Source: Macrostomum lignano
Lineage: Eukaryota
Direction of reading: 5' to 3'
Assembly: GCA_002269645.1 (NCBI GenBank)
Contig: NIVC01000201.1
Coordinates: forward strand, 124,001 to 188,000
Length of the DNA: 64,000 nucleotides
Part shown: piece after piece, positions 1-64,000 of the stretch
Numbering within the stretch: the first letter of the stretch is position 1
Layout of the letters: each line of letters starts with the position of its first letter
Notes under the pieces: generated by a model
The model's database searches: none
What the model was told of the DNA's origin: nothing
What the model saw: only the letters and a program-made list of their open reading frames with translations
Program-made: the position numbers and the translations under genes

Positions 1-229
1 ATCAACAATAATCAATAAAATTGAAGTATAAATGATCACTGGAGGCCAAACCACAGATGCGATGCTGGTTGCTGGGATAATAATCAGGACAGTCAGACAG
101 TTAAAAAATACGCGAAATGACGCGCTGAGACAGATTGGAGGCGAGACAGAATGCAAATTGAAAATATGAAGGACTGTCACAAGAGGCCCAGACACAGAGC
201 CACAGCCTCAGGCAGACACAGATAGTTAC

Positions 230-1135
230 AGACGTTCAGGACACAGACAGTTACAGACACTCAGACACGGCTACAGACACTCAGGCACAGTTACAGACAC
301 AAGGAGCAGACAGTAGCAGACACTCAGACACAGTTACAATCAGAAGACACACAGTTACAGAAACTCGGGCGCAGTTACAGACACCGAGGCACAGTTGCAG
401 ACACAAGGAACAGACAGTTACAGACACCGAGGCACATTTGCAGACACAAGTAACAGACAGTTACAGACACCGAGGCACAGTTGCAGACACAAGGAACAGA
501 CAGTTACAGACACCGAGGCACAGTTGCAGACACAAGGAACAGACAGTTACAGACACCGAGGCACAGTTGCAGACACAAGGAACAGACAGTTACAGACACC
601 GAGGCACAGTTGCAGACACAAGGAACAGACAGTTACAGACACCGAGGCACAGTTGCAGACACAAGGAACAGACAGTTACAGACACCGAGGCACAGTTGCA
701 GACACAAGGAACAGACAGTTACAGACACCGAGTCACAGTTGCAGACACAGGAACAGAGAGTTACAGATACTCAGGACACATACAGTTACAGACACTCAGA
801 CACGGTTACAGAAACTCGGACACAGTTACGATCAGAAGACACATATAGTTACAGACACTCAGACACAGTGTTACAATCAGAAGACATACAGTTACAGACA
901 CTCAGACACAGTTACAGACACTTAGACACGGTTACAGACACAAAGAACAGACAATTACAGACACAAGACACAGTTACAGACACAGGACAGACAATTACAG
1001 ACACATGACAGACAGTTACAGACACTCGGACACAGTTAGGCAAAAAGAACAGACAGTTACAGGCACTCGGACACAATTACACACGAGACAGTTACAGACA
1101 CTCGGAAACAGTTACAGGCACAAGACACAGACAGT
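230..1135. repeat. ACAG-rich minisatellite, 43-bp core unit
   Basis: gcacagttgcagacacaaggaacagacagttacagacaccgag is repeated perfectly at about 380-750 and is degenerate on both sides. Confidence 0.93.
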
Positions 1136-1338
1136 TCCAGACACGTATGCGCTCAAGACACAAATTGAAAAAATAAAATCTCGACAAAAATGCCATGACA
1201 GAATGAATGCGCAAAAAACAGAAGCTTCAAACCAGTTTCGATCAGGTGATTTAACAAAAACATTGGCAAATATTTTAGTCTCTAGACTGCTTTAATGTGT
1301 GCTCAGATGCGGCCATGATGCGGTCGGAGGCGCCCCCT

Positions 1339-1695
1339 CTAATCCTTGACCGGATCCGGGAAGCCTTCGCTCTCATTGATGAGCGCCCTCTCCAGGATGA
1401 TCTTGCCCTCCTTGTACTGCTGGCTCTCCTCGGTGGCGAACTCGTACACCCAGCCCAGCTTGGTCTTGCACTTCCTGCAGCTCACATCGCGAACCATGTG
1501 CCTGCCTGTGAGCATCACCCGGTCCTGCAGCTCGCTAGTGTCCAGGTTCACCACCCGGTTGAACAGGAAGGCCCTACCGGTGGCACCGGTGAACCGGGTG
1601 CTAATGAGCTGCTGCCGGTTGGTGAGGGGACAGTCGCAGTTGGCGCAGCTGAACACCCGCTCGCCGCCCATGTGCTCAATGTGCAGGCGGCCCAT
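1339..1695 (-). CDS. YPEL5: Yippee-like protein 5 (CTLH/GID E3 ligase subunit), single coding exon, 118 aa
   Basis: [24 protein letters not shown]...[14 protein letters not shown]...[46 protein letters not shown] closely follows the YPEL5 sequence I recall, with both CxxC zinc pairs; candidate splice acceptor gctttcag at about 1728. Confidence 0.95.
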
Positions 1696-1974
1696 GCTGT
1701 AGCTAGCATTGAATTCTGAGGATTTACTGAAAGCGGCGCAGTACCCAGCGGGGCATGCATTTTAGTGACGTTTTAGCTGGTTTTGATAACTAAATTTTTG
1801 AAAAACTAGAACGTCTACTCATTTTTCAGTAGTTTGTTTGCGCACTGTCACTTAAATTTAATATGGCAGCTAAAATTTGCTTTCCTTCCTCGGGGTTTAC
1901 CGCCTGAGGAGTATATCGGATTAAGAATGAACAACAAGCATTTAACTCGATGTACACAAGTGACCGCAAGATCG

Positions 1975-2240
1975 ACGAAAACTCAGCCTTGGGATTAACA
2001 GCGAAGAATTTAGGCCGCCTAATTTAGCTCAGCCAATGAGAGAGCAGTAAGGAGAGGGCAAAGTCAGACGGACGAAAACTCAGTCCAGGGGCAGGCCTAA
2101 TCTAGCTCAGCTAATGATAAAGTAGTAAGAAGACAGGCCCAATCTAGCTCAGCCAATGAGAGCGCAGTAAGGGGAACAGGCCCAATCTAGCTCAGCCAAT
2201 GAGAGAGCAGTAAGGAGAGGGCAAAGTCAGACGGACGAAA
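1975..2240. repeat. Short tandem repeats with several CCAAT boxes upstream of YPEL5
   Basis: aatctagctcagccaatgagag..cagtaagg occurs about four times; gacggacgaaa occurs twice. Confidence 0.75.
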
Positions 2241-2423
2241 GAGGAAAGCCTAACTGTTAATCGGCCTGGCTGGGGCGCCACCCTTTTTCTCTTGCTCGCT
2301 AAGCACAGGCACTGGATTTGACTTTTTTAGTTTCCTGAAATCTTTCATTTGCTTTTACTCGTAACATAACCCCAACCAGCACTGCTTCATTTCGCACATA
2401 CAAGCGCGCCAATGCTGTACGCA

Positions 2424-2585
2424 GGCACGCACTCATACACACGCTCACACAGGGTATACAGGTATCTACACTCTCTGCCTTGGGTGGGGGGGGGGTTCCC
2501 TCATGGCTGTGAAACAGAATTGAACCAGGGCTTAGGGGTCCTCGGGTGAGAGTCAGACGCGCTTACCCTCCCACTGGCAGGCGCC
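2424..2585 (-). mobile_element. Candidate tRNA-derived SINE
   Basis: Minus strand CCAGTGGGAGGGTAAGCGCGTCTGACTCTCACC...GGTTCAATTC has A-box-like and B-box (2517-2526) motifs. The body segment 2424-2462 recurs at about 14068-14112 and 14666-14711. Confidence 0.55.
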
Positions 2586-3029
2586 TTGGTGCAAGTCTTG
2601 AAGTTACTTAGCTAACAGAAATCAATACAGTACAAAGGAGAAACTACAGCACAAAAAACTTCATTAAAACCATCATTGTATTTTTTAGTGCACAAAACGC
2701 AAGCGCTAACAGTTAAAAGAACTATATTAATACAAAAAACAACAAGCAACAGGCACAGCGCAGATTGTAAGCTTGAGAAACCAGGACTCAAAGTTCAAAT
2801 GCGCAATTACTAGGAAATCATTAGTAGGCCGGACCTTGCAGGCTCAGAGATATTTGTTGACACAGGGAAATGAATAATGAAGGCTTGAAATAAGCCTCAC
2901 GTGGAAACTTTTTAATATGAAATTTAAATGGGTGGCAATTCCTAACGGGAAATCAAAGAAGGGGTATATCAGAATCCCAAGGATTTGGAAGGCTTAAAAC
3001 ACCAAACTAAGGATTAAATAAGCTTAGAA

Positions 3030-3450
3030 TTCTAGACTGGGGATTAGGAAGGTTGAATCCCAAAACAGGGATTAGAGAGAATTATAATCCCAAAATGAAG
3101 ATTAGGGAGAATTAGAATCCCCAAATGAGGATCAGAGAGAATTAGAATCCCAAAATGAGGATTATGGAGAATTAGAAACCCAAAACAGGGATTAGATAGA
3201 ATTAGAATCCCAAAATGAGGATTAGGAAGAATTAAAATCCCAAAATGAGGATCAGAGAGAATTAGAATCCCAAATGAGGATCATGGAGAATTAGAACCCC
3301 AAAATGAGGATCAGAGATAATTAGAATCCCAAAACGAGGATTAGCGAGAATTGGAGGCTCAAAATGAGGATTACGGAAAATTACGAGATTGGGGATTAAA
3401 AGTTAGGTAGAATACCAAAATGGGGATAGGGGAGAATTAGAATCGCAGAA
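3030..3450. repeat. 30-bp minisatellite
   Basis: ggattagagagaattagaatcccaaaatga units. Confidence 0.9.
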
Positions 3451-3565
3451 TAAGGATTAAAGCTGGAACGCATTTTAAAACCCAAGCTGAGAATGGGACT
3501 TCGGCAGCCGGTCATTGAGCACGCGGGATTCTGGAAGGTTGGGCACAAAAAGTCGACCAGCCGCA

Positions 3566-5797
3566 TCAGCCGTGATCAGCCACAAACTTGACGCCCTCGT
3601 GGGTGACAGCGAACTGCCGGAGGTCGGCGGCCATCCGCAGGTCGATGCCGCTACCGTCCAGGGCCGCCTCGGCCTGCCGCCGCAGCAGCTCCACCGAGGC
3701 GTCGCTGACGGTGGGCCCGGCTCCGTCCGTGTAGCGCTGGCTGAAGTGAGTCAGCAGGAGGCATTCGGCACCGACTTGGCGGGCAAACTGGGCAGCCATG
3801 GCGGGCGTGGAGTGGCCCTTCTCCAAGCAGCTGTCAGTCAGCGAATTGTCCCCGGTGGCCTCGTGAACCACGCAGTCGACGCCGCGGCACATGTCGGCTG
3901 CCAGGTCGGAGTTGCAGGTGTCGCCGAAGACTGCCAGGCGAAGCGGCGGGGGCGGAGCAGCTGTCACCTGCGGCGGCATCCGGGTTTCCGGATCGGCTGA
4001 CTGGGTACGGACTTAAGGTCTCGGGGACTCAAGGACTCAGGGACTCAGGGACTCAAGGACTCAGACACTCAAGGACCCAGACACTCAAGGACTCAGACAC
4101 TCAAGGATTCAGACACTCAGGGACCCAGACACTCAAGGACTGACTATTGGACTGAGGTAACGCATCGAATCGAGGCTAGTAGGCTCAGCGACACGGATTT
4201 CAGACGACTCAGGGACTTCGGGTGAATCAGGGGCTTCAGGTGACTGGGGATTCAGGGGCCTCAGGTGACTGGGGATTCAGGGGCCTCAGGGGCCTCAGGT
4301 GACTGGGGATTCAGGGGCCTCAGGGGCCTCAGGTGACTGGGGATTCAGGGGCCTCAGGTGACTGGGGATTCAGGGGCCTCAGGTGACTGGGGATTCAGGT
4401 GCCTCAGGTGACTGGGATTCAGGGGCCTCAGGGGCCTCAGGGGCCTCAGGTGACTGGGGATTCAGGGGCCTCAGGTGACTGGAGATTCAGGGGCTTCAGG
4501 TGACTAGGGATTTAGGGGCTTCAGGTGACTCTGGGGATTCTGTAACTGTAAATAACTAAGGAAATTCAGGGACTTCAGGTGACTGGGGGGTCTCAGAGAC
4601 TGCAGATGAATCAGAGCTTTAACTAAGGGAATTTAGTTTCCAACTTAAGTTAGAGCCTAACCCAAGCCCATTCTCACTCACCTGCTCAGGCCTGATAACA
4701 GCCCCAGATCGGGTCGTCACGGTTCGGCCTCTCTTCAATTCGCCCAGCAGGGCAGATTCGCCAGATCTGGCCAGGCCCAGCTGGTATGCCAGCTCCGGCT
4801 GCAAGTGCCCGGTGGCCGGAGCCCGGGTGGCCAGCCTGTACCCCACACAGGGCACCCGGTGGCTGAGCGCGGCTGCCTGCACTGTGACCCCGCCGCTAGC
4901 GGCAGCGGCCTCCTGGTCGGACACGACAGTCCAAGTGCCGTCGGGTTGTCGGTCGGCATCGGCGATGTCAATCTCGTAGGGCAGGGCGGGCAGCAGGCCT
5001 TGGCGGCTGTCACTGGCGACTGCGGCAAGGATGGCCTCCATCTGGGCATTCTCGGGCGCCGGCATCAGCAGGGGGACGCCTGCGAGCTCTCGGATGGCGA
5101 GGCGAATCTGAGCAGTTCGGAGAGAGTTTTGAAAGTGAGGAGGATTGTAGCGGCTGCTTAAGCGACAGTTTGTCTGAGCACTGCGTGTTTAAACAGGCAA
5201 CGGATTGTGGATCAATGACGAGGGCCAGAGCCCAGTGGTCCAGCGCGGCGCTCTCGAGTGCCACCAGCCAGCCGCCTTGCGAGCCAACCCCTCAAACCAT
5301 ACAAGTTTCTACACCCGCAGTGGCAACTATCACAGAGAGGAGAGCAGAGAGGAGACAAGAGAGAAGGGGAGAGAGGAGATGAGGCAAGAGGAGACTCAGC
5401 CTAGAGTTGCTTTCGAGATGAAGCAGAGTACAGACTCGGGGGACCACCCCGACCTCACCCCGACCAGATCGCTTCTAGCATAAGCCAGACTCTGCCGCAG
5501 GAACTGCCGGGTACCGGGCGGCCCGCACACGGTGAGCACCGAGCCGGCCTCGCAGCGACCGCCGCCCAGGGTGCTGATAAGGCCCGGCAGGCCGAAGCTG
5601 TGATCGCCGTGCAGGTGTGTGATGAAGATGCGCGAGATTCGGCCCAGCTTCACCGGCGAGCGCATCAGCTGCACCTGAATAGACTCGCCGCAGTCGAACA
5701 GCCAGCAGTCGCCGTCGGCATGGAACCTGACGATCAGGCCGGAGGCGCAGCGGTGCGGCGACGGGTACGAGCTGGCTGTGCCCAGGAAGATCAGGTC
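3566..5797 (-). CDS. ELAC1: Short-form ribonuclease Z (RNase ZS, ELAC1-like metallo-beta-lactamase fold); exons 5797-5459, 5107-4682, 3967-3566; start codon not identified
   Basis: Motifs DLIFLGTASSYPSPHR, WLFDCGE, THLHGDH, HRVPCVGY, FGDT, HEAT, HST and THFSQRY. GT-AG junctions are all phase 0 (339+426+402 nt). The first exon begins ctgcag|GAC CTG ATC. Confidence 0.9.
4020..4590. repeat. Intronic minisatellites in RNase Z intron 2
   Basis: ggactcagacactcaa units followed by ggggcctcaggtgactggggattca units. Confidence 0.9.
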
Positions 5798-5814
5798 CTG
5801 CAGGGGCGGCGAGC

Positions 5815-6410
5815 TGGCTGAGGAGCGATTCTCATGGGGTGGCTGAGGGGCGATTCTCATGGGGTGGCTGAGGGGCGATTCTCATGGGGTGGCTGAGGGG
5901 CGATTCTCATGGGGTGGCTGAGGGGCGATTCTTATGGGGTGGCTGAGGGGCGATTCTTGTGGGGTGGCTGAGGGGCGATTCTTGTGGGGTGGTTGAGGGG
6001 CGATTCTTAGGGAGTGGCTGAGGGGCGATTCTTATGGAGTGGTTGAGGGGCGATTCTTAGGGAGTGGCTGAGGGGCGATTCTTATGGAGTGGTGGAGGAG
6101 CGATTCTTAGGGAGCGGCTGAGGGGCGATTCTTTTGGGGTGGCTGAGGGGCGATTCTTATGGAGTGGTGGAGGAGCGATTTTTCTGGGGTGGCTGAGGGG
6201 CGATTCTTTTGGGGTGGCTGAGGGGCGATTCTTTTGGGGTGGCTGAGGGGCGATTCTTATGGAGTGGTGGAGGAGCGATTCTTCTGGGGTGGCTGAGGGG
6301 CGATTCTTTTGGGGTGGCTGAGGGGCGATTCTTATGGGGTGGTGAGAGGCGATTCTCTAGGGTAACTGAGGGGCAATTCTCTGGGGTAACTGAGGGGCGA
6401 TTCTGTAGAA
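5815..6410. repeat. 25-bp minisatellite directly upstream of the RNase Z first acceptor
   Basis: ggggcgattcttatggggtggctga units. Confidence 0.93.
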
Positions 6411-7494
6411 TGACTGGCGGCCCATAGCAAAAAAGAACAAACAATAAACCAGAAAATTTGAGCGACAAAATGTTCTTATAAATAAGCAACTCTTTCCATT
6501 TTATTCCTCTGAAGGTAAGCAAAATATTGAAACAAATTAAAACAAACTATTGAATTAATGCAGAAGGAAATGAATATCTACATGCACAATAGAGGATAAC
6601 ATATCGCAGTGTCGAGTTGCTGATTGTTAATCAATGTATAGCAGTATAGGGAGATCATAAAAAGCTATATGGCTAAAATCGAGAAAGAAGCTAAAAAACA
6701 TGATAAATCACAGAAGCCAACAACAAACTTGCACGCCAAGCCGAAAAAAACATCGGGAATATCTAAAAAAAGTTATCTTAGAAACGTAAAAAATAGTTGC
6801 TTTCGTTAGAATAGAATTCTGCTACACCGTACTACTGACTGGTTGGTAAGTAGTGAAGTTTGAACATTCAATAATTACTATTTGGAGTAAAAACAAGACA
6901 TGAAGATCACATCAGAGCCTGGAGACGACAGTGAAACACAGTGGGGTCTCTCGATAAAAAACTGGGCTTTTCGGCTCTTTCAACAAGACTGAGACCGACT
7001 GGGCACAAATATTGAGGGGTAGAAAGTAAAACGAAATTTGTATGCAAAAAACTGACTGCAAATAGGCTAGCAAAATAGAAATATATAATACTACTCAGTA
7101 CCAGTAGACTATAAAAGCATTACTATTTAAAATCTGCTTGAATGAAAACAATAAGATAGACTCAGCTCAGCTAAGAATGACAATGAGAAAAAGGCCTTTA
7201 TTTAATTAGTTTACAAGGCAGAATAATGCGATGACAGGGCAAACAGATTTGTACAGAAGGAGAAAATATATTGTAAAGATTTATTAGTGAGTTTTAAATA
7301 TCAGGCTAACATCCCGCAGGAATATTTAGCACTAAAGAGTAATAAAATTTGATGACATAAATGAAAAAATGACATAAAATGGCTGTACACAGGTTGAGTT
7401 GAGGAATTATGATACTGAGCTAAGCCAATTGTAGAGAATGTATCCGTACTTCGACTTGGAGAGCTAAGCTTTATAAACATTAGATTAGATAGAG

Positions 7495-7930
7495 TTTGTG
7501 GTGGGCGCTAGAGAGCCAGTCTACATTGGGGTGGTGGGTGCTGGGTGAGAGCCAGTGTACGTTGTGGTTTTGGGCGCTGGGTAAGAGCCAGTGTACATTG
7601 GGGTGGTGGGCGCTGGGTAAGAGCCAGTGTACATTGGGGTGGTGGGTGCTGGGTAAGAGCCAGTGTACATTGGGCTGGTGGGTGCTGGGTAAGAGCCAGT
7701 GTACATTGGGGTGGTGGGCGCTGGGTAAGAGTTAGTGTACATTGGGGTGGTGGGCACTGGGTAAGAGTTAGTGTACATTGGGCTGGTGGGTGCTGGGTAA
7801 GAGCCAGTGTACATTGGGGTGGTGGGCACTGGGTAAGAGTTAGTGTACATTGGGGTGGTGGGTGCTGGGTAAGAGTTAGTGTACGAGCTACATTGGGGTG
7901 GTGGGCGCTGGGTAAGAGTCAGTGTACATT
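7495..7930. repeat. 36-bp minisatellite
   Basis: gtacattggggtggtgggtgctgggtaagagccagt units. Confidence 0.93.
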
Positions 7931-8389
7931 AAAGTGGTGAAGGCAAGAGAAATGTGCATAGATTCATGGCGAATTCCTCCGATGTGTTAAGTTTATGAAG
8001 CTCCTAGAAAAAGGCTACCGGCAATCACAAACGCATTTATAAAGTTAAAAGTACAGAATTTGCAGCGGAAAATTGTGTTAAAATGATCTGGAAAGGCCAC
8101 ATAAAAGTAGTAGCTATCTACAAGAATCGAGCGGAAGTGCTGGGCAAAGTTCAATCAACCTTGACAATTAGGCATCCATGGCAAACAGCAAGCGATGGAA
8201 TCCAGTTGGTAGAATTAAAAAACGCAATCAGGTGTGCCAACCAATGCGTGAACAATCAGCGAATGCAGATGCTGGTGAATCAGACAGTTGATGACATGCC
8301 GGTGAGTAAAGGGACAATTCTCGAAAATTTCACTGAGCCAGTAGAAAGCTCAAGTATAGGTCAGCAGCAGACGGGTCGGTGGGTCAGCA

Positions 8390-8875
8390 TCACACACGGG
8401 TCGCGTCAGTAGGACAGCATCACACACGGGTTGGTGGGCCAGCGGGTCAGCAGCACGCGGGCTAGTGGGTCAGCTGGTCAGCACCACGCGGGTCAGTGGG
8501 TCAGCAGCACGCGGTCAGTAGCACGCGGGTCAGCAGACGCGGGTCAGTAGCACGCGGGTCAGCAGACGCGGGTCAGTAGCATGCGGGTCAGTAGCACGCG
8601 GGTCAGCAGACGCGGGTCAGTAGCATGCGGGTCAGCAGCACGCGGGTCAGCAGACGCGGGTCAGTAGCATGCGGGTCAGCAGCACGCGGGTCAGTGGGTT
8701 AGCAGCACGCGGGTCAGTGGGTCAGCAGCACGCGGGTCAGCAGCACGCGGGTCAGTGGGTCAGCAGCACGCGGGTCAGTAGCACGCGGGTCAGTGGGTCA
8801 GCAGACGCGGGTCAGTAGCACGCGGGTCAGCAGACGCGGGTCAGTAGCACGCGGGTCAGCAGCACGCGGGTCAGT
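8390..8875. repeat. 13-15-bp minisatellite
   Basis: gggtcagcagcacgc units. Confidence 0.92.
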
Positions 8876-8913
8876 AGGTCGTCACTGCGCAAGTACCCAA
8901 CACTGGCGGCCTC

Positions 8914-11900
8914 TCAAGCCGCTTTCTCAATCCGCAGCGGCTCCTCGCGGGCATCCTCGTACACCGCCGTCACGGACACGACCGACAGGCCAGCGTAGCC
9001 AACGAACTCGGCTTCGTCAGCGAAAACCCCCGACGGTAGCGGTGTGTTCAGCGGGAACACTCGCTCTCGAGCCCACGGCGCGTCGATAAGGGTCTGCAGG
9101 GCCCGCGAGATGACCACCATGTCGTGCATGCTGACCAGGCCGGACTCCACCAGCTCCATGGTGATGCCGTTGGCGCGGTCCTTGCCAACAGCGAAGTCGA
9201 AGCTGATGTCCTGCAGCTCGGCGAGCCCAGCGACCGGCTGCGAGCCGAGCGTTGACGAAGAGGCTCCGGAGGCCGGCGCCGTGGCGGCGTTGTTGCTGGA
9301 TCCGTCCAGAGCGGCGGCGGCGGCGGCGGAGGTCAGGGCGCCAATAATGGAGCCGCCGCCGGCGCCAGCGACCAGACTGTCGGGGCCGGAGAGAAGAGCG
9401 GCGGCGCCGGCCGGAGACGGGGCGTCGTCTTTGCGCTTGCGCAGGCGGAACTTCAGGTAGACGCCGCGGCAGCCCGGCCTGCCGGACAGGGCGGCGCGGA
9501 GCCACGGCAGCCGGCTGTCCGAGTTGTCCTGGTCGACCTCTGCCGCTAACTCTGACACAGGGGCGGCGGCCGTCTCGGTGGCGGCAGGAGCGGCGGCGGT
9601 GGCGCCCTCGGGAACTGCCACTCGTCCTCTTCGTCGTCCTCTTTGTCGTCATTGTCCTCGACGTCGCGTTGACTGATGGCGACAGGCGTTGCCGAGTCGA
9701 CGCTGTTGCTGTCGTTCTGCTGCTGAGAGCGCCGCTTGCCAGACAGCTGCGACAGGTGATGGTGCAGGTGGTGCGAGTCGCCGCTGAGCACGGCTCGGAC
9801 AATGTACTCCTTGTCCTTGGCTTTGGCCTGCGGGGCGGGCGAGTGGGTGACTTCTGTGTAGGGAGATACTGCCATAGGGATATTTCTATTGGGGATATTC
9901 ACATAGTTATGACATTTACGGAGGGAGATATTCACATGGGGAGATATTCACATGGGATATACTCACATAGGGATATACTCACATAGGGATATACTCACAT
10001 AGGGATATACTCACATAGGGATATACTCACATAGGGATATACTCAAACGGGGATAATATTGGGATAAAATCACATGGGGTGATATTCACATGGGGATATA
10101 CTCACATAGGGATATACTCACATAGGGATATACTCAAACGGGGAAAATATTTGGAAAAAATCACATGGGGTGATATTCACATGAGGAGATATTCACATGA
10201 GGAGATATTCACATGAGGAGATATTCACATGGGGAGATATTCACATGGGGAGATATTCACATGGGGATATACTCACATAGGAATATACTCACATGGGGAT
10301 ATACTCACATAGGGATATACTCACATAGGGATATACTCACATAGGGATATACTCAAACGGGGATAATATTGGGATAAAATCACATGGGGTGATATTCACA
10401 TGGGGATATACTCACATAGGGATATACTCACAGGGATATACTCACATAGGGATATATTCAAACGGGGATAATATTGGGATAAAATCACATTGGGTGATAT
10501 TCACATGGGGATATACTCACATAGGGATATAACTCACATAGGGATATACTCACATAGGGATATAACTCACATAGGGATATACTCACATAGGGATATACTC
10601 ACATAGGGAAATACATAGGGATATACTCACATAGGGATATAACTCACATAGGGATATAACTCACATAAGGATATACTCACATAGGGAAATACATAGGGAT
10701 ATACTCACATAGGGATATAACTCACATAGGGATATAACTCACATAGGGATATACTCACATAGGGAAATACTCACATAGGGATATACTCACATAGGGATAT
10801 AACTCACATAGGGATATACTCACATAGGGAAATACTCACATAGGGATATACTCACATAGGGAAATACTCACATGGGAATAATTTTGGGATAAAATCACAT
10901 GGGGATCTATTCACACGGGGAGATTTTCCCCCATAGAGTGTACCTACGGTGCTTCATCATCTAGCCTATAATCTCACCTTAATAAAGGGATGCTGCAGCA
11001 TCTGCTTGGCGCTCGGCCTCTCCGAGTCATTCCGTACCAGACAAGCGGACACGAACTTGCGAAACTTATGCCCGTAAGCGGAGTACTGGCCCGGCTTCTC
11101 CTCCACCGAGGCCAGGTTGGGTGGGTCATTGTTCAGCGTCAAGATGATCACCTTCAGTGGCGGGAATTTGGCGTAGGGTGCACTGCCGGTCACCAGCTCC
11201 AGAGCCGTAATGCCCAGACTCCAAATATCCGCCTTGGTAGTGTAGCCGTACTGGCGCTGCTCCATCACCTGGTGAGCGGATTTGCTTATTAAGCACTTTT
11301 ACTCTTCAATGCACTGCATTTTCCGACCTGCTAACAGTGAATATATACTTAAACTCTGTATAAATTACCTACTTATAATAGAAAAACAAGTAAATTATGC
11401 TTACATTACATAATATAGTTAGAAAATATATATAGATATTGTGACTGACCTACTGATAGTAGAAAAATACGCAAATAATGCAACTGATCTACTCATAGTG
11501 TAGAAAAATACGCTAATACTGCAACTGACCTGCTGGTAGTAGAAAAATACGTAAGTAATGCAACTGACCTACTGATAGTGTAAAAAATACGCTAATACTG
11601 CAACTGATCTACTGATAGTAAAAAAATACGTAAATATTGTAACTGACCATCTGATGGTAGAAAAAATACGTAAATAATGTAACTGACCCACTGATAGTAG
11701 AAAAATACGCAAATATTGTAATTGACCTACTGATAGTAGAAAAATACGCAAATATTGTAACTGACCCACTGATAGTAGAAAAATACGCAAATATTGTAAT
11801 TGACCTACTGATAGTAGAAAAATACGCAAATAATAAAACTGACCTACTGATAGTAGAAAAATACGCAAATAATGTAACTGACCTACTGATAGAAGAAAAA

Positions 11901-14008
11901 AAACGCCAAATCCATCCAACTATACTAAATCGACTATATTGAATGTTAAACGTCCACAGATAATATAAAAAACAATTTTCCAGAAGCATTTTATATCTCG
12001 TCAGGATTCTAGATGAACAAACTGAACGATTCGCACCTCAGGAGCCATCCAGCAGGGGGTGCCGACAAAGGTGTGCCTGGACACCGGATTAACGGACAAG
12101 CCGGTCAGCGGGTTGGTATTGATGAAGGCCGTGACACCGAAGTCGGCAATCTGAACGGACCCGTCATTCTTTAACAATATGTTGCCGCATTTTATGTCCC
12201 TGAAGGATAGGGTCGGGGTGCCACACGGACTGCTTTATAAGAAACTGAAAGCGCACTACAGCCTTTGCTGAGCTTTTCCACTCTCCTGAACCCTCTTCAT
12301 TTCCACTATTTCACCTTTCTACCCCTCCTTCTCCATCCTTCACTTCCAAAACCCGTCACTTTCTCAACCTTCACCTCCTACCCCTCACTTCCAAAACCCG
12401 TCACTTTCTCAACCTTCACCTCCTACCCATCACTTCCAAAACCCGTCACTTTCTCAACCTTCACCTCCTACCCCTCACTTTCAAAACCCGTCACTTTCTC
12501 AACCTTCACCTCCTACCCCTCACTTCCAAAACCCGTCACTTTCTCAACCTTCACCTCCTACCCCTCACTTTCAAAACCAGTCACTTTCTCAACCTTCACC
12601 TCCTACCCCCACTTCCAAAACCCGTCACTTTCTCAACCTTCACCTCCTACCCCTCACTTCCAAAACCCGTCACTTTCTTAACCTTCACCTCCTACCCCTC
12701 ACTTTCAAAACCCGTCACTTTCTCAACCTTCACCTCCTACCCCTCACTTCCAAAACCCGTCACTTTCTCAACCTTCACCTCCTACCCCTCACTTTCAAAA
12801 CCCGTCACTTTCTCAACCTTCACCTCCTACCCCTCACTTTTAAAACCCTTCACTTCCCCACCTTTCACTTCCCCACCCTTCACTTCCCCACCCTTCACTT
12901 CCCCACCTTTCACTTCCCCACCCTTCACTTCCCCACCTTTCACTTCCCCACCTTTCACTTCCCCACCTTTCACTTCCCCACCCTTCACTTCCCCACCCTT
13001 CACTTCCCCACCTTTCAGTTCCCCACCTTTCACTTCCCCACCTTTCAGTTCCCCACCCTTCACTTCCCCACCTTTCAGTTCCCCACCCTTCACTTCCCCA
13101 CCTTTCACTTCCCCACCTTTCACTTCCCCACCTTTCAGTTCCCCACCTTTCACTTCCCCACCTTTCAGTTCCCCACCCTTCACTTCCCCACCTTTCAGTT
13201 CCCCACCCTTCACTTCCCCATCCCTCACTTCCCCACCCTCTTTTCCCCATCCCTCAATTCCCTATCCATCACTTCCTCACCCCTCATTACCACCCTTCAC
13301 TTCCCCACCCCTCATTCCCTTCACTTCCCCACCCTTTACTTCTCCACCCTCCACTTCCCCACCCTTTACTTCTCCATCCTTCACTTCCCCACCCCTCAAA
13401 TCCGTTGTTCTCAATTCCAATTCCCTCTTTTCGCCTTGAATCAGTAATTTTATTTCAATTAAAAATAGCAGTCAATCACAGCCCGCAATTCACCTGTGCA
13501 CCAATCCGTTCTCGTGAATATACTGCAGGCCCTTGAGCACCTCTCGCACGATGGTAGCAATGGTATGCTCCTCAAACACCCCGTGCGCAATGCTCCTGGC
13601 AACCTTGACCTTGTTGATCACATCCAGCAGTGACCGCTCGCACAGATCCATCAGGATGAAGAGGAACTTGTCCTCGATGAAGCTGCCATAGTAGGCAACA
13701 ATATTCTCGTGTCGCAGCTTCTTCATGCCCTGCGTCTCCCGGTGCAGCTCGTCCATTGACACGGAGCTGCTGTCGAGGTTGACAACCTTGATGGCGATCT
13801 CGGCATTGTTGCGAGCGGGACAGATGGCCCGGTACACCTTGGAGGTGGCGCCAGTGCCCAGCAGCTTCTGCATGCTGTAGTTGGCCTTGCCTCGGGGCCA
13901 GGAGTCGCCGACAGCGGCAGCGGCAGCATTGAACATCGAAGTTGACGACGCGGTTGGGTGCAGCCGGCCGAGTAGCTGGTCATGCTGCTGCTGGGGCTGC
14001 TGCTGCAT
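8914..14008 (-). CDS. OXSR1: STE20-family kinase OSR1/SPAK (GCK-VI, fray-like) with C-terminal CCT domain; exons 14008-13494, 12199-12037, 11268-10978, 9827-8914; one-base frameshift near 9612-9616
   Basis: [18 protein letters not shown]|[12 protein letters not shown]...[14 protein letters not shown]|[18 protein letters not shown], then CCT-like LKFRLRK...[28 protein letters not shown]...FVGYAGLSV. Junction phases are consistent (515, 163, 291 nt). OXSR1 versus STK39 cannot be resolved. Confidence 0.88.
9860..10920. repeat. 17-bp minisatellite in kinase intron 3
   Basis: gggatatactcacatag units. Confidence 0.95.
11440..11900. repeat. About 39-bp minisatellite in kinase intron 2
   Basis: aactgacctactgatagtagaaaaatacgcaaatattgt units. 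Confidence 0.92.
12330..13400. repeat. 45-bp then 15-bp C-rich minisatellites in kinase intron 1
   Basis: ccctcacttccaaaacccgtcactttctcaaccttcacctcctac, then ccccacctttcactt. Confidence 0.95.
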
Positions 14009-14027
14009 ATCTGATTTTCAGGCAGGG

Positions 14028-14122
14028 CAGTTTGTCTTCTGACAGCATAAAATCAGACAGCCGTGCACTTTATTAAGGCACGTAATCATACACACGCTCA
14101 CGCAGGGTTTACAGAGGCCCTG
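14028..14122. repeat. 95-bp direct repeat, copy 1 (copy 2 at 14627-14721); carries minus-strand AATAAA
   Basis: cagtttgtcttctgacagc...ctttattaaggcacg...cagggtttacagaggccctg is present twice, 599 bp apart. Confidence 0.9.
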
Positions 14123-14323
14123 TCGAGAACTACATTTTAATTAGAGTAATATTGAACAAATAAGATAAGGAGCCAGTAAGTGGGCACAAGGCCCAAACCG
14201 ATATATTTATATGACATTGTTTAGCAATTTGACGATCATTATTCACATTTTTAATGCAGAACAATCCATTACTACAAACAATGCATTGTCTGTAGGATCT
14301 TCAAACAGAAAAACAATGCAAAG

Positions 14324-14418
14324 AATCAGCGGTCGCAGCACGTGACAACGATTTGTCTATGGCTCGCGCCTACCGGCGCTCGCCAGACAATCGCTGTCAC
14401 GCACTGGGACCGCTGATT
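14324..14418 (-). ncRNA. Pre-miRNA-like long hairpin
   Basis: 95-nt fold-back with a 4-nt loop and an 11-bp perfect basal stem (aatcagcggtc/gaccgctgatt). Three plus-strand A-C oppositions become G-U pairs on the minus strand. Confidence 0.45.
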
Positions 14419-14626
14419 ATTTATCCATTAACTTTGGGGGTGCAAGATAAGACAAGGGGGGTGCAGTGCGCGACTGAGGAAAGAGGCGAGAACGGAGAGC
14501 CAATCAGAACGCACGAAGCAAGGGAGAGAGAGATAAGAATAACAAGATTGAGCTAGACAGAGAGAGAGAAAACAGTAAACAGAGACAGGTGAAGGTGAAC
14601 TAAAGAAATGACTAGGAAAGTCGCGA

Positions 14627-14721
14627 CAGTTTGTCTTCTGACAGCTGAAAATCAGACAGCCGTGCACTTTATTAAGGCACGCAATCATACACCCGCTCAC
14701 GCAGGGTTTACAGAGGCCCTG
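14627..14721. repeat. 95-bp direct repeat, copy 2
   Basis: Near-identical to 14028-14122. Confidence 0.9.
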
Positions 14722-15299
14722 ACTTGCTGATCGTCAAGCATGTACATTCTCTGTGCCTTGGGAGGTTGGCTCTTGTAGTGCACAAAAGCCCCAAATGAAA
14801 GTGGCCGCACACGAAATTCGGTATGAGGTGTCAACCTCATCTGCCTTACAGCAAAGAGAAAAGAGTGCAACAGCAAAACAATTCTATTCAATAGCAGACT
14901 CGCTCATCCGCAGTATTTATTAAGCAACTTAATTTATTAAATATAATTAAGCTAATTTAAATGATAAATTTTAATCAACTAAACAGTAGTACAATTGGAT
15001 TGAGTTTAGCAAGGAGGTTTGTAAAATTATAATAGAAAATATTGCGCTGCACACTCATATATTTATAGTACTAGATAAATGCTTGAATTAGCAAATACTA
15101 TAATAAACGCTTGGACTTGCAGATCAGAGCTTTAGGGTACAGCAGCAGAATTAACAGATTGATGAAATTGTTTGGAAACAAAAAATATTTTTTAAAAAAC
15201 AATAAAATGCCACGAAAGGAATCCGCTGATTTTATAAAAGTGAAGTTGTAGTTGGATCTGAATCTTTCAGGTCTGACTGCCACAAATCAACGTACATGT

Positions 15300-15885
15300 A
15301 TTACCAAACCCAAAAATAAACCCAAACCTAAACACAAAACTGTAAACCCAAACCTAAATCCGAATTTTAAACCCGAAAATCGAAATCCAAATTTTAAACC
15401 CAAAAACCTAAATTCAAACTGTAAACCCAAAAACTTAAATCCAAATTTTAAACCCAAAAACCTAAATTCAAACTGTAAACCCAAAAACCTAAATTCAAAC
15501 TGTAAACCCAAAAACCTAAATTCAAACTGTAAACCCAAAAACTTAAATCCAAATTTTAAACCCGAAAACCTAAATCCAAATTTTAAACCCGAAAACCTAA
15601 ATCCAAATTTTAAACCCAAAAACCTAAATCCAAACTGTAAACCCAAAAACCTAAATCCAAATTTTAAACCCGAAAATTGAAATCCAAATTTTAAACCTAA
15701 AAACCTAAATCCAAATTTTAAACCCAAAAACCTAAATTTAAATTTTAAACCCAAAAATCGCAATCAAAATTTTAAACCCAAAAACCTAAATTCAAATTTT
15801 AAACACAAAAACATAAATCCAAATTTTAAACACAAAAACATAAATGCAAACTAAACCCAAAAACCGAACTCCAAACCCAAACGCC
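15300..15885. repeat. 27-bp A-rich minisatellite just 3' of the TRIP13 stop
   Basis: aaacccaaaaacctaaatccaaatttt units. Confidence 0.93.
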
Positions 15886-15929
15886 AACCTAAATTGGGAC
15901 AGTGAATAGTGGCGCTCCTCTTTAATCTT

Positions 15930-18900
15930 TCACTTCCCGTTGGTACTAACACCGACAGGAGCGGCAGCAACGGCAGCCGTTTCCATGGCAACCAGGAACG
16001 AATCCAACAGCAGGCCGGCGGCGCCGTCATTGCGGAACCGGCGACAGTCGGCCAGGCTGACGGAGTGGGCGAGCAGCGGTAGCTTGCGGAGCCTGCGGCC
16101 GCTCAGGCCACGACAGGCGCGGCTGAGAGCCAGCAGGCGGAAGCTGCACCGGAAGGTGTCGCTCTGAGCCAGCCGCTCTGAGGCGGCGCCGCCTAGCAGG
16201 TTCAGCTCCGAGTAGGCGTAGATTGCGGGCGGCTCCGCTGCGCCCGAAGCTGACGCCGACGACACGACACCGGCTCGAAGAAGCTCGCGAAGACAGCTGG
16301 CCAGAATCTCGTAAACAGCTGGCTCGTCTGGCAGCCCGATGTGCAGGCAGAGGTCGCAGCTGGGCCGGAGTTGCCAGGTTTTTAATATTGGCATGCCTGT
16401 CTCCCTGAGTCTGTGTCTCCCCCGCCCCCAATCCTGTGTCACTGAGTCTGTGCCCCCCAATCCTGTGTCACTGAGTCTGTGCCCCCCCCAATCCTGTGTC
16501 CCTGAGTCTGTGTCACTGAGTCTGTGCCCCCCAATCCTGTGTCACTGAGTCTGTGCCCCCCAAATCCTGTGTCACTGAGTCTGTGCCCCCAAATCATGTG
16601 TCACTGAGTCTGTCACTGAGTCTGTGCCCCCCTCAATCCTGTGTCACTGAGTCTGTGCCCTCCAATCCTGTGTCACTGAGTCTGTGCCCCCCCAATCCTG
16701 TGTCACTGAGTCTGTGCCCCCCCAATCCTGTCACTGAGTCTGTGTCACTGAGTCTGTGCCCCCAATCCTGTGTCACTGAGTCTGTGCCCCCCCAATCCTG
16801 TGTCACTGAGTCTGTGCCCCCCTCAATCCTGTGTCACTGAGTCTGTGCCCCCCAATCCTGTGTCACTGAGTCTGTGTCACTGAGTCTGTCACTGAGTCTG
16901 TGTCACTGAGTCTGTGCCCCCCAATCCTGTGTCACTGAGTCTGTGTCACTGAGTCTGTGCCCCCCAATCCTGTGTCACTGAGTCTGTGCCCCCCTAATCC
17001 TGTGTCACTGAGTCTGTGCCCCCCCAATCCTGTGTCACTGAGTCTGTGCCCCCCCCCCAATCCTGTGTCACTGAGTCTGTGCCCCCCCCAATCCTGTGTC
17101 ACTGAGTCTGTGTCACTGAGTCTGTGCCCCCCCCAATCCTGTGTCACTGAGTCTGTGCCCCAAAATCATGTGTCACTGAGTCTGTCCTGTGTCACTGTCT
17201 CACTGAGTCTGTCACTGAGTCTGTGTCACTGAGTCCGTCCCTCCAATCATGTGTCACTGAGTCTGTCACTGAGTCTGTGCCCCCCCCTTAATCCTGTGTC
17301 ACTGAGTCTGTGCCCGCCAATCCTGTGTCACTGAGTCTGTGTCACTGAGTCTGTGCCCCCCAATCCTGTGTCACTGAGTCTGTGTCACTGAGTCTGTGCC
17401 CCCCAATCCTGTGTCACTGAGTCTGTGCCCCCCCAATCCTGTGTCACTGTCTCACTGAGTCTATGTCACTGAGTCTGTCCCTCCAATCATGTGTCACTGA
17501 GTCTGTCACTGAGTCTGTGCCCCCCAATCCTGTGTCACTGAGTCTGTGCCCCCCAATCCTGTGTCACTGAGTCTGTGTCACTGAGTCTGTGCCCCCCAAT
17601 CCTGTGTCACTGAGTCTGTGCCCCCCAATCGTGTGTCACTGAGTCTGTGCCCCCAAATCATGTGTCACTGAGTCTGTGTCACTGAGTCTGTCACTGAGTC
17701 TGTGCCCCCCCTCAATCCTGTGTCACTGAGTCTGTGCCCCCCAATCCTGTGTCACTGAGTCTGTGCCCTCCAATCCTGTGTCACTGTCTCACTGAGTCTG
17801 TCACTGAGTCTGTGTCACTGAGTCCGTCCCTCCAATCATGTGTCACTGAGTCTGCCACTGAGTCTGTGCCCCCCTCAATCCTGTGTCACTGAGTCTGTGC
17901 CGGCCAATCCTGTGTCACTGAGTCTGTGCCCTCCAATCCTGTGTCACTGTCTCACTGAGTCTGTCACTGAGTCTGTGTCACTGAGTCTGTCCCTCCAGTC
18001 ATGTGTCACTGAGTCTGTCACTGAGTCTGTCACACTGAGCCTGTGTCACTGAGTCTGTCCCCCAATCCTGTCTCCCTGAGTCTGTGTCACTGAGTCTGTG
18101 TCCCCCCAATCCTGTCTCACTGAGTATGTGTCACTGAGTCTGTGTCCCCCCAATCCTGTCTCACTGAGTCTGTGTCCCAACAATCCTGTCTCACTGAGTA
18201 TGTGTCACTGAGTCTGTGTCCCCCCAATCCTGTCTCACTGAGTCTGTGTCCCCCCAATCCTGTCTCACTGAGTCTGTGTCCCCCCAATCCTGTCTCACTG
18301 AGTCTGTGTCACTGAGTATGTGTCACTGAGTCTGTCCCCCCAATCATGTAACACTGAGTCTGTCCCCCCAATCCTGTGTCATTGAGTCTGCCCTTCCCCC
18401 AATCATGTAACACTGAGTCTGTCCCCCCAATCCTGTGTCATTGAGTCTGCCCTTCCCCCAATCCTGTCTCACTGAGTCTCTCTGCTCACTTACCTGTCTC
18501 TTTTGAGTTAAACTTTTCTCCTCGACTGACTCCTGTATCACTCAGACTGCCTGTCTTTAGACTACGCCTGTCTCACCGAAACTGTAATTCTGCCATCCAC
18601 ACCTGTCTTTGTGGACTCACCGATCCAGGAAGGCCTCATCAATGGCCCCAGTGATATTGCTGGTTGTCAGCACCAGCACATTGGGCCACCGTTTCACAGC
18701 GTCCAGCTGGGTGAGCAGGGCGTTCACGACTCGAATGGAATCGCTGGGGTCGCTGCCTGACAGACAGGCCTGGCGGGCGGCGCTCAGACTCTCAACTTCA
18801 TCAACTAGCACGAACACCAGGCAGCGCTCGTCGGCCAAGTGTTCGTGCAGCTTGTCAAACATTTTCTGGACAAGTTTGCCGCTCTCAGAGAACCACTTGG

Positions 18901-19051
18901 AGAACAGGCTGTGGCTGTTCACCTCTACGAGGCAGCCGTAGTCGTATCTGGCGGGGGTGGAAATTGAAATTAGCAAAGCGAAGGCTTGAGATCAACTGCT
19001 GAAAGAGAGACATTTCCAAGCAGAGCAACAGGAACGTGGACAGACAGAGAA

Positions 19052-19096
<45 letters not shown>

Positions 19097-19098
19097 AG

Positions 19099-19177
<79 letters not shown>

Positions 19178-19228
19178 GGGCAGGCAGACAGACAGACAGA
19201 CAGGCAGACAGACAGACAAACAAACAAC

Positions 19229-19263
<35 letters not shown>

Positions 19264-20894
19264 CACAGACAGACAGACAGACAGACAAACGGGCAGGCAG
19301 ACAGACAGACAGGCAGACAGACAAACAAACAACACAGACAGACAGAAACAGACACCCGACATGCACCTGTCCGCCATGTGAATGCTGAGCTTGTGCGCCA
19401 GCGCCCTGCACAGGCTGGTCTTGCCGGTGCCGGGCTCGCCGTGCAGCAGGATGAGGCGGTTGCAGTTCACCACGGCTGGGTCCACCCCGGCGTCGGCGAA
19501 GCGCAGGGTGGAGTGCGCGTAGCCCAGCAGGCGGGGCTTCACGTCGGCGCCGAACATGAGGCTCTCCCAGACGCCTTCGAGGCTGGCGGCGGGCAGCACC
19601 AGGGTAGCGGCGGCCGAGACCTCCTCGCCGTCGTGGTTGATCCGCTCGGTGGCCGGTTGCTCCTCTTCGCAGAGCTGGTAGAGAGCCACCTGGCGGCGGA
19701 GGACGGGATACGCAGTGGTCTTAAAAAATTGCTTGATGAAGTCTGTCCCACTAAGTTGGTCTTTTAAAGGGTTCTTTTTGAGTACTTCCATGGCCCTTGA
19801 GTCTAGAACCTGTCTGTTCCATTCAGTGCAGTCAAATTTGCCTGTCTTATTACGGGGTATTGCTGAGATGTCAAGGCTCATGGGGTATTGCTGAGATGCC
19901 AAGGCTTACTTGGGGAATTACTGAGATGTCAAGGCTTACTGGGGGGGGGGGTTGCTGAGATGTCAACGCTTACTGGGGGAATTACTGAGATGTAAACGCT
20001 TACGGGTTGCTGAGATGTCAAGGCTTACTAGGGTTAGGGTAATTGCTGAGATGCCAAGGCTGATATGGGTATTGCTGAGATGCCAAGGCCCATAGGGGTA
20101 TTGCTGAGATGCCAAGGCTCATAGGGGTATTGCTGAGATGCCAAGGCCCATAGGGCTATTGCTGAGATGCCAAGGCTCATAGGGGTATTGCTGAGATGCC
20201 AAGGCCCATAGGGCTATTGCTGAGATGCCAAGGCTCATAGGGGTATTGCTGAGATGCCAAGGCCCATAGGGCTATTGCTGAGATGCCAAGGCTCATAGGG
20301 GTATTGCTGAGATGCCAAGGCCCATAGGGCTATTGCTGAGATGCCAAGGACGATGGATGGTGCTGCTGAAATACCGAGGCTCAAAGGGGATGCTGTTTGT
20401 TATCTTGGACTAGAAAGCTGGATTTTAGGGCTGGTGCTCTTTTTCTTAAAATATTATTTTCTTCAAGAAACAAACAGTACTGACTATAAAAGGCTTTCTA
20501 TATGAAAAAAGTTATTAAGTTCTCTGTTGCATCTCTAACGCAGCTATAAGATTGCCAGTTCGCATGCTAAATGCTTCCGAGAAGCTGCTCGCACCTCAAG
20601 CTGACAGTCCCGCACTCTCAGCCGCCGTCCCGTGAGCTTATCGCTCAGGTCAACAAAGGTCAATGCCACAACTTCATTGTGCAGATCCTCAGTCTGGGGC
20701 ACACTGAGGCGCTCGCCAACCGTCACCCGATCAATGGACAAGCGGACAAACTGGACCACCGCCTGGACAATGGCAGCGACATCCTCGGAGCCCGCGCTGT
20801 TGGAGAACTGCGATCGACGCGCTTCAACAACCAGACGGTGCAACTGAGGCTGAGGTGTACGCTGCTGCGGAGTTACCGACGGCGTGGAGGTCAT
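15930..20894 (-). CDS. TRIP13: Pachytene checkpoint AAA+ ATPase TRIP13/Pch2; exons 20894-20595, 19689-19367, 18947-18621, 16359-15930 (459 aa; an upstream in-frame ATG at 21008 is possible)
   Basis: Walker [34 protein letters not shown], Walker [42 protein letters not shown]. The N-terminal [11 protein letters not shown]...EDVAAIV matches the TRIP13 N-domain pattern. Exons total 1380 nt with matching phases. Confidence 0.93.
16400..18480. repeat. About 30-bp minisatellite filling TRIP13 intron 3
   Basis: tgtgtcactgagtctgtgcccccccaatcc units. Confidence 0.96.
19040..19352. repeat. (GACA)n microsatellite in TRIP13 intron 2
   Basis: Direct reading of the sequence. Confidence 0.97.
19860..20360. 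repeat. 29-bp minisatellite in TRIP13 intron 1; related units recur at about 43170-43860
   Basis: gctgagatgccaaggctcataggggtatt units. Confidence 0.92.
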
Positions 20895-21119
20895 TGACCC
20901 CGCCACGGACTCGCCTGCCGGTGGCACAGGCTGACTGGGCACACCTGGCGGCGAGTGCAAAATCCCGCAGCTGGTGTTGACAAAATTCGACAGCAATTTG
21001 AGAGGCATTCGTGACAGCGGACTGACCCTTGGCACTGCCTTCATTACAACTGCCCTCATTACTGGCCATGTAAAAGCTTCCCAGTTCAAAAATGCTATAA
21101 TATACATGTACGAATGAGG

Positions 21120-24100
21120 AGGGGCGGTTGACCCAGAATGGGGCCAGTTGACACAGAATAGGGGCCAGTTGACACAGAATAGGGGCCAGTTGATACAGAA
21201 TGGGGGCCAGTTGACACAGAATAGGGGCCAGTTGAAACAGAATAGGGGCCAGTTCAACCCAGTTGAAACAGAATAGGGGCCAGTTGACACAGAATAGGGG
21301 CCAGTTGATACAGAATGGGGGCCAGTTGACACAGAATAGGGGCCAGTTGACACAGAATAGGGGCCAGTTGACACAGAATAGGGGCCAGTTGACACAGAAT
21401 GGGGGCCAGTTGATACAGAATGGGGGCCAGTTGACACAGAATATGGGCCAGTTGATACAGAATGGGGGCCAGTTGACACAGAATAGGGGCCAATTGACAC
21501 ATAATAGGGGCCAGTTGATACAGAATTGGAGCCAGTTGACACAGAATGGGGGCCAGTTGACACAGAATGGGAGGGCAGTTGACAAAGTGGGGAGGGAACC
21601 AGTTGACACAGAATGAGAGGAGGGCAGTTGACAAAGAGTGCGGAGGAGGGCAGTTGACACAGAAAGGGAGGGCAGTTGACAAAGTTGGGAGGGAACCAGT
21701 TGACACAGAATGAGAGGAGGGCAGTTGACAAAGTGGGGAGGGAATCAGTTGACACAGAATGAGAGGAGGGCAGTTGACACAGAGTGGGGGCAGTTGACAA
21801 AGAGTGGGGAGGAGGGCAGTTGACACAGAGTGGGGGCAGTTGACAAAGAGTGGGGAGGAGGGCAGTTGACACAGAGTGGGAGGGCAGTTGACAAAGAGTG
21901 GGGAGGAGGGCAGTTGACACAGAGTGGGAGGGCAGTTGACAAAGTGGGGAGGGAACCAGTTGACACAGAATGAGAGGAGGGCAGTTGACACAGAGTGGGG
22001 GCAGTTGACAAAGAGTGGGGAGGAGGGCAGTTGACACAGAGTGGGGGCAGTTGACACAGAGTGGGGGCAGTTGACAAAGAGTGGGGAGGAGGGCAGTTGA
22101 CACAGAGTGGGAGGGCAGTTGACACAGAGTGGGGAGGAGGGCAGTTGACACAGAGTGGGAGGGCAGTTGACACAGAGTGGGAGGGCAGTTGACAAAGAGT
22201 GGGGAGGAGGGCAGTTGACACAGAGTGGGAGGGCAGTTGACAAAGAGTGGGGAGGAGGGCAGTTGACAAAGAGTGGGGAGGAGGGCAGTTGACACAGAGT
22301 GGGAGGGCAGTTGACAAAGAGTGGGAGGGCAGTTCACAAAGAGTGGGGAGGAGGGCAGTTGACAAAGAGTGGGAGGGCAGTTTACAAAGAGTGGGGAGGA
22401 GGGCAGTTGACACAGAGTGGGAGGGCAGTTGACAAAGAGTGGGGAGGAGGGCAGTTGACAAAGAGTGGGGAGGAGGGCAGTTGACACAGAGTGGGAGGGC
22501 AGTTGACACAGAGTGGGAGGGCAGTTGACACAGAGTGGGAGGGCAGTTGACACAGAGTGGGGAGGAGGGCAGTTCACAAAGAGTGGGGAGGAGGGCAGTT
22601 GACACAGAGTGGGAGGGCAGTTGACACAGAGTGGGAGGGCAGTTGACACAGAGTGGGAGGGCAGTTGACACAGAGTGGGGAGGAGGGCAGTTGACACAGA
22701 GTGGGAGGGCAGTTCACAAAGAGTGGGGAGGAGGGCAGTTGACACAGAGTGGGAGGGCAGTTGACAAAGAGTGGGGAGGAGGGCAGTTCACAAAGAGTGG
22801 GGAGGAGGGCAGTTGAAACAGAGTGGGAGGGCAGTTGACACAGAGTGGGAGGGCAGTTGACACAGAGTGGGAGGGCAGTTGACAAAGAGTGGGAGGGCAG
22901 TTGACACAGAGTGGGAGGGCAGTTGACACAGAGTGGGGAGGAGGGCAGTTGACACAGAGTGGGAGGGCAGTTGACACAGAGTGGGAGGGCAGTTGACACA
23001 GAGTGGGAGGGCAGTTTACAAAGAGTGGGGAGGAGGGCAGTTCACAAAGAGTGGGGAGGAGGGCAGTTGACACAGAGTGGGAGGGCAGTTGACACAGAGT
23101 GGGAGGGCAGTTGACACAGAGTGGGAGGGCAGTTGACACAGAGTGGGGAGGAGGGCAGTTGACACAGAGTGGGAGGGCAGTTCACAAAGAGTGGGGAGGA
23201 GGGCAGTTGACACAGAGTGGGAGGGCAGTTGACACAGAGTGGGAGGGCAGTTCACAAAGAGTGGGGAGGAGGGCAGTTGACAAAGAGTGGGAGGGCAGTT
23301 GACAAAGAGTGGGGAGGAGGGCAGTTGACAAAGAGTGGGAGGGCAGTTTACAAAGAGTGGGGAGGAGGGCAGTTGACACAGAGTGGGAGGGCAGTTGACA
23401 AAGAGTGGGGAGGAGGGCAGTTGACACAGAGTGGGAGGGCAGTTTACAAAGAGTGGGGAGGAGGGCAGTTGACACAGAGTGGGAGGGCAGTTGACACAGA
23501 GTGGGAGGGCAGTTGACACAGAGTGGGAGGGCAGTTCACAAAGAGTGGGGAGGAGGGCAGTTGACAAAGAGTGGGAGGGCAGTTTACAAAGAGTGGGGAG
23601 GAGGGCAGTTGACACAGAGTGGGAGGGCAGTTGACACAGAGTGGGAGGGCAGTTGACACAGAGTGGGAGGGCAGTTGACACAGAGTGGGAGGGCAGTTCA
23701 CAAAGAGTGGGGAGGAGGGCAGTTGACAAAGAGTGGGAGGGCAGTTTACAAAGAGTGGGGAGGAGGGCAGTTGACAAAGAGTGGGAGGGCAGTTTACAAA
23801 GAGTGGGGAGGAGGGCAGTTGACACAGAGTGGGAGGGCAGTTGACACAGAGTGGGAGGGCAGTTGACACAGAGTGGGAGGGCAGTTCACAAAGAGTGGGG
23901 AGGAGGGCAGTTGACAAAGAGTGGGAGGGCAGTTTACAAAGAGTGGGGAGGAGGGCAGTTGACACAGAGTGGGAGGGCAGTTGACACAGAGTGGGAGGGC
24001 AGTTTACAAAGAGTGGGGAGGAGGGCAGTTGACACAGAGTGGGAGGGCAGTTGACACAGAGTGGGAGGGCAGTTGACACAGAGTGGGATTGCAGTTCACA

Positions 24101-27100
24101 AAGAGTGGGGAGGAGGGCAGTTGACAAAGAGTGGGAGGGCAGTTTACAAAGAGTGGGGAGGAGGGCAGTTGACACAGAGTGGGAGGGCAGTTGACACAGA
24201 GTGGGAGGGCAGTTGACACAGAGTGGGATTGCAGTTCACAAAGAGTGGGGAGGAGGGCAGTTGACAAAGAGTGGGAGGGCAGTTTACAAAGAGTGGGGAG
24301 GAGGGCAGTTGACACAGAGTGGGAGGGCAGTTCACAAAGAGTGGGGAGGAGGGCAGTTGACACAGAGTGGGAGGGCAGTTCACAAAGAGTGGGGAGGAGG
24401 GCAGTTGACAAAGAGTGGGAGGGCAGTTGACACAGAGTGGGAGGGCAGTTGACACAGAGTGGGAGGGCAGTTGACACAGAGTGGGAGGGCAGTTGACACA
24501 GAGTGGGAGCAGTTCACAAAGAGTGGGGAGGAGGGCAGTTGACACAGAGTGGGAGGGCAGTTCACAAAGAGTGGGGAGGAGGGCAGTTGACACAGAGTGG
24601 GAGGGCAGTTGACAAAGAGTGGGGAGGAGGGCAGTTCACAAAGAGTGGGGAGGAGGGCAGTTGACAAAGAGTGGGGAGGAGGGCAGTTCACAAAGAGTGG
24701 GGAGGAGGGCAGTTGACACAGAGTGGGAGGGCAGTTCACAAAGAGTGGGGAGGAGGGCAGTTGACACAGAGTGGGAGGGCAGTTGACACAGAGTGGGAGG
24801 GCAGTTGACACAGAGTGGGAGGGCAGTTCACAAAGAGTGGGGAGGAGGGCAGTTGACACAGAGTGGGAGGGCAGTTGACACAGAGTGGGGAGGAGGGCAG
24901 TTGACACAGAGTGGGGAGGAGGGCAGTTGACACAGAGTGGGAGGGCAGTTGACACAGAGTGGGAGGGCAGTTGACACAGAGTGGGAGGGCAGTTCACAAA
25001 GAGTGGGGAGGAGGGCAGTTGACACAGAGTGGGAGGGCAGTTCACAAAGAGTGGGGAGGAGGGCAGTTGACACAGAGTGGGAGGGCAGTTCACAAAGAGT
25101 GGGGAGGAGGGCAGTTGACAAAGAGTGGGAGGGCAGTTGACACAGAGTGGGAGGGCAGTTGACACAGAGTGGGAGGGCAGTTGACACAGAGTGGGAGGGC
25201 AGTTGACACAGAGTGGGAGCAGTTCACAAAGAGTGGGGAGGAGGGCAGTTGACACAGAGTGGGAGGGCAGTTGACAAAGAGTGGGGAGGAGGGCAGTTCA
25301 CAAAGAGTGGGGAGGAGGGCAGTTGACAAAGAGTGGGGAGGAGGGCAGTTCACAAAGAGTGGGGAGGAGGGCAGTTGACAAAGAGTGGGGAGGAGGGCAG
25401 TTCACAAAGAGTGGGGAGGAGGGCAGTTGACACAGAGTGGGAGGGCAGTTCACAAAGAGTGGGGAGGAGGGCAGTTGACACAGAGTGGGAGGGCAGTTGA
25501 CACAGAGTGGGAGGGCAGTTGACACAGAGTGGGAGGGCAGTTCACAAAGAGTGGGGAGGAGGGCAGTTGACACAGAGTGGGAGGGCAGTTGACACAGAGT
25601 GGGGAGGAGGGCAGTTGACACAGAGTGGGGAGGAGGGCAGTTGACACAGAGTGGGAGGGCAGTTGACACAGAGTGGGAGGGCAGTTGACACAGAGTGGGA
25701 GGGCAGTTCACAAAGAGTGGGGAGGAGGGCAGTTGACAAAGAGTGGGAGGGCAGTTTACAAAGAGTGGGGAGGAGGGCAGTTGACACAGAGTGGGGAGGA
25801 GGGCAGTTGACACAGAGTGGGAGGGCAGTTGACACAGAGTGGGGAGGAGGGCAGTTGACACAGAGTGGGAGGGCAGTTGACACAGAGTGGGGAGGAGGGC
25901 AGTTGACACAGAGTGGGAGGGCAGTTCACAAAGAGTGGGGAGGAGGGCAGTTGACACAGAGTGGGAGGGCAGTTGACACAGAGTGGGAGGGCAGTTCACA
26001 AAGAGTGGGGAGGAGGGCAGTTGACACAGAGTGGGAGGGCAGTTGACACAGAGTGGGGAGGAGGGCAGTTGACACAGAGTGGGAGGGCAGTTCACAAAGA
26101 GTGGGGAGGAGGGCAGTTGACACAGAGTGGGAGGGCAGTTGACACAGAGTGGGAGGGCAGTTCACAAAGAGTGGGGAGGAGGGCAGTTGACACAGAGTGG
26201 GAGGGCAGTTGACACAGAGTGGGAGGGCAGTTGACACAGAGTGGGAGGGCAGTTGACACAGAGTGGGAGGGCAGTTCACAAAGAGTGGGGAGGAGGGCAG
26301 TTGACACAGAGTGGGAGGGCAGTTCACAAAGAGTGGGGAGGAGGGCAGTTGACACAGAGTGGGAGGGCAGTTGACACAGAGTGGGAGGGCAGTTGACACA
26401 GAGTGGGAGGGCAGTTGACACAGAGTGGGAGGGCAGTTGACAAAGAGTGGGGAGAGGGCAGTTGACACAGAGTGGGAGGGCAGTTGACACAGAGTGGGAG
26501 GGCAGTTCACAAAGAGTGGGGAGGAGGGCAGTTGACACAGAGTGGGAGGGCAGTTCACAAAGAGTGGGGAGGAGGGAAGTTGACACAGAGTGGGAGGGCA
26601 GTTGACACAGAGTGGGAGGGCAGTTGACACAGAGTGGGAGGGCAGTTGACACAGAGTGGGAGGGCAGTTGACACAGAGTGGGAGGGCAGTTCACAAAGAG
26701 TGGGGAGGAGGGCAGTTGACACAGAGTGGGAGGGCAGTTCACAAAGAGTGGGGAGGAGGGCAGTTGACACAGAGTGGGAGGGCAGTTGACACAGAGTGGG
26801 AGGGCAGTTGACACAGAGTGGGAGGGCAGTTGACACAGAGTGGGAGGGCAGTTGACAAAGAGTGGGAGGAGGGCAGTTGACACAGAGTGGGAGGGCAGTT
26901 GACACAGAGTGGGAGGGCAGTTCACAAAGAGTGGGGAGGAGGGCAGTTGACACAGAGTGGGAGGGCAGTTCACAAAGAGTGGGGAGGAGGGCAGTTGACA
27001 CAGAGTGGGAGGGCAGTTGACACAGAGTGGGAGGGCAGTTGACACAGAGTGGGAGGGCAGTTGACACAGAGTGGGAGGGCAGTTGACACAGAGTGGGAGG

Positions 27101-29790
27101 GCAGTTCACAAAGAGTGGGGAGGAGGGCAGTTGACACAGAGTGGGAGGGCAGTTTACAAAGAGTAAGGAAGATGCAGTTGACACAGAGTGGGAGGGCAGT
27201 TTACAAAGAGTAAGGAAGATGCAGTTGACACAGAGTGGGAGGGCAGTTTACAAAGAGTAAGGAAGATGCAGTTGACACAGAGTGGGAGGGCAGTTTACAA
27301 AGAGTAAGGAAGATGCAGTTGACACAGAGTGGGAGGGCAGTTTACAAAGAGTAAGGAAGATGCAGTTGACACAGAGTGGGAGGGCAGTTGACACAGAGTG
27401 GGAGGGCAGTTCACAAAGAGTGGGGAGGAGGGCAGTTGACACAGAGTGGGAGGGCAGTTGACACAGAGTGGGAGGGCAGTTCACAAAGAGTGGGGAGGAG
27501 GGCAGTTGACACAGAGTGGGAGGGCAGTTCACAAAGAGTGGGGAGGAGGGCAGTTGACACAGAGTGGGAGGGCAGTTGACACAGAGTGGGAGGGCAGTTG
27601 ACACAGAGTGGGAGGGCAGTTGACACAGAGTGGGAGGGCAGTTGACAAAGAGTGGGGAGGAGGGCAGTTGACACAGAGTGGGAGGGCAGTTGACACAGAG
27701 TGGGAGGGCAGTTCACAAAGAGTGGGGAGGAGGGCAGTTGACACAGAGTGGGAGGGCAGTTCACAAAGAGTGGGGAGGAGGGAAGTTGACACAGAGTGGG
27801 AGGGCAGTTGACACAGAGTGGGAGGGCAGTTGACACAGAGTGGGAGGGCAGTTGACACAGAGTGGGAGGGCAGTTGACACAGAGTGGGAGGGCAGTTCAC
27901 AAAGAGTGGGGAGGAGGGCAGTTGACACAGAGTGGGAGGGCAGTTCACAAAGAGTGGGGAGGAGGGCAGTTGACACAGAGTGGGAGGGCAGTTGACACAG
28001 AGTGGGAGGGCAGTTGACACAGAGTGGGAGGGCAGTTGACACAGAGTGGGAGGGCAGTTGACAAAGAGTGGGGAGGAGGGCAGTTGACACAGAGTGGGAG
28101 GGCAGTTGACACAGAGTGGGAGGGCAGTTCACAAAGAGTGGGGAGGAGGGCAGTTGACACAGAGTGGGAGGGCAGTTCACAAAGAGTGGGGAGGAGGGCA
28201 GTTGACACAGAGTGGGAGGGCAGTTGACACAGAGTGGGAGGGCAGTTGACACAGAGTGGGAGGGCAGTTGACACAGAGTGGGAGGGCAGTTGACACAGAG
28301 TGGGAGGGCAGTTCACAAAGAGTGGGGAGGAGGGCAGTTGACACAGAGTGGGAGGGCAGTTTACAAAGAGTAAGGAAGATGCAGTTGACACAGAGTGGGA
28401 GGGCAGTTTACAAAGAGTAAGGAAGATGCAGTTGACACAGAGTGGGAGGGCAGTTTACAAAGAGTAAGGAAGATGCAGTTGACACAGAGTGGGAGGGCAG
28501 TTTACAAAGAGTAAGGAAGATGCAGTTGACACAGAGTGGGAGGGCAGTTTACAAAGAGTAAGGAAGATGCAGTTGACACAGAGTGGGAGGGCAGTTGACA
28601 CAGAGTGGGAGGGCAGTTCACAAAGAGTGGGGAGGAGGGCAGTTGACACAGAGTGGGAGGGCAGTTGACACAGAGTGGGAGGGCAGTTCACAAAGAGTGG
28701 GGAGGAGGGCAGTTGACACAGAGTGGGAGGGCAGTTCACAAAGAGTGGGGAGGAGGGCAGTTGACACAGAGTGGGAGGGCAGTTGACACAGAGTGGGAGG
28801 GCAGTTGACACAGAGTGGGAGGGCAGTTGACACAGAGTGGGAGGGCAGTTGACACAGAGTGGGAGGGCAGTTCACAAAGAGTGGGGAGGAGGGCAGTTGA
28901 CACAGAGTGGGAGGGCAGTTTACAAAGAGTAAGGAAGATGCAGTTGACACAGAGTGGGAGGGCAGTTTACAAAGAGTAAGGAAGATGCAGTTGACACAGA
29001 GTGGGAGGGCAGTTTACAAAGAGTAAGGAAGATGCAGTTGACACAGAGTGGGAGGGCAGTTTACAAAGAGTAAGGAAGATGCAGTTGACACAGAGTGGGA
29101 GGGCAGTTTACAAAGAGTAAGGAAGATGCAGTTGACACAGAGTGGGAGGGCAGTTTACAAAGAGTAAGGAAGATGCAGTTGACACAGAGTGGGAGGGCAG
29201 TTTACAAAGAGTAAGGAAGATGCAGTTGACACAGAGTGGGAGGGCAGTTTACAAAGAGTAAGGAAGATGCAGTTGACACAGAGTGGGAGGGCAGTTTACA
29301 AAGAGTAAGGAAGATGCAGTTGACACAGAGTGGGAGGGCAGTTTACAAAGAGTAAGGAAGATGCAGTTGACACAGAGTGGGAGGGCAGTTTACAAAGAGT
29401 AAGGAAGATGCAGTTGACACAGAGTGGGAGGGCAGTTTACAAAGAGTAAGGAAGATGCAGTTGACACAGAGTGGGAGGGCAGTTTACAAAGAGTAAGGAA
29501 GATGCAGTTGACACAGAGTGGGAGGGCAGTTTACAAAGAGTAAGGAAGATGCAGTTGACACAGAGTGGGAGGGCAGTTTACAAAGAGTAAGGAAGATGCA
29601 GTTGACACAGAGTGGGAGGGCAGTTTACAAAGAGTAAGGAAGATGCAGTTGACACAGAGTGGGAGGGCAGTTTACAAAGAGTAAGGAAGATGCAGTTGAC
29701 ACAGAGTGGGAGGGCAGTTCACAAAGAGTGGGGGGATGCAGTTGACACAGAATCGGAGGAGAGTAATTGACAGAGTAGGGAGGAAGCAAT
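21120..29790. repeat. 8.7-kb G-rich satellite (21-, 22-, 26- and 47-bp unit variants)
   Basis: Units GGGGCCAGTTGACACAGAATA, GGGAGGGCAGTTGACACAGAGT, GGGGAGGAGGGCAGTTCACAAAGAGT, and a 47-bp AAGGAAGATGCAGTT... dimer at 28920-29720. Confidence 0.97.
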
Positions 29791-29807
29791 TGACAGAATC
29801 ATACGTA

Positions 29808-29961
29808 CGCAACCTTGGGAATCACCCGGCCGTTTCTATTGGCAACACACACATGTAACTCGCTATTGGCTGAGAGCAGTCATGTGACTACTATTCCGTC
29901 CAATAGCGACTTACATGTGTGTGTTGCCAATAGAAACGGCCGAGTGAATCCCAAGGTTGCG
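29808..29961. repeat. Inverted repeat / small foldback element with about 60-bp arms
   Basis: cgcaaccttgggaatcacccggccgtttctattggcaacacacacatgtaa...ctattgg is mirrored by ccaatag...ttacatgtgtgtgttgccaatagaaacggccgagtgaatcccaaggttgcg; no convincing TSD. Confidence 0.85.
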
Positions 29962-30989
29962 CCCAAGCATGGACAGAATGGGGAGGGAGCCAGTTGACTC
30001 AATGGGAAAAGGGCAATTGACAGAGTGGGAAGGAGGCAGACATTTAAACCATGGTCTAAAAGCAGTGGTATTTCTAAGAAGGATTCTCAGACAAGACAAG
30101 TTAAAAGAAATAGATTCAAATAAGTTATTCCACTATATAGTAAAATTCAAAGAAAAAACTTTTTGCTATATGCCAATTTATATACCCTTGTTAAAAACAT
30201 TAGTTGAATTTGGTTTATTTTGAATGTCTCTCTAGTTGAACTAGAAAATATATTATTGACCATTTTACAAGAAGCATTTTTTGCCTATAGGTTTTCTTCT
30301 AAAAATGGTTTGTTGGTAGGTAGGTATCTATGTGATCAATTAGAGAAAAAATGTCTCAACCAATTTTCTTCAAACTTGCACTGTTCAATTAGAAATGTTT
30401 CTATGATTTTCCATGATAGTACATGCAGTGTAGCTAAGAATTTGCTCAATGCTAAAGGGATTAAATATAAAAAAACATGCTTTTTGCAAAGGTCAAGCAG
30501 CTCTTTTGACTTAAAATGCATTGTAAGAATGCTAAAGAAAAAACTGACTAGTTAAATCATTATTTTGAAATAGATTGTATCACAATAGGCTTTTTATTTA
30601 TTGTCTATATACTGGCTAAATTTTGACACAGAATTAAATTATGTTACAGTATTAAAAAACACAGTGTGGAAGCATAGCACAATACTTAATTTATATTGCA
30701 TAACTAGGCCTATATTGTTAAACTTTATTAGAGACTAGTACTGACTTGCCTAAAAAATTGATTAAGACATAACTGCTTCATGTGACTTTTATTCTACCTG
30801 ATTTAGTGTAAGTATTGAGTTATAAGTGATACAAATTCATTTACAAATTTGATAAGAGCTAGCCTAGAGGTAAAAAGACTAGGCCTAGATTGCTAATGCA
30901 GCAACCTGGGTTTAAATCTTAGTAGTTTAAAAATAGTATAATTTTTTATTGAAAGCTTTTATTATAGAACTAACTAAAAAGATCTAGAT

Positions 30990-31445
30990 AATTGCACTTG
31001 ATAAGCCAATGATTATTATACTTGATAAACCAAGGATTACTGCACTTGATAAACCAAGCATTATTGCACTTGATAAACCAAGGATTATTGTGCTTGATAA
31101 ACCAAGCATTATTGCACTTGATAAATCAAGGATTACTGCACTTGATAAACCAAGCATTATTGCACTTGATAAATCAAGGATTACTGCACTTGATAAACCA
31201 AGCATTATTGCACTTGATAAACCAAGGATTATTGCGCTTGATAAACCAAGCATTATTGCACTTGATAAACCAAGGATTACTGCACTTGATAAACTAAGGA
31301 TTCACTGCATTTAATAAACCAAGGATTTTTTCACTTTATAAACCAATGATTACTGCACTTGATAAACCAAGGATTACTGAACTTAATAAACCAAGGACCA
31401 CTGCACTTGATAAACCCAGGATTACTATACTTGATAAACTAAAGA
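30990..31445. repeat. 24-bp minisatellite
   Basis: gcacttgataaaccaaggattact units. Confidence 0.93.
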
Positions 31446-33750
31446 TTATTCTACTAGCTTAGAAATAGACTAGGCCTAATTAAGACCTAGAGACATGGAT
31501 TATTTCACAACCTGAAAAGTGATTATTGCATTAGCAGAGAAAATATTTGCATTAGCTACTTGCTATCTAGTGGCTTCTTACTATCTAGAATATGTTTGTC
31601 ATTGCATTTAGGGGTGTGGATACTTATTATTGTATTTAGAGGGGTGCTTTCTATCTGGGAAATGCTTGCTATCTGTAGGATATTTACTATCTAAGTGGAT
31701 GCTTGCTATTATGGAGATGTGTTTTATTTAGGTGAGAATGTCTGTTATGTCTATTAGGCTATCTTTGCAAAAATAAAAACTATATTTTATTGTCTTTCTG
31801 TTACCTATAAAAAAGAATATTTCATAGGCCCTAGGCCTAGCAAACATATTTGTCCATTAGCATTACAAGTTTACTCAGATAAGGTGATTAAAAAACTAAA
31901 GAAAAAATTGGTTCTTAGGAAAATAAGATTTTTTAATTGTTTTCCATGAATAATTTTGCTCTTTGCTTATTAGGCTACATACTCCAAAGGGGCCCGGGGG
32001 GCACTGCATTAGATTGCTAGTAGGCCTAATTTACTAAGATTATGACCTAGGCCTATTTTTATGCTATTTATGCTATTTGTATATTTTAGCTTGAAAATTT
32101 TATATTATAAATGTAGCTTAAAAACTTTAACTTATTTTTAAAAACTTAAAGCTTATAAGTCTAGGCCTAGCCCTAACTAAACCTTTAATTGTAACAAAAC
32201 ATCAAATGTTCAGTGGTGCCACTTTTTTCTAATATATCAAGATAGTACAGGCCTTGCCTAGGTAGCTAATTCAACAAAAGTTGTCTTACTTAAGTTAATA
32301 ATCAGACTATTGTCCTTAAAAAAGGCATAATTTGTCTAGCTATGAAAAGTATAATTAGGCCTAGAAGGATAAGAAAGAATTGCCTCTCTAAATTTTAACT
32401 CAAAATTTTGCAAGATTTCTAAAAAATACCTGTAAGTGATAAATTTGTACGAAATAACTCTTATTTTGTTCAAAAAATAGGCCTTGACCTAAAAAATTGT
32501 ATATTATTCAAAAAACTTTAGGTCATACTGGTCGTCATGCTCATAAGTCATAACATAGGGCAATAGGCGGACTGTCATGGCCATGGAATACTTTTAAATA
32601 TAAATATCATATCAATTGGACGTCACTTTAGACCATACATAGCTATAGGCCTAGGCCTAGGCTAAGGCTATAGCCTATCCACTGATTTCCTTCGTTATAT
32701 TCTATTTACAAGGCCAGGCCCTGCATCTTCCTGACATGTTGGATCAATTTTTCATTTAATTGACGGTTCGACCAGCGAAATTTCTAGTGATTGCATTTAT
32801 TGAATATTTCTTATTGGGATGCAATGATAAGACGACGCGGCGGCCCCGCGGCACGGCGCTCTGTATAAAATCGATTCGTGTTATAAACTCGCCAAATTTG
32901 AAAAATGAACAATAATTTAAACAACCGTAAGTTATTTCTGTTTATCATAACATTTTCGAATAAAGTAGCCCTAGGCATATTTTGCATCTAAGTCAAAATG
33001 CTAGATAGGCCCTATAAAGTGAAAAATTTTCCAGTAAAAAATGCTTAGGCCTGTCTCATTCTTTCGTCCAGCTGGTCCCCCAAATTCACAATAGTGGAGT
33101 CATAGTTGTTTTTTAGTTGATTAATGACTTAATTGGTATCTTATTACAAGTTTGAACATTGTTTCTCCATCTAGATTCATTAGAGGGCTACTTAGGCCTA
33201 TTCTTTTATTGATATCGGCATATATTATATTACTATTAATATATTAGGCCTAGGCCTATGTAAAAATAAAATAGAAATTAAATATCAAACAATGTCCTAA
33301 GACTTACATTGAGCCCTAGGCCTAGTTTTTCATATATTTATTAGGCCTAGGCTAGGCTGGGGCTATCTTTTTTAAGCTTGGTTGTATAATCTGTTTAATT
33401 ATAATTTATAGAGGGTAACTAACTTGTAAAATAGTTTTTTTGAAGTAATCTAAGACTAGGTCTATTGCCTATTATGTATATTTGCATTCATTAGGCCTAC
33501 TGGCCTAGGCCTATTATATAATATTAGAGATTCTCTAGACCATAGTTTGAAAAGGCAATATAGGCCTATGTATGTCATACTAGGATCTCCTAGTATACAT
33601 TAACAAAAGCAAGGTCTATGGTACTTGCCATTTTTCAGTGAATATGATAGTACATGATGGCAAGGCGCATGACCAAGATGGCCACACACCAAGATGGCCA
33701 CAGCTCTGAATGGCTGCTTGGATAGGAATAGGTCTATATATTTCCTCATT

Positions 33751-34342
33751 GGCAGTGCTTATCCCCACGGTACCGTAGGAATAATTTCTGTCTTATTCCA
33801 ACGGTACCGTGGGGATAATTTTCTGCTTATCCGCACGGCACACTGACAAGATAGCTGCCCCATCTTCTACATATGCCGTGGGTTCATAATTTAGTTTAGT
33901 ACTTACGGTTTGAGTGCAGTATAACAACATAACTTTGCTTGGCCATTATTTTTATAGAAGTAAAGATTTAATGGCCTTTTTACGCAAAAAAAACTTTTTT
34001 GTATTTGTGACATATGATTTAGGATGAATTGCTCTAGTAATTGTTTACAATTTAAGAACTTTTAGCAACTAGTCTAATCCCGACATCCCCGAAAAGTCCA
34101 TTGCCGCTGCTTCTGTAGACTTCTTACTAGACATGTAAATTCTCAATTTGTTTGTATAGATTATTTCATTGCTTCAACAATTCACCCGTGCGGATAAGCA
34201 GAAAATTATTCCCACGGCATATGTAGAAGATGGGGCAGCTATCTCGTCAATGTGCCGTGCGGATAAGCAGAAAATTATCCCCACGGTACCGTTGGAATAA
34301 GACAGAAATTATTCCTACGGTACCGTGGGGATAAGCACTGCC
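33751..34342. mobile_element. Non-autonomous MITE (592 bp) nested in the left end of the MULE
   Basis: 132-bp near-perfect TIRs at 33751-33882 and 34211-34342 starting GGCAGTGCTTATCCCCACGGTACC. 9-bp TSD TTCCTCATT at 33742-33750 and 34343-34351. No coding capacity. Confidence 0.92.
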
Positions 34343-34574
34343 TTCCTCATTTCCTATTGGCTGTGATTGGGGTGGGGTATGACGTAGCTTCAAGTCTCGG
34401 AGAAGACAGATTTCGTTAGTGAAATTAGACTAAGTAAAACAAAAAACACTTCCCTTTACAGCAGGTATTACTACCTACTAAAGCTAGTAGCACTACTAGC
34501 ACAAGACATTTGATTTTTGTATCATGGATAATAGTTTCAAACCTATCTCAATATACTAAAACTGACGTGTTTTT

Positions 34575-35830
34575 GTATATGTTAAAAGTTAAAGGTAAAG
34601 GGTAAAGGTATTAGTTATGATAGAAGTAAGCAAAAATTGGAGTGCCCTCTTGTCTCTCATCTTTTCTCTCATCTCTGCACTCTCGTCTCTTATCTTTTCT
34701 CTCTCTCTCTCATCTCTGCCCTCTCCTCTCTCATCTCTTGCCCTCTCCTCTCTTATCTATTCTCTCTCATGTCTGCCCTCTTCTCTCTTTTCTCTCTCAT
34801 CTCTGCCCTCTCCTGTATCATCTTTCTCTCTCTCATCTTTGCCCTCTCCTCTCATCTCTTGCCCTCTCTCTCATCTATTCTCTCTCTCATGTCTGCCCTC
34901 TTCTCTCATCTTTTCTCTCTCATGTCTGCCCTCTCCTCTCATCTTTTCTCTCTCTCATCTCTGCCCTCTCCTCTCTCATCTCTGCCCTCACCTCTCTCCT
35001 CTCCTTTCTCCTCATGTCTATCCTCTCCTCTCTTCTCACCTCTTTGCTATCATCTCCCTTTTCCTCTTCATTCTCTTCTCCCTTCCCTCCTTTCTCCTCT
35101 CCATTAATCTCCCTTCTCCTCTCTCTCCGTTCGTATATAATCTCTCCTCTCATCAACTCTCTTCTCCTTTATTCCTTCGCCTCTCCTTTATCCTATGCTT
35201 GTATTTCTCTTCTCTATTCCTTACCCTCTCTCCTCACCTCTGGCCCGCTCTGTCATCAGGACTCCTCGCTTCGCTTTGGGGGCCAACGAAGCGGACTAGA
35301 AGGGCAATCATGAGCTGGGTTCTCAATCGAGGTAAAAAGTTTGCCAACCCCTGCACTAAAAGCACCTGGCTTAGTCACATTAGATAAAAACAACATGTAT
35401 AGTGGAATGGGATTGAGAACAATGTGAACTAGCCTCTCTACTCTGAACCTCTCTACTCTCAGCCTCTATCCACTCTCAACCTCTATCCCCAGCCCCTCTC
35501 TACTCTCAGCCCCTCTCTACTCTCAGCCCCTCTCTGCTCTCAGCCCCTCTCTGCTCTCAGCCCCTCTCTGCTCTCAGCCCCTCTCTGCTCTCAGCCTCTC
35601 TCTACTCTCAGCCTCTACTTTTATCTTCTCTCTCTTTTCTCTCATCTTCTCTCTTCTCTTCTTTTGTATATGTTAAAAGTTAAAGGTAAAGGGTAAAGGT
35701 ATTAGTTATGATAGAAGTAAGCAAAAATTGGAGTGCCCTCTTGTCTCTCATCTTTTCTCTCATCTCTGCACTCTCGTCTCTTATCTTTTCTCTCTCTCTC
35801 TCATCTCTGCCCTCTCCTCTCTCATCTCCT
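34575..35830. repeat. CT-rich low-complexity DNA with a duplicated segment of about 155 bp (about 34575-34730 and 35665-35825)
   Basis: ttgtatatgttaaaagttaaaggtaaagggtaaagg...ctctcatctctgccctctcctctc occurs twice. Confidence 0.85.
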
Positions 35831-37979
35831 TCTGGTGGATGGGGGCAGTGCGCTGTCTTTGCTAAGAGCCAAAGACTATTCTAAAAAATCACTGGAAGGA
35901 GCATGGAGGCCTTGGAGCCCCATGTGTGAAGGCCGTGTCATGTCATTAAAGATTATAGGACTGAGAAAATTTATTTATTAGGAGTTAGTCTCCCGTTCGA
36001 CCCCCGCTAAGTGGCAGAATGGTAGTCAGCCCGTGATTGCTTAATCCCCTCCCAATTAGCGTATTGAAAGATTGCTCGTGTTGCCCCGTTGGATACCGCT
36101 TTTCGCTTATTTACGTGCGCTTTCCATCATATTCAAACTATGTTGTGACTCCGTTCTCATATGGCGATGTTTAAATATCTAGGATTTGAGCTCAAACTTT
36201 GAGCTCAAATTTGAGCTCGTACGGTATGTGTTTATTCCCTATAAGTCAATATTATCTTGGAAACCGGAAAAATTTCTATGGGTCTGCCCCACAGGAGGTC
36301 CTGCCCCGCTGTTTAAAATTTTGTAGGAACAATGGAAGTCTGGGACTGTTAAAATTAGCACATTTCAGTTTGATTTCTCGTGTTTGTTTGCACCTCGTAG
36401 GTCAGTGCGAAATTCTCAATTCTCTCTCTTCTATCATCTCGACCCTCTCTCCTATTATTTATTTCCTGTCTTATCTCCTCTCTCTCATCTCTCATCTGTA
36501 CTCTCCTTTAACATCTCTCCTCTTTTTTCCCAACTCTCCCAACTCTTCTCTCAACTTTCTCCCCTTTACTCTTTCACCTCCCCTCTCTACTCTCTCCTCC
36601 CTCTCATCTCTCCTGCTCTCCCATCTCTCTTCTCCTTTCTACTCTCTCCCTTCTCCATTCTTCTATTTCCTCTCATCTCTCTTCTCTCCCTTCCCCTCTC
36701 TTCCTGTCCTCTCGATTCTCCCCCTTTATTCTCCTTTCTTCTTCACTCCACTTCTCTCCCATTGTCTCTCATGTCTGCTCTCACATATTTCTCTTCTCTC
36801 TCCACTCGTCTCTATAATCTCTTCCCTCTCCTCTCTCCTCTGTTCTAGCTCTACTGTCTCATTTCTCGTCTCTGCTTTCTCATCTCTCCTTTCTCCTCTT
36901 TCATCTCTCCTATCTGATCTCTTCTCTCTTCTGTTTGTATCAGACTTGTGTCTGTACATGTATTTAGAGGTTCAGCTTAATTTGACGAGATTTCAGAATT
37001 GTCAGACTTTGATTGAAGCCTTGCGTCTCTTGGGTATCAGTACTTGCTGAAAAATACATGCATCTCATATCTGTGCAAATTTGCCGCAGTGCATAAAGAG
37101 TACAAATGATATTTACATAAATAAATCTGAGGCTTCATGCTAAGTGCTGCATGCAGATTCACTATATTGAGTTATTTATTTACGAGCCAAATTGTTATCA
37201 TGGTTACCAACAATAGCAGTTGGCTAAAAATGTTAAAACTGAAAAAAGATTGCAACGAAAAATAACGATATGGCTGATTTGAGGTGAGCTGTTTTATATA
37301 GATAGATTTTTATCTCCACGCAAGCCAGTCAGTTATTTAGACTATTTATGACTTCCAATCGTATCGTATCAGTTGTCGTATCGTACAGGCCACAATTGAA
37401 AAAAAAGTTGCTCTAGGGTTGGCTTGAGTGTAACGATCCGTGACCATAAATTAAGTCTTTGCTCATTCAAGCTTGAATTGAAAGCAACCCCGCCTACCTT
37501 TTGTATTCAACTTAAACAAATTAATACGGCTCGTATGTGAACTCAATAGAAGTGGAAATCAAAAATAAAAACACTGCATCAGTTGCCACCCATTCACGAT
37601 ACTTCATATTATTTCTAGATACCAACGGATTGACAACAGTTTGTAGCAATGAATAAATTGTTTTTCTATGAAATCTTTCATCAGGCCTAGCTGTTCTGCG
37701 AATGTGGGTTCAAAAGGTATCTCATATCTGCATTTTAATAGCTCGTATACGTAGCTCATATAATATCATGCATAATGATGGGGATGATGGGATGATGATG
37801 AATTACGGAGGCAGAAGTGCACTGAGTCACACATACATGCAGTGACTAGCCCAAGTAAAGGCTGTTTGCTCTGTAAGTGCGACGCAATGAACCCCCCCAT
37901 CCCAAATTTGAGCGTAAAACAAAGTGTAATATCTGGCAAGAAATGTGCACGGTGATTCTTAAATATGCTCTAGGGCTAT

Positions 37980-38292
37980 ATTGGGTGCAGCAACTAAGTA
38001 AGTGCGGATTTTTTTGGCTTTTTTAACTCGTTATGATCTGAAATGGCAATAAGGTACGGGTGGCATGGATAGATGACAAAGTTCAAGCAAATTATAGCAA
38101 TGGGTGCAGTACAAATAAGTAAGTGCGGATTTTTTTGGCTTTTTTAACTCGTTATGATCTGAAATGGCAATAAGGTACGGGTGGCATGGATAGATGACAA
38201 AGTTCAAGCAAATTATAGCAATGGGTGCAGTACAAATAAGTAAGTGCGGATTTTTTTGGCTTTTTTTAACTCGTTATGATCTGAAATGGCAA
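37980..38292. repeat. About 120-bp tandem triplication (third copy partial) just 3' of the transposase
   Basis: tgggtgcag..aataagtaagtgcggatttttt... at about 37982, 38101 and 38222. Confidence 0.9.
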
Positions 38293-38329
38293 GAGATTTG
38301 GGCGGGCGGCTTGGGTAGTTGATGAGTTT

Positions 38330-40189
38330 TTAAGCCTCCTCGTCTGCAGGCTGCTGTACCTGCCAGACAGGCTGAGTGTGCAGATGGCTGCAGGCCCTTA
38401 GAAAAGCCGCAATTGAAAGTGAACTTTCTCTAAGATGTCTGCAATGCGTCTCGAAGGCAGCATTCACTCGTGCGTACCTGGCATGCACCTGCTGGTGATG
38501 AGTAACAGCCTGGCCCCCGTGAACTTGCTGCTGTAGCCGTTGCACCCATTCAGCATCACGCTCTAGCAGGTCCAGCAGAAGGTAGAAGTTCAGCGGTTTC
38601 TGTCCACGCTTGTTGAGTTGACCATGCCAGGCTTCTACGTCGTTGTTGGTCCTCTTGTACTGCTCGAAGACGCAGATAGCATCACGGTCCCAGACGGGAT
38701 GCTGCAGCCAGGTAGTGCGCACATACTCGGCTAGCTGTAGGAGTAGCTCATTACCTATTGCCAGTTGAATGCAGGCTGCCAGACCATCAAGCATACAAGC
38801 GGACGGCAAGCATGGAATCGAGAGAAGCATGCGTACAACCAACTTAACTGCTGGAACAGTGGAATACTGCACCTGAAGGCCAAGATTTTGGACACGCCTG
38901 AAGACAGCTTGACAATAATGGAAGAAGCAGCTGCGAACTTGCGCACCTGGATATACCAGCCGAATTGCTTGCCAAGCAGCAGCTTCAAAGTCACAGGTGA
39001 ACTTGATTGGCGCATTACCTGTTGACTCCCAAAGGCAACGAAAGCAGGCTTGATAATCAGCTTGAGCCTTACCGGACATCAAAAAGAAGGCAAGTGGTAC
39101 CAGCCTTTCTTGCCCATCAAAGCGAATCGCACCATGTACACTGTAAAGCTGTTTGAAAGGTGCCTTGACAATGCTAAAAGTTCTGTCGCACTTCAAGATT
39201 CGTCGGGTTGATAATAGTTCTCGCTGAGTTGTCGTCATGAAGACGAAGTGTCGCCCGTTTGTCTCAGGAACTGTCACATCCTGCAAATGAAACTGGGCAG
39301 GTACATGTCTAGGATCAACTTGGAAATGTACGTCAACAGGTTCCATAGGGCGATCTTTTTTGCGACTGTAATTAGCATTGCGACTCAATGACTCAATACT
39401 AAGCACCTCCTGCACTTCAGGTGAAACTTCTCTTACCTTCTCCTCCGCGATAATTCTAGCAGAGGTAAACAACATGCGCTTTGCTCCCTCCTTTACCTCC
39501 TTTGCTGCCTTTCTCTTCTAAGCTGGCCGATCAACTGGATCGCACGTGTGCGGAGCAAGGGCTTCTATGGTTCCATCAGCACGGCGGACTGCGGAGCCAT
39601 GACAGTGCAGTGATAAACGCTTAGTGCAGCGATAGTACGTGTTGCCATTTCGCCGCGTTTTTTCATCCATCAGATGGCCAAGGTCTCGTTGGGCATACTG
39701 CACTAGAAGATCTTTTCCGTGACTGCATCCTGCACCTGTAAGAATCTCAAAGGGCTGGGGAGGTGGGCTGCGGGGCGGTGCAAGCTCTGCTGGAGGAATT
39801 TGAATGGATTCTTCCAGAGCTGGATCAGGGTCATTGAAATCTGGATACTGGTAAAGAAAATTTTCTGCTTGTGCCGGAATCAAATGCACTGGTTCTGGAT
39901 TTTTAGCAGGCAGAGGAACAGCCGCTGATCCAGAATTCGGGGCTTGTACATGTACCACTACAGCATCTGCAGCTTGAGACACTGCTAAGTTACCTGCAAG
40001 AGCCCGTCTATTGCATTGATTGCAAAGCCAGAAAAACTAACCGACATTTCTCATTGCAGAATACTGATCGATTGTGACGCGACTATCACATGCACGGTGC
40101 TGCCAATTCAAGCATTGAGAACACTCAATTGCTTCTTGTCCATCGCAAACTGGCTGCAGACAGACCACACATGGATATGCGCCTGTCAT
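38330..40189 (-). pseudogene. MULE transposase with N-terminal PHD finger and FLYWCH-type zinc finger, interrupted by two in-frame TAG codons (40039-40037, 39520-39518)
   Basis: A single frame of 620 codons, translated by hand: MTGAYPCVVC..IECSQCLNWQHRAC..VG*FFWLCNQC; YYRCTKR..CHG..HTC; CDRTF (DGTF-like), CDFE, CFFH, TNNDVEAWH. Confidence 0.88.
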
Positions 40190-41349
40190 TTTGTATCTAA
40201 GTGCTTAGACTGCTTCAGTGAATGAGACAGATGAATTTTGAACAGGGCATGAAATTTACCCAGTTTTTATCCCTTTAAACAAGTAAATTAGTCTCGACCA
40301 ATAAGAGAAACTGGAAAAAGCTACACCAGATTTTATATGAAGAAGAGATTTGTTTAATACGAAATATGTTTACACCTCTTAGGGGCCTACTATAAGTAGG
40401 AAATTAAGACTCGTAACCATTTTTGTCTTTAGCCCTGCAATAAACTAATAAAATTTTGACTGCCTGTCTAAACCCCCCCCCCATTGCAACCCCACATCTC
40501 CCCACCCGAAGCTATCCAATAGTAAATCAGCTGTCATTTTCCGTGACCCCCACCCCAGCTGTGGCCATCTTGGTGTGTGGCCATCTTGGTCTTACACCGA
40601 TGGCAATTGTCAAGTTTTGTTTGTTAAATTATTTTGACTCTAAAAAAGTAATGTATGAACTAGGCTATTTAAAATACAATTATATACTTTTAAGAGACTT
40701 AAGCCTGATTAAGCACTAATTCTATGCTATAAAACTTGTTAAAATGTATCTGACACTAAATATAAAGATACAATAGTCTATCATAGCTATTTTTAAGAGA
40801 GCTAAGCTTAACTAGGCCCTAATTTTATTGCCTTCTAGGCCCTAACATGCATCTTGGCTAAGAAATTGCTCCATGTTAAAGAGATTAAATATTCGAAAAA
40901 CATGCTTTTTTGCAAAGGTCAAGCAAACTTTTTGACTTGAAATGCATTGTAAGAATGCTAGAGAAAAAACTGACTGGTTGAATTCTGATTCTGAAATAGA
41001 TTGCATTATAACTGAATTGTAACTCCGACTTGAATTGAAAATGCAGTGTGGAAGCGTAGCACCAGACTTGATTTAAATTGCGTAACCATATTGTTAACTG
41101 ATACTGACTGACTGAGAAACTGATTATGTCATAACTGCTTCGTGTGATTTACTCTATGCTTGGATTTTAAAGTGTTGAATTATATAAGTGCAAAATTTGA
41201 TTTTATCAAAACGATGAGAGCTAGCCTAGAGGTGAACAAACTGAACTACTAAATGCAGTTTGGTTCAAATTGGTTCGAATTTTCATAGAGTATAATTTTT
41301 TTAATTAAAGCTTTTCAACGTCTGGAAAACTAAAAGACTTTTTAAAAAG

Positions 41350-42725
41350 AAGCGTCATGTAAAAATCGTAGAAGCATAATTTAAAAATCATAGAAGCCTT
41401 ATTTAAAAAAATCATAGAAGCGTCATGTAAACAATCATAGAAGCGTCATGTAAACAATCATAGAAGCGTCATGTAAACAATCATAGAAGCGTCATGTAAA
41501 AAATCATAGAAGCGTCATGTAAACAATCATAGAAGCGTCATGTAAAAAATCATAGAAGCGTCATGTAAACAATCATAGAAGCGTCATGTAAACAATCATA
41601 GAAGCGCCATGTAAAAAATTGTAGAAGCGTCATGTAAACAATCATAGAAGCGTCATTTAAAAAATCTTAGGAGCGTCATGTAAAAATCATAGAAGCGTCA
41701 TGTAAACAATCATAGAAGCGTCATGTAAACAATCATAGAAGCGTCATGTAAACAATCATAGATGCGTCATGTAAACAATCATAGAAGCGTCATGTAAAAA
41801 ATCATAGAAGCGTCATGTAAACAATCATAGAAGCGTCATGTAAACAATCATAGAAGCGTCATGTAAAAAAATCATAGAAGCGTCATGTAAACAATCATAG
41901 AAGCGTCATGTAAACAATCATAGAAGCGTCATGTAAAAAAATCATAGAAGCGTCATGTAAACAATCATAGAAGCGTCATGTAAACAATCATAGAAGCGTC
42001 ATGTAAACAATCATAGAAGCGCCATGTAAAAAATTGTAGAAGCATCATGTAAACAATCATAGAAGCGTCATGTAAACAATCATAGAAGCGTCATGTAAAC
42101 AATCATAGAAGCGTCATGTAAACAATCATAGAAGCGTCATGTAAACAATCATAGAAGCGCCATGTAAAAAATTGTAGAAGTGTCATGTAAACAATCATAG
42201 AAGCGTCATTTAAAAAATCTTAGGAGCGTCATGTAAAAATCATAGAAGCGTCATGTAAACAATCATAGAAGCGTCATGTAAACAATCATAGAAGCGTCAT
42301 GTAAACAATCATAGAAGCGTCATGTAAAAAATCATAGAAGCGTCATGTAAACAATCATAGAAGCGTCATGTAAACAATCATAGAAGCGTCATGTAAAAAA
42401 TCATAGAAGCGTCATGTAAACAATCATAGAAGCATCATGTAAAAAATCATAGAAGCGTCATGTAAACAATCATAGAAGCGTCATGTAAAAAATCATAAAA
42501 GCGTCATGTAAACAATCATAGAAGCGTCATGTAAACAATCATAGAAGCGTCATGTAAACAATCATAGAAGCGTCATGTAAAAAATCATAAAAGCGTCATG
42601 TAAACAATCATAGAAGCGTCATGTAAACAATCATAGAAGCGTCATGTAAACAATCATAGAAGCGTCATGTAAAAAATCATAGAATCGTCATGTAAACAAT
42701 GATAGAAGCGTCATGAAAAAATCAT
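41350..42725. repeat. 23-bp minisatellite
   Basis: catagaagcgtcatgtaaacaat units. Confidence 0.96.
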
Positions 42726-43649
42726 AGAAGCCTCATTAAAAACTAATGAGAGTGTCATTTAAAAAATTAAGAAGCATCATGGTACAATAAAAGAAGCGTC
42801 ATGTCAGACATGAAGGGTGTCATGTAAAAATTAAATGCAGCTATAATGCTGTGCTGGGGAGAAAAACTGAGACGTAAAGGCTCTCAGAGAATAACTGAGA
42901 TTACAGGCGGGGGGGGGGTTCTGAGATTTCAAGCAAAAGTCAGAAGCTACTTCAAAGTTCATGTACTTTACTAAATTTTTTTATTGCATTCTTTGTTGGC
43001 TCGCCACGGGGGGGGGGGCGCTGATAGAAGAAAAGTCATGTAAAAAATAAAAGTAGCACTATGTATACATAAAAGAAAAGTCATGTCGAAGTTAAAAGAT
43101 TCATTTGGGAATTGCTACGATGTCAAAGCTTGGAGGGAATCGTTATAGTGCTGTGATTCTTAAAGAAGGAATCACTAAAATGTCAAGGCTTAGGGGAGAA
43201 GAATTGCTGAGATTTCAAGGCTTTAGGTTGGGTTAAAGTTAGGTTTAGGTCAGGTGTGGGTTGAGGGTTATATTTTTATCGGGTTTCAAGGTTAACAGAA
43301 TAACAGGGGATTTTTTAGATTTCAAGGTTTATGGGAGCCATCGCTGACATGTCAAGGCTTACAGGGGGAATAGCTGAGATGTCAAGGCTCACGGGGGTAT
43401 AAATGAGATTTCAAGGCTAAAGTCAGAAGCTACATGTAGTTTATTGAAAACTTTTTATTACATTATTTGATGCCTCCTCAGGGGAGGGATCGCTGATAAA
43501 AAAAGCGAAATGTAAAAAATAAAAGAAGCTTCATGTCGAAGTTAAAAGATTCATTTGGGAATCCCTACGATGTCGAGGCTTGCAGGGAATCGCTATAATG
43601 CTGTAGTGCTATAATGACTCTTAGAGAGAATTACTGAAATTTCAATGCT

Positions 43650-43710
43650 TTAGGGTTAGGTTAGGGTTAGGGTTAGGGTTAGGGTTAGGGTAGGCTAGGG
43701 TTAGGGTTAG
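43650..43710 (+). repeat. Short interstitial (TTAGGG)n tract
   Basis: About seven perfect TTAGGG units plus degenerate ones. Confidence 0.85.
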
Positions 43711-46290
43711 AAGGTTGACAGATATTTTTAGATTTCCAAGGCTTATTGGGGGCATTGCTGAGATGTCAAGGGGGGAAGTTGATATGTTAAAGCTTGTGGG
43801 GGGGAATTACTGACATGTCAAGGCTTACAAGGTTTGACAGGAGATTTTTTAAGATTTCAAGGATATATGTAGCTTATTAAAAAAATGTGTATTGCATTTT
43901 TTGGCTCCCCAACGGGGGGCGTAGATTGCTAGTTATACCTATGCATGGTTTAATAGTAGATGGCACAGGCAATTGGCAAATCAATGCAATCTAGCATGGT
44001 TTGTAGAAGTGAAAGATTTATGAAAAGGCGATATAATGCAATACAACCTTACTGAATTAGTCACACTATAAAAATTTTAAGTTTTTCTTAAAGGTACTTT
44101 AAAATTTAAATAGCCTCCTAAAAAGTGCATATTCCTTGTATATTAGACTGATAAGAGGAGAGAGAAAAGAAGAGTGAAGAGATAAGATAAGAGATAAAAG
44201 AGAAGAGAGATGATGGAAGATATAAGAGAAAGAGGGAAGAAAAAAGAGATTAGAGGAGAGAGAAAAGAGAAGAGACAAGTGACAACAGAGAAGAGAAGAA
44301 ACAGAAGAGAATATAGAAATTTTAAAGGATCCAAGGGATATAGGAGAGGCAGTGGCCAGAGTTTGCCAATACATACAATATGTATATACATACAATACTC
44401 CATTTTATGTTGACTCTATTCTACTAACAATTAACAAGTTTTTGTTTGAGTATGGCCCCAGATTTCAGAATACATGCAAAAATAATTCCAGGGATTGGAA
44501 TTCCTCCAGTTCAAAATCCGCAGGTTTTAACAGCTTGTTTTATATAATTACAAATATAAAAAAGCATGCCTATATTATAACTTTAATATACATAGTGAAA
44601 ATATTTTTTAGTAGTCCTAGCATACAAATAAAGTCTTGTTCTTTTTTCCTGGTATAGGCTATACTAATACATGATCCAAATTATGACAAATGCTGGGAAG
44701 GTGAAGTATATCTTAAATTTTTTATATTTTAATGATTTTTATAATTTATTTTGCCTTGCCTTGCCCTTGCTTAGGGGCTAGGCTTAATATTGGATACTAT
44801 GATTGTGTAGGGCGATCTATAATTGTACGAGTAATAATGTTTTTAAATTCGCGCCTAAACGCTAAGTAAATAATTTGTTATACTGTACGATTTTCTCATA
44901 ATTTTACAAATATAATTTTTGTTTTAATCTACGAGTAAAATTAGTATAAATAGAAGCATTTTCGGCGAAGGAAGAACCAACCTCGTGCATCGCGGTTCGC
45001 AATAAACAATTGATAGCAAATAGAAGAGTTCCGAGAAAATAAGAATTGAAGAAGTGTTTTCTGTATTCATTCCTTTCAGAAGTAAGAGTGAAGTAGATGG
45101 AGGTGTGTACCGTATATACTACTAAGAAGGAAAGTGTTGAGTAGTAAGAAGTTACGAAGTAGATCTGAAGTAAGATGTGTAAGAATAATGGAGGCTGTGA
45201 CCCTCTGATCTCGGTAATGCCCAAGGACTTGCAAAGTACATGAAATACATATACCAGTAAGCCAAAATACTGCTCAGGCCATTATTAAGTAGAACGCTAC
45301 CAGAATAATAGAATGCTACCAGAATAATCAGAAGAGTACACCTTTCAGGGCTAACAGTTTTTCTAAGAATAATACTCAGACTAAATACTCAGACCTATTC
45401 TAAGAAACATTTTTCAGATTATTCTAATATTGATAAACTCATAATTTATTAATAGAATAATCTTGGTGGCACTACCTAAGAAGAACACTTAAGAGAATAG
45501 TAAATTAGCCCTAGGACAACTTTGGTAGCATAACGGTGGAATTTTATAGAGAGCCAAAAGGCCTGTAACAACCTTGGTAACAGCAGTGGGATATTATTAA
45601 GAAGGAAGAATCACCCCTGTAACATGATCATTTTTGACTTGGCTAAAAACTTGTTACTTATTTGTTTGTTTGTTATTTGAAATATATCTTTTTCATTTAC
45701 TACTTTAGTACTTAAGTTAAGCCTAAGCCTTACTAATTTTTAGCTTAACATATATATATGGCCTAAATATATAATAAATATAAATGACCTATATATATCA
45801 TTTTAGGTCTTAGCTTTTAAATTTAACCTTTCTTTAGTCTTTAGTGTTTGTGTTAGTCTTAAAAGATGTTAGAGTTAGGCCTTTAATCTGCATATCATGA
45901 TAGTTTGACTTTATATTGGCATCCTAAATTTAGACATTGAAATTGTATACTTGATTGGGATTCTTGATTCCCATGGGGTTGGTATTGTATTAATTGTCTA
46001 CTTTGAGTAAATCTGTATACAGTATGCTTGTAAACATGGAGTCTGCAGGCTTCTGCATCTTCTGTTAGGCCAGAGAGGCTTGGCTGTGTAAAGTGGTAGA
46101 GTTAGAGATGTTGATTTTAGACTCTGGATGCCAAATGGCAAGTTGATATTAGAGTGGAAAATATGCTCTGCTGTCCTGCTCACCTCCTGCCTGGCCAGCA
46201 TCTCACAGCTATCAACCACCGGCGCTAATATTAAGCATCAGAGTTGAGCACTGCTAATCATCAAGTCCTATCAGTCAGCTACTTGAATTG

Positions 46291-48859
46291 ATGGAGAACG
46301 GTAGTGGCTGTCTCAACGGCTCAGGCGCTGCCGACAGCGCTGAGAAGGCGCAGCAGCAGCAGCAGTGCCCAGCAGTGCAGCTGTCCGAGCGCAATTGCGA
46401 AGCTGTCCGGGTTATCGGGCAGTACCTGCGCGAGCTCGGCTTGGCCAGGAGTGCCGAAGCCCTCGTGCTGGAGGCCGGCTGCCCGTTGGAGAGCGGCGCT
46501 GCCGCCCAGTTCCGCAGCAGCGTCCTCCTTGGCGACTGGGACGGCGCTGAGGCCAGCCTGGCCAGCCTGCGCCGGGCGCTGTGGCGTGAGTCCAGCTGGT
46601 CAGAAATTGCCTTCCGCCTGGCTGAGCAGCGCTACTTGGAACTGCTGGAGTCTGGCGCTCACATTGCCGCTCTGTGTGTACTGCGGGGCAAGCTGACCCC
46701 GTTGCAGTTCAGCCCGGACCGCCTGCACCGCCTGAGCGGCCTCATCATGTGCTCAGGCCCTGAGGAGCTCCGCCAGCTCAGCGGCTGGTCCGGCGCGGCT
46801 GGCGGCACCCGGCAGGCTCTGCTGGACTCGGTTGAGCAGTTCTTTCCGCCTAGCGTTATGCTGCCGCCTAAGCGGCTGAGCGTGCTGCTGGATCAGGCTG
46901 TGCGGGCTCAGGTGAGCACTGCGGGATTCGGTCCGAGACAAGTGGGATATTCTGGATTTCAGTTGCGTTAGTGGGGATATTTGGGATTCGGGTTGCTATC
47001 GGTGGGGGGTATTTAGGATTTGGGTTGAGATCGTTGGGGATATTTGAGATGAGATCGGTGGGTATGTTTGGGATTCGGGTTTAGATCGGTGTGGGATATT
47101 TGGGATTTGGTTTGATATCGATGGGGATATTTGGGATTCGGGTTGGGATCGGTGGGGATATTTGGGATTCGGGTTGAGATTGGTGGGGATATTTGGGATT
47201 CGGGTTGAGATCGGTGGGGATATTTGGGATTCGGGTTGAGATTGGTGGGGATATTTGGGATTCGGGTTTGATATCGATGGGGATATTTGGGATTCCGGTT
47301 GGGATCGGTGGGGATATTTGGGATTCGGGTTGGAATCGGTGGGGATATTTGGGATTCGGGTTGAGATCGGTGGGGATATTTGGGATTCGGGTTGAGATCG
47401 GTGGGGATATTTGGGATTCGGGTTGAGATCGGTGGGGATATTTGGGATTCGGGTTGAGATCGATGGGGATGTTTGGGATTCGGGTTGAGATCGATGGGTA
47501 TGTTTGGGATTCTGTTTGATTTCGTAAAAACATTTTTACAACCCCAACTCGCCATCTCAACCAGGTATCCCGCTGCCGCCATCACAACACGTCCCTGTCG
47601 CCAGACCAGCTGACCCTGCTGGCAGATCACAGCTGCCAGGCCGCGGCCAGCGTGCCATCGGTCTGCAGCCAGGTGCTGGACGCCCACCAGGACGAGGTGC
47701 ACGTGTGCCAGTTCTCCCCCAATGGCCGCTTCCTGGCCACGGGCGGTCGCGACTGCGTGGCGATCGTCTGGCTGGTGGAGGCGGCGGCGAATCCGCCCGG
47801 CGCGCCGCGGGTGCGGCACCACCTGACTCTGCGGATCGGCGAGGAGCGCGGCGGGGTGGCCTGGCTGGCCTGGTCGCCCGACAGCCGCCTGCTGCTCGCC
47901 TGCGCGGCCGAGGAGGCCACAGAAGTGATCGTCTGGGAGGCTGAGACAGGCGACTGCATCAAGAAGCTGAAGCACAGGGACGAGGACTCCCTGACCACGG
48001 CCGCTTGGCTGCCGGACTCCAATCACTTTGTTGTGGGCGGCAACCGCGGCCACTTCTACCTCTGCTCCGTGGATGTGGGATTTGAGAAGGCCTGGGATTT
48101 CATTCGAGTTGTCGCCTTGGCAACCAGGTGAGCAGGCTGGGCTATAATTTACCGCTTCCCAGATCCCCTCAGGTAGGACTGCTTAATCCGAGATACTATC
48201 AGGCTGGACTGCTTCCCAAATCCCCATACTGTGCGATGGTTACCGCTGGCAGGCGCGAAGACGACGGCGGCACGGCGGTGCTGGCTGCGGACACCTTCGC
48301 CCGAATCCGGCGGTACCGCTTCGACACCATGCAGGACGAGACTCTGTTCAGGGAGGACGGGCCCGTGATGTCCATGAGCATCAGCCAGGACGAGACTCTG
48401 TTGGCTGTCTGCGTTGCCTCGGCCGGCGTGCACCTGTGGGACCTGCGGCTGCGTGTGTGCCGGCGCCGCCTGCACGGCCTGACTCACGGCGCCTACCTGC
48501 TGCACGCCAGCATCGGCGGCCCCAACCAGGACTTCGTGGCCAGCGGCTCCCACGATGCCCGAGTCTGCGTGTGGCACCGCGGCTGTCAGGCCGGTGACGG
48601 AGCTCAGCAGCACCTGCTCCCCGATAAACTGTCCGGCCACGGCGGCCTCGTCAGCTGCGTCAGCTGGAATCCCCGGCATCACGGCATGCTGGCGTCGGCT
48701 AGCGATGACTGCACGGTGCGCATCTGGCTGCCCGCCTCCCTGGCCGCCGCCGCCCTGGCAGCTTCGGCCGATGGCACCGGCCCCGGCGGCGCTGGCTTCT
48801 CCTCCAACGGCTGCTGCTCCAGCACGGTGAGCAAGCACCAGCCGCCGCCTCTGCTGTAG
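46291..48859 (+). CDS. WDR26: WD repeat protein 26 (CTLH/GID7; LisH-CTLH-WD40); exons 46291-46911, 47565-48127, 48253-48859 (596 aa)
   Basis: LisH VRVIGQYLRELGLARSAEAL, CTLH FRSSVLLGDWD, EQRYLELLE, MLPPKRLSVLLDQA, CRHHN...LLADHSC, then WD repeats (HQDEVHVCQFSPNG, FVASGSHDARVCVW, GHGGLVSCVSWNP, LASASDDCTVRIW). Phases 0/2 are consistent. Confidence 0.93.
46925..47520. repeat. 31-bp minisatellite in WDR26 intron 1
   Basis: ggggatatttgggattcgggttgagatcggt units. Confidence 0.95.
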
Positions 48860-48879
48860 GGAGGAGGGGAAGCTGGTGA

Positions 48880-49410
48880 GAACCTGGTTATGTCTGAGAT
48901 TAGATCAATGAGAACCTGGTTATATCTGAGATTAGATCAATGAGAACCTGGTTATATCTGAGATTAGATCAATGAGAACCTGGGTTACATCTGAGAGTAG
49001 ATCAATAAGAACCTGGGTTACATCTGAGATTAGATTAATGAGAACCTGGTTACATCTGAGATTAGATCAATGAGAACCTCGTTACATCTGAGATTAGATC
49101 AATGAGAACCTCGTTACATCTGAGATTAGATCAATGAGAATCAGGTTATATCTGAGATTAGATCAATGAGAACCTGGGTATATCTGAGATTAGATCAATG
49201 AGAATCAGGTTATATCTGAGATTAGATCAATGAGAACCTGGGTATATCTAAGATTAGATCAATGAGACCCTGGTTATATCTGAGATTAGATCAATGAGAA
49301 CCTGGGTATATCTAAGATTAGATCAATGAGACCCTGGTTATATCTGAGATTAGATCAATGAGAACCTGGGTATATCTAAGATTAGATCAATGAGACCCTG
49401 GTTATATCTG
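48880..49410. repeat. 32-33-bp minisatellite after the WDR26 stop
   Basis: gagattagatcaatgagaacctggttatatct units. Confidence 0.94.
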
Positions 49411-50497
49411 GAAGCGCAAAATCTCAGCGGACGCTTGTTAACACTCTTAAATTTGTAAAAATTCTCTTGATAATTTTATTTCTGCCCTACTTAGTGAGTA
49501 GTAAGTGCCGAATATGCAAAAGATTACTAAATGGTATATTTACCTGCTTAAATTGCTTGAACTTTACCCAGCTTTACAGTGAAACACAGCTCACTGTCTG
49601 TGCTGAAGCGTTTAAGGCATGTTTTGAAGTTGAATGTAAATAAATTTATAACTATTTTGTCTTTCTGTAATTTTTAATAATTCATATTTCTTACTTACTA
49701 ATTTACCGTGAACTTGCAAGAATCCTAACATATTACTATTAGCGATGTGAATAGCTATGAAATGCTAAACTATGTCTAATTACATTACACGCGTGCCTGA
49801 CTGATTACAAATAACAGTTTTTTTTGTTATTCTGCCTGTCTTTCGGTCGTCTTGTGCGATTCGTGTTGGCTGACCTTGCAGTGGTTCTCCCACCTGACCT
49901 TTAATGTACTCTCCCAGTAATTAGTGCAGTCTGCGCTTGAGATGCTTCGCAATCTTCTGCTTTCGGCTTCGAGTCTTGTTTTGAACTTTTTTGTACTTTT
50001 GGTGGCGCGTTTTTTTGCTTTTTTTGTCTAGTTATTCTTATTTACTTCGGTAAGCCCCGTTAGAAGTCCACCTGTCTGGCCCCCTCTCACCTGTTTAATT
50101 ACCCGACTTAAACTTTGCATATCACCGGCACCTTGTACAGAGACAAGCACCCAGCAGTACCCAGTTCCTTGTCCTCTTAACTTCTCTTTTCACTGTGTGA
50201 CATTTTTCTGTATTAAAGCGATGCGTTATATATGAAGCTTCAAGACGGAACCAAAGTGACTATAATAATTAATACTATTATTTATTATTATTATTAAACT
50301 GACTCGAACGGAAAATAATTGCGCTTCTTACTCCAGGATTTTGGAAATTTTAACAAAACTTTAATTAATTGAATTCATTACAATCTGATTGTTGCTTGTG
50401 TTCCGCCTTCATTTCCTGTGCTGGCATGTGAGCTGCGGGCACCCCTGGTTCATCGCCTTCGGCGACATGGTTCCACATCCTGCGCTGACTGCAATTT

Positions 50498-50830
50498 TGC
50501 CCACTCCGCTGGCTCCTGCGCACATACAAGCATGCATGCATATTCTGGCCACTCCGCTGGCTCCTGCGCACATACAAGCATACATACATATTCTGGCCAC
50601 TCCGCTGGCTCCTGCGCACATACAAGCATGCATACATATTCTGGCCACTCCGCTGGCTCCTGCGCACATACAAGCATGCATACATATTCTGGCCACTCCG
50701 CTGGCTCCTGCGCACATACAAGCATGCATGCATATTCTGGCCACTCTGCTGGCTCCTGCGCACATACAAGCATGCATGCATATTCTGGCCACTCTGCTGG
50801 CTCCTGCGCACATACAAGCATGCATGCATA
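50498..50830. repeat. 48-bp minisatellite
   Basis: ccactccgctggctcctgcgcacatacaagcatgcatgcatattctgg, about seven copies. Confidence 0.94.
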
Positions 50831-51598
50831 CGTGAGATTGGACTCACGGCCTGGTGAAGCCTTACTGGATGCTACTAACTCAAGCCTATGGACTAAGCCA
50901 CCGCCAACCCATAGTGGAATCAGGGACGGTGCAAGGACCGAGTCCACCCAAGCCACCCCCAACGACAAAACCCGAATGTGCGCGCGAAAATAGCGGTCCG
51001 AGAGCGGAAAGACCCGAGTCTACGGAAAAGGCTAAACTATTAGAGCGAGTCTGGAAGCTTATTGCAATAGGCGAGTCTTCTATCAGGCAGGAAGACCGTC
51101 TACCTATAGGGCTGCGAGCCTCAAGGCTCTAATAAGCCAGGCCAAGGGGTTGGTGAGGGGCACAAAGGGACACCGGACTCAGCCGGTATTCCCCGATTCG
51201 GGAGGAACTCATTCCCCAGGACACCAATCCACTGTCAGTGATGAGAGCCGAGACACAATAAGCAGGATGGCTACATGGTCGGGGATTTAAAACGAAGCTA
51301 AAAGCACAAAGAAATAAAACAAAATGGGAGGAGTACAGCTGAACCCTCATTCTCACCAAGAGACAGGGACGTCCACCAATCACCAATATTGGCCCCCGAT
51401 TTGAATTGCAGCCTACGCCAGTGACCCAGTAAACTGGTGCAAAACTGCAGCTCTCAGAACTGATTCCAAATCCTTGCATACATTCTGAAAAATTCCGAAC
51501 TCATCATTCTTGTCCAGACATTTATTCAACCAGCAATGAGCTGCAGCTCCAGGGCCATCCCCACTAAGGCATCCTCTGTTGAAAGCTTGAGCTGCCTG

Positions 51599-51612
51599 GT
51601 TACCATGGCGAC
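51599..51612. promoter_or_regulatory. RFX X-box-like palindrome upstream of FReD copy 1
   Basis: GTTACCATGGCGAC versus the consensus GTTGCCATGGCAAC. Confidence 0.45.
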
Positions 51613-51900
51613 CGCAGCTATTGCATATTTCTGCCTCAGGGCTTTTATTACATTGGCCTGCTGTGCGACTGCGGATTGAATTTTGCAAATGCTGGAGATA
51701 CCACGGCAGAGTCAGCTTAGCTGGTGAGTGTTGAGCACGGGGCATGAGCTGGGCCTCCGCTATCTGGGGCCGCCCTCTCCCTCTGCCCTCTTCACCGCCA
51801 TCGCCTTCCGCCCTCTGAAAGAAGTTCTTTTACTGAAAACCAGCAGGGGAAAACCGCAGTGAGGTGACGGCTTTCAGCCACTACTCCACATTCTGAGCAA

Positions 51901-52607
51901 ATGCAGCTCCAACCCGCTCGTCAAGTCGCTCTGCTGCTGCTGCTGCTCGCTGCAGTCCCGCGTCACGTAACCGAAGCCGGTTCCTCCGTGCAGTGCAGAC
52001 GCGGTATTCCAGTCGCGAGAGCCTCTCCGACTACGAGGCCGTGAGGTCGCGTTCGGCTAGGAATGAGTTCGACTGCGCACTTTCACTACTGGATCGGTGA
52101 GTGCATCCCAGATCTGCTCCATTCGCTTCCTTTTCCAACTCGGACTTAAATGACAAACACCGCTATGACATCCGCATCTTCCCAGGCCTGAACTCTCTCC
52201 ACGCTCTCACTGCTTCTGGTCCTCGGAAGCTGAGGATCCTGATGAAGGCGTGGAACGACTCTGAGCATTGGGCTGAGTACTCCAGCTTCTCCGTGGGTCC
52301 CGAGTCGGACAACTACCGGCTGAGCGTGTCCGGCTTCTCCGGCAGCGCCGGCATCGGCGACTGCTTCACAAGTCACAGCGGCATGCAGTTCACCACGAAG
52401 GACGCCGATCACGACACCAGGACTGGCAACTGCGCAACGGATTATATAGGTGCCTGGTGGTTCACCAACTGTCACTGCTCCAACCTGAACGGAGAGTACA
52501 AGAACTCATCTGAAGCTATCGGAGGTGTCTACGCAGAGGGAGTCATTTGGAGGCTACCTTTTGGCAACCACTACTCATTGATGGAGATCGAGATGCTGCT
52601 TCTGTAG
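51901..52607 (+). pseudogene. Disabled tandem copy of the FReD gene
   Basis: Near-identical to 54455-55479, but a 5-nt TGCAG duplication gives TGA at 52042-52044, and about 323 bp (equivalent to 54634-54956) are deleted. The 3' exon remains open. Confidence 0.85.
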
Positions 52608-52884
52608 CAGCACCCGCGTTGTAGCATGGAAGTTTCCGCCGCTGCAACTTGCAAAATCGAGCACTCAAGCAGCTTCTAAACAACTTTGAGGTTTCCTAAA
52701 AAGTTTTTCAAACCGATAATTTTGTTGCACCGCAAAGAAATCCGTCAGATGAAGCGCTGGATACTGATAATCAAAATACACAACAAAATCCCCTCTGCAT
52801 TCAGACGCGATGGACTCCGAGCTTTACTTTTTTGCCAGAGAACTTCTGCACGGAATCGCATTCGAAAGTTGGGAAAACAGGGAG

Positions 52885-53135
52885 CAACTCTAATCTCACC
52901 CCAATCCAATCTCATCCCAATCCAATCTCATCCCAATCTAATCTCAATCTAATCCTCCCAATCTAATCCAATCCCACCACCAATCCAATCCCACCCCAAT
53001 CCAATCTCACCCCAATCCAATCCCTACCCAATCCAATCTCACCCAATCCAATCCCTACCCAATCCAATCCCACCCCAATCCAATCTCACCCAATCCAATC
53101 TCACGCCAATCCAATCTCACCCCAATCCAATCTTC
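52885..53135. repeat. CCAAT-based microsatellite (short copy)
   Basis: cccaatccaatctca units; part of the FReD duplication block. Confidence 0.92.
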
Positions 53136-53426
53136 CGTTTTCCAATGGGAGTTTAGGGCACGGTTTCAAGCGCAGTCTTGATCTGTTCAATTGCTGAGCC
53201 TGGTCACACAGGGAAGACGGGGAAGACATCGCAATATGGGCAGACCTTTGGTTTCCAACCGAAAGGTGACCTCTTATCCAGTTTCTAGTTTTTATCCCTA
53301 GCCTCTCGGTGTCACAGGCTGCATAAAAATTCTGCAGGGAGGGAGGAGGATTTTGCGGTGGGTTGCCGCCATCAGCTGCGCCTCAGCTATCCAAGCCGGA
53401 CTCAGCGCCTGAGATAGAGCTGCTTG

Positions 53427-53440
53427 GTTGCCATGGCGAC
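53427..53440. promoter_or_regulatory. RFX X-box-like palindrome
   Basis: GTTGCCATGGCGAC, in a diverged copy of the same upstream element. Confidence 0.45.
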
Positions 53441-54202
53441 CGCTGTGTGACTGCGGACTGAGTTTTTCGAATGCTGCGAGATAACGACAGAGTCTACTTA
53501 GCTGGTCAGTCTTTTGAGCACGGAGCATAAGCTGGGCCTCCACCCTATACACCGTCCTCTTCTCCCACTAGCTCCCATCTCCTCTCTCCCTCCAAATGTA
53601 CCAACGACTACAAAAAAGACTCATTTTTCTAAAATGAAAAATCCCTCACCGACAATTTCTGCCAGCCACAATGTCAACAACAACACAGCTTTTACTCGTG
53701 AAGTTTTTATTCAGAACTTTTTATTCCATTTTGTTGTCTCCCCAGCGGCAGATACGGCTACTGTCAGAATTCTAAGCAACGGACTGAAGCATAAAGCGAG
53801 TTCTATGGGGGGGGGGTTGGGAGACGCGGTGCTGCAGGCTCTGCTTTCACTTTTCCTTGATTTTGCATGCAGCTTGCGGGAGCGCAGGCAGCTTCAACTG
53901 CTCTGTGCACCGGACCGAGACGCTGCCCCGGGGGCGGCTGTTTGAGAGGCCCATGGGTGAATGAATATGGATAAAGCTCGATTGTTCTGGCCTTGTATTG
54001 TCCTATGCTTCTGCATCATCCATCCATGCTGGACCTGCATGGTGGGTTGGGCCTGCATGCAGCAACTCTGTGAAACAACAGCAACCAACTGCCGGACTCA
54101 GTGCCTTCGAATGCAGCCTGCCTGAGTTCAATGAGCTGCAGTCGGTTTCAAGGCTCACTGCCTCTGAGAGAGGCACCCTCTGTTGAAAGTTAGAGCAACC
54201 TG

Positions 54203-54216
54203 GTTACCATGGCGAC
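54203..54216. promoter_or_regulatory. RFX X-box-like palindrome upstream of the intact FReD gene
   Basis: GTTACCATGGCGAC, about 240 bp before the ATG. Confidence 0.5.
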
Positions 54217-54454
54217 CGAAGTAAAAGCAGGATTTCTGCCTCGGGGCTTTTATATTGGCTTGCAACGTCTGCCTCCGTGACTGTGGGCTGAATTTTGCGA
54301 AATCCGAGATATCACAGCAGAGTCAAGATAGTTGCTAAGTTTTGAGCACCTTTACATCCACTGTCTCCCTCCGAAAACGCTTTTAACTGAAAATCAGCAG
54401 GGGAAAACCGCAGTGAGGTGACGGCTTTCACCCACTATTCCACATTCTGAGCAA

Positions 54455-55479
54455 ATGCAGCTTCAACTCGCTCGTCAAGTCGCTCTGCTGCTGCTGCTGC
54501 TCGCTGCAGTCCCGCGTCACGTGACCGAAGCCGCTTCCTCTGTGCAGACGTGGCATTCCAGTCGTGAGAGCCTCTCCGACTACGAGGCCGTGAGGTCGCG
54601 TTCGGCTAGGAATGGGTTCGACTGTGCGATTTCAGCGAGCGGCGACTCCACTGTGCAGCTGGCGGCGTTCAACGCCAGCTCCAGCCTGTGCGCTCTCTTC
54701 AGGTGTCGCCTGGGCCTGAGCCACTGCAGGAAGTGCCGCAATGCGAACAAGGGAGCTCAGCGAGTGTGGGTGAGTCACTCAGTTCGATGTGTCAGCGTTA
54801 CGGTCACTTTAAACCAGAGTAAGCACACCTGTGTCACCTTGCAGACAGCCCACAGTGACTGCTGGACCACCGTGCAGCACAGGGTGTCTGGCTCAGTGGA
54901 CTTTTACCGCAACTGGACTCAGTACCAGAGCGAGTTCGGCGAGGGACCCGACGGAAACTACTGGATCGGTGAGTGCATCCCAGATCTGCTCCATTCGCTT
55001 CCTTTTCCAACTCGGACTTGAATGACAAACACCGCCATGACATCCGCATCTTCCCAGGCCTGAACTCTCTCCACGCTCTCACTGCTTCTGGTCCTCGGAA
55101 GCTGAGGATCCTGATGAAGGCGTGGAACGACTCTGAGCATTGGGCTGAGTACTCCAGCTTCTCCGTGGGTCCTGAGTCGGACAACTACCGGCTGAGCGTG
55201 TCCGGCTTCTCCGGCAGCGCCGGCATCGGCGACTGCTTCACAAGTCACAGCGGCATGCAGTTCACCACGAAGGACGCCGATCACGACACCAGGACTGGCA
55301 ACTGCGCAACGGATTATATAGGTGCCTGGTGGTTCAACAACTGTCACTGCTCCAACCTGAACGGAGAGTACAAGAACTCATCTGAAGCTATCGGAGGTGT
55401 CTACGCAGAGGGAGTCATTTGGAGGCTACCTTTTGGCAACTACTACTCGTTGATGGAGATCGAGATGCTGCTTCTGTAG
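54455..55479 (+). CDS. Secreted fibrinogen-related domain (FReD) protein with Cys-rich, possibly PAN-like N-terminus; intron 54969-55057, possible in-frame 75-nt intron 54770-54844
   Basis: Hydrophobic signal VALLLLLLAAVP; WTTVQHRVSGSVDFYRNWTQYQSEFG, YWIG|LNSLHALT, YSSFSVGPESDNYRL, HSGMQFTTKDADHD, NCA...GAWWFNNCHCSNLNG. The phase 1 junction is correct. Confidence 0.88.
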
Positions 55480-55759
55480 CAGCACCCGCGTTGTAGCATG
55501 GAAGTTTCCGCCGCTGCAACTTGCAAAATCGAGCACTCAAGCAGCTTCTAAACAACTTTGAGGTTTCCTAAAAAGTTTTTCAAACCGATAATTTGTTGCA
55601 CCGCAAAGAAATCCGTCAGATGAAGCGCTGGATACTGATAATCAAAATACACAACAAAATCCCCTCTGCATTCAGACGCGATGGACTCCGAGCTTTACTT
55701 TTTTGCCAGAGAACTTCTGCACGGAATCGCATTCGAAAGTTGGGAAAACAGGGAGCAAC

Positions 55760-57195
55760 TCTAATCTCACCCCAATCCAATCTCATCCCAATCCAATCTC
55801 ATCCCAATCTAATCTCACCCAAATCCAATCTCACCCCAATCAAATCTCACACCAGTCTAATCTCATCCCAATCCAATCTCATCCCAATGTAATCTCACCC
55901 AAATCCAATCCCTACCCAATCCAATCTCACCCAATCCAATCCCACCACCAATCCAATCTCACCTCAATCCAATCCCTACCCAATCCAATCTCACCCAATC
56001 CAATCTCATCCCAATCTACATGTAATCTCACCCAAATCCAATCTCACCCAATCCAATCTCACCCCAATCAAATATCACCCAATCCAATCTCACCCAATCC
56101 AATCCCACCACCAATCCAATCCCACCACCAATCCAATCCCACCCCAATCCAATCTCACCCCAATCCAATCCCTACCCAATCCAATCTCACCCAATCCAAT
56201 CTCATCCCAATCTACATGTAATCTCACCCAAATCCAATCTCACCCAATCCAATCTCACCCCAATCAAATATCACCCAATCCAATCTCACCCAATCCAATC
56301 CCACCACCAATCCAATCCCACCACCAATCCAATCCCACCCCAATCCAATCTCACCCAATCCAATCCCATCCCAATCCAATCTCACCCCAATCCAATCTCA
56401 CCCCAATCCAATCCCTACCCAATCCAATCTCACCCAATCCAATCTCATCCCAATCTACATGTAATCTCACCCAAATCCAATCTCACCCAATCCAATCTCA
56501 CCTCAATCCAATCTCACCCCAATCCAATCTCACCCAATCCAATCTCACCTCAATCCAATCTCACCTCAATCCAATCTCACCCCAATCCAATCTCACCCCA
56601 ATCAAATATCACCCAATCCAATCTCACCCCAATCAAATATCACCCAATCCAATCTCACCTTAATCAAACAGGCTGAACATAGCAGCTCCCATGACTTCCC
56701 TTTCTCTCATGACCCCCATTTACCCATAACTCCAATGACCTCTATGACCTCCACAAATCCCATGACCTCCATGACCCTCATGACCCCTATGTCTTCCCCA
56801 ACTCCGAAGACTCCCATTACTCTTATGACCCCCTGACTCCTATGACTCCCACGACCCCCATAACTCCCATGACCCATGACTCTAATGACTCCCATGACTT
56901 TCACGACTCCTATAACTCCCATGAACACCATGACCCCATGACCCCATGACCACATGACTCCCATGACCTCATGACCTCATGACACATGACCCCATGACCT
57001 CATGACCCTATGACCTCCCCGACTCCCATGACTTTCATGACACCCATAACCCCATGACCCCATGACCCCATGACCCCATGACCCCATGACCCCATGACCC
57101 CATGACCTCATGACCCCATGATCCCATGACCCCATGACCCCATTACCCCATGACCCTATGACCCCACGACCCTATGACCCCATGACCCTATGACT
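55760..57195. repeat. CCAAT-based repeat (55760-56665) followed by (CATGACCC)n (56700-57195)
   Basis: Direct reading of the sequence. Confidence 0.94.
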
Positions 57196-57882
57196 CCCAT
57201 TCTATCAAAATGGTTATTTCTTCGCTTGCGCGAACTGATTGCCAGAAATGGACAAGATTGGCGAGGTGCCTCTTCCACACCGATCTGCTTTTATAAGAAT
57301 TGTCTCCTTGCTTTACTTAAGAATAAAAATGAAGCTAAGGGCTCTCTGCTACACGTGACACCTGACTATCGATAGTCATTGGAGCCCCAGTGTCTGCCAG
57401 CCAGGAGTGCTTGCATGTTGATCAGGTGCTAGAAGTGAGTCATGTGAAAAACGACCCGCAAACAGCTGGTAACTAAGACACTCAAAAACCATCCATCCGG
57501 GCTAAAAAATTGAATGCGTTTAAAAAAATAGGTTCTATATGCCTGTGGCAATAACCATAAAAGGTTCATTTTCAGCTTTTTATTTCACCTTTACAGTACA
57601 TTTGTGCGTACAAAACGATGGCAATTAAGGCAGATGAAGCAAAGAGGGATTTGATAATACAGAATCATGAGTTCACCAGGAAATCTAATTAAAAGCATGC
57701 TCAAACTTGAAGGCTCTCCATAGCAGCGCTCAATAAGGCTCAATTTCGTAGTTCGCCTACTGATAAGTAGCAACCATGGAGTTTTGTGCGAAATGACTTC
57801 ATCTCTCTGTGCAGGCGCTCAGATACCAAGTGGTCTGAGATTGTGCTGCTTAAAATCGGTTTGTTCAAACAAGCGATCCTCG

Positions 57883-58436
57883 CTACTGACAGTAGGCGGC
57901 AAACGCGTCGTGAAACTGGCGGGTGCTGAGCTGCCCTCGGGCCACGCCGAAGCAGCGGAAGGCGCCCTGAATCGCCTGCGCCGGGCCGCGCACCAGCCCG
58001 ATGGACAGCGAGTGCCGCAGTGCCGCCCGCTGCTCCGGCCTGCTGGCCAGTCTGTCACGGAATCGGTACACCGCGGCAGCGGGCGCCCTGGCTCCGTTGA
58101 TGTGCACCGTCTGGTGGCCGCTGGAGTCCGTGGCGATGCCGACGCGGTTCCATGCGCCGGGCCGCGGGTCCAGCAGCGGCTGGGAGGCCTGGCCGACGGC
58201 GTACCCGCCAGCCAGGTTGTGCAGCCGGGTGTAAACCGAGTCCTGCTGACCCGTTCTGGAGACGCTGGTCCAGGCCAGCGCTGAGCAGGCCTTCGGGTTG
58301 TTGTTTGCGTGCAGAGAGAACAGGCTGGCCCTGCGGTGGCTGCCGCTGGTGCGGAGCATGAAGAACACGCTCCACCGGCTGCCGAAGCGCATGTGCTCTG
58401 AAGGAGGCGAAGTTAGTAAGTAAGTAAGTAACTAAG

Positions 58437-58499
<63 letters not shown>

Positions 58500-58504
58500 T
58501 TAAT

Positions 58505-58546
<42 letters not shown>

Positions 58547-59527
58547 CATAACCGACCAAATCCACCGACACGAACCTGTCAGCGCTCCGCTCTCGGTGTC
58601 AACCTGAAGCCAGCTCTCCCCGGGCAGCTCGGCGCCTTCTTCCGTGAATCTCACGCGGCCCCTGCCAACCACCTGGAATCTGCCGCGACCGCCCGGCGCC
58701 AGGTTGGACACCCGCCGGCCCGACCGGAAGTTGTACACCGCCAGCAGGTCGATCCGCGGCAAGTGCGGCCCGCAGCTCGGCGTCGGCGCCGCGGCCGCCA
58801 GCAGGAGGTCTCCGGTCAGCTGGATCGCGTCCTCCACCCGCAGCTGGACTGTGCTGGCCAGCAGGACTTCAAGCCTCTTGACGGCCCCGCGGGATCCCAC
58901 TGGGTGCAGCGCCGCCAGCCGGCAGGTGACCCTGCCCCGCCTCTGCAGCTCCTCCAGCGCTTGCGGGCTGCGGAGCCCGACCAAGGCGCCGAAGTGCACG
59001 ATGACGGAGGCTGGCAGGCGCCCCCGGCCTGCCCGAAGCTCCGCCGCGGCCACTTCTCCGCGAACCTGCTGGACGCGGCCTTCGGGCGAGGCTGCGCAGG
59101 CCAGGTGGGTCGGCGACACCCGGACGATCTGGCAGGCGGACACCGGCGACTCCGCAGCGGAGGAGGCCGCCGCGACCAGCGCCGCGTCGTCAGCCGGGTG
59201 GCGCAGCAGCAGGCGGACGGTGAAGCCGCCGCCAGCTGTCGGCCGGAAGACCCTCCCGTCGGCACCGCGGACGAGCCGCGGCCGGCCCAAGCTGGCCCAG
59301 ACCCGGCGGCGGTCGCTGCGGACCAGGCGGTGCGCCCGCAGGCTGACGGATCGGCCAGACGGCAGCCGCTGCTCGGCAGTCAGCGGCGTCAGCTCAAAGA
59401 ATCGCCGATCAGCCTCGCTGCTGTTGAGGTCGTGCTCGGAGCGGCTCGCCAGTGACACGCTGGCGCAGACAAGCAGCAGCAGCGCCGCGAAGGCGGAGAC
59501 TGCGCCAAGGCTCGGGTGCTTCTTCAT
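57883..59527 (-). CDS. Secreted protein with unknown N-terminal domain and C-terminal LamG/ConA-like (pentraxin-like) domain; exons 59527-58576, 58397-57883 (488 aa)
   Basis: Signal peptide MKKHPSLGAVSAFAALLLLVCASVSLA. LLAVYNFRSGRRVSNL...SWLQVD, WSVFFML, WNRVGIATD...VHING, LSIG, IQGAFRCFGVARGQLS fit the LamG-like strand pattern. The phase 1 GT-AG intron contains (TAAC)n. Confidence 0.72.
58415..58547. repeat. (TAAC)n microsatellite in the LamG-like gene intron
   Basis: Direct reading of the sequence. Confidence 0.97.
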
Positions 59528-60451
59528 CGTCGCTGTTGTCTGAATTGATGACAGCGGTCGATCTTGGAAATGCCGGTCCTGCGCGGGCTGCCTCGCGTTT
59601 TTATCGGGCCAGCGAAAGGTCCGCCGCTCCGCCCGCCCTTCCCCGATGAAATAACAATTTTTAACGACCTGTTGACGCCGAGTGCGGCCCGCCCACCCCG
59701 CCTCCTCGGCATGTTTGCCGCAGTTTGCCCCCCCCCGCTGCGCTGCTGCAAGTTCGCAGGGAGTTCGCCGGGCCCAATGGTGCAGTTCGGTATCGCGCCA
59801 GCCGCTACGGAGCGAATTTTCTAAGAACTCTCCATGCGGATCCTCTAAATCAGCTGATCGGGGACATCCCAGAGTTCGATTCTTGTGACTGACACGCCTG
59901 TGACTGCAGTTAAAGTGCAAGCTGCGGTTTCCCGGGACGCGGGGCAGCGCATTCCAGCGATTTTTTCGTAGGCCGCGCGGTCATAAAAATGCCAAGAAGT
60001 TCGCAGAAATTCCAGGCCGAAAACACATTCCGATTGCCATAATGCGAGGTAAAAGTGCAAAGCATGGGGATTGGGGGAATAAGATGTAGATTGGCTATAA
60101 AGTCACTGCGGTGCAGATGCCACTGAGGCTCGGGACCAAACGGCGTCATGCCCAATCAAACGAGTTATTGGTGCACTGTATTCTGTAGAAGGCGTGGCCT
60201 GACACCTTGAAGTTCGGTCTGCTATCGCTTCGATCTGCAGAAATTGTCACTGCTTCTAACAAATTGCGGTGTTTTCTAACGCTTCAGGATTGTTCAAACA
60301 GTTTAGAAAAAATAACTTTTTCAAAGGCTTTTGTATTTCCTGTTTTCACAAAAATGCAAAAAGTCCTACTAAAAATGCAACACTGAGAGTTGAAGTGCTT
60401 GCAGACTTTTATTACATCCGGTGACTGTAGCAGGTCACGTGCTCGCTTAGC

Positions 60452-60952
60452 AGCACCACCTCAAACAGCATAATCTCACACAGCAACATCTCACACAGCA
60501 TCATCTCAAACAGCACCACCTCAAACAGCATCATCTCACACAGCATCATCTCAAACAGCATCATCTCAAACAGCACCAACTCAAACAGCACCATCTCAAA
60601 CAGCACTATCTCAAACAGCACCAACTCAAACAGCATCATTTCAAACAGCATCATCTCACACAGCAACATCTCAAACAGCACGATCTCAAACAGCACGATC
60701 TCAAACAGCACCATCTCAAACAGCATCATCTCAAACAGCATCATCTCAAACAGCACCATCTCAAACAGCACCATCTCAAACGGCATCATCTCAAACAGCA
60801 TCATCTCACACAGCAACATCTCAAACAGCACGATCTCAAACAGCACGATCTCAAACAGCACCATCTCAAACAGCATCATCTCAAACAGCATCATCTCAAA
60901 CAGCATCATCTCACACAGCAACATCTCAAACAGCATCATCTCACACAGCATA
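60452..60952. repeat. 15-bp minisatellite
   Basis: atctcaaacagcatc units. Confidence 0.95.
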
Positions 60953-61369
60953 ACCTCAAGCCAGCGAGGCCACTGAAGCTCAGAATCCAGAAGTCAATCC
61001 GCAGTCACTTAAATTCCTTACGCAATCCTTCACAGGGCTGCTTTCGGCCCCAAGCATTGAAATTAACACAACTATTGGCGATGCTGTAGAACTTTTTTGG
61101 CAGCCGTGGGACCCAGCATGCAGAGACCGGATTAAGTCGGCTAGCTGCTAAAACATTGTTTAATCGCAGCGACCTTGGTTGGCACCGCCCATGGCGCCAT
61201 TGCGCGGTCGCTGATCTTTGGCCCGAGCTGCTGGGGGGGGGGGGGGTCGGGGCAAAGGGCGGCAGTTTCTGCACAGATTTGCATCGCTTTTTGTCATCTG
61301 AACTGCAGAGCGAACTCTGCGCTCTCCAGTTCGCAGCGGGCGACCGAAGTACAGTTCGGTTCAGTCTGT

Positions 61370-61790
61370 CAGTTAGATAGTCTCACTGTCTCACTCACTG
61401 TCCCACTGTCTGTCACTCTCTGTCTCACTCACTGTCTCACTGTCTGTCACTCTCTGTCTCACTCACTGTTCCACTGTCTGTCACTCTCTGTCTCACTGTT
61501 CCACTGTCTGTCACTCTCTGTCTCACTCACTGTCCCACTGTCTGTCACTCTCTGTCTCACTCACTGTTCCACTGTCTGTCACTCTCTGTCTCACTCACTG
61601 TCCCACTGTCTGTCACTCTCTGTCTCACTCATTGTCCCACTGTCTGTCACTCTCTGTCTCACTCACTGTCCCACTGTCTGTCACTCTCTGTCTCATCTGT
61701 CTCAGTCTGTCTCACTCTCTGTCTCAGTCAGTATCAGTGCGTCTCACTCTCTGTCTCACTTTGTCTCACTCTGTCCCACACTCTTTCACT
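61370..61790. repeat. CT/GT-rich minisatellite
   Basis: ctcactcactgtcccactgtctgtcactctctgt units. Confidence 0.9.
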
Positions 61791-62286
61791 GTGTTTCAGT
61801 CTATCTCGCAGTCTGTTTTTCGTTCTCACTCAGCATCTGTCTCAGTCCATCTTTTAACCTTTGGTCTCAGTATGTTTCTGTCGGCATTGCACCCAGATAA
61901 GTTAACCTCAGCTTTCAGTTCATGCCCAGCACGCTGGTTTCTGAATCAACACACATTGAAAGGCGTGCGCTGGCCTGACTGACAGGTTGCGGCAGCAGGA
62001 ATGTCAGGAATGTGTTCATGCTTGCATCGCCATCGCCAGCTGTGTTGCTTGCACTCTAAAAGTTCACAAATAGCCTGCATCAGCTAAATCCGTTTGCGCT
62101 TCATCTTGCGCTCATTTTTGTTTTCAATTCGAGCTTACAGTGCAGCTGCACTGATCTAAGGCGATCGACTTTGACACGTGGTGATGGATTGAGAGTGCAA
62201 GTTTCAACAATCAGTCATCATTGCAATAATTCGGCTCAAACACTATCATTTCTGTTCATGCCTTTCGTTTACAATCAAATTGGTAC

Positions 62287-63432
<1,146 letters not shown>

Positions 63433-63763
63433 CGGGTCTCGCCTGCCAGAAACGGATCCCACCGGTTGGAAACATGCCTCACCTGTTAGAAACGGGTCTC
63501 ACCTGTTACATGTTGAATTTGTCTCTTTGAAAAAGATTTCTCCTGTACGCTCGTAAATAGTGATTTTTCATATTATAACTTGAATTTTTTTTTATCTGCT
63601 AATTAAAAGGCATTATTCGAAAAAATATTTACCAGAAGGCTGGCAAAAAAGATACAATAGAAGAGAAAACATGGCAGCTTTGATTGTCCAAATATGGAAA
63701 TAACAATAGCGTTTTGCTCCGAGTTATTGCTGCGATTATTTTGTTAATAATTCTCTTTTTTAG

Positions 63764-64000
63764 TTGCCTTCCCTCGGTGACAATTGCGACAAAGCAGCAG
63801 GGGGTGCAGCTGCGCGTGCCTCCCTCACTGCCGAGGGAGAAGGGAAACAGCCTGCAGCTCTGGATGAAGAAAAAGCATTTTTAATACAAAATCCCTTTGA
63901 GATGAAGCGGGCAGAACGAGGATCTGACATTTTTCACCCGACATTCCTTAGGGGCTCGCCTGCTGGGTCACGCCAGGTTAAAGAAGATTCCTCCTTTGAG
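63764..64000 (+). CDS. Possible coding exon running off the window end (LPSLGDNCDKAAGG...KEDSSFE), unknown product
   Basis: Pyrimidine tract plus AG (ctcttttttag|) followed by 79 open codons to the window edge; no recognisable motif. Confidence 0.3.
   Translation, partial: MPSLGDNCDKAAGGAAARASLTAEGEGKQPAALDEEKAFLIQNPFEMKRAERGSDIFHPTFLRGSPAGSRQVKEDSSFE

What the first reader, a model, noticed from the sequence alone, without database searches (positions are those of the whole stretch)
1339..20894. Candidate four-gene trans-spliced operon: TRIP13 - OSR1/SPAK - ELAC1 - YPEL5
Seen: four unrelated conserved genes lie head-to-tail on the minus strand, with stop-to-start gaps of about 1.9, 3.1 and 1.9 kb. 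Each downstream gene has an AG acceptor close to its start (aatcag|atATG at 14010, ctgcag| at 5797, ctttcag at about 1728). An AATAAA lies about 50 bp upstream of the kinase start. The spacers contain intron-like minisatellites. Known: flatworms resolve polycistronic transcripts by SL trans-splicing. Inference: one transcription unit linking a meiotic/spindle-checkpoint ATPase, an ion-homeostasis kinase, a tRNA-repair nuclease and a CTLH subunit. Counter-evidence: CCAAT repeats at about 2030-2200 could be a separate YPEL5 promoter.
Basis: inference. Interest (0 to 1): 0.7.

Follow-up and report, generated by a model that had tools for sequence, protein, structure and literature searches.

The report
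Known flatworm trans-spliced gene cluster
The four genes are real and lie head-to-tail in the flatworm Macrostomum lignano, where the public genome annotation already joins the first three into one trans-spliced transcription unit, so this is an ordinary example of a known arrangement.

Summary
The window is Macrostomum lignano scaffold NIVC01000201.1 (assembly Mlig_3_7). All four genes, their minus-strand order and the gaps (1.92, 3.12 and 1.84 kb) are confirmed.

The deposited 5'-partial ELAC1 coding sequence starts at 5797, right after ctgcAG. The YPEL5 coding sequence starts next to ctttcAG (first exon base 1726). The kinase acceptor at 14010 could not be checked.

Spliced-leader (SL) trans-splicing and operons are published for this species. 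About 30% of its genes are SL-spliced and about 15% are in operons, whose spacers are often inflated by repeats.

GenBank locus tags settle most of the question. TRIP13 and the kinase here are Mlig034454g2 and g3. In a second copy of the locus, TRIP13, kinase and ELAC1 are g5, g6 and g7. That prefix names an RNA-seq transcription unit that the annotators cut at SL and poly(A) peaks.

YPEL5 carries other prefixes, so its membership is open. TRIP13 is itself flagged as trans-spliced. The same-strand run continues past the window into TRM13 and a DUF5588 gene.

The parts
15930..20951 (-). TRIP13/PCH2-like AAA ATPase gene (GenBank BOX15_Mlig034454g2, PAA88116.1). Exons 20951-20595, 19689-19367, 18947-18621, 16359-15930. 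ATG at 20894, stop at 15930-15932.
   Evidence: The model reproduces P0249 exactly. Pfam gives AAA and AAA_lid_TRIP13_C. The gene is named TRIP13, flagged TRANSSPLICED and neoblast-enriched in the supplement of PMC5816591.
14011..15929 (-). Spacer 1, from TRIP13 to the kinase. It holds a 27-bp minisatellite (15317-15875) and an AATAAA doublet at 14938/14921, the likely TRIP13 poly(A) signal. A ~95-nt element is duplicated at 14720-14620 and 14120-14020, each copy carrying AATAAA (14673, 14074). The candidate acceptor AG is at 14012-14011.
8914..14008 (-). OSR1/SPAK-like STE20 kinase gene (BOX15_Mlig034454g3, PAA88115.1). Exons 14008-13494, 12199-12037, 11268-10978, 9827-8914. A 1-nt deletion in a C run (9612-9610) makes the deposited product stop at 9546 (416 aa, no OSR1_C). 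The OSR1_C reading frame continues to 8914.
5798..8913 (-). Spacer 2, from the kinase to ELAC1. Minisatellites lie at 8498-8877, 7498-7930 and 5815-6404. AATAAA occurs at 7285, 7202 and 6505. The acceptor ctgcAG ends at 5798.
3566..5797 (-). ELAC1 (short tRNase Z) gene. Exons 5797-5458, 5106-4682, 3967-3566, giving 388 aa. There is no genomic start codon in the mature mRNA for the conserved N-terminus; the AUG at the end of the SL is in frame.
   Evidence: The deposited CDS (P0244) starts at 5797. The model is 98% identical to the 388-aa P0123. The acceptor is identical in all three copies.
1727..3565 (-). Spacer 3, from ELAC1 to YPEL5. It holds a 30-bp minisatellite (3055-3373), ATTAAA at 2916, and a tRNA-like/SINE-like stretch (about 2380-2620). 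A 43-bp tandem repeat with inverted CCAAT boxes lies at 2016-2218. The acceptor ctttcAG ends at 1727.
1339..1726 (-). YPEL5-like gene, a single coding exon. ATG at 1695, stop at 1339-1341. The deposited 5'-partial CDS starts at 1722 here and at the equivalent of 1725 in the other two copies.

Best explanation
The region is a head-to-tail cluster of conserved housekeeping genes in Macrostomum lignano whose mRNAs receive the 35-nt spliced leader.

Most likely, TRIP13, the OSR1/SPAK-like kinase and ELAC1 are transcribed as one long precursor. That precursor would start upstream of TRIP13, in the interval shared with the divergent WDR26-like gene. It is then cut into single-gene mRNAs by 3' cleavage and polyadenylation of each upstream gene, and by SL trans-splicing at the acceptor of each downstream gene.

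The spacers are kb-long because minisatellites and SINE-like pieces have invaded them. For ELAC1, the AUG at the end of the SL supplies the start codon.

YPEL5 is also SL trans-spliced. Whether its pre-mRNA is the tail of the same precursor or starts at a promoter of its own in the 1.8-kb spacer is unresolved.

- Shown here: gene identity, order, exon models, and the coincidence of deposited mRNA/CDS starts with the acceptors.
- Taken from the public annotation: the shared transcription-unit prefix and the TRANSSPLICED flag.
- Inferred: co-transcription itself, the poly(A) sites and the kinase acceptor.
For: **Organism and source.**
- The locus is M. lignano Mlig_3_7, NIVC01000201.1.
- Published for this species: one 35-nt SL ending in ATG, 30% of genes SL-spliced, 15% in operons, and repeats inflating operon spacers (PMC8629364).
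- In the annotation, assembled 'transcriptional units' were cut into genes at SL-read and poly(A) peaks, and the name prefix follows the unit (PMC5730564).

**Locus tags.**
- Window: TRIP13 is Mlig034454g2 and the kinase is g3.
- Scaffold 616: TRIP13 is g5, the kinase g6 and ELAC1 g7.
- Scaffold 1020: the kinase is Mlig001820g1 and ELAC1 is g2.
- I predicted the kinase tags before looking them up.
- Protein accessions are consecutive, so no other coding gene is annotated between these genes.

**Acceptors.**
- The deposited 5'-partial CDS of ELAC1 starts directly after CTGCAG in all three copies.
- YPEL5 starts after TTTCAG+1 in two copies.
- TRM13 starts after TCTGCAG (L001) and DUF5588 after TTCCAG (L005).
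- A random position follows CAG only 2.4% of the time.

**Poly(A) site and arrangement.**
- The published TRIP13 mRNA length (2081 nt, TRANSSPLICED) fits polyadenylation after the AATAAA doublet. That leaves about 0.89 kb to the kinase start in all three copies, under the published 1-kb criterion.
- The arrangement is kept in three homeologous copies.
- Kinase->YPEL5 adjacency is kept in an older paralogous pair.
Against: - No SL-containing read, poly(A) read or precursor read was seen directly here. Everything about transcription is second-hand from locus tags, CDS starts and one supplementary table.
- The units were assembled from short reads mapped with up to 1000 multi-hits. Three near-identical copies and repeat-filled spacers could therefore be bridged artefactually.
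- A shared prefix only proves that at least one copy had a unit spanning TRIP13 to ELAC1.
- Stop-to-acceptor gaps remain 1.36, 1.71 and 1.39 kb after removing tandem repeats. The mode for operons in this species is ~100 bp.
- In scaffold 1020 the cluster is split into at least three units.
- The kinase acceptor AATCAG does not fit the motif. An SL joined there would put an out-of-frame AUG 2 nt before the real one.
- TRIP13 is listed as neoblast-enriched, while the other three genes are absent from the held, truncated part of that table.
Confidence: 0.5

Rival explanations
1. One longer operon. All four genes, and possibly TRM13 and the DUF5588 gene beyond the window, come from a single precursor. 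The annotation splits YPEL5 off only because short-read assembly breaks in repeat-rich spacers.
For: - YPEL5, TRM13 and DUF5588 also have deposited CDS starts at acceptor-like sites.
- PMC8629364 states that RNA-seq units tend to split in repeat-rich intergenic parts of operons.
- In the later v3 transcriptome the TRIP13 copies are numbered g1, g5 and g13. That implies 4 to 8 'genes' per copy under the same prefix.
- With ATTAAA at 2916 as the ELAC1 poly(A) signal, and with the tandem and SINE-like repeats removed, the ELAC1-YPEL5 distance is roughly 0.8-1.0 kb.
- There are no opposite-strand genes along the whole run.
Against: - YPEL5 has other prefixes (Mlig001443g2, Mlig027836g1) in both copies whose names are visible.
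- By the numbering, the window's unit holds exactly three genes, g2 to g4.
- The YPEL5-TRM13 gap is 3.2 kb.
- My attempt to obtain the TRM13 and DUF5588 locus tags failed.
- A 43-bp repeat with CCAAT boxes sits 300-500 nt upstream of the YPEL5 acceptor in all three copies.
Confidence: 0.25
2. No operon. Each gene has its own promoter in the kb-scale spacer, makes a monocistronic pre-mRNA with a short outron and is SL trans-spliced on its own. Most SL-spliced genes of this species behave this way. The shared unit prefix would then come from read-through transcripts or multi-mapped repeat reads.
For: - About 60% of SL-spliced genes in M. lignano are not in operons.
- The spacers are 10 to 30 times the modal operon spacer.
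- Regions of up to 2 kb upstream suffice for correct reporter expression in this species.
- The CCAAT repeat upstream of YPEL5 gives 6 ATTGG in 800 nt, against 1.8 expected.
- TRIP13 alone appears in the neoblast list.
- The units are split differently in the three copies.
Against: - Two copies of the locus share one unit prefix across TRIP13, kinase and ELAC1.
- No promoter-like feature was found in front of the kinase or ELAC1.
- The sequence just upstream of ELAC1 is a 590-bp minisatellite running up to 18 nt from the acceptor.
- The CCAAT enrichment is a by-product of one tandem repeat and is absent from the paralogous YPEL5 loci.
- The neoblast table is truncated.
Confidence: 0.25

Closest known systems
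Macrostomum lignano transcriptional units / SL operons (Wudarski et al. 2017, PMC5730564; Ustyantsev & Berezikov 2021, PMC8629364)
   Same: It is the same organism and the same single 35-nt SL ending in AUG. The acceptor motif [T/C]TNCAG is present at ELAC1 and YPEL5. The genes are conserved housekeeping genes, and the spacers are inflated by repeats. Three of the genes already share one unit prefix in GenBank.
   Different: Spacers here are at the long end: 1.4-1.7 kb from stop to acceptor after removing tandem repeats, against a ~100-bp mode. Whether the pairs pass the published 1-kb repeat-adjusted cut-off depends on poly(A) sites that I could only infer. YPEL5 is not in the same annotated unit.
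Caenorhabditis elegans SL2-type operons
   Same: Both involve a polycistronic precursor resolved by coupled 3'-end formation and SL trans-splicing. In both, an AAUAAA lies upstream of the next acceptor (here 66 nt before the kinase ATG).
   Different: C. elegans uses a dedicated SL2 for downstream genes and ~100-nt spacers (own knowledge, and as summarised in PMC8629364). M. lignano has one SL, and here the spacers are kb-scale. The AATAAA near the kinase lies in a duplicated repeat element, and the better candidate for the TRIP13 poly(A) signal is about 0.9 kb upstream.
Polycistrons of parasitic flatworms (e.g. the cytochrome b-c1 subunit 7 - enolase pair; PMC12582326)
   Same: Both are flatworm SL-resolved gene pairs, and the SL ends in an AUG that can act as initiator. 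That study notes chimeric gene models with intergenic distances up to several kb.
   Different: Those candidates were defined with a 300-bp cut-off. No orthologous TRIP13-kinase-ELAC1 arrangement in parasites was tested here.

Membership tests
SL-resolved operon, criteria of Ustyantsev & Berezikov 2021 for M. lignano | Immediately adjacent genes in the same orientation, with no opposite-strand transcript between them | tested here: met
   Called genes agree in three copies. Protein accessions are consecutive. No Pfam-bearing ORF or Rfam/tRNA hit lies in the spacers.
SL-resolved operon, criteria of Ustyantsev & Berezikov 2021 for M. lignano | The downstream gene is SL trans-spliced: ELAC1 and YPEL5 | tested here: met
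   This is indirect. Deposited 5'-partial CDS starts abut CTGCAG| (ELAC1, three copies) and TTTCAG|T (YPEL5). The chance of a position following CAG is 2.4%. SL reads themselves were not seen.
SL-resolved operon, criteria of Ustyantsev & Berezikov 2021 for M. lignano | The downstream gene is SL trans-spliced: the kinase | tested here: inconclusive
   The CDS is complete from the ATG, so its 5' end is not revealed. AATCAG|AT is conserved in three copies but is off-motif. An alternative acceptor CTGTCAG lies 31 nt upstream of the ATG.
SL-resolved operon, criteria of Ustyantsev & Berezikov 2021 for M. lignano | Repeat-adjusted distance between transcripts is below 1 kb | tested here: inconclusive
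   Stop-to-acceptor distances minus tandem repeats are 1360, 1713 and 1393 nt. With inferred poly(A) signals they fall to about 0.89, 0.8 and 0.8-1.0 kb. The true 3' ends and the RepeatMasker track are not available here.
SL-resolved operon, criteria of Ustyantsev & Berezikov 2021 for M. lignano | One polycistronic precursor (a transcriptional unit) covers the genes | tested here: inconclusive
   The shared prefix Mlig034454 for TRIP13, kinase and ELAC1 supports it for three genes. YPEL5 has other prefixes. Precursor reads were not inspected.
C. elegans-type (SL2) operon | Spacers of about 100 nt and a specialised downstream SL | tested here: not met
   Spacers are 1.8-3.1 kb. A single SL is described for the species.
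TRIP13/PCH2 AAA ATPase | AAA+ core plus a TRIP13-type lid domain, orthology to TRIP13 | tested here: met
   Pfam AAA at E = 1.7e-13. AAA_lid_TRIP13_C is on the deposited product. It is annotated as the TRIP13 homologue in the PMC5816591 supplement.
OSR1/SPAK (STK39/OXSR1) STE20 kinases | N-terminal kinase domain plus C-terminal OSR1_C (PF2/CCT) domain | tested here: met
   Pkinase at E = 2e-24 and OSR1_C at E = 6e-13. In this copy the two are separated by a 1-nt frame shift. They are intact in the 622-aa products of the other copies.
ELAC1 (short-form tRNase Z) | A ~360-390-aa metallo-beta-lactamase with the HxHxDH motif, closest to animal ELAC1 | tested here: met
   The 388-aa model carries THLHGDH. 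Lactamase_B, Lactamase_B_2 and tRNase Z hits appear. The best named hits are ELAC1 at 56-57% identity.
YPEL5 (Yippee-like 5) | Yippee zinc-binding domain, closest to YPEL5 orthologues | tested here: met
   PF03226 at E = 3.7e-11. Identity to YPEL5 of many animals is 73-78%.

The most novel reading that the evidence does not exclude
A six-gene (or longer) operon runs TRIP13 -> OSR1/SPAK kinase -> ELAC1 -> YPEL5 -> TRM13 -> DUF5588 from one promoter shared divergently with WDR26. Its spacers have been stretched to 1-3.5 kb by minisatellites without breaking co-transcription. At least ELAC1 and TRM13 would depend on the AUG donated by the SL for their start codon. This would be a clear worked example that flatworm operons tolerate kb-scale, repeat-invaded spacers. 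It would also mean that distance cut-offs of 0.3-1 kb undercount them.
Probability: 0.2. Interest if true: 0.35.

Novelty: already known. Interest (0 to 1): 0.15.

Why it matters
**Limited significance.**
- SL trans-splicing and operons in M. lignano are published.
- The public annotation already treats TRIP13, kinase and ELAC1 as genes cut out of one transcription unit.

**Practical value.**
- Anyone choosing a promoter for a transgene for the kinase, ELAC1 or YPEL5 should not assume that the 2 kb upstream holds it.
- '5'-partial' proteins in this GenBank record are often complete once the AUG of the SL is added, as for ELAC1.
- The 416-aa kinase and the 133-aa ELAC1 entries of this scaffold are annotation or assembly artefacts, not truncated genes.
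- If the long-spacer reading were proven, it would argue that distance-based operon counts in flatworms are too low.

Tried and rejected
- **Exact look-ups of the YPEL5 product.** The 118-aa and 128-aa forms found nothing. The deposited form here is 127 aa and 5'-partial.
- **Spliced kinase protein.** The contig tool did not accept it. I reached its record through the cluster table instead.
- **Transcript contigs.** I hoped for Logan or ENA contigs of M. lignano RNA carrying the SL or crossing a spacer. None are in the collection. The one ENA member of the ELAC1 cluster (P0248) is an unrelated, mis-clustered 50-aa product.
- **Locus tags of TRM13 and DUF5588.** A composite query returned only two UniRef DUF5588 entries without tags.
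- **Supplements.** Those of PMC8629364, PMC5730564 and PMC7336406 hold none of the four unit names. OXSR1, STK39, ELAC1, YPEL5 and TRMT13 are absent from the held part of the PMC5816591 table.
- **RNA genes.** There is no SL RNA gene, tRNA gene or Rfam family in the region.
- **Prefix meaning.** I first read the 'gN' suffix as possibly numbering paralogous copies only. I rejected this because unrelated genes (TRIP13, kinase, ELAC1) share a prefix and the numbering predicted the kinase tags.
- **44-nt GT..AG intron.** I considered one to repair the kinase frame. I rejected it because the other two copies differ by a single C in a homopolymer.
- **ELAC1 or TRIP13 remnants in the paralogous loci.** None were found at E <= 1e-3.
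- **Synteny in other flatworm species.** It could not be tested, because no other Macrostomum genome is in the collections.


Full report
**Where the window comes from**

The YPEL5 reading frame (1339-1695, minus strand) is 100% identical to deposited proteins of Macrostomum lignano. The 127-aa deposited form is encoded on NIVC01000201.1 of assembly GCA_002269645.1 (Mlig_3_7). Locus L004 position x equals window position 11723 - x, so the window is NIVC01000201.1:124,001-188,000.

The assembly holds two further copies of the whole locus, about 87-94% identical in the DNA alignments to L001. These are NIVC01001020.1 (L001, L007, L008) and NIVC01000616.1 (L005, L006, L009). This fits the known hidden polyploidy of the sequenced line.

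**The observation**

All four genes are real and on the minus strand.
- Pfam on the exon ORFs gives AAA, Pkinase + OSR1_C, Lactamase_B/tRNase Z and Yippee.
- Exon models with canonical GT..AG introns reproduce the deposited TRIP13 product exactly and the deposited 416-aa kinase product exactly.
- The ELAC1 model gives a 388-aa protein that is 98% identical to the one annotated in another copy.

The gaps are 1919, 3116 and 1839 nt from stop to proposed acceptor. The spacers contain minisatellites of 15-45 bp units.

On sequence alone they mean little, because a CAG occurs in 43% of random 35-nt stretches of this strand.

**What is published for this species**

Ustyantsev and Berezikov (PMC8629364) report the following.
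- There is one 35-nt SL, CGGTCTCTTACTGCGAAGACTCAATTTATTGCATG.
- 15% of genes are in operons.
- Operon spacers have a mode near 100 bp once repeats are subtracted. Their working rule is same strand, downstream gene SL-spliced, and repeat-adjusted distance under 1 kb.
- RNA-seq units tend to break in repeat-rich spacers.

Wudarski et al. (PMC5730564) describe the annotation behind the GenBank record.
- Assembled 'transcriptional units' often were precursor mRNAs holding several genes.
- The TBONE pipeline cut them at peaks of SL-containing reads and poly(A) reads.
- Names carry the prefix of the unit (units clustered at 95% identity share it) plus a gene number.

**Acceptors checked against the deposited models**
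- The deposited ELAC1 product of this scaffold (P0244) starts with DLIFLGT at window 5797, the first base after ctgcAG. The same holds in the other two copies.
- The YPEL5 products start one base after ctttcAG in two copies and four bases after it here.
- Both sites fit [T/C]TNCAG, which occurs in only 4.9% of random 35-nt stretches. A random position follows CAG 2.4% of the time.
- Beyond the window, TRM13 starts after tctgcAG in L001, although L004 and L005 read ctgctg at that spot. The DUF5588 gene starts after ttccAG in L005.

These 5'-partial coding sequences are what one expects when the SL has been trimmed and the reading frame stays open to the first base of the mRNA.

For ELAC1, the only in-frame genomic ATG upstream (5860) lies in the minisatellite that trans-splicing would remove. 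The AUG that ends the SL is in frame and gives M-DLIFLGT, which matches the N-terminus of ELAC1 in other animals (that comparison is from my own knowledge of the human protein).

The kinase CDS is complete from its ATG, so the deposited model does not reveal its 5' end.
- AATCAG|AT is conserved in the three copies but is off-motif.
- An SL joined there would place an out-of-frame AUG two bases before the real one.
- A second candidate, CTGTCAG, lies 31 nt upstream of the ATG.

**Locus tags**

Cluster tables gave the GenBank names.

| Scaffold | TRIP13 | Kinase | ELAC1 | YPEL5 |
|---|---|---|---|---|
| Window (201) | Mlig034454g2 | Mlig034454g3 | name hidden | name hidden |
| 616 | Mlig034454g5 | Mlig034454g6 | Mlig034454g7 | Mlig027836g1 |
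| 1020 | Mlig034454g1 | Mlig001820g1 | Mlig001820g2 | Mlig001443g2 |

I had predicted the three kinase tags from the numbering before looking them up. Unrelated genes can share a prefix only by lying in one assembled unit. The annotators' RNA-seq assembly therefore joined TRIP13, kinase and ELAC1 in at least one copy, and by the numbering (g2-g4, g5-g7) in two.

YPEL5 is in another unit in both copies whose names are visible. Accession numbers are consecutive within each scaffold, so nothing else is annotated between the genes.

**TRIP13 and the ends of the cluster**
- In the v3 transcriptome table of Grudniewska et al. 2018 (PMC5816591, supplement file 2), TRIP13 is Mlig034454.g5/.g1/.g13. 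It is 2081 nt long, flagged TRANSSPLICED and neoblast-enriched.
- The GenBank (v1) CDS start at 20951 does not follow an AG, so the SL site must be one of the AGs just upstream of the ATG.
- The 2081-nt length fits the scaffold 616 copy if the mRNA ends 15-19 nt after the AATAAA doublet, 641/658 nt past the stop, and starts at an acceptor 14-39 nt inside the v1 start.
- The doublet is at window 14938/14921. It leaves about 0.89 kb to the kinase start in all three copies.
It is a weaker candidate for the TRIP13 poly(A) signal.
- Upstream of TRIP13 the next gene is a divergent WDR26-like gene. It is 7-9 kb away in the other copies and 25 kb away here, because of an 8.6-kb minisatellite and a MULE transposase.
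- Downstream of YPEL5 the same-strand run continues with TRM13 and a DUF5588 gene.

**Spacer lengths against the published rule**
- After removing tandem repeats only, stop-to-acceptor distances are 1360, 1713 and 1393 nt.
- Subtracting 3' UTRs up to the best conserved AATAAA/ATTAAA (14921, 7202, 2916) and the repeats gives about 0.89, about 0.8 and about 0.8-1.0 kb.
- That is just inside the 1-kb rule but far from the 100-bp mode. The poly(A) sites for the kinase and ELAC1 are guesses.
- A recent survey of parasitic flatworms also notes polycistronic models with spacers of several kb (PMC12582326).

The CCAAT element is a 43-bp tandem repeat with two inverted CCAAT pentamers per unit. It has 3-6 units in the three copies, lies 300-500 nt upstream of the YPEL5 acceptor, and occurs nowhere else in the window or the paralogous loci. 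It could be part of a YPEL5 promoter feeding a short outron. However, the enrichment is a by-product of one repeat and is not conserved in the paralogous YPEL5 loci, so it is weak evidence either way.

**Conservation**
- The order kinase-ELAC1-YPEL5-TRM13-DUF5588 is the same in all three copies. These are young duplicates, so this says little.
- An older paralogous pair (YPEL5 80% identical, kinase 51-93% by exon) keeps kinase->YPEL5 on one strand with a 2.6-kb gap. It has no ELAC1 remnant, and RtcB rather than TRIP13 lies upstream.
- Other Macrostomum genomes are not in the collections searched.

**Verdict**

This is an SL trans-spliced gene cluster of M. lignano, and the annotation already treats TRIP13, kinase and ELAC1 as one transcription unit.
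- I give 0.5 to that three-gene operon with YPEL5 unresolved.
- I give 0.25 to a longer operon that includes YPEL5 and perhaps TRM13 and DUF5588.
- I give 0.25 to independent promoters with unit merging as an artefact.

Nothing about the functional combination of the genes goes beyond position. Novelty is 'already known' and interest is low.

Noticed in passing
window 9610-9612 (minus strand): The kinase of this copy has CCC where the other two copies have CCCC. The deposited product therefore stops at 9546 (416 aa, no OSR1_C), although the OSR1_C frame runs on intact to 8914. This is either a homopolymer assembly error or a real frameshift in one homeolog.
   Followed up: yes
window 5797-5860; L001 12716: ELAC1 has no usable genomic start codon in the mature mRNA. 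The terminal AUG of the SL is in frame with GAC CTG ATC (M-DLIFLGT). TRM13 in L001 looks the same (tctgcag|GAGACG). For YPEL5 the SL AUG is followed at once by UAA.
   Followed up: partly
window 3566-5797: The deposited ELAC1 product of this scaffold is only 133 aa, because the model reads through the first intron donor (5458). The three-exon gene is intact (388 aa). The scaffold 616 product (285 aa) ends in a shifted third exon.
   Followed up: yes
L004 13572-17193 and 18222-20384 (beyond window start): The same-strand run continues with a TRM13 tRNA methyltransferase and a DUF5588/TPR gene. In some copies both have 5'-partial CDS starts at acceptor-like sites.
   Followed up: partly
window 46288-48859 (+): A WDR26-like gene (LisH_WDR26, CTLH, WD40) is the divergent upstream neighbour of TRIP13. 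WDR26 and YPEL5 are both linked to the CTLH complex in other animals (own knowledge), so two CTLH-related genes lie within 45 kb. This is probably coincidence.
   Followed up: no
window 21120-29759: An 8.6-kb minisatellite (22/48-bp units, strong GC and AT skew) ends 170 nt upstream of the annotated TRIP13 5' end. The same array is only about 1 kb long in scaffold 1020.
   Followed up: partly
window 38330-39982 (-): A MULE-type transposase ORF (381 aa) with an adjoining 154-aa ORF is inserted between WDR26 and TRIP13 in this copy. No gene is called in the shorter equivalent interval of the other copies.
   Followed up: no
window 14620-14720, 14020-14120, 2380-2620: A ~95-nt element carrying AATAAA and an acceptor-like TTTTCAG/CTGTCAG is duplicated in spacer 1. 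A 39-nt core recurs in spacer 3, next to a stretch that looks like a tRNA T-arm. ARAGORN and Rfam find nothing. It is probably a SINE-like repeat.
   Followed up: partly
L003 1-1570 and 3686-7351; L002: The paralogous kinase->YPEL5 pair has RtcB (a tRNA ligase) upstream. Three tRNA-processing genes (ELAC1, TRM13, RtcB) therefore sit next to the two kinase-YPEL5 pairs. L003 also has a second 121-aa YPEL5-sized gene in inverted orientation at 13162-13527.
   Followed up: no
window 5815-6404; L003 2475-3535: The 25-bp minisatellite that runs up to the ELAC1 acceptor has a ~69% similar array upstream of the paralogous kinase.
   Followed up: no
window 52101-52607 and 54973-55479 (+): Two near-identical fibrinogen C-terminal domain ORFs lie 2.9 kb apart, a local tandem gene duplication.
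   Followed up: no

What the first reader, a model, noticed from the sequence alone, without database searches (positions are those of the whole stretch)
5797..5860. RNase Z appears to lack its own start codon; the spliced-leader AUG may supply it
Seen: the conserved N-terminus starts immediately at a splice acceptor, ctgcag|GAC CTG ATC TTC CTG GGC (DLIFLG). I found no ATG|GT mini-exon (accat on the plus strand) in the 3.1 kb up to the kinase stop. The only nearby in-frame ATG (5860) lies inside a 25-bp minisatellite. Known: flatworm spliced leaders end in AUG, which can act as the initiator Met. Inference: SL-AUG + GAC yields M-D-L-I-F-L-G-T, exactly the register of ELAC1 (MDVTFLGT), so translation would depend on trans-splicing.
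Basis: partly seen in the sequence, partly recalled or inferred. Interest (0 to 1): 0.75.

Follow-up and report, generated by a model that had tools for sequence, protein, structure and literature searches.

The report
RNase Z start codon from spliced leader
In this piece of the flatworm Macrostomum lignano genome, the tRNA-trimming enzyme RNase Z (ELAC1) has no usable start codon of its own and most likely borrows the AUG at the end of the trans-spliced leader, a trick already known in flatworms.

Summary
On the minus strand a three-exon ELAC1-type RNase Z gene (5797..5459, 5107..4682, 3967..3566; 388 aa) begins at ctgcag|GAC CTG ATC TTC CTG GGC. There is no ATG at that position.

The window is Macrostomum lignano: a GenBank protein is 99% identical. 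The published spliced leader (SL) of this species ends in ATG, and CTGCAG fits its published trans-acceptor motif [T/C]TNCAG.

RNA-seq-based public models of three other copies, and of three copies of a diverged paralog, all start at this same codon. In the paralog an in-frame TGA lies 9 nt upstream of the acceptor, so no genomic ATG can serve there without splicing. In 106 of 117 ELAC1 homologs a Met sits exactly where the SL AUG would land.

The in-frame ATG at 5860 is one of four ATG-bearing units of a 25-bp minisatellite. It is in frame only because of the repeat's phase, and upstream out-of-frame ATGs precede it.

I could not reach SL-bearing reads, so trans-splicing at this site is inferred, not shown.

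The mechanism is well known in flatworms (Cheng et al. 2006). This is a new member of a known kind and of modest interest. A neighbouring gene (TRM13) looks the same.

The parts
5798..5803 (-). Splice acceptor CTGCAG immediately 5' of the first coding base. It is the inferred SL trans-splice acceptor.
   Evidence: Sequence. It matches the M. lignano trans-acceptor motif [T/C]TNCAG (PMC8629364). It is identical in three other genomic copies.
5459..5797 (-). RNase Z (ELAC1-type) exon 1, 113 codons, from DLIFLGT to SDLVG. It has no ATG at its 5' end and contains the HxHxDH motif (HLHGDH, residues 61-66).
   Evidence: The donor is GTGAGG.
4682..5107 (-). RNase Z exon 2 (142 codons).
   Evidence: The joined product matches P0124 at 387 of 388 residues.
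3566..3967 (-). RNase Z exon 3, including the TGA stop. It carries the GDT, HEAT, GHST and THFSQRY motifs.
5858..5860 (-). In-frame ATG 63 nt upstream of the acceptor, inside the minisatellite. It is the rival start and would add MRIAPQPPHENRSSASSPPLQ.
   Evidence: Neighbouring repeat units carry out-of-frame ATGs at -113, -88 and -38.
5815..6404 (.). 25-bp minisatellite (23.7 copies) abutting the acceptor. It is the inferred outron sequence that trans-splicing discards.
   Evidence: (TRF).
5663..5665 (-). First genome-encoded in-frame ATG downstream of the acceptor (Met45). It lies inside the conserved metallo-beta-lactamase core.
8914..8916 (-). Stop codon of the upstream same-strand OSR1/SPAK-type kinase gene, 3.1 kb from the RNase Z acceptor.

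Best explanation
The gene is a Macrostomum lignano ELAC1-type tRNase Z. Its first genome-encoded codon (GAC, Asp) directly follows a trans-splice acceptor.

The proposed sequence of events is as follows. The primary transcript is made from a promoter of the gene's own or by read-through from the upstream kinase; which of the two is not known. It carries an outron that includes the 25-bp minisatellite. The 35-nt spliced leader (...TTGCAUG) is trans-spliced onto position 5797 and the outron is discarded. The leader then supplies the cap, a 32-nt 5' UTR and the initiator AUG. Translation reads M-D-L-I-F-L-G-T..., the normal ELAC1 N-terminus. Production of the active enzyme would therefore depend on trans-splicing.

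**Shown here:** the gene structure, the acceptor, the frame, the absence of a suitable genomic ATG, the register in homologs, and the same architecture in other copies and in a paralog.

**Taken from the literature:** the SL sequence, the acceptor motif, and the use of the SL AUG as initiator in flatworms.

**Inferred:** that SL is actually added at this site, and that ribosomes start on its AUG.
For: - **Species and gene.** The best hit is M. lignano PAA73292.1, 99% identical over 388 aa and labelled 'partial', starting at DLIFLGT. Other hits are ELAC1 proteins at 35-41% identity. Pfam finds Lactamase_B_2 and Lactamase_B, and HLHGDH is present.
- **Gene model.** The three-exon model matches UniProt model P0124 at 387 of 388 residues.
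- **Leader and acceptor.** The published M. lignano SL, CGGTCTCTTACTGCGAAGACTCAATTTATTGCATG, ends in ATG. The published trans-acceptor motif is [T/C]TNCAG, and the site reads CTGCAG.
- **How the public annotation was made.** GenBank gene models were cut at RNA-seq peaks of SL-containing reads, then ORFs were called with TransDecoder (PMC5730564). In all three other ELAC1-A copies (L001-L003) the CDS begins exactly at this acceptor. This is so even though the frame is open for 84 nt upstream, so the underlying transcripts must begin at the acceptor.
- **Paralog.** ELAC1-B is 45% identical by BLASTP and 54% in the MAFFT alignment. In its three copies (L004-L006) the CDS begins at the homologous codon, AAG|GAT CTC GTA (DLVFLGT). 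An in-frame TGA lies at -9 and there is no in-frame ATG. Its flanks and intron positions are unrelated to those of ELAC1-A.
- **Register.** 106 of 117 homologs have a Met four residues before the F of FLGT, and for 15 of them it is residue 1, as in MDITFLGT.
- **No cis source.** There is no SL sequence in the window or the loci. No upstream ATG-exon has a consensus donor.
- **Neighbouring genes.** Neighbouring genes' CDS starts mostly lie at or near AG acceptors, and TRM13 likewise has no Met before its zinc finger.
Against: - I saw no SL-bearing read, cDNA or peptide for this gene. No transcript-derived proteins with an SL-encoded prefix exist in the protein collection. The gene is not in the supplementary tables I could search.
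- 'Partial' CDSs are common in this annotation and do not by themselves prove SL-AUG use. RRP40 and Yippee are annotated as partial yet have their own ATGs.
- An in-frame genomic ATG exists at -63 with an open frame, in all four copies.
- UniProt models of the same gene start 18 nt upstream of the acceptor (SSPPLQ...). That hints at another 5' end, just after a CCTCAG at -20.
- The -3 position of the SL AUG is a pyrimidine. This is a weak Kozak context, although +4 is G.
Confidence: 0.8

Rival explanations
1. Translation starts at the genomic in-frame ATG at 5860-5858, in a transcript that keeps the last two repeat units. Such a transcript would be either not trans-spliced or trans-spliced further upstream. 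The protein would carry a 21-residue N-terminal extension (MRIAPQPPHENRSSASSPPLQ).
For: The frame is open from this ATG into exon 1, and the ATG is present in all four genomic copies.
Against: - The four copies are about 99% identical, so the ATG's presence in all of them says little. One of the few differences in this stretch changes an amino acid (S to P in L001).
- The ATG belongs to a 25-bp repeat whose units shift frame by one each time. One unit in three is therefore in frame by chance. The ATGs at -113 and -88 open 17-codon out-of-frame ORFs ahead of it, and the ATG at -38 opens another behind it.
- The extension has no counterpart in the paralog, which has a stop at -9, or in the great majority of the 117 homologs.
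- RNA-seq-based models start at the acceptor rather than at this ATG, although TransDecoder would have taken a complete ORF had the transcript contained it.
Confidence: 0.08
2. A cis-spliced upstream exon, missed by the annotations and lying in the 3.1-kb spacer or beyond, supplies the ATG or a 5' UTR plus ATG. The acceptor at 5798 would then be an ordinary intron end.
For: Parasitic flatworms share many acceptors between cis- and trans-splicing (PMC12582326). Sixteen ATG...|GT phase-0 candidates exist in the spacer.
Against: - None of the 16 candidates has the GT[AG]AG donor consensus, and several lie inside minisatellites.
- ATG|GT is absent.
- None of six independently annotated loci has such an exon, and two different annotation efforts lack a Met.
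- The paralog's upstream region is unrelated, so no conserved upstream exon exists.
Confidence: 0.07
3. The missing start is an artefact or a defect. Either the models are 5'-truncated, or this copy is a decaying duplicate in a polyploid genome, or initiation is at Met45 or at a near-cognate codon such as the in-frame CTG at -6.
For: M. lignano carries many near-identical duplicates (PMC5730564). An annotated frameshifted isoform exists (P0121 and P0125).
Against: - The ORF and all catalytic motifs are intact in the window and in the other copies.
- The 5' boundary coincides with an AG acceptor at the same codon in two paralogs with unrelated flanks.
- Met45 would remove the conserved FLGT strand and part of the core.
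- The paralog has no comparable near-cognate codon in frame before its stop.
Confidence: 0.05

Closest known systems
Flatworm SL 3'-terminal AUG used as initiator methionine (Cheng, Cohen, Ndegwa & Davis 2006, J Biol Chem 281:733), later called 'slORFs' (slORFfinder, PMC9851317)
   Same: The spliced leader ends in AUG. The acceptor lies directly before the second codon of a conserved protein, and there is no genomic in-frame AUG at the right place. The reading frame and the protein N-terminus are completed only after trans-splicing. [quoted passage not shown]
   Different: The species is a free-living macrostomid, not a schistosome. The M. lignano trans-splicing paper I read does not discuss SL-AUG initiation. 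The gene, ELAC1, is not known to me as a described case, and two diverged paralogs share the arrangement. Trans-splicing and initiation are not experimentally shown here.
ELAC1 / short-form tRNase Z (metallo-beta-lactamase superfamily)
   Same: The protein is 35-41% identical to animal ELAC1 over more than 90% of its length. It has Pfam Lactamase_B_2 and Lactamase_B, and the HxHxDH, GDT, HEAT and GHST motifs. The segment that aligns to the flexible arm is present.
   Different: The initiator Met is not encoded next to the gene. The introns and the upstream region are filled with minisatellites.
[quoted passage not shown] 2017, PMC5730564; Ustyantsev & Berezikov 2021, PMC8629364)
   Same: The acceptor motif fits. 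The gene is conserved and sits in a same-strand cluster (TRIP13-like, OSR1 kinase, RNase Z, Yippee, TRM13). The intergenic spacer is repeat-rich. The annotation name of one copy shares its transcriptional-unit prefix (Mlig034454) with TRIP13 genes tagged TRANSSPLICED.
   Different: The spacer to the kinase is 3.1 kb. About 1.5 kb of it is tandem repeat, which leaves more than the 1-kb repeat-adjusted threshold those authors used for operons. Operon membership is therefore open.

Membership tests
SL-AUG-initiated ORF of flatworms (Cheng et al. 2006 type) | The organism's spliced leader ends in AUG at its 3' end | not testable with these tools
   No SL RNA gene lies in the window or the fetched loci. 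The published M. lignano SL ends in ...TTGCATG (PMC8629364).
SL-AUG-initiated ORF of flatworms (Cheng et al. 2006 type) | The mRNA's 5' end is an SL trans-splice acceptor, shown by SL-bearing reads | tested here: inconclusive
   CTGCAG matches the published motif. The CDSs of six SL-peak-guided gene models start at this codon. No reads or 'TRANSSPLICED' tag for this gene could be retrieved.
SL-AUG-initiated ORF of flatworms (Cheng et al. 2006 type) | The SL AUG is in frame with the main ORF, with no intervening stop | tested here: met
   ATG|GAC CTG ATC... is in phase 0 and reads directly into the 388-codon ORF.
SL-AUG-initiated ORF of flatworms (Cheng et al. 2006 type) | No genome-encoded AUG can give the conserved N-terminus | tested here: met
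   The first Met downstream of the acceptor is residue 45, inside the core. The upstream ATG at -63 is repeat-borne and adds non-homologous residues. The paralog has a stop at -9. Homologs place a Met exactly at this position in 106 of 117 cases.
SL-AUG-initiated ORF of flatworms (Cheng et al. 2006 type) | Translation actually initiates on the SL AUG | not testable with these tools
   This needs ribosome profiling, N-terminal proteomics or reporter assays.
tRNase Z short form (ELAC1) | Metallo-beta-lactamase fold with the HxHxDH motif and the downstream D/H metal ligands | tested here: met
   Pfam PF12706 at 4.6e-15 and PF00753 at 1.7e-08. HLHGDH is at residues 61-66. GDT, HEAT and GHST are invariant in the alignment.
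tRNase Z short form (ELAC1) | Full-length similarity to characterised ELAC1 orthologs | tested here: met
   35-41% identity over 94-97% of the query to vertebrate and invertebrate ELAC1, with E-values down to 5e-64.
tRNase Z short form (ELAC1) | tRNA 3'-trailer endonuclease activity | not testable with these tools
   This needs a biochemical assay.

The most novel reading that the evidence does not exclude
Loss of the gene's own start codon may be old and obligate. Two ELAC1 paralogs have diverged to about 45-54% identity, with unrelated flanks and different intron positions. Both begin at a splice acceptor placed exactly before codon 2. If this is inherited, a core tRNA-processing enzyme has depended entirely on SL trans-splicing since before the duplication.

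In addition, the nearby CCTCAG acceptor at -20 is where the UniProt models appear to start. Splicing the SL there would put its AUG out of frame (ATG CCA GCT ... TGA). Acceptor choice could then act as an on/off switch for translation.
Probability: 0.25. Interest if true: 0.45.

Novelty: new member of a known kind. Interest (0 to 1): 0.27.

Why it matters
The finding has three practical consequences.

- **Annotation.** Gene predictors and databases label this protein, its paralog and probably many other M. lignano proteins as 'partial' or give them wrong N-termini, because the start codon is not in the locus. Recognising SL-AUG initiation would fix those models.
- **Biology.** It would make an essential tRNA 3'-end processing enzyme strictly dependent on trans-splicing. 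It also adds a free-living, transgenesis-capable flatworm to the species in which SL-AUG initiation can be tested directly.
- **Novelty.** It does not change what is known about the mechanism, which was established in schistosomes in 2006.

Tried and rejected
**Searches for direct evidence, all negative**
- I looked for transcript-derived proteins carrying the SL-encoded prefix (VSYCEDSIYCM + exon 1) in the 5.8-billion-protein collection. No M. lignano transcript fragments turned up. The 90% clusters of both paralogs contain only genome-annotation entries.
- I looked for a published 'TRANSSPLICED' tag for Mlig001820.g2, Mlig034454.g7, Mlig031651.g3 and the other copies. I searched the supplements of PMC5816591 (file truncated; only neighbouring genes found), PMC5730564, PMC12801592 (none held) and PMC7336406, and the full text of the library. 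Nothing was found.
- I searched for the SL sequence in the window and the loci, in case of a nearby cis source. There was none.

**Arguments I dropped**
- I first considered reading 'g2' or 'g7' in the locus tags as the gene's position in an operon. I rejected this because the prefixes are shared by 95%-identity clusters of transcriptional units, and copies of one gene get different g numbers.
- I considered treating the GenBank 'partial' flag as evidence. I rejected this because neighbouring genes with their own ATGs are also annotated from the transcript's 5' end.
- I considered using conservation of the -63 ATG across copies as evidence for the rival start. I rejected this because the copies are near-identical recent duplicates.
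- Shared intron positions between the paralogs would have been evidence for common ancestry of the gene structure. The introns are not shared.
Full report
**What is in the sequence.** The feature lies on the minus strand. Read 5'->3' on that strand, the sequence is ...CATGAGAATCGCTCCTCAGCCAGCTCGCCGCCCCTGCAG|GACCTGATCTTCCTGGGCACAGCC..., with the first exon base at window position 5797. The coding sequence has three exons with canonical GT..AG borders.

| Exon | Window coordinates (minus strand) |
|---|---|
| 1 | 5797..5459 |
| 2 | 5107..4682 |
| 3 | 3967..3566, stop included |

Joined, these give a 388-residue product. It matches one UniProt model of the same species at 387 of 388 residues. It differs from the GenBank protein PAA73292.1 at 5 residues. 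Pfam assigns it to the metallo-beta-lactamase families. It carries HLHGDH and the downstream GDT, HEAT and GHST motifs. Its best non-self hits are animal ELAC1 proteins at 35-41% identity over almost the full length. It is therefore a short-form tRNase Z.

**Species.** The near-identical hits are all Macrostomum lignano. [quoted passage not shown]

- The stop of the upstream same-strand gene is at 8916-8914, 3.1 kb away. That gene is an OSR1/SPAK-type kinase.
- ATG|GT, which is ACCAT on the plus strand, is indeed absent from the spacer. Only about 1.7 occurrences were expected, so this is weak evidence on its own.
- I widened the test to any ATG-initiated stretch ending in phase 0 at a GT. There are 16 candidates, several inside minisatellites. 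None has the GT[AG]AG donor that dominates in this species.
- The in-frame ATG at 5860-5858 lies in a 25-bp minisatellite (5815-6404, 23.7 copies).
- Because 25 is not a multiple of 3, successive units rotate through the three frames. The four ATG-bearing units sit at -113, -88, -63 and -38. Only the one at -63 is in frame.
- The TGA of the -88 unit is the in-frame stop at -87. The -113 and -88 ATGs open 17-codon ORFs ahead of the in-frame ATG.

**Comparative evidence.** I fetched three further genomic copies of this gene (L001-L003) and three copies of a paralog (L004-L006) from the GenBank assembly. The paralog is 45% identical by BLASTP and 54% in the MAFFT alignment.
- According to the authors, those gene models were made by mapping RNA-seq reads that carried the leader, cutting transcriptional units at the resulting peaks, and calling ORFs with TransDecoder (PMC5730564).
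- In all three copies of this gene the CDS starts at the same G of GAC. This is so although the frame is open for 84 nt upstream and contains an ATG. An ORF caller would have used that ATG if the transcript included it.
- In all three paralog copies the CDS starts at the homologous codon, ...AAAAATGATTCAAG|GAT CTC GTA TTC CTC GGC (DLVFLGT).
- There an in-frame TGA lies 9 nt upstream, and the only nearby ATG is out of frame. The paralog cannot use a genomic ATG without splicing.
- The two paralogs have unrelated upstream sequence: GC-rich minisatellite in one and A-rich unique sequence in the other. Their intron positions also differ.
- The one boundary they share is the acceptor before codon 'D'.

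**Register.** Among 117 ELAC1 homologs with a recognisable FLGT motif and at least four residues before it, 106 have a Met exactly four residues before the F. In 15 it is residue 1 (MDITFLGT, MELTFLGT, MQVVFLGT). In most vertebrates it is the second Met of MSMDxTFLGT. Placing an AUG directly before GAC reproduces that N-terminus.

**The leader.** The published M. lignano SL is CGGTCTCTTACTGCGAAGACTCAATTTATTGCATG. The top motif at its trans-splice acceptors is [T/C]TNCAG (PMC8629364), and the site here reads CTGCAG. The SL is not encoded in the window or the loci, so it must come in trans. All reported flatworm leaders end in AUG. The SL AUG has been shown to serve as initiator in Schistosoma mansoni: Cheng et al. 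2006, as summarised in PMC9851317 and PMC12582326.

**Most likely mechanism.** A precursor that contains the minisatellite outron is trans-spliced at 5798|5797. The leader supplies the cap, the 5' UTR and the AUG, and translation yields MDLIFLGT.... I put this at about 0.8.
- Shown here: the structure, the frame and the comparative pattern.
- From the literature: the SL sequence, the acceptor motif and the precedent for SL-AUG initiation.
- Inferred: that SL is added at this site and that ribosomes start on its AUG.

**Rivals.**
- Start at the repeat ATG (about 0.08). The ATG is in frame by the chance phase of the repeat and is preceded by other AUGs. The extension it would add is absent from the paralog and from the great majority of homologs, and the RNA-based models do not include it.
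- A missed cis exon (about 0.07). There is no consensus donor, no such exon in six loci or in two annotation efforts, and no conserved upstream sequence.
- Artefact, decay, or an internal or near-cognate start (about 0.05). The ORF and motifs are intact, and the boundary sits at the same codon in two paralogs.

**Limits.**
- I could not reach reads. No transcript-derived proteins of this gene are in the protein collection.
- The supplementary tables that carry 'TRANSSPLICED' tags are truncated or do not list this gene.
- The 'partial' flag is not evidence in itself. The neighbouring RRP40 (CAG|CAATCCACAATGGAA) and Yippee models are also annotated from the transcript's 5' end, although both have their own ATGs.
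- The g-numbers in locus tags do not give the order of genes within an operon.
- UniProt models of this gene begin SSPPLQDLIF. That corresponds to a 5' end just after a CCTCAG at -20. SL added there would be out of frame (and the sequence). I cannot tell whether this is a real alternative acceptor.

**Context and novelty.**
- The window's minus strand carries, in order, a TRIP13-like AAA ATPase, the OSR1 kinase, RNase Z and Yippee. TRM13 follows in the other copies.
- TRM13 also starts at CTGCAG|GAG and has no Met before its CCCH zinc finger. SL-AUG dependence is therefore probably common in this genome.
- The mechanism has been known in flatworms since 2006. The M. lignano trans-splicing paper I read does not discuss it.
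- This is a new member of a known kind. It is useful for annotation and testable in a transgenic model, but it would not surprise a specialist.

Noticed in passing
window 1693-1730, minus strand: The Yippee gene's annotated 5' end in the other copies lies 1-4 nt after the acceptor tttcag|TAAATCC (1727/1726). An SL AUG spliced there would be followed at once by TAA, an AUG-stop, and the gene's own ATG follows at 1695-1693. This is the opposite solution to the SL AUG from the one seen in RNase Z.
   Followed up: partly
L001 13004-13600 (also L002 13714); outside the window: TRM13, two genes downstream of RNase Z, starts at CTGCAG|GAGACG. It has no Met before its CCCH zinc finger; the first Met is near residue 160. 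It is a second candidate for SL-AUG-dependent initiation. In L002 the same site reads CTGCTG, so the acceptor AG is lost in that copy.
   Followed up: partly
L004-L006 6001-8527 (ELAC1-B paralog): The paralog (313 aa) lacks about 54 residues that align with the flexible-arm segment of ELAC1 (GKL...PGPLY...). Its RNA substrates may therefore differ. It has two exons, against three in the window's gene.
   Followed up: no
window 5815-5820 region, minus strand (CCTCAG ending 20 nt upstream of 5797): UniProt/WormBase models P0123-P0125 begin SSPPLQ, 18 nt upstream of the acceptor. This fits a transcript 5' end right after CCTCAG at -20. SL added there would read ATG CCA GCT CGC CGC CCC TGC AGG ACC TGA, which is out of frame.
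   Followed up: no
window about 3900-3967, minus strand; proteins P0121 and P0125: Two public models use an alternative acceptor inside exon 3. It shifts the frame and ends after 285 aa (...PEQSSATPATPTWQPTCAAASTAWFTRPPGTIR). The product lacks the C-terminal catalytic motifs.
   Followed up: no
window 4009-4540, 5333-5379, 7498-7930, 8371-8880, 3055-3373: Both introns of the RNase Z gene and the spacers on either side of it carry tandem repeats with periods of 12-59 bp. They include another 25-bp family in intron 2.
   Followed up: partly
window about 20500-29000: This is a very large tandem-repeat block with strong GC skew (about 0.5-0.6) and AT skew. It yields long spurious ORFs on the minus strand.
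   Followed up: no
window 38333-39517, minus strand: A 395-codon ORF has a MULE transposase domain (Pfam PF10551, 8.6e-12). It sits in an AT-rich stretch.
   Followed up: no
L004-L006, RRP40 gene start (e.g. L005 10283): The acceptor reads CCCGCAG|CAA TCC ACA ATG GAA. The SL AUG would be in frame three codons ahead of the gene's own ATG. Either start would give nearly the same protein (MQSTMEV... or MEV...).
   Followed up: no
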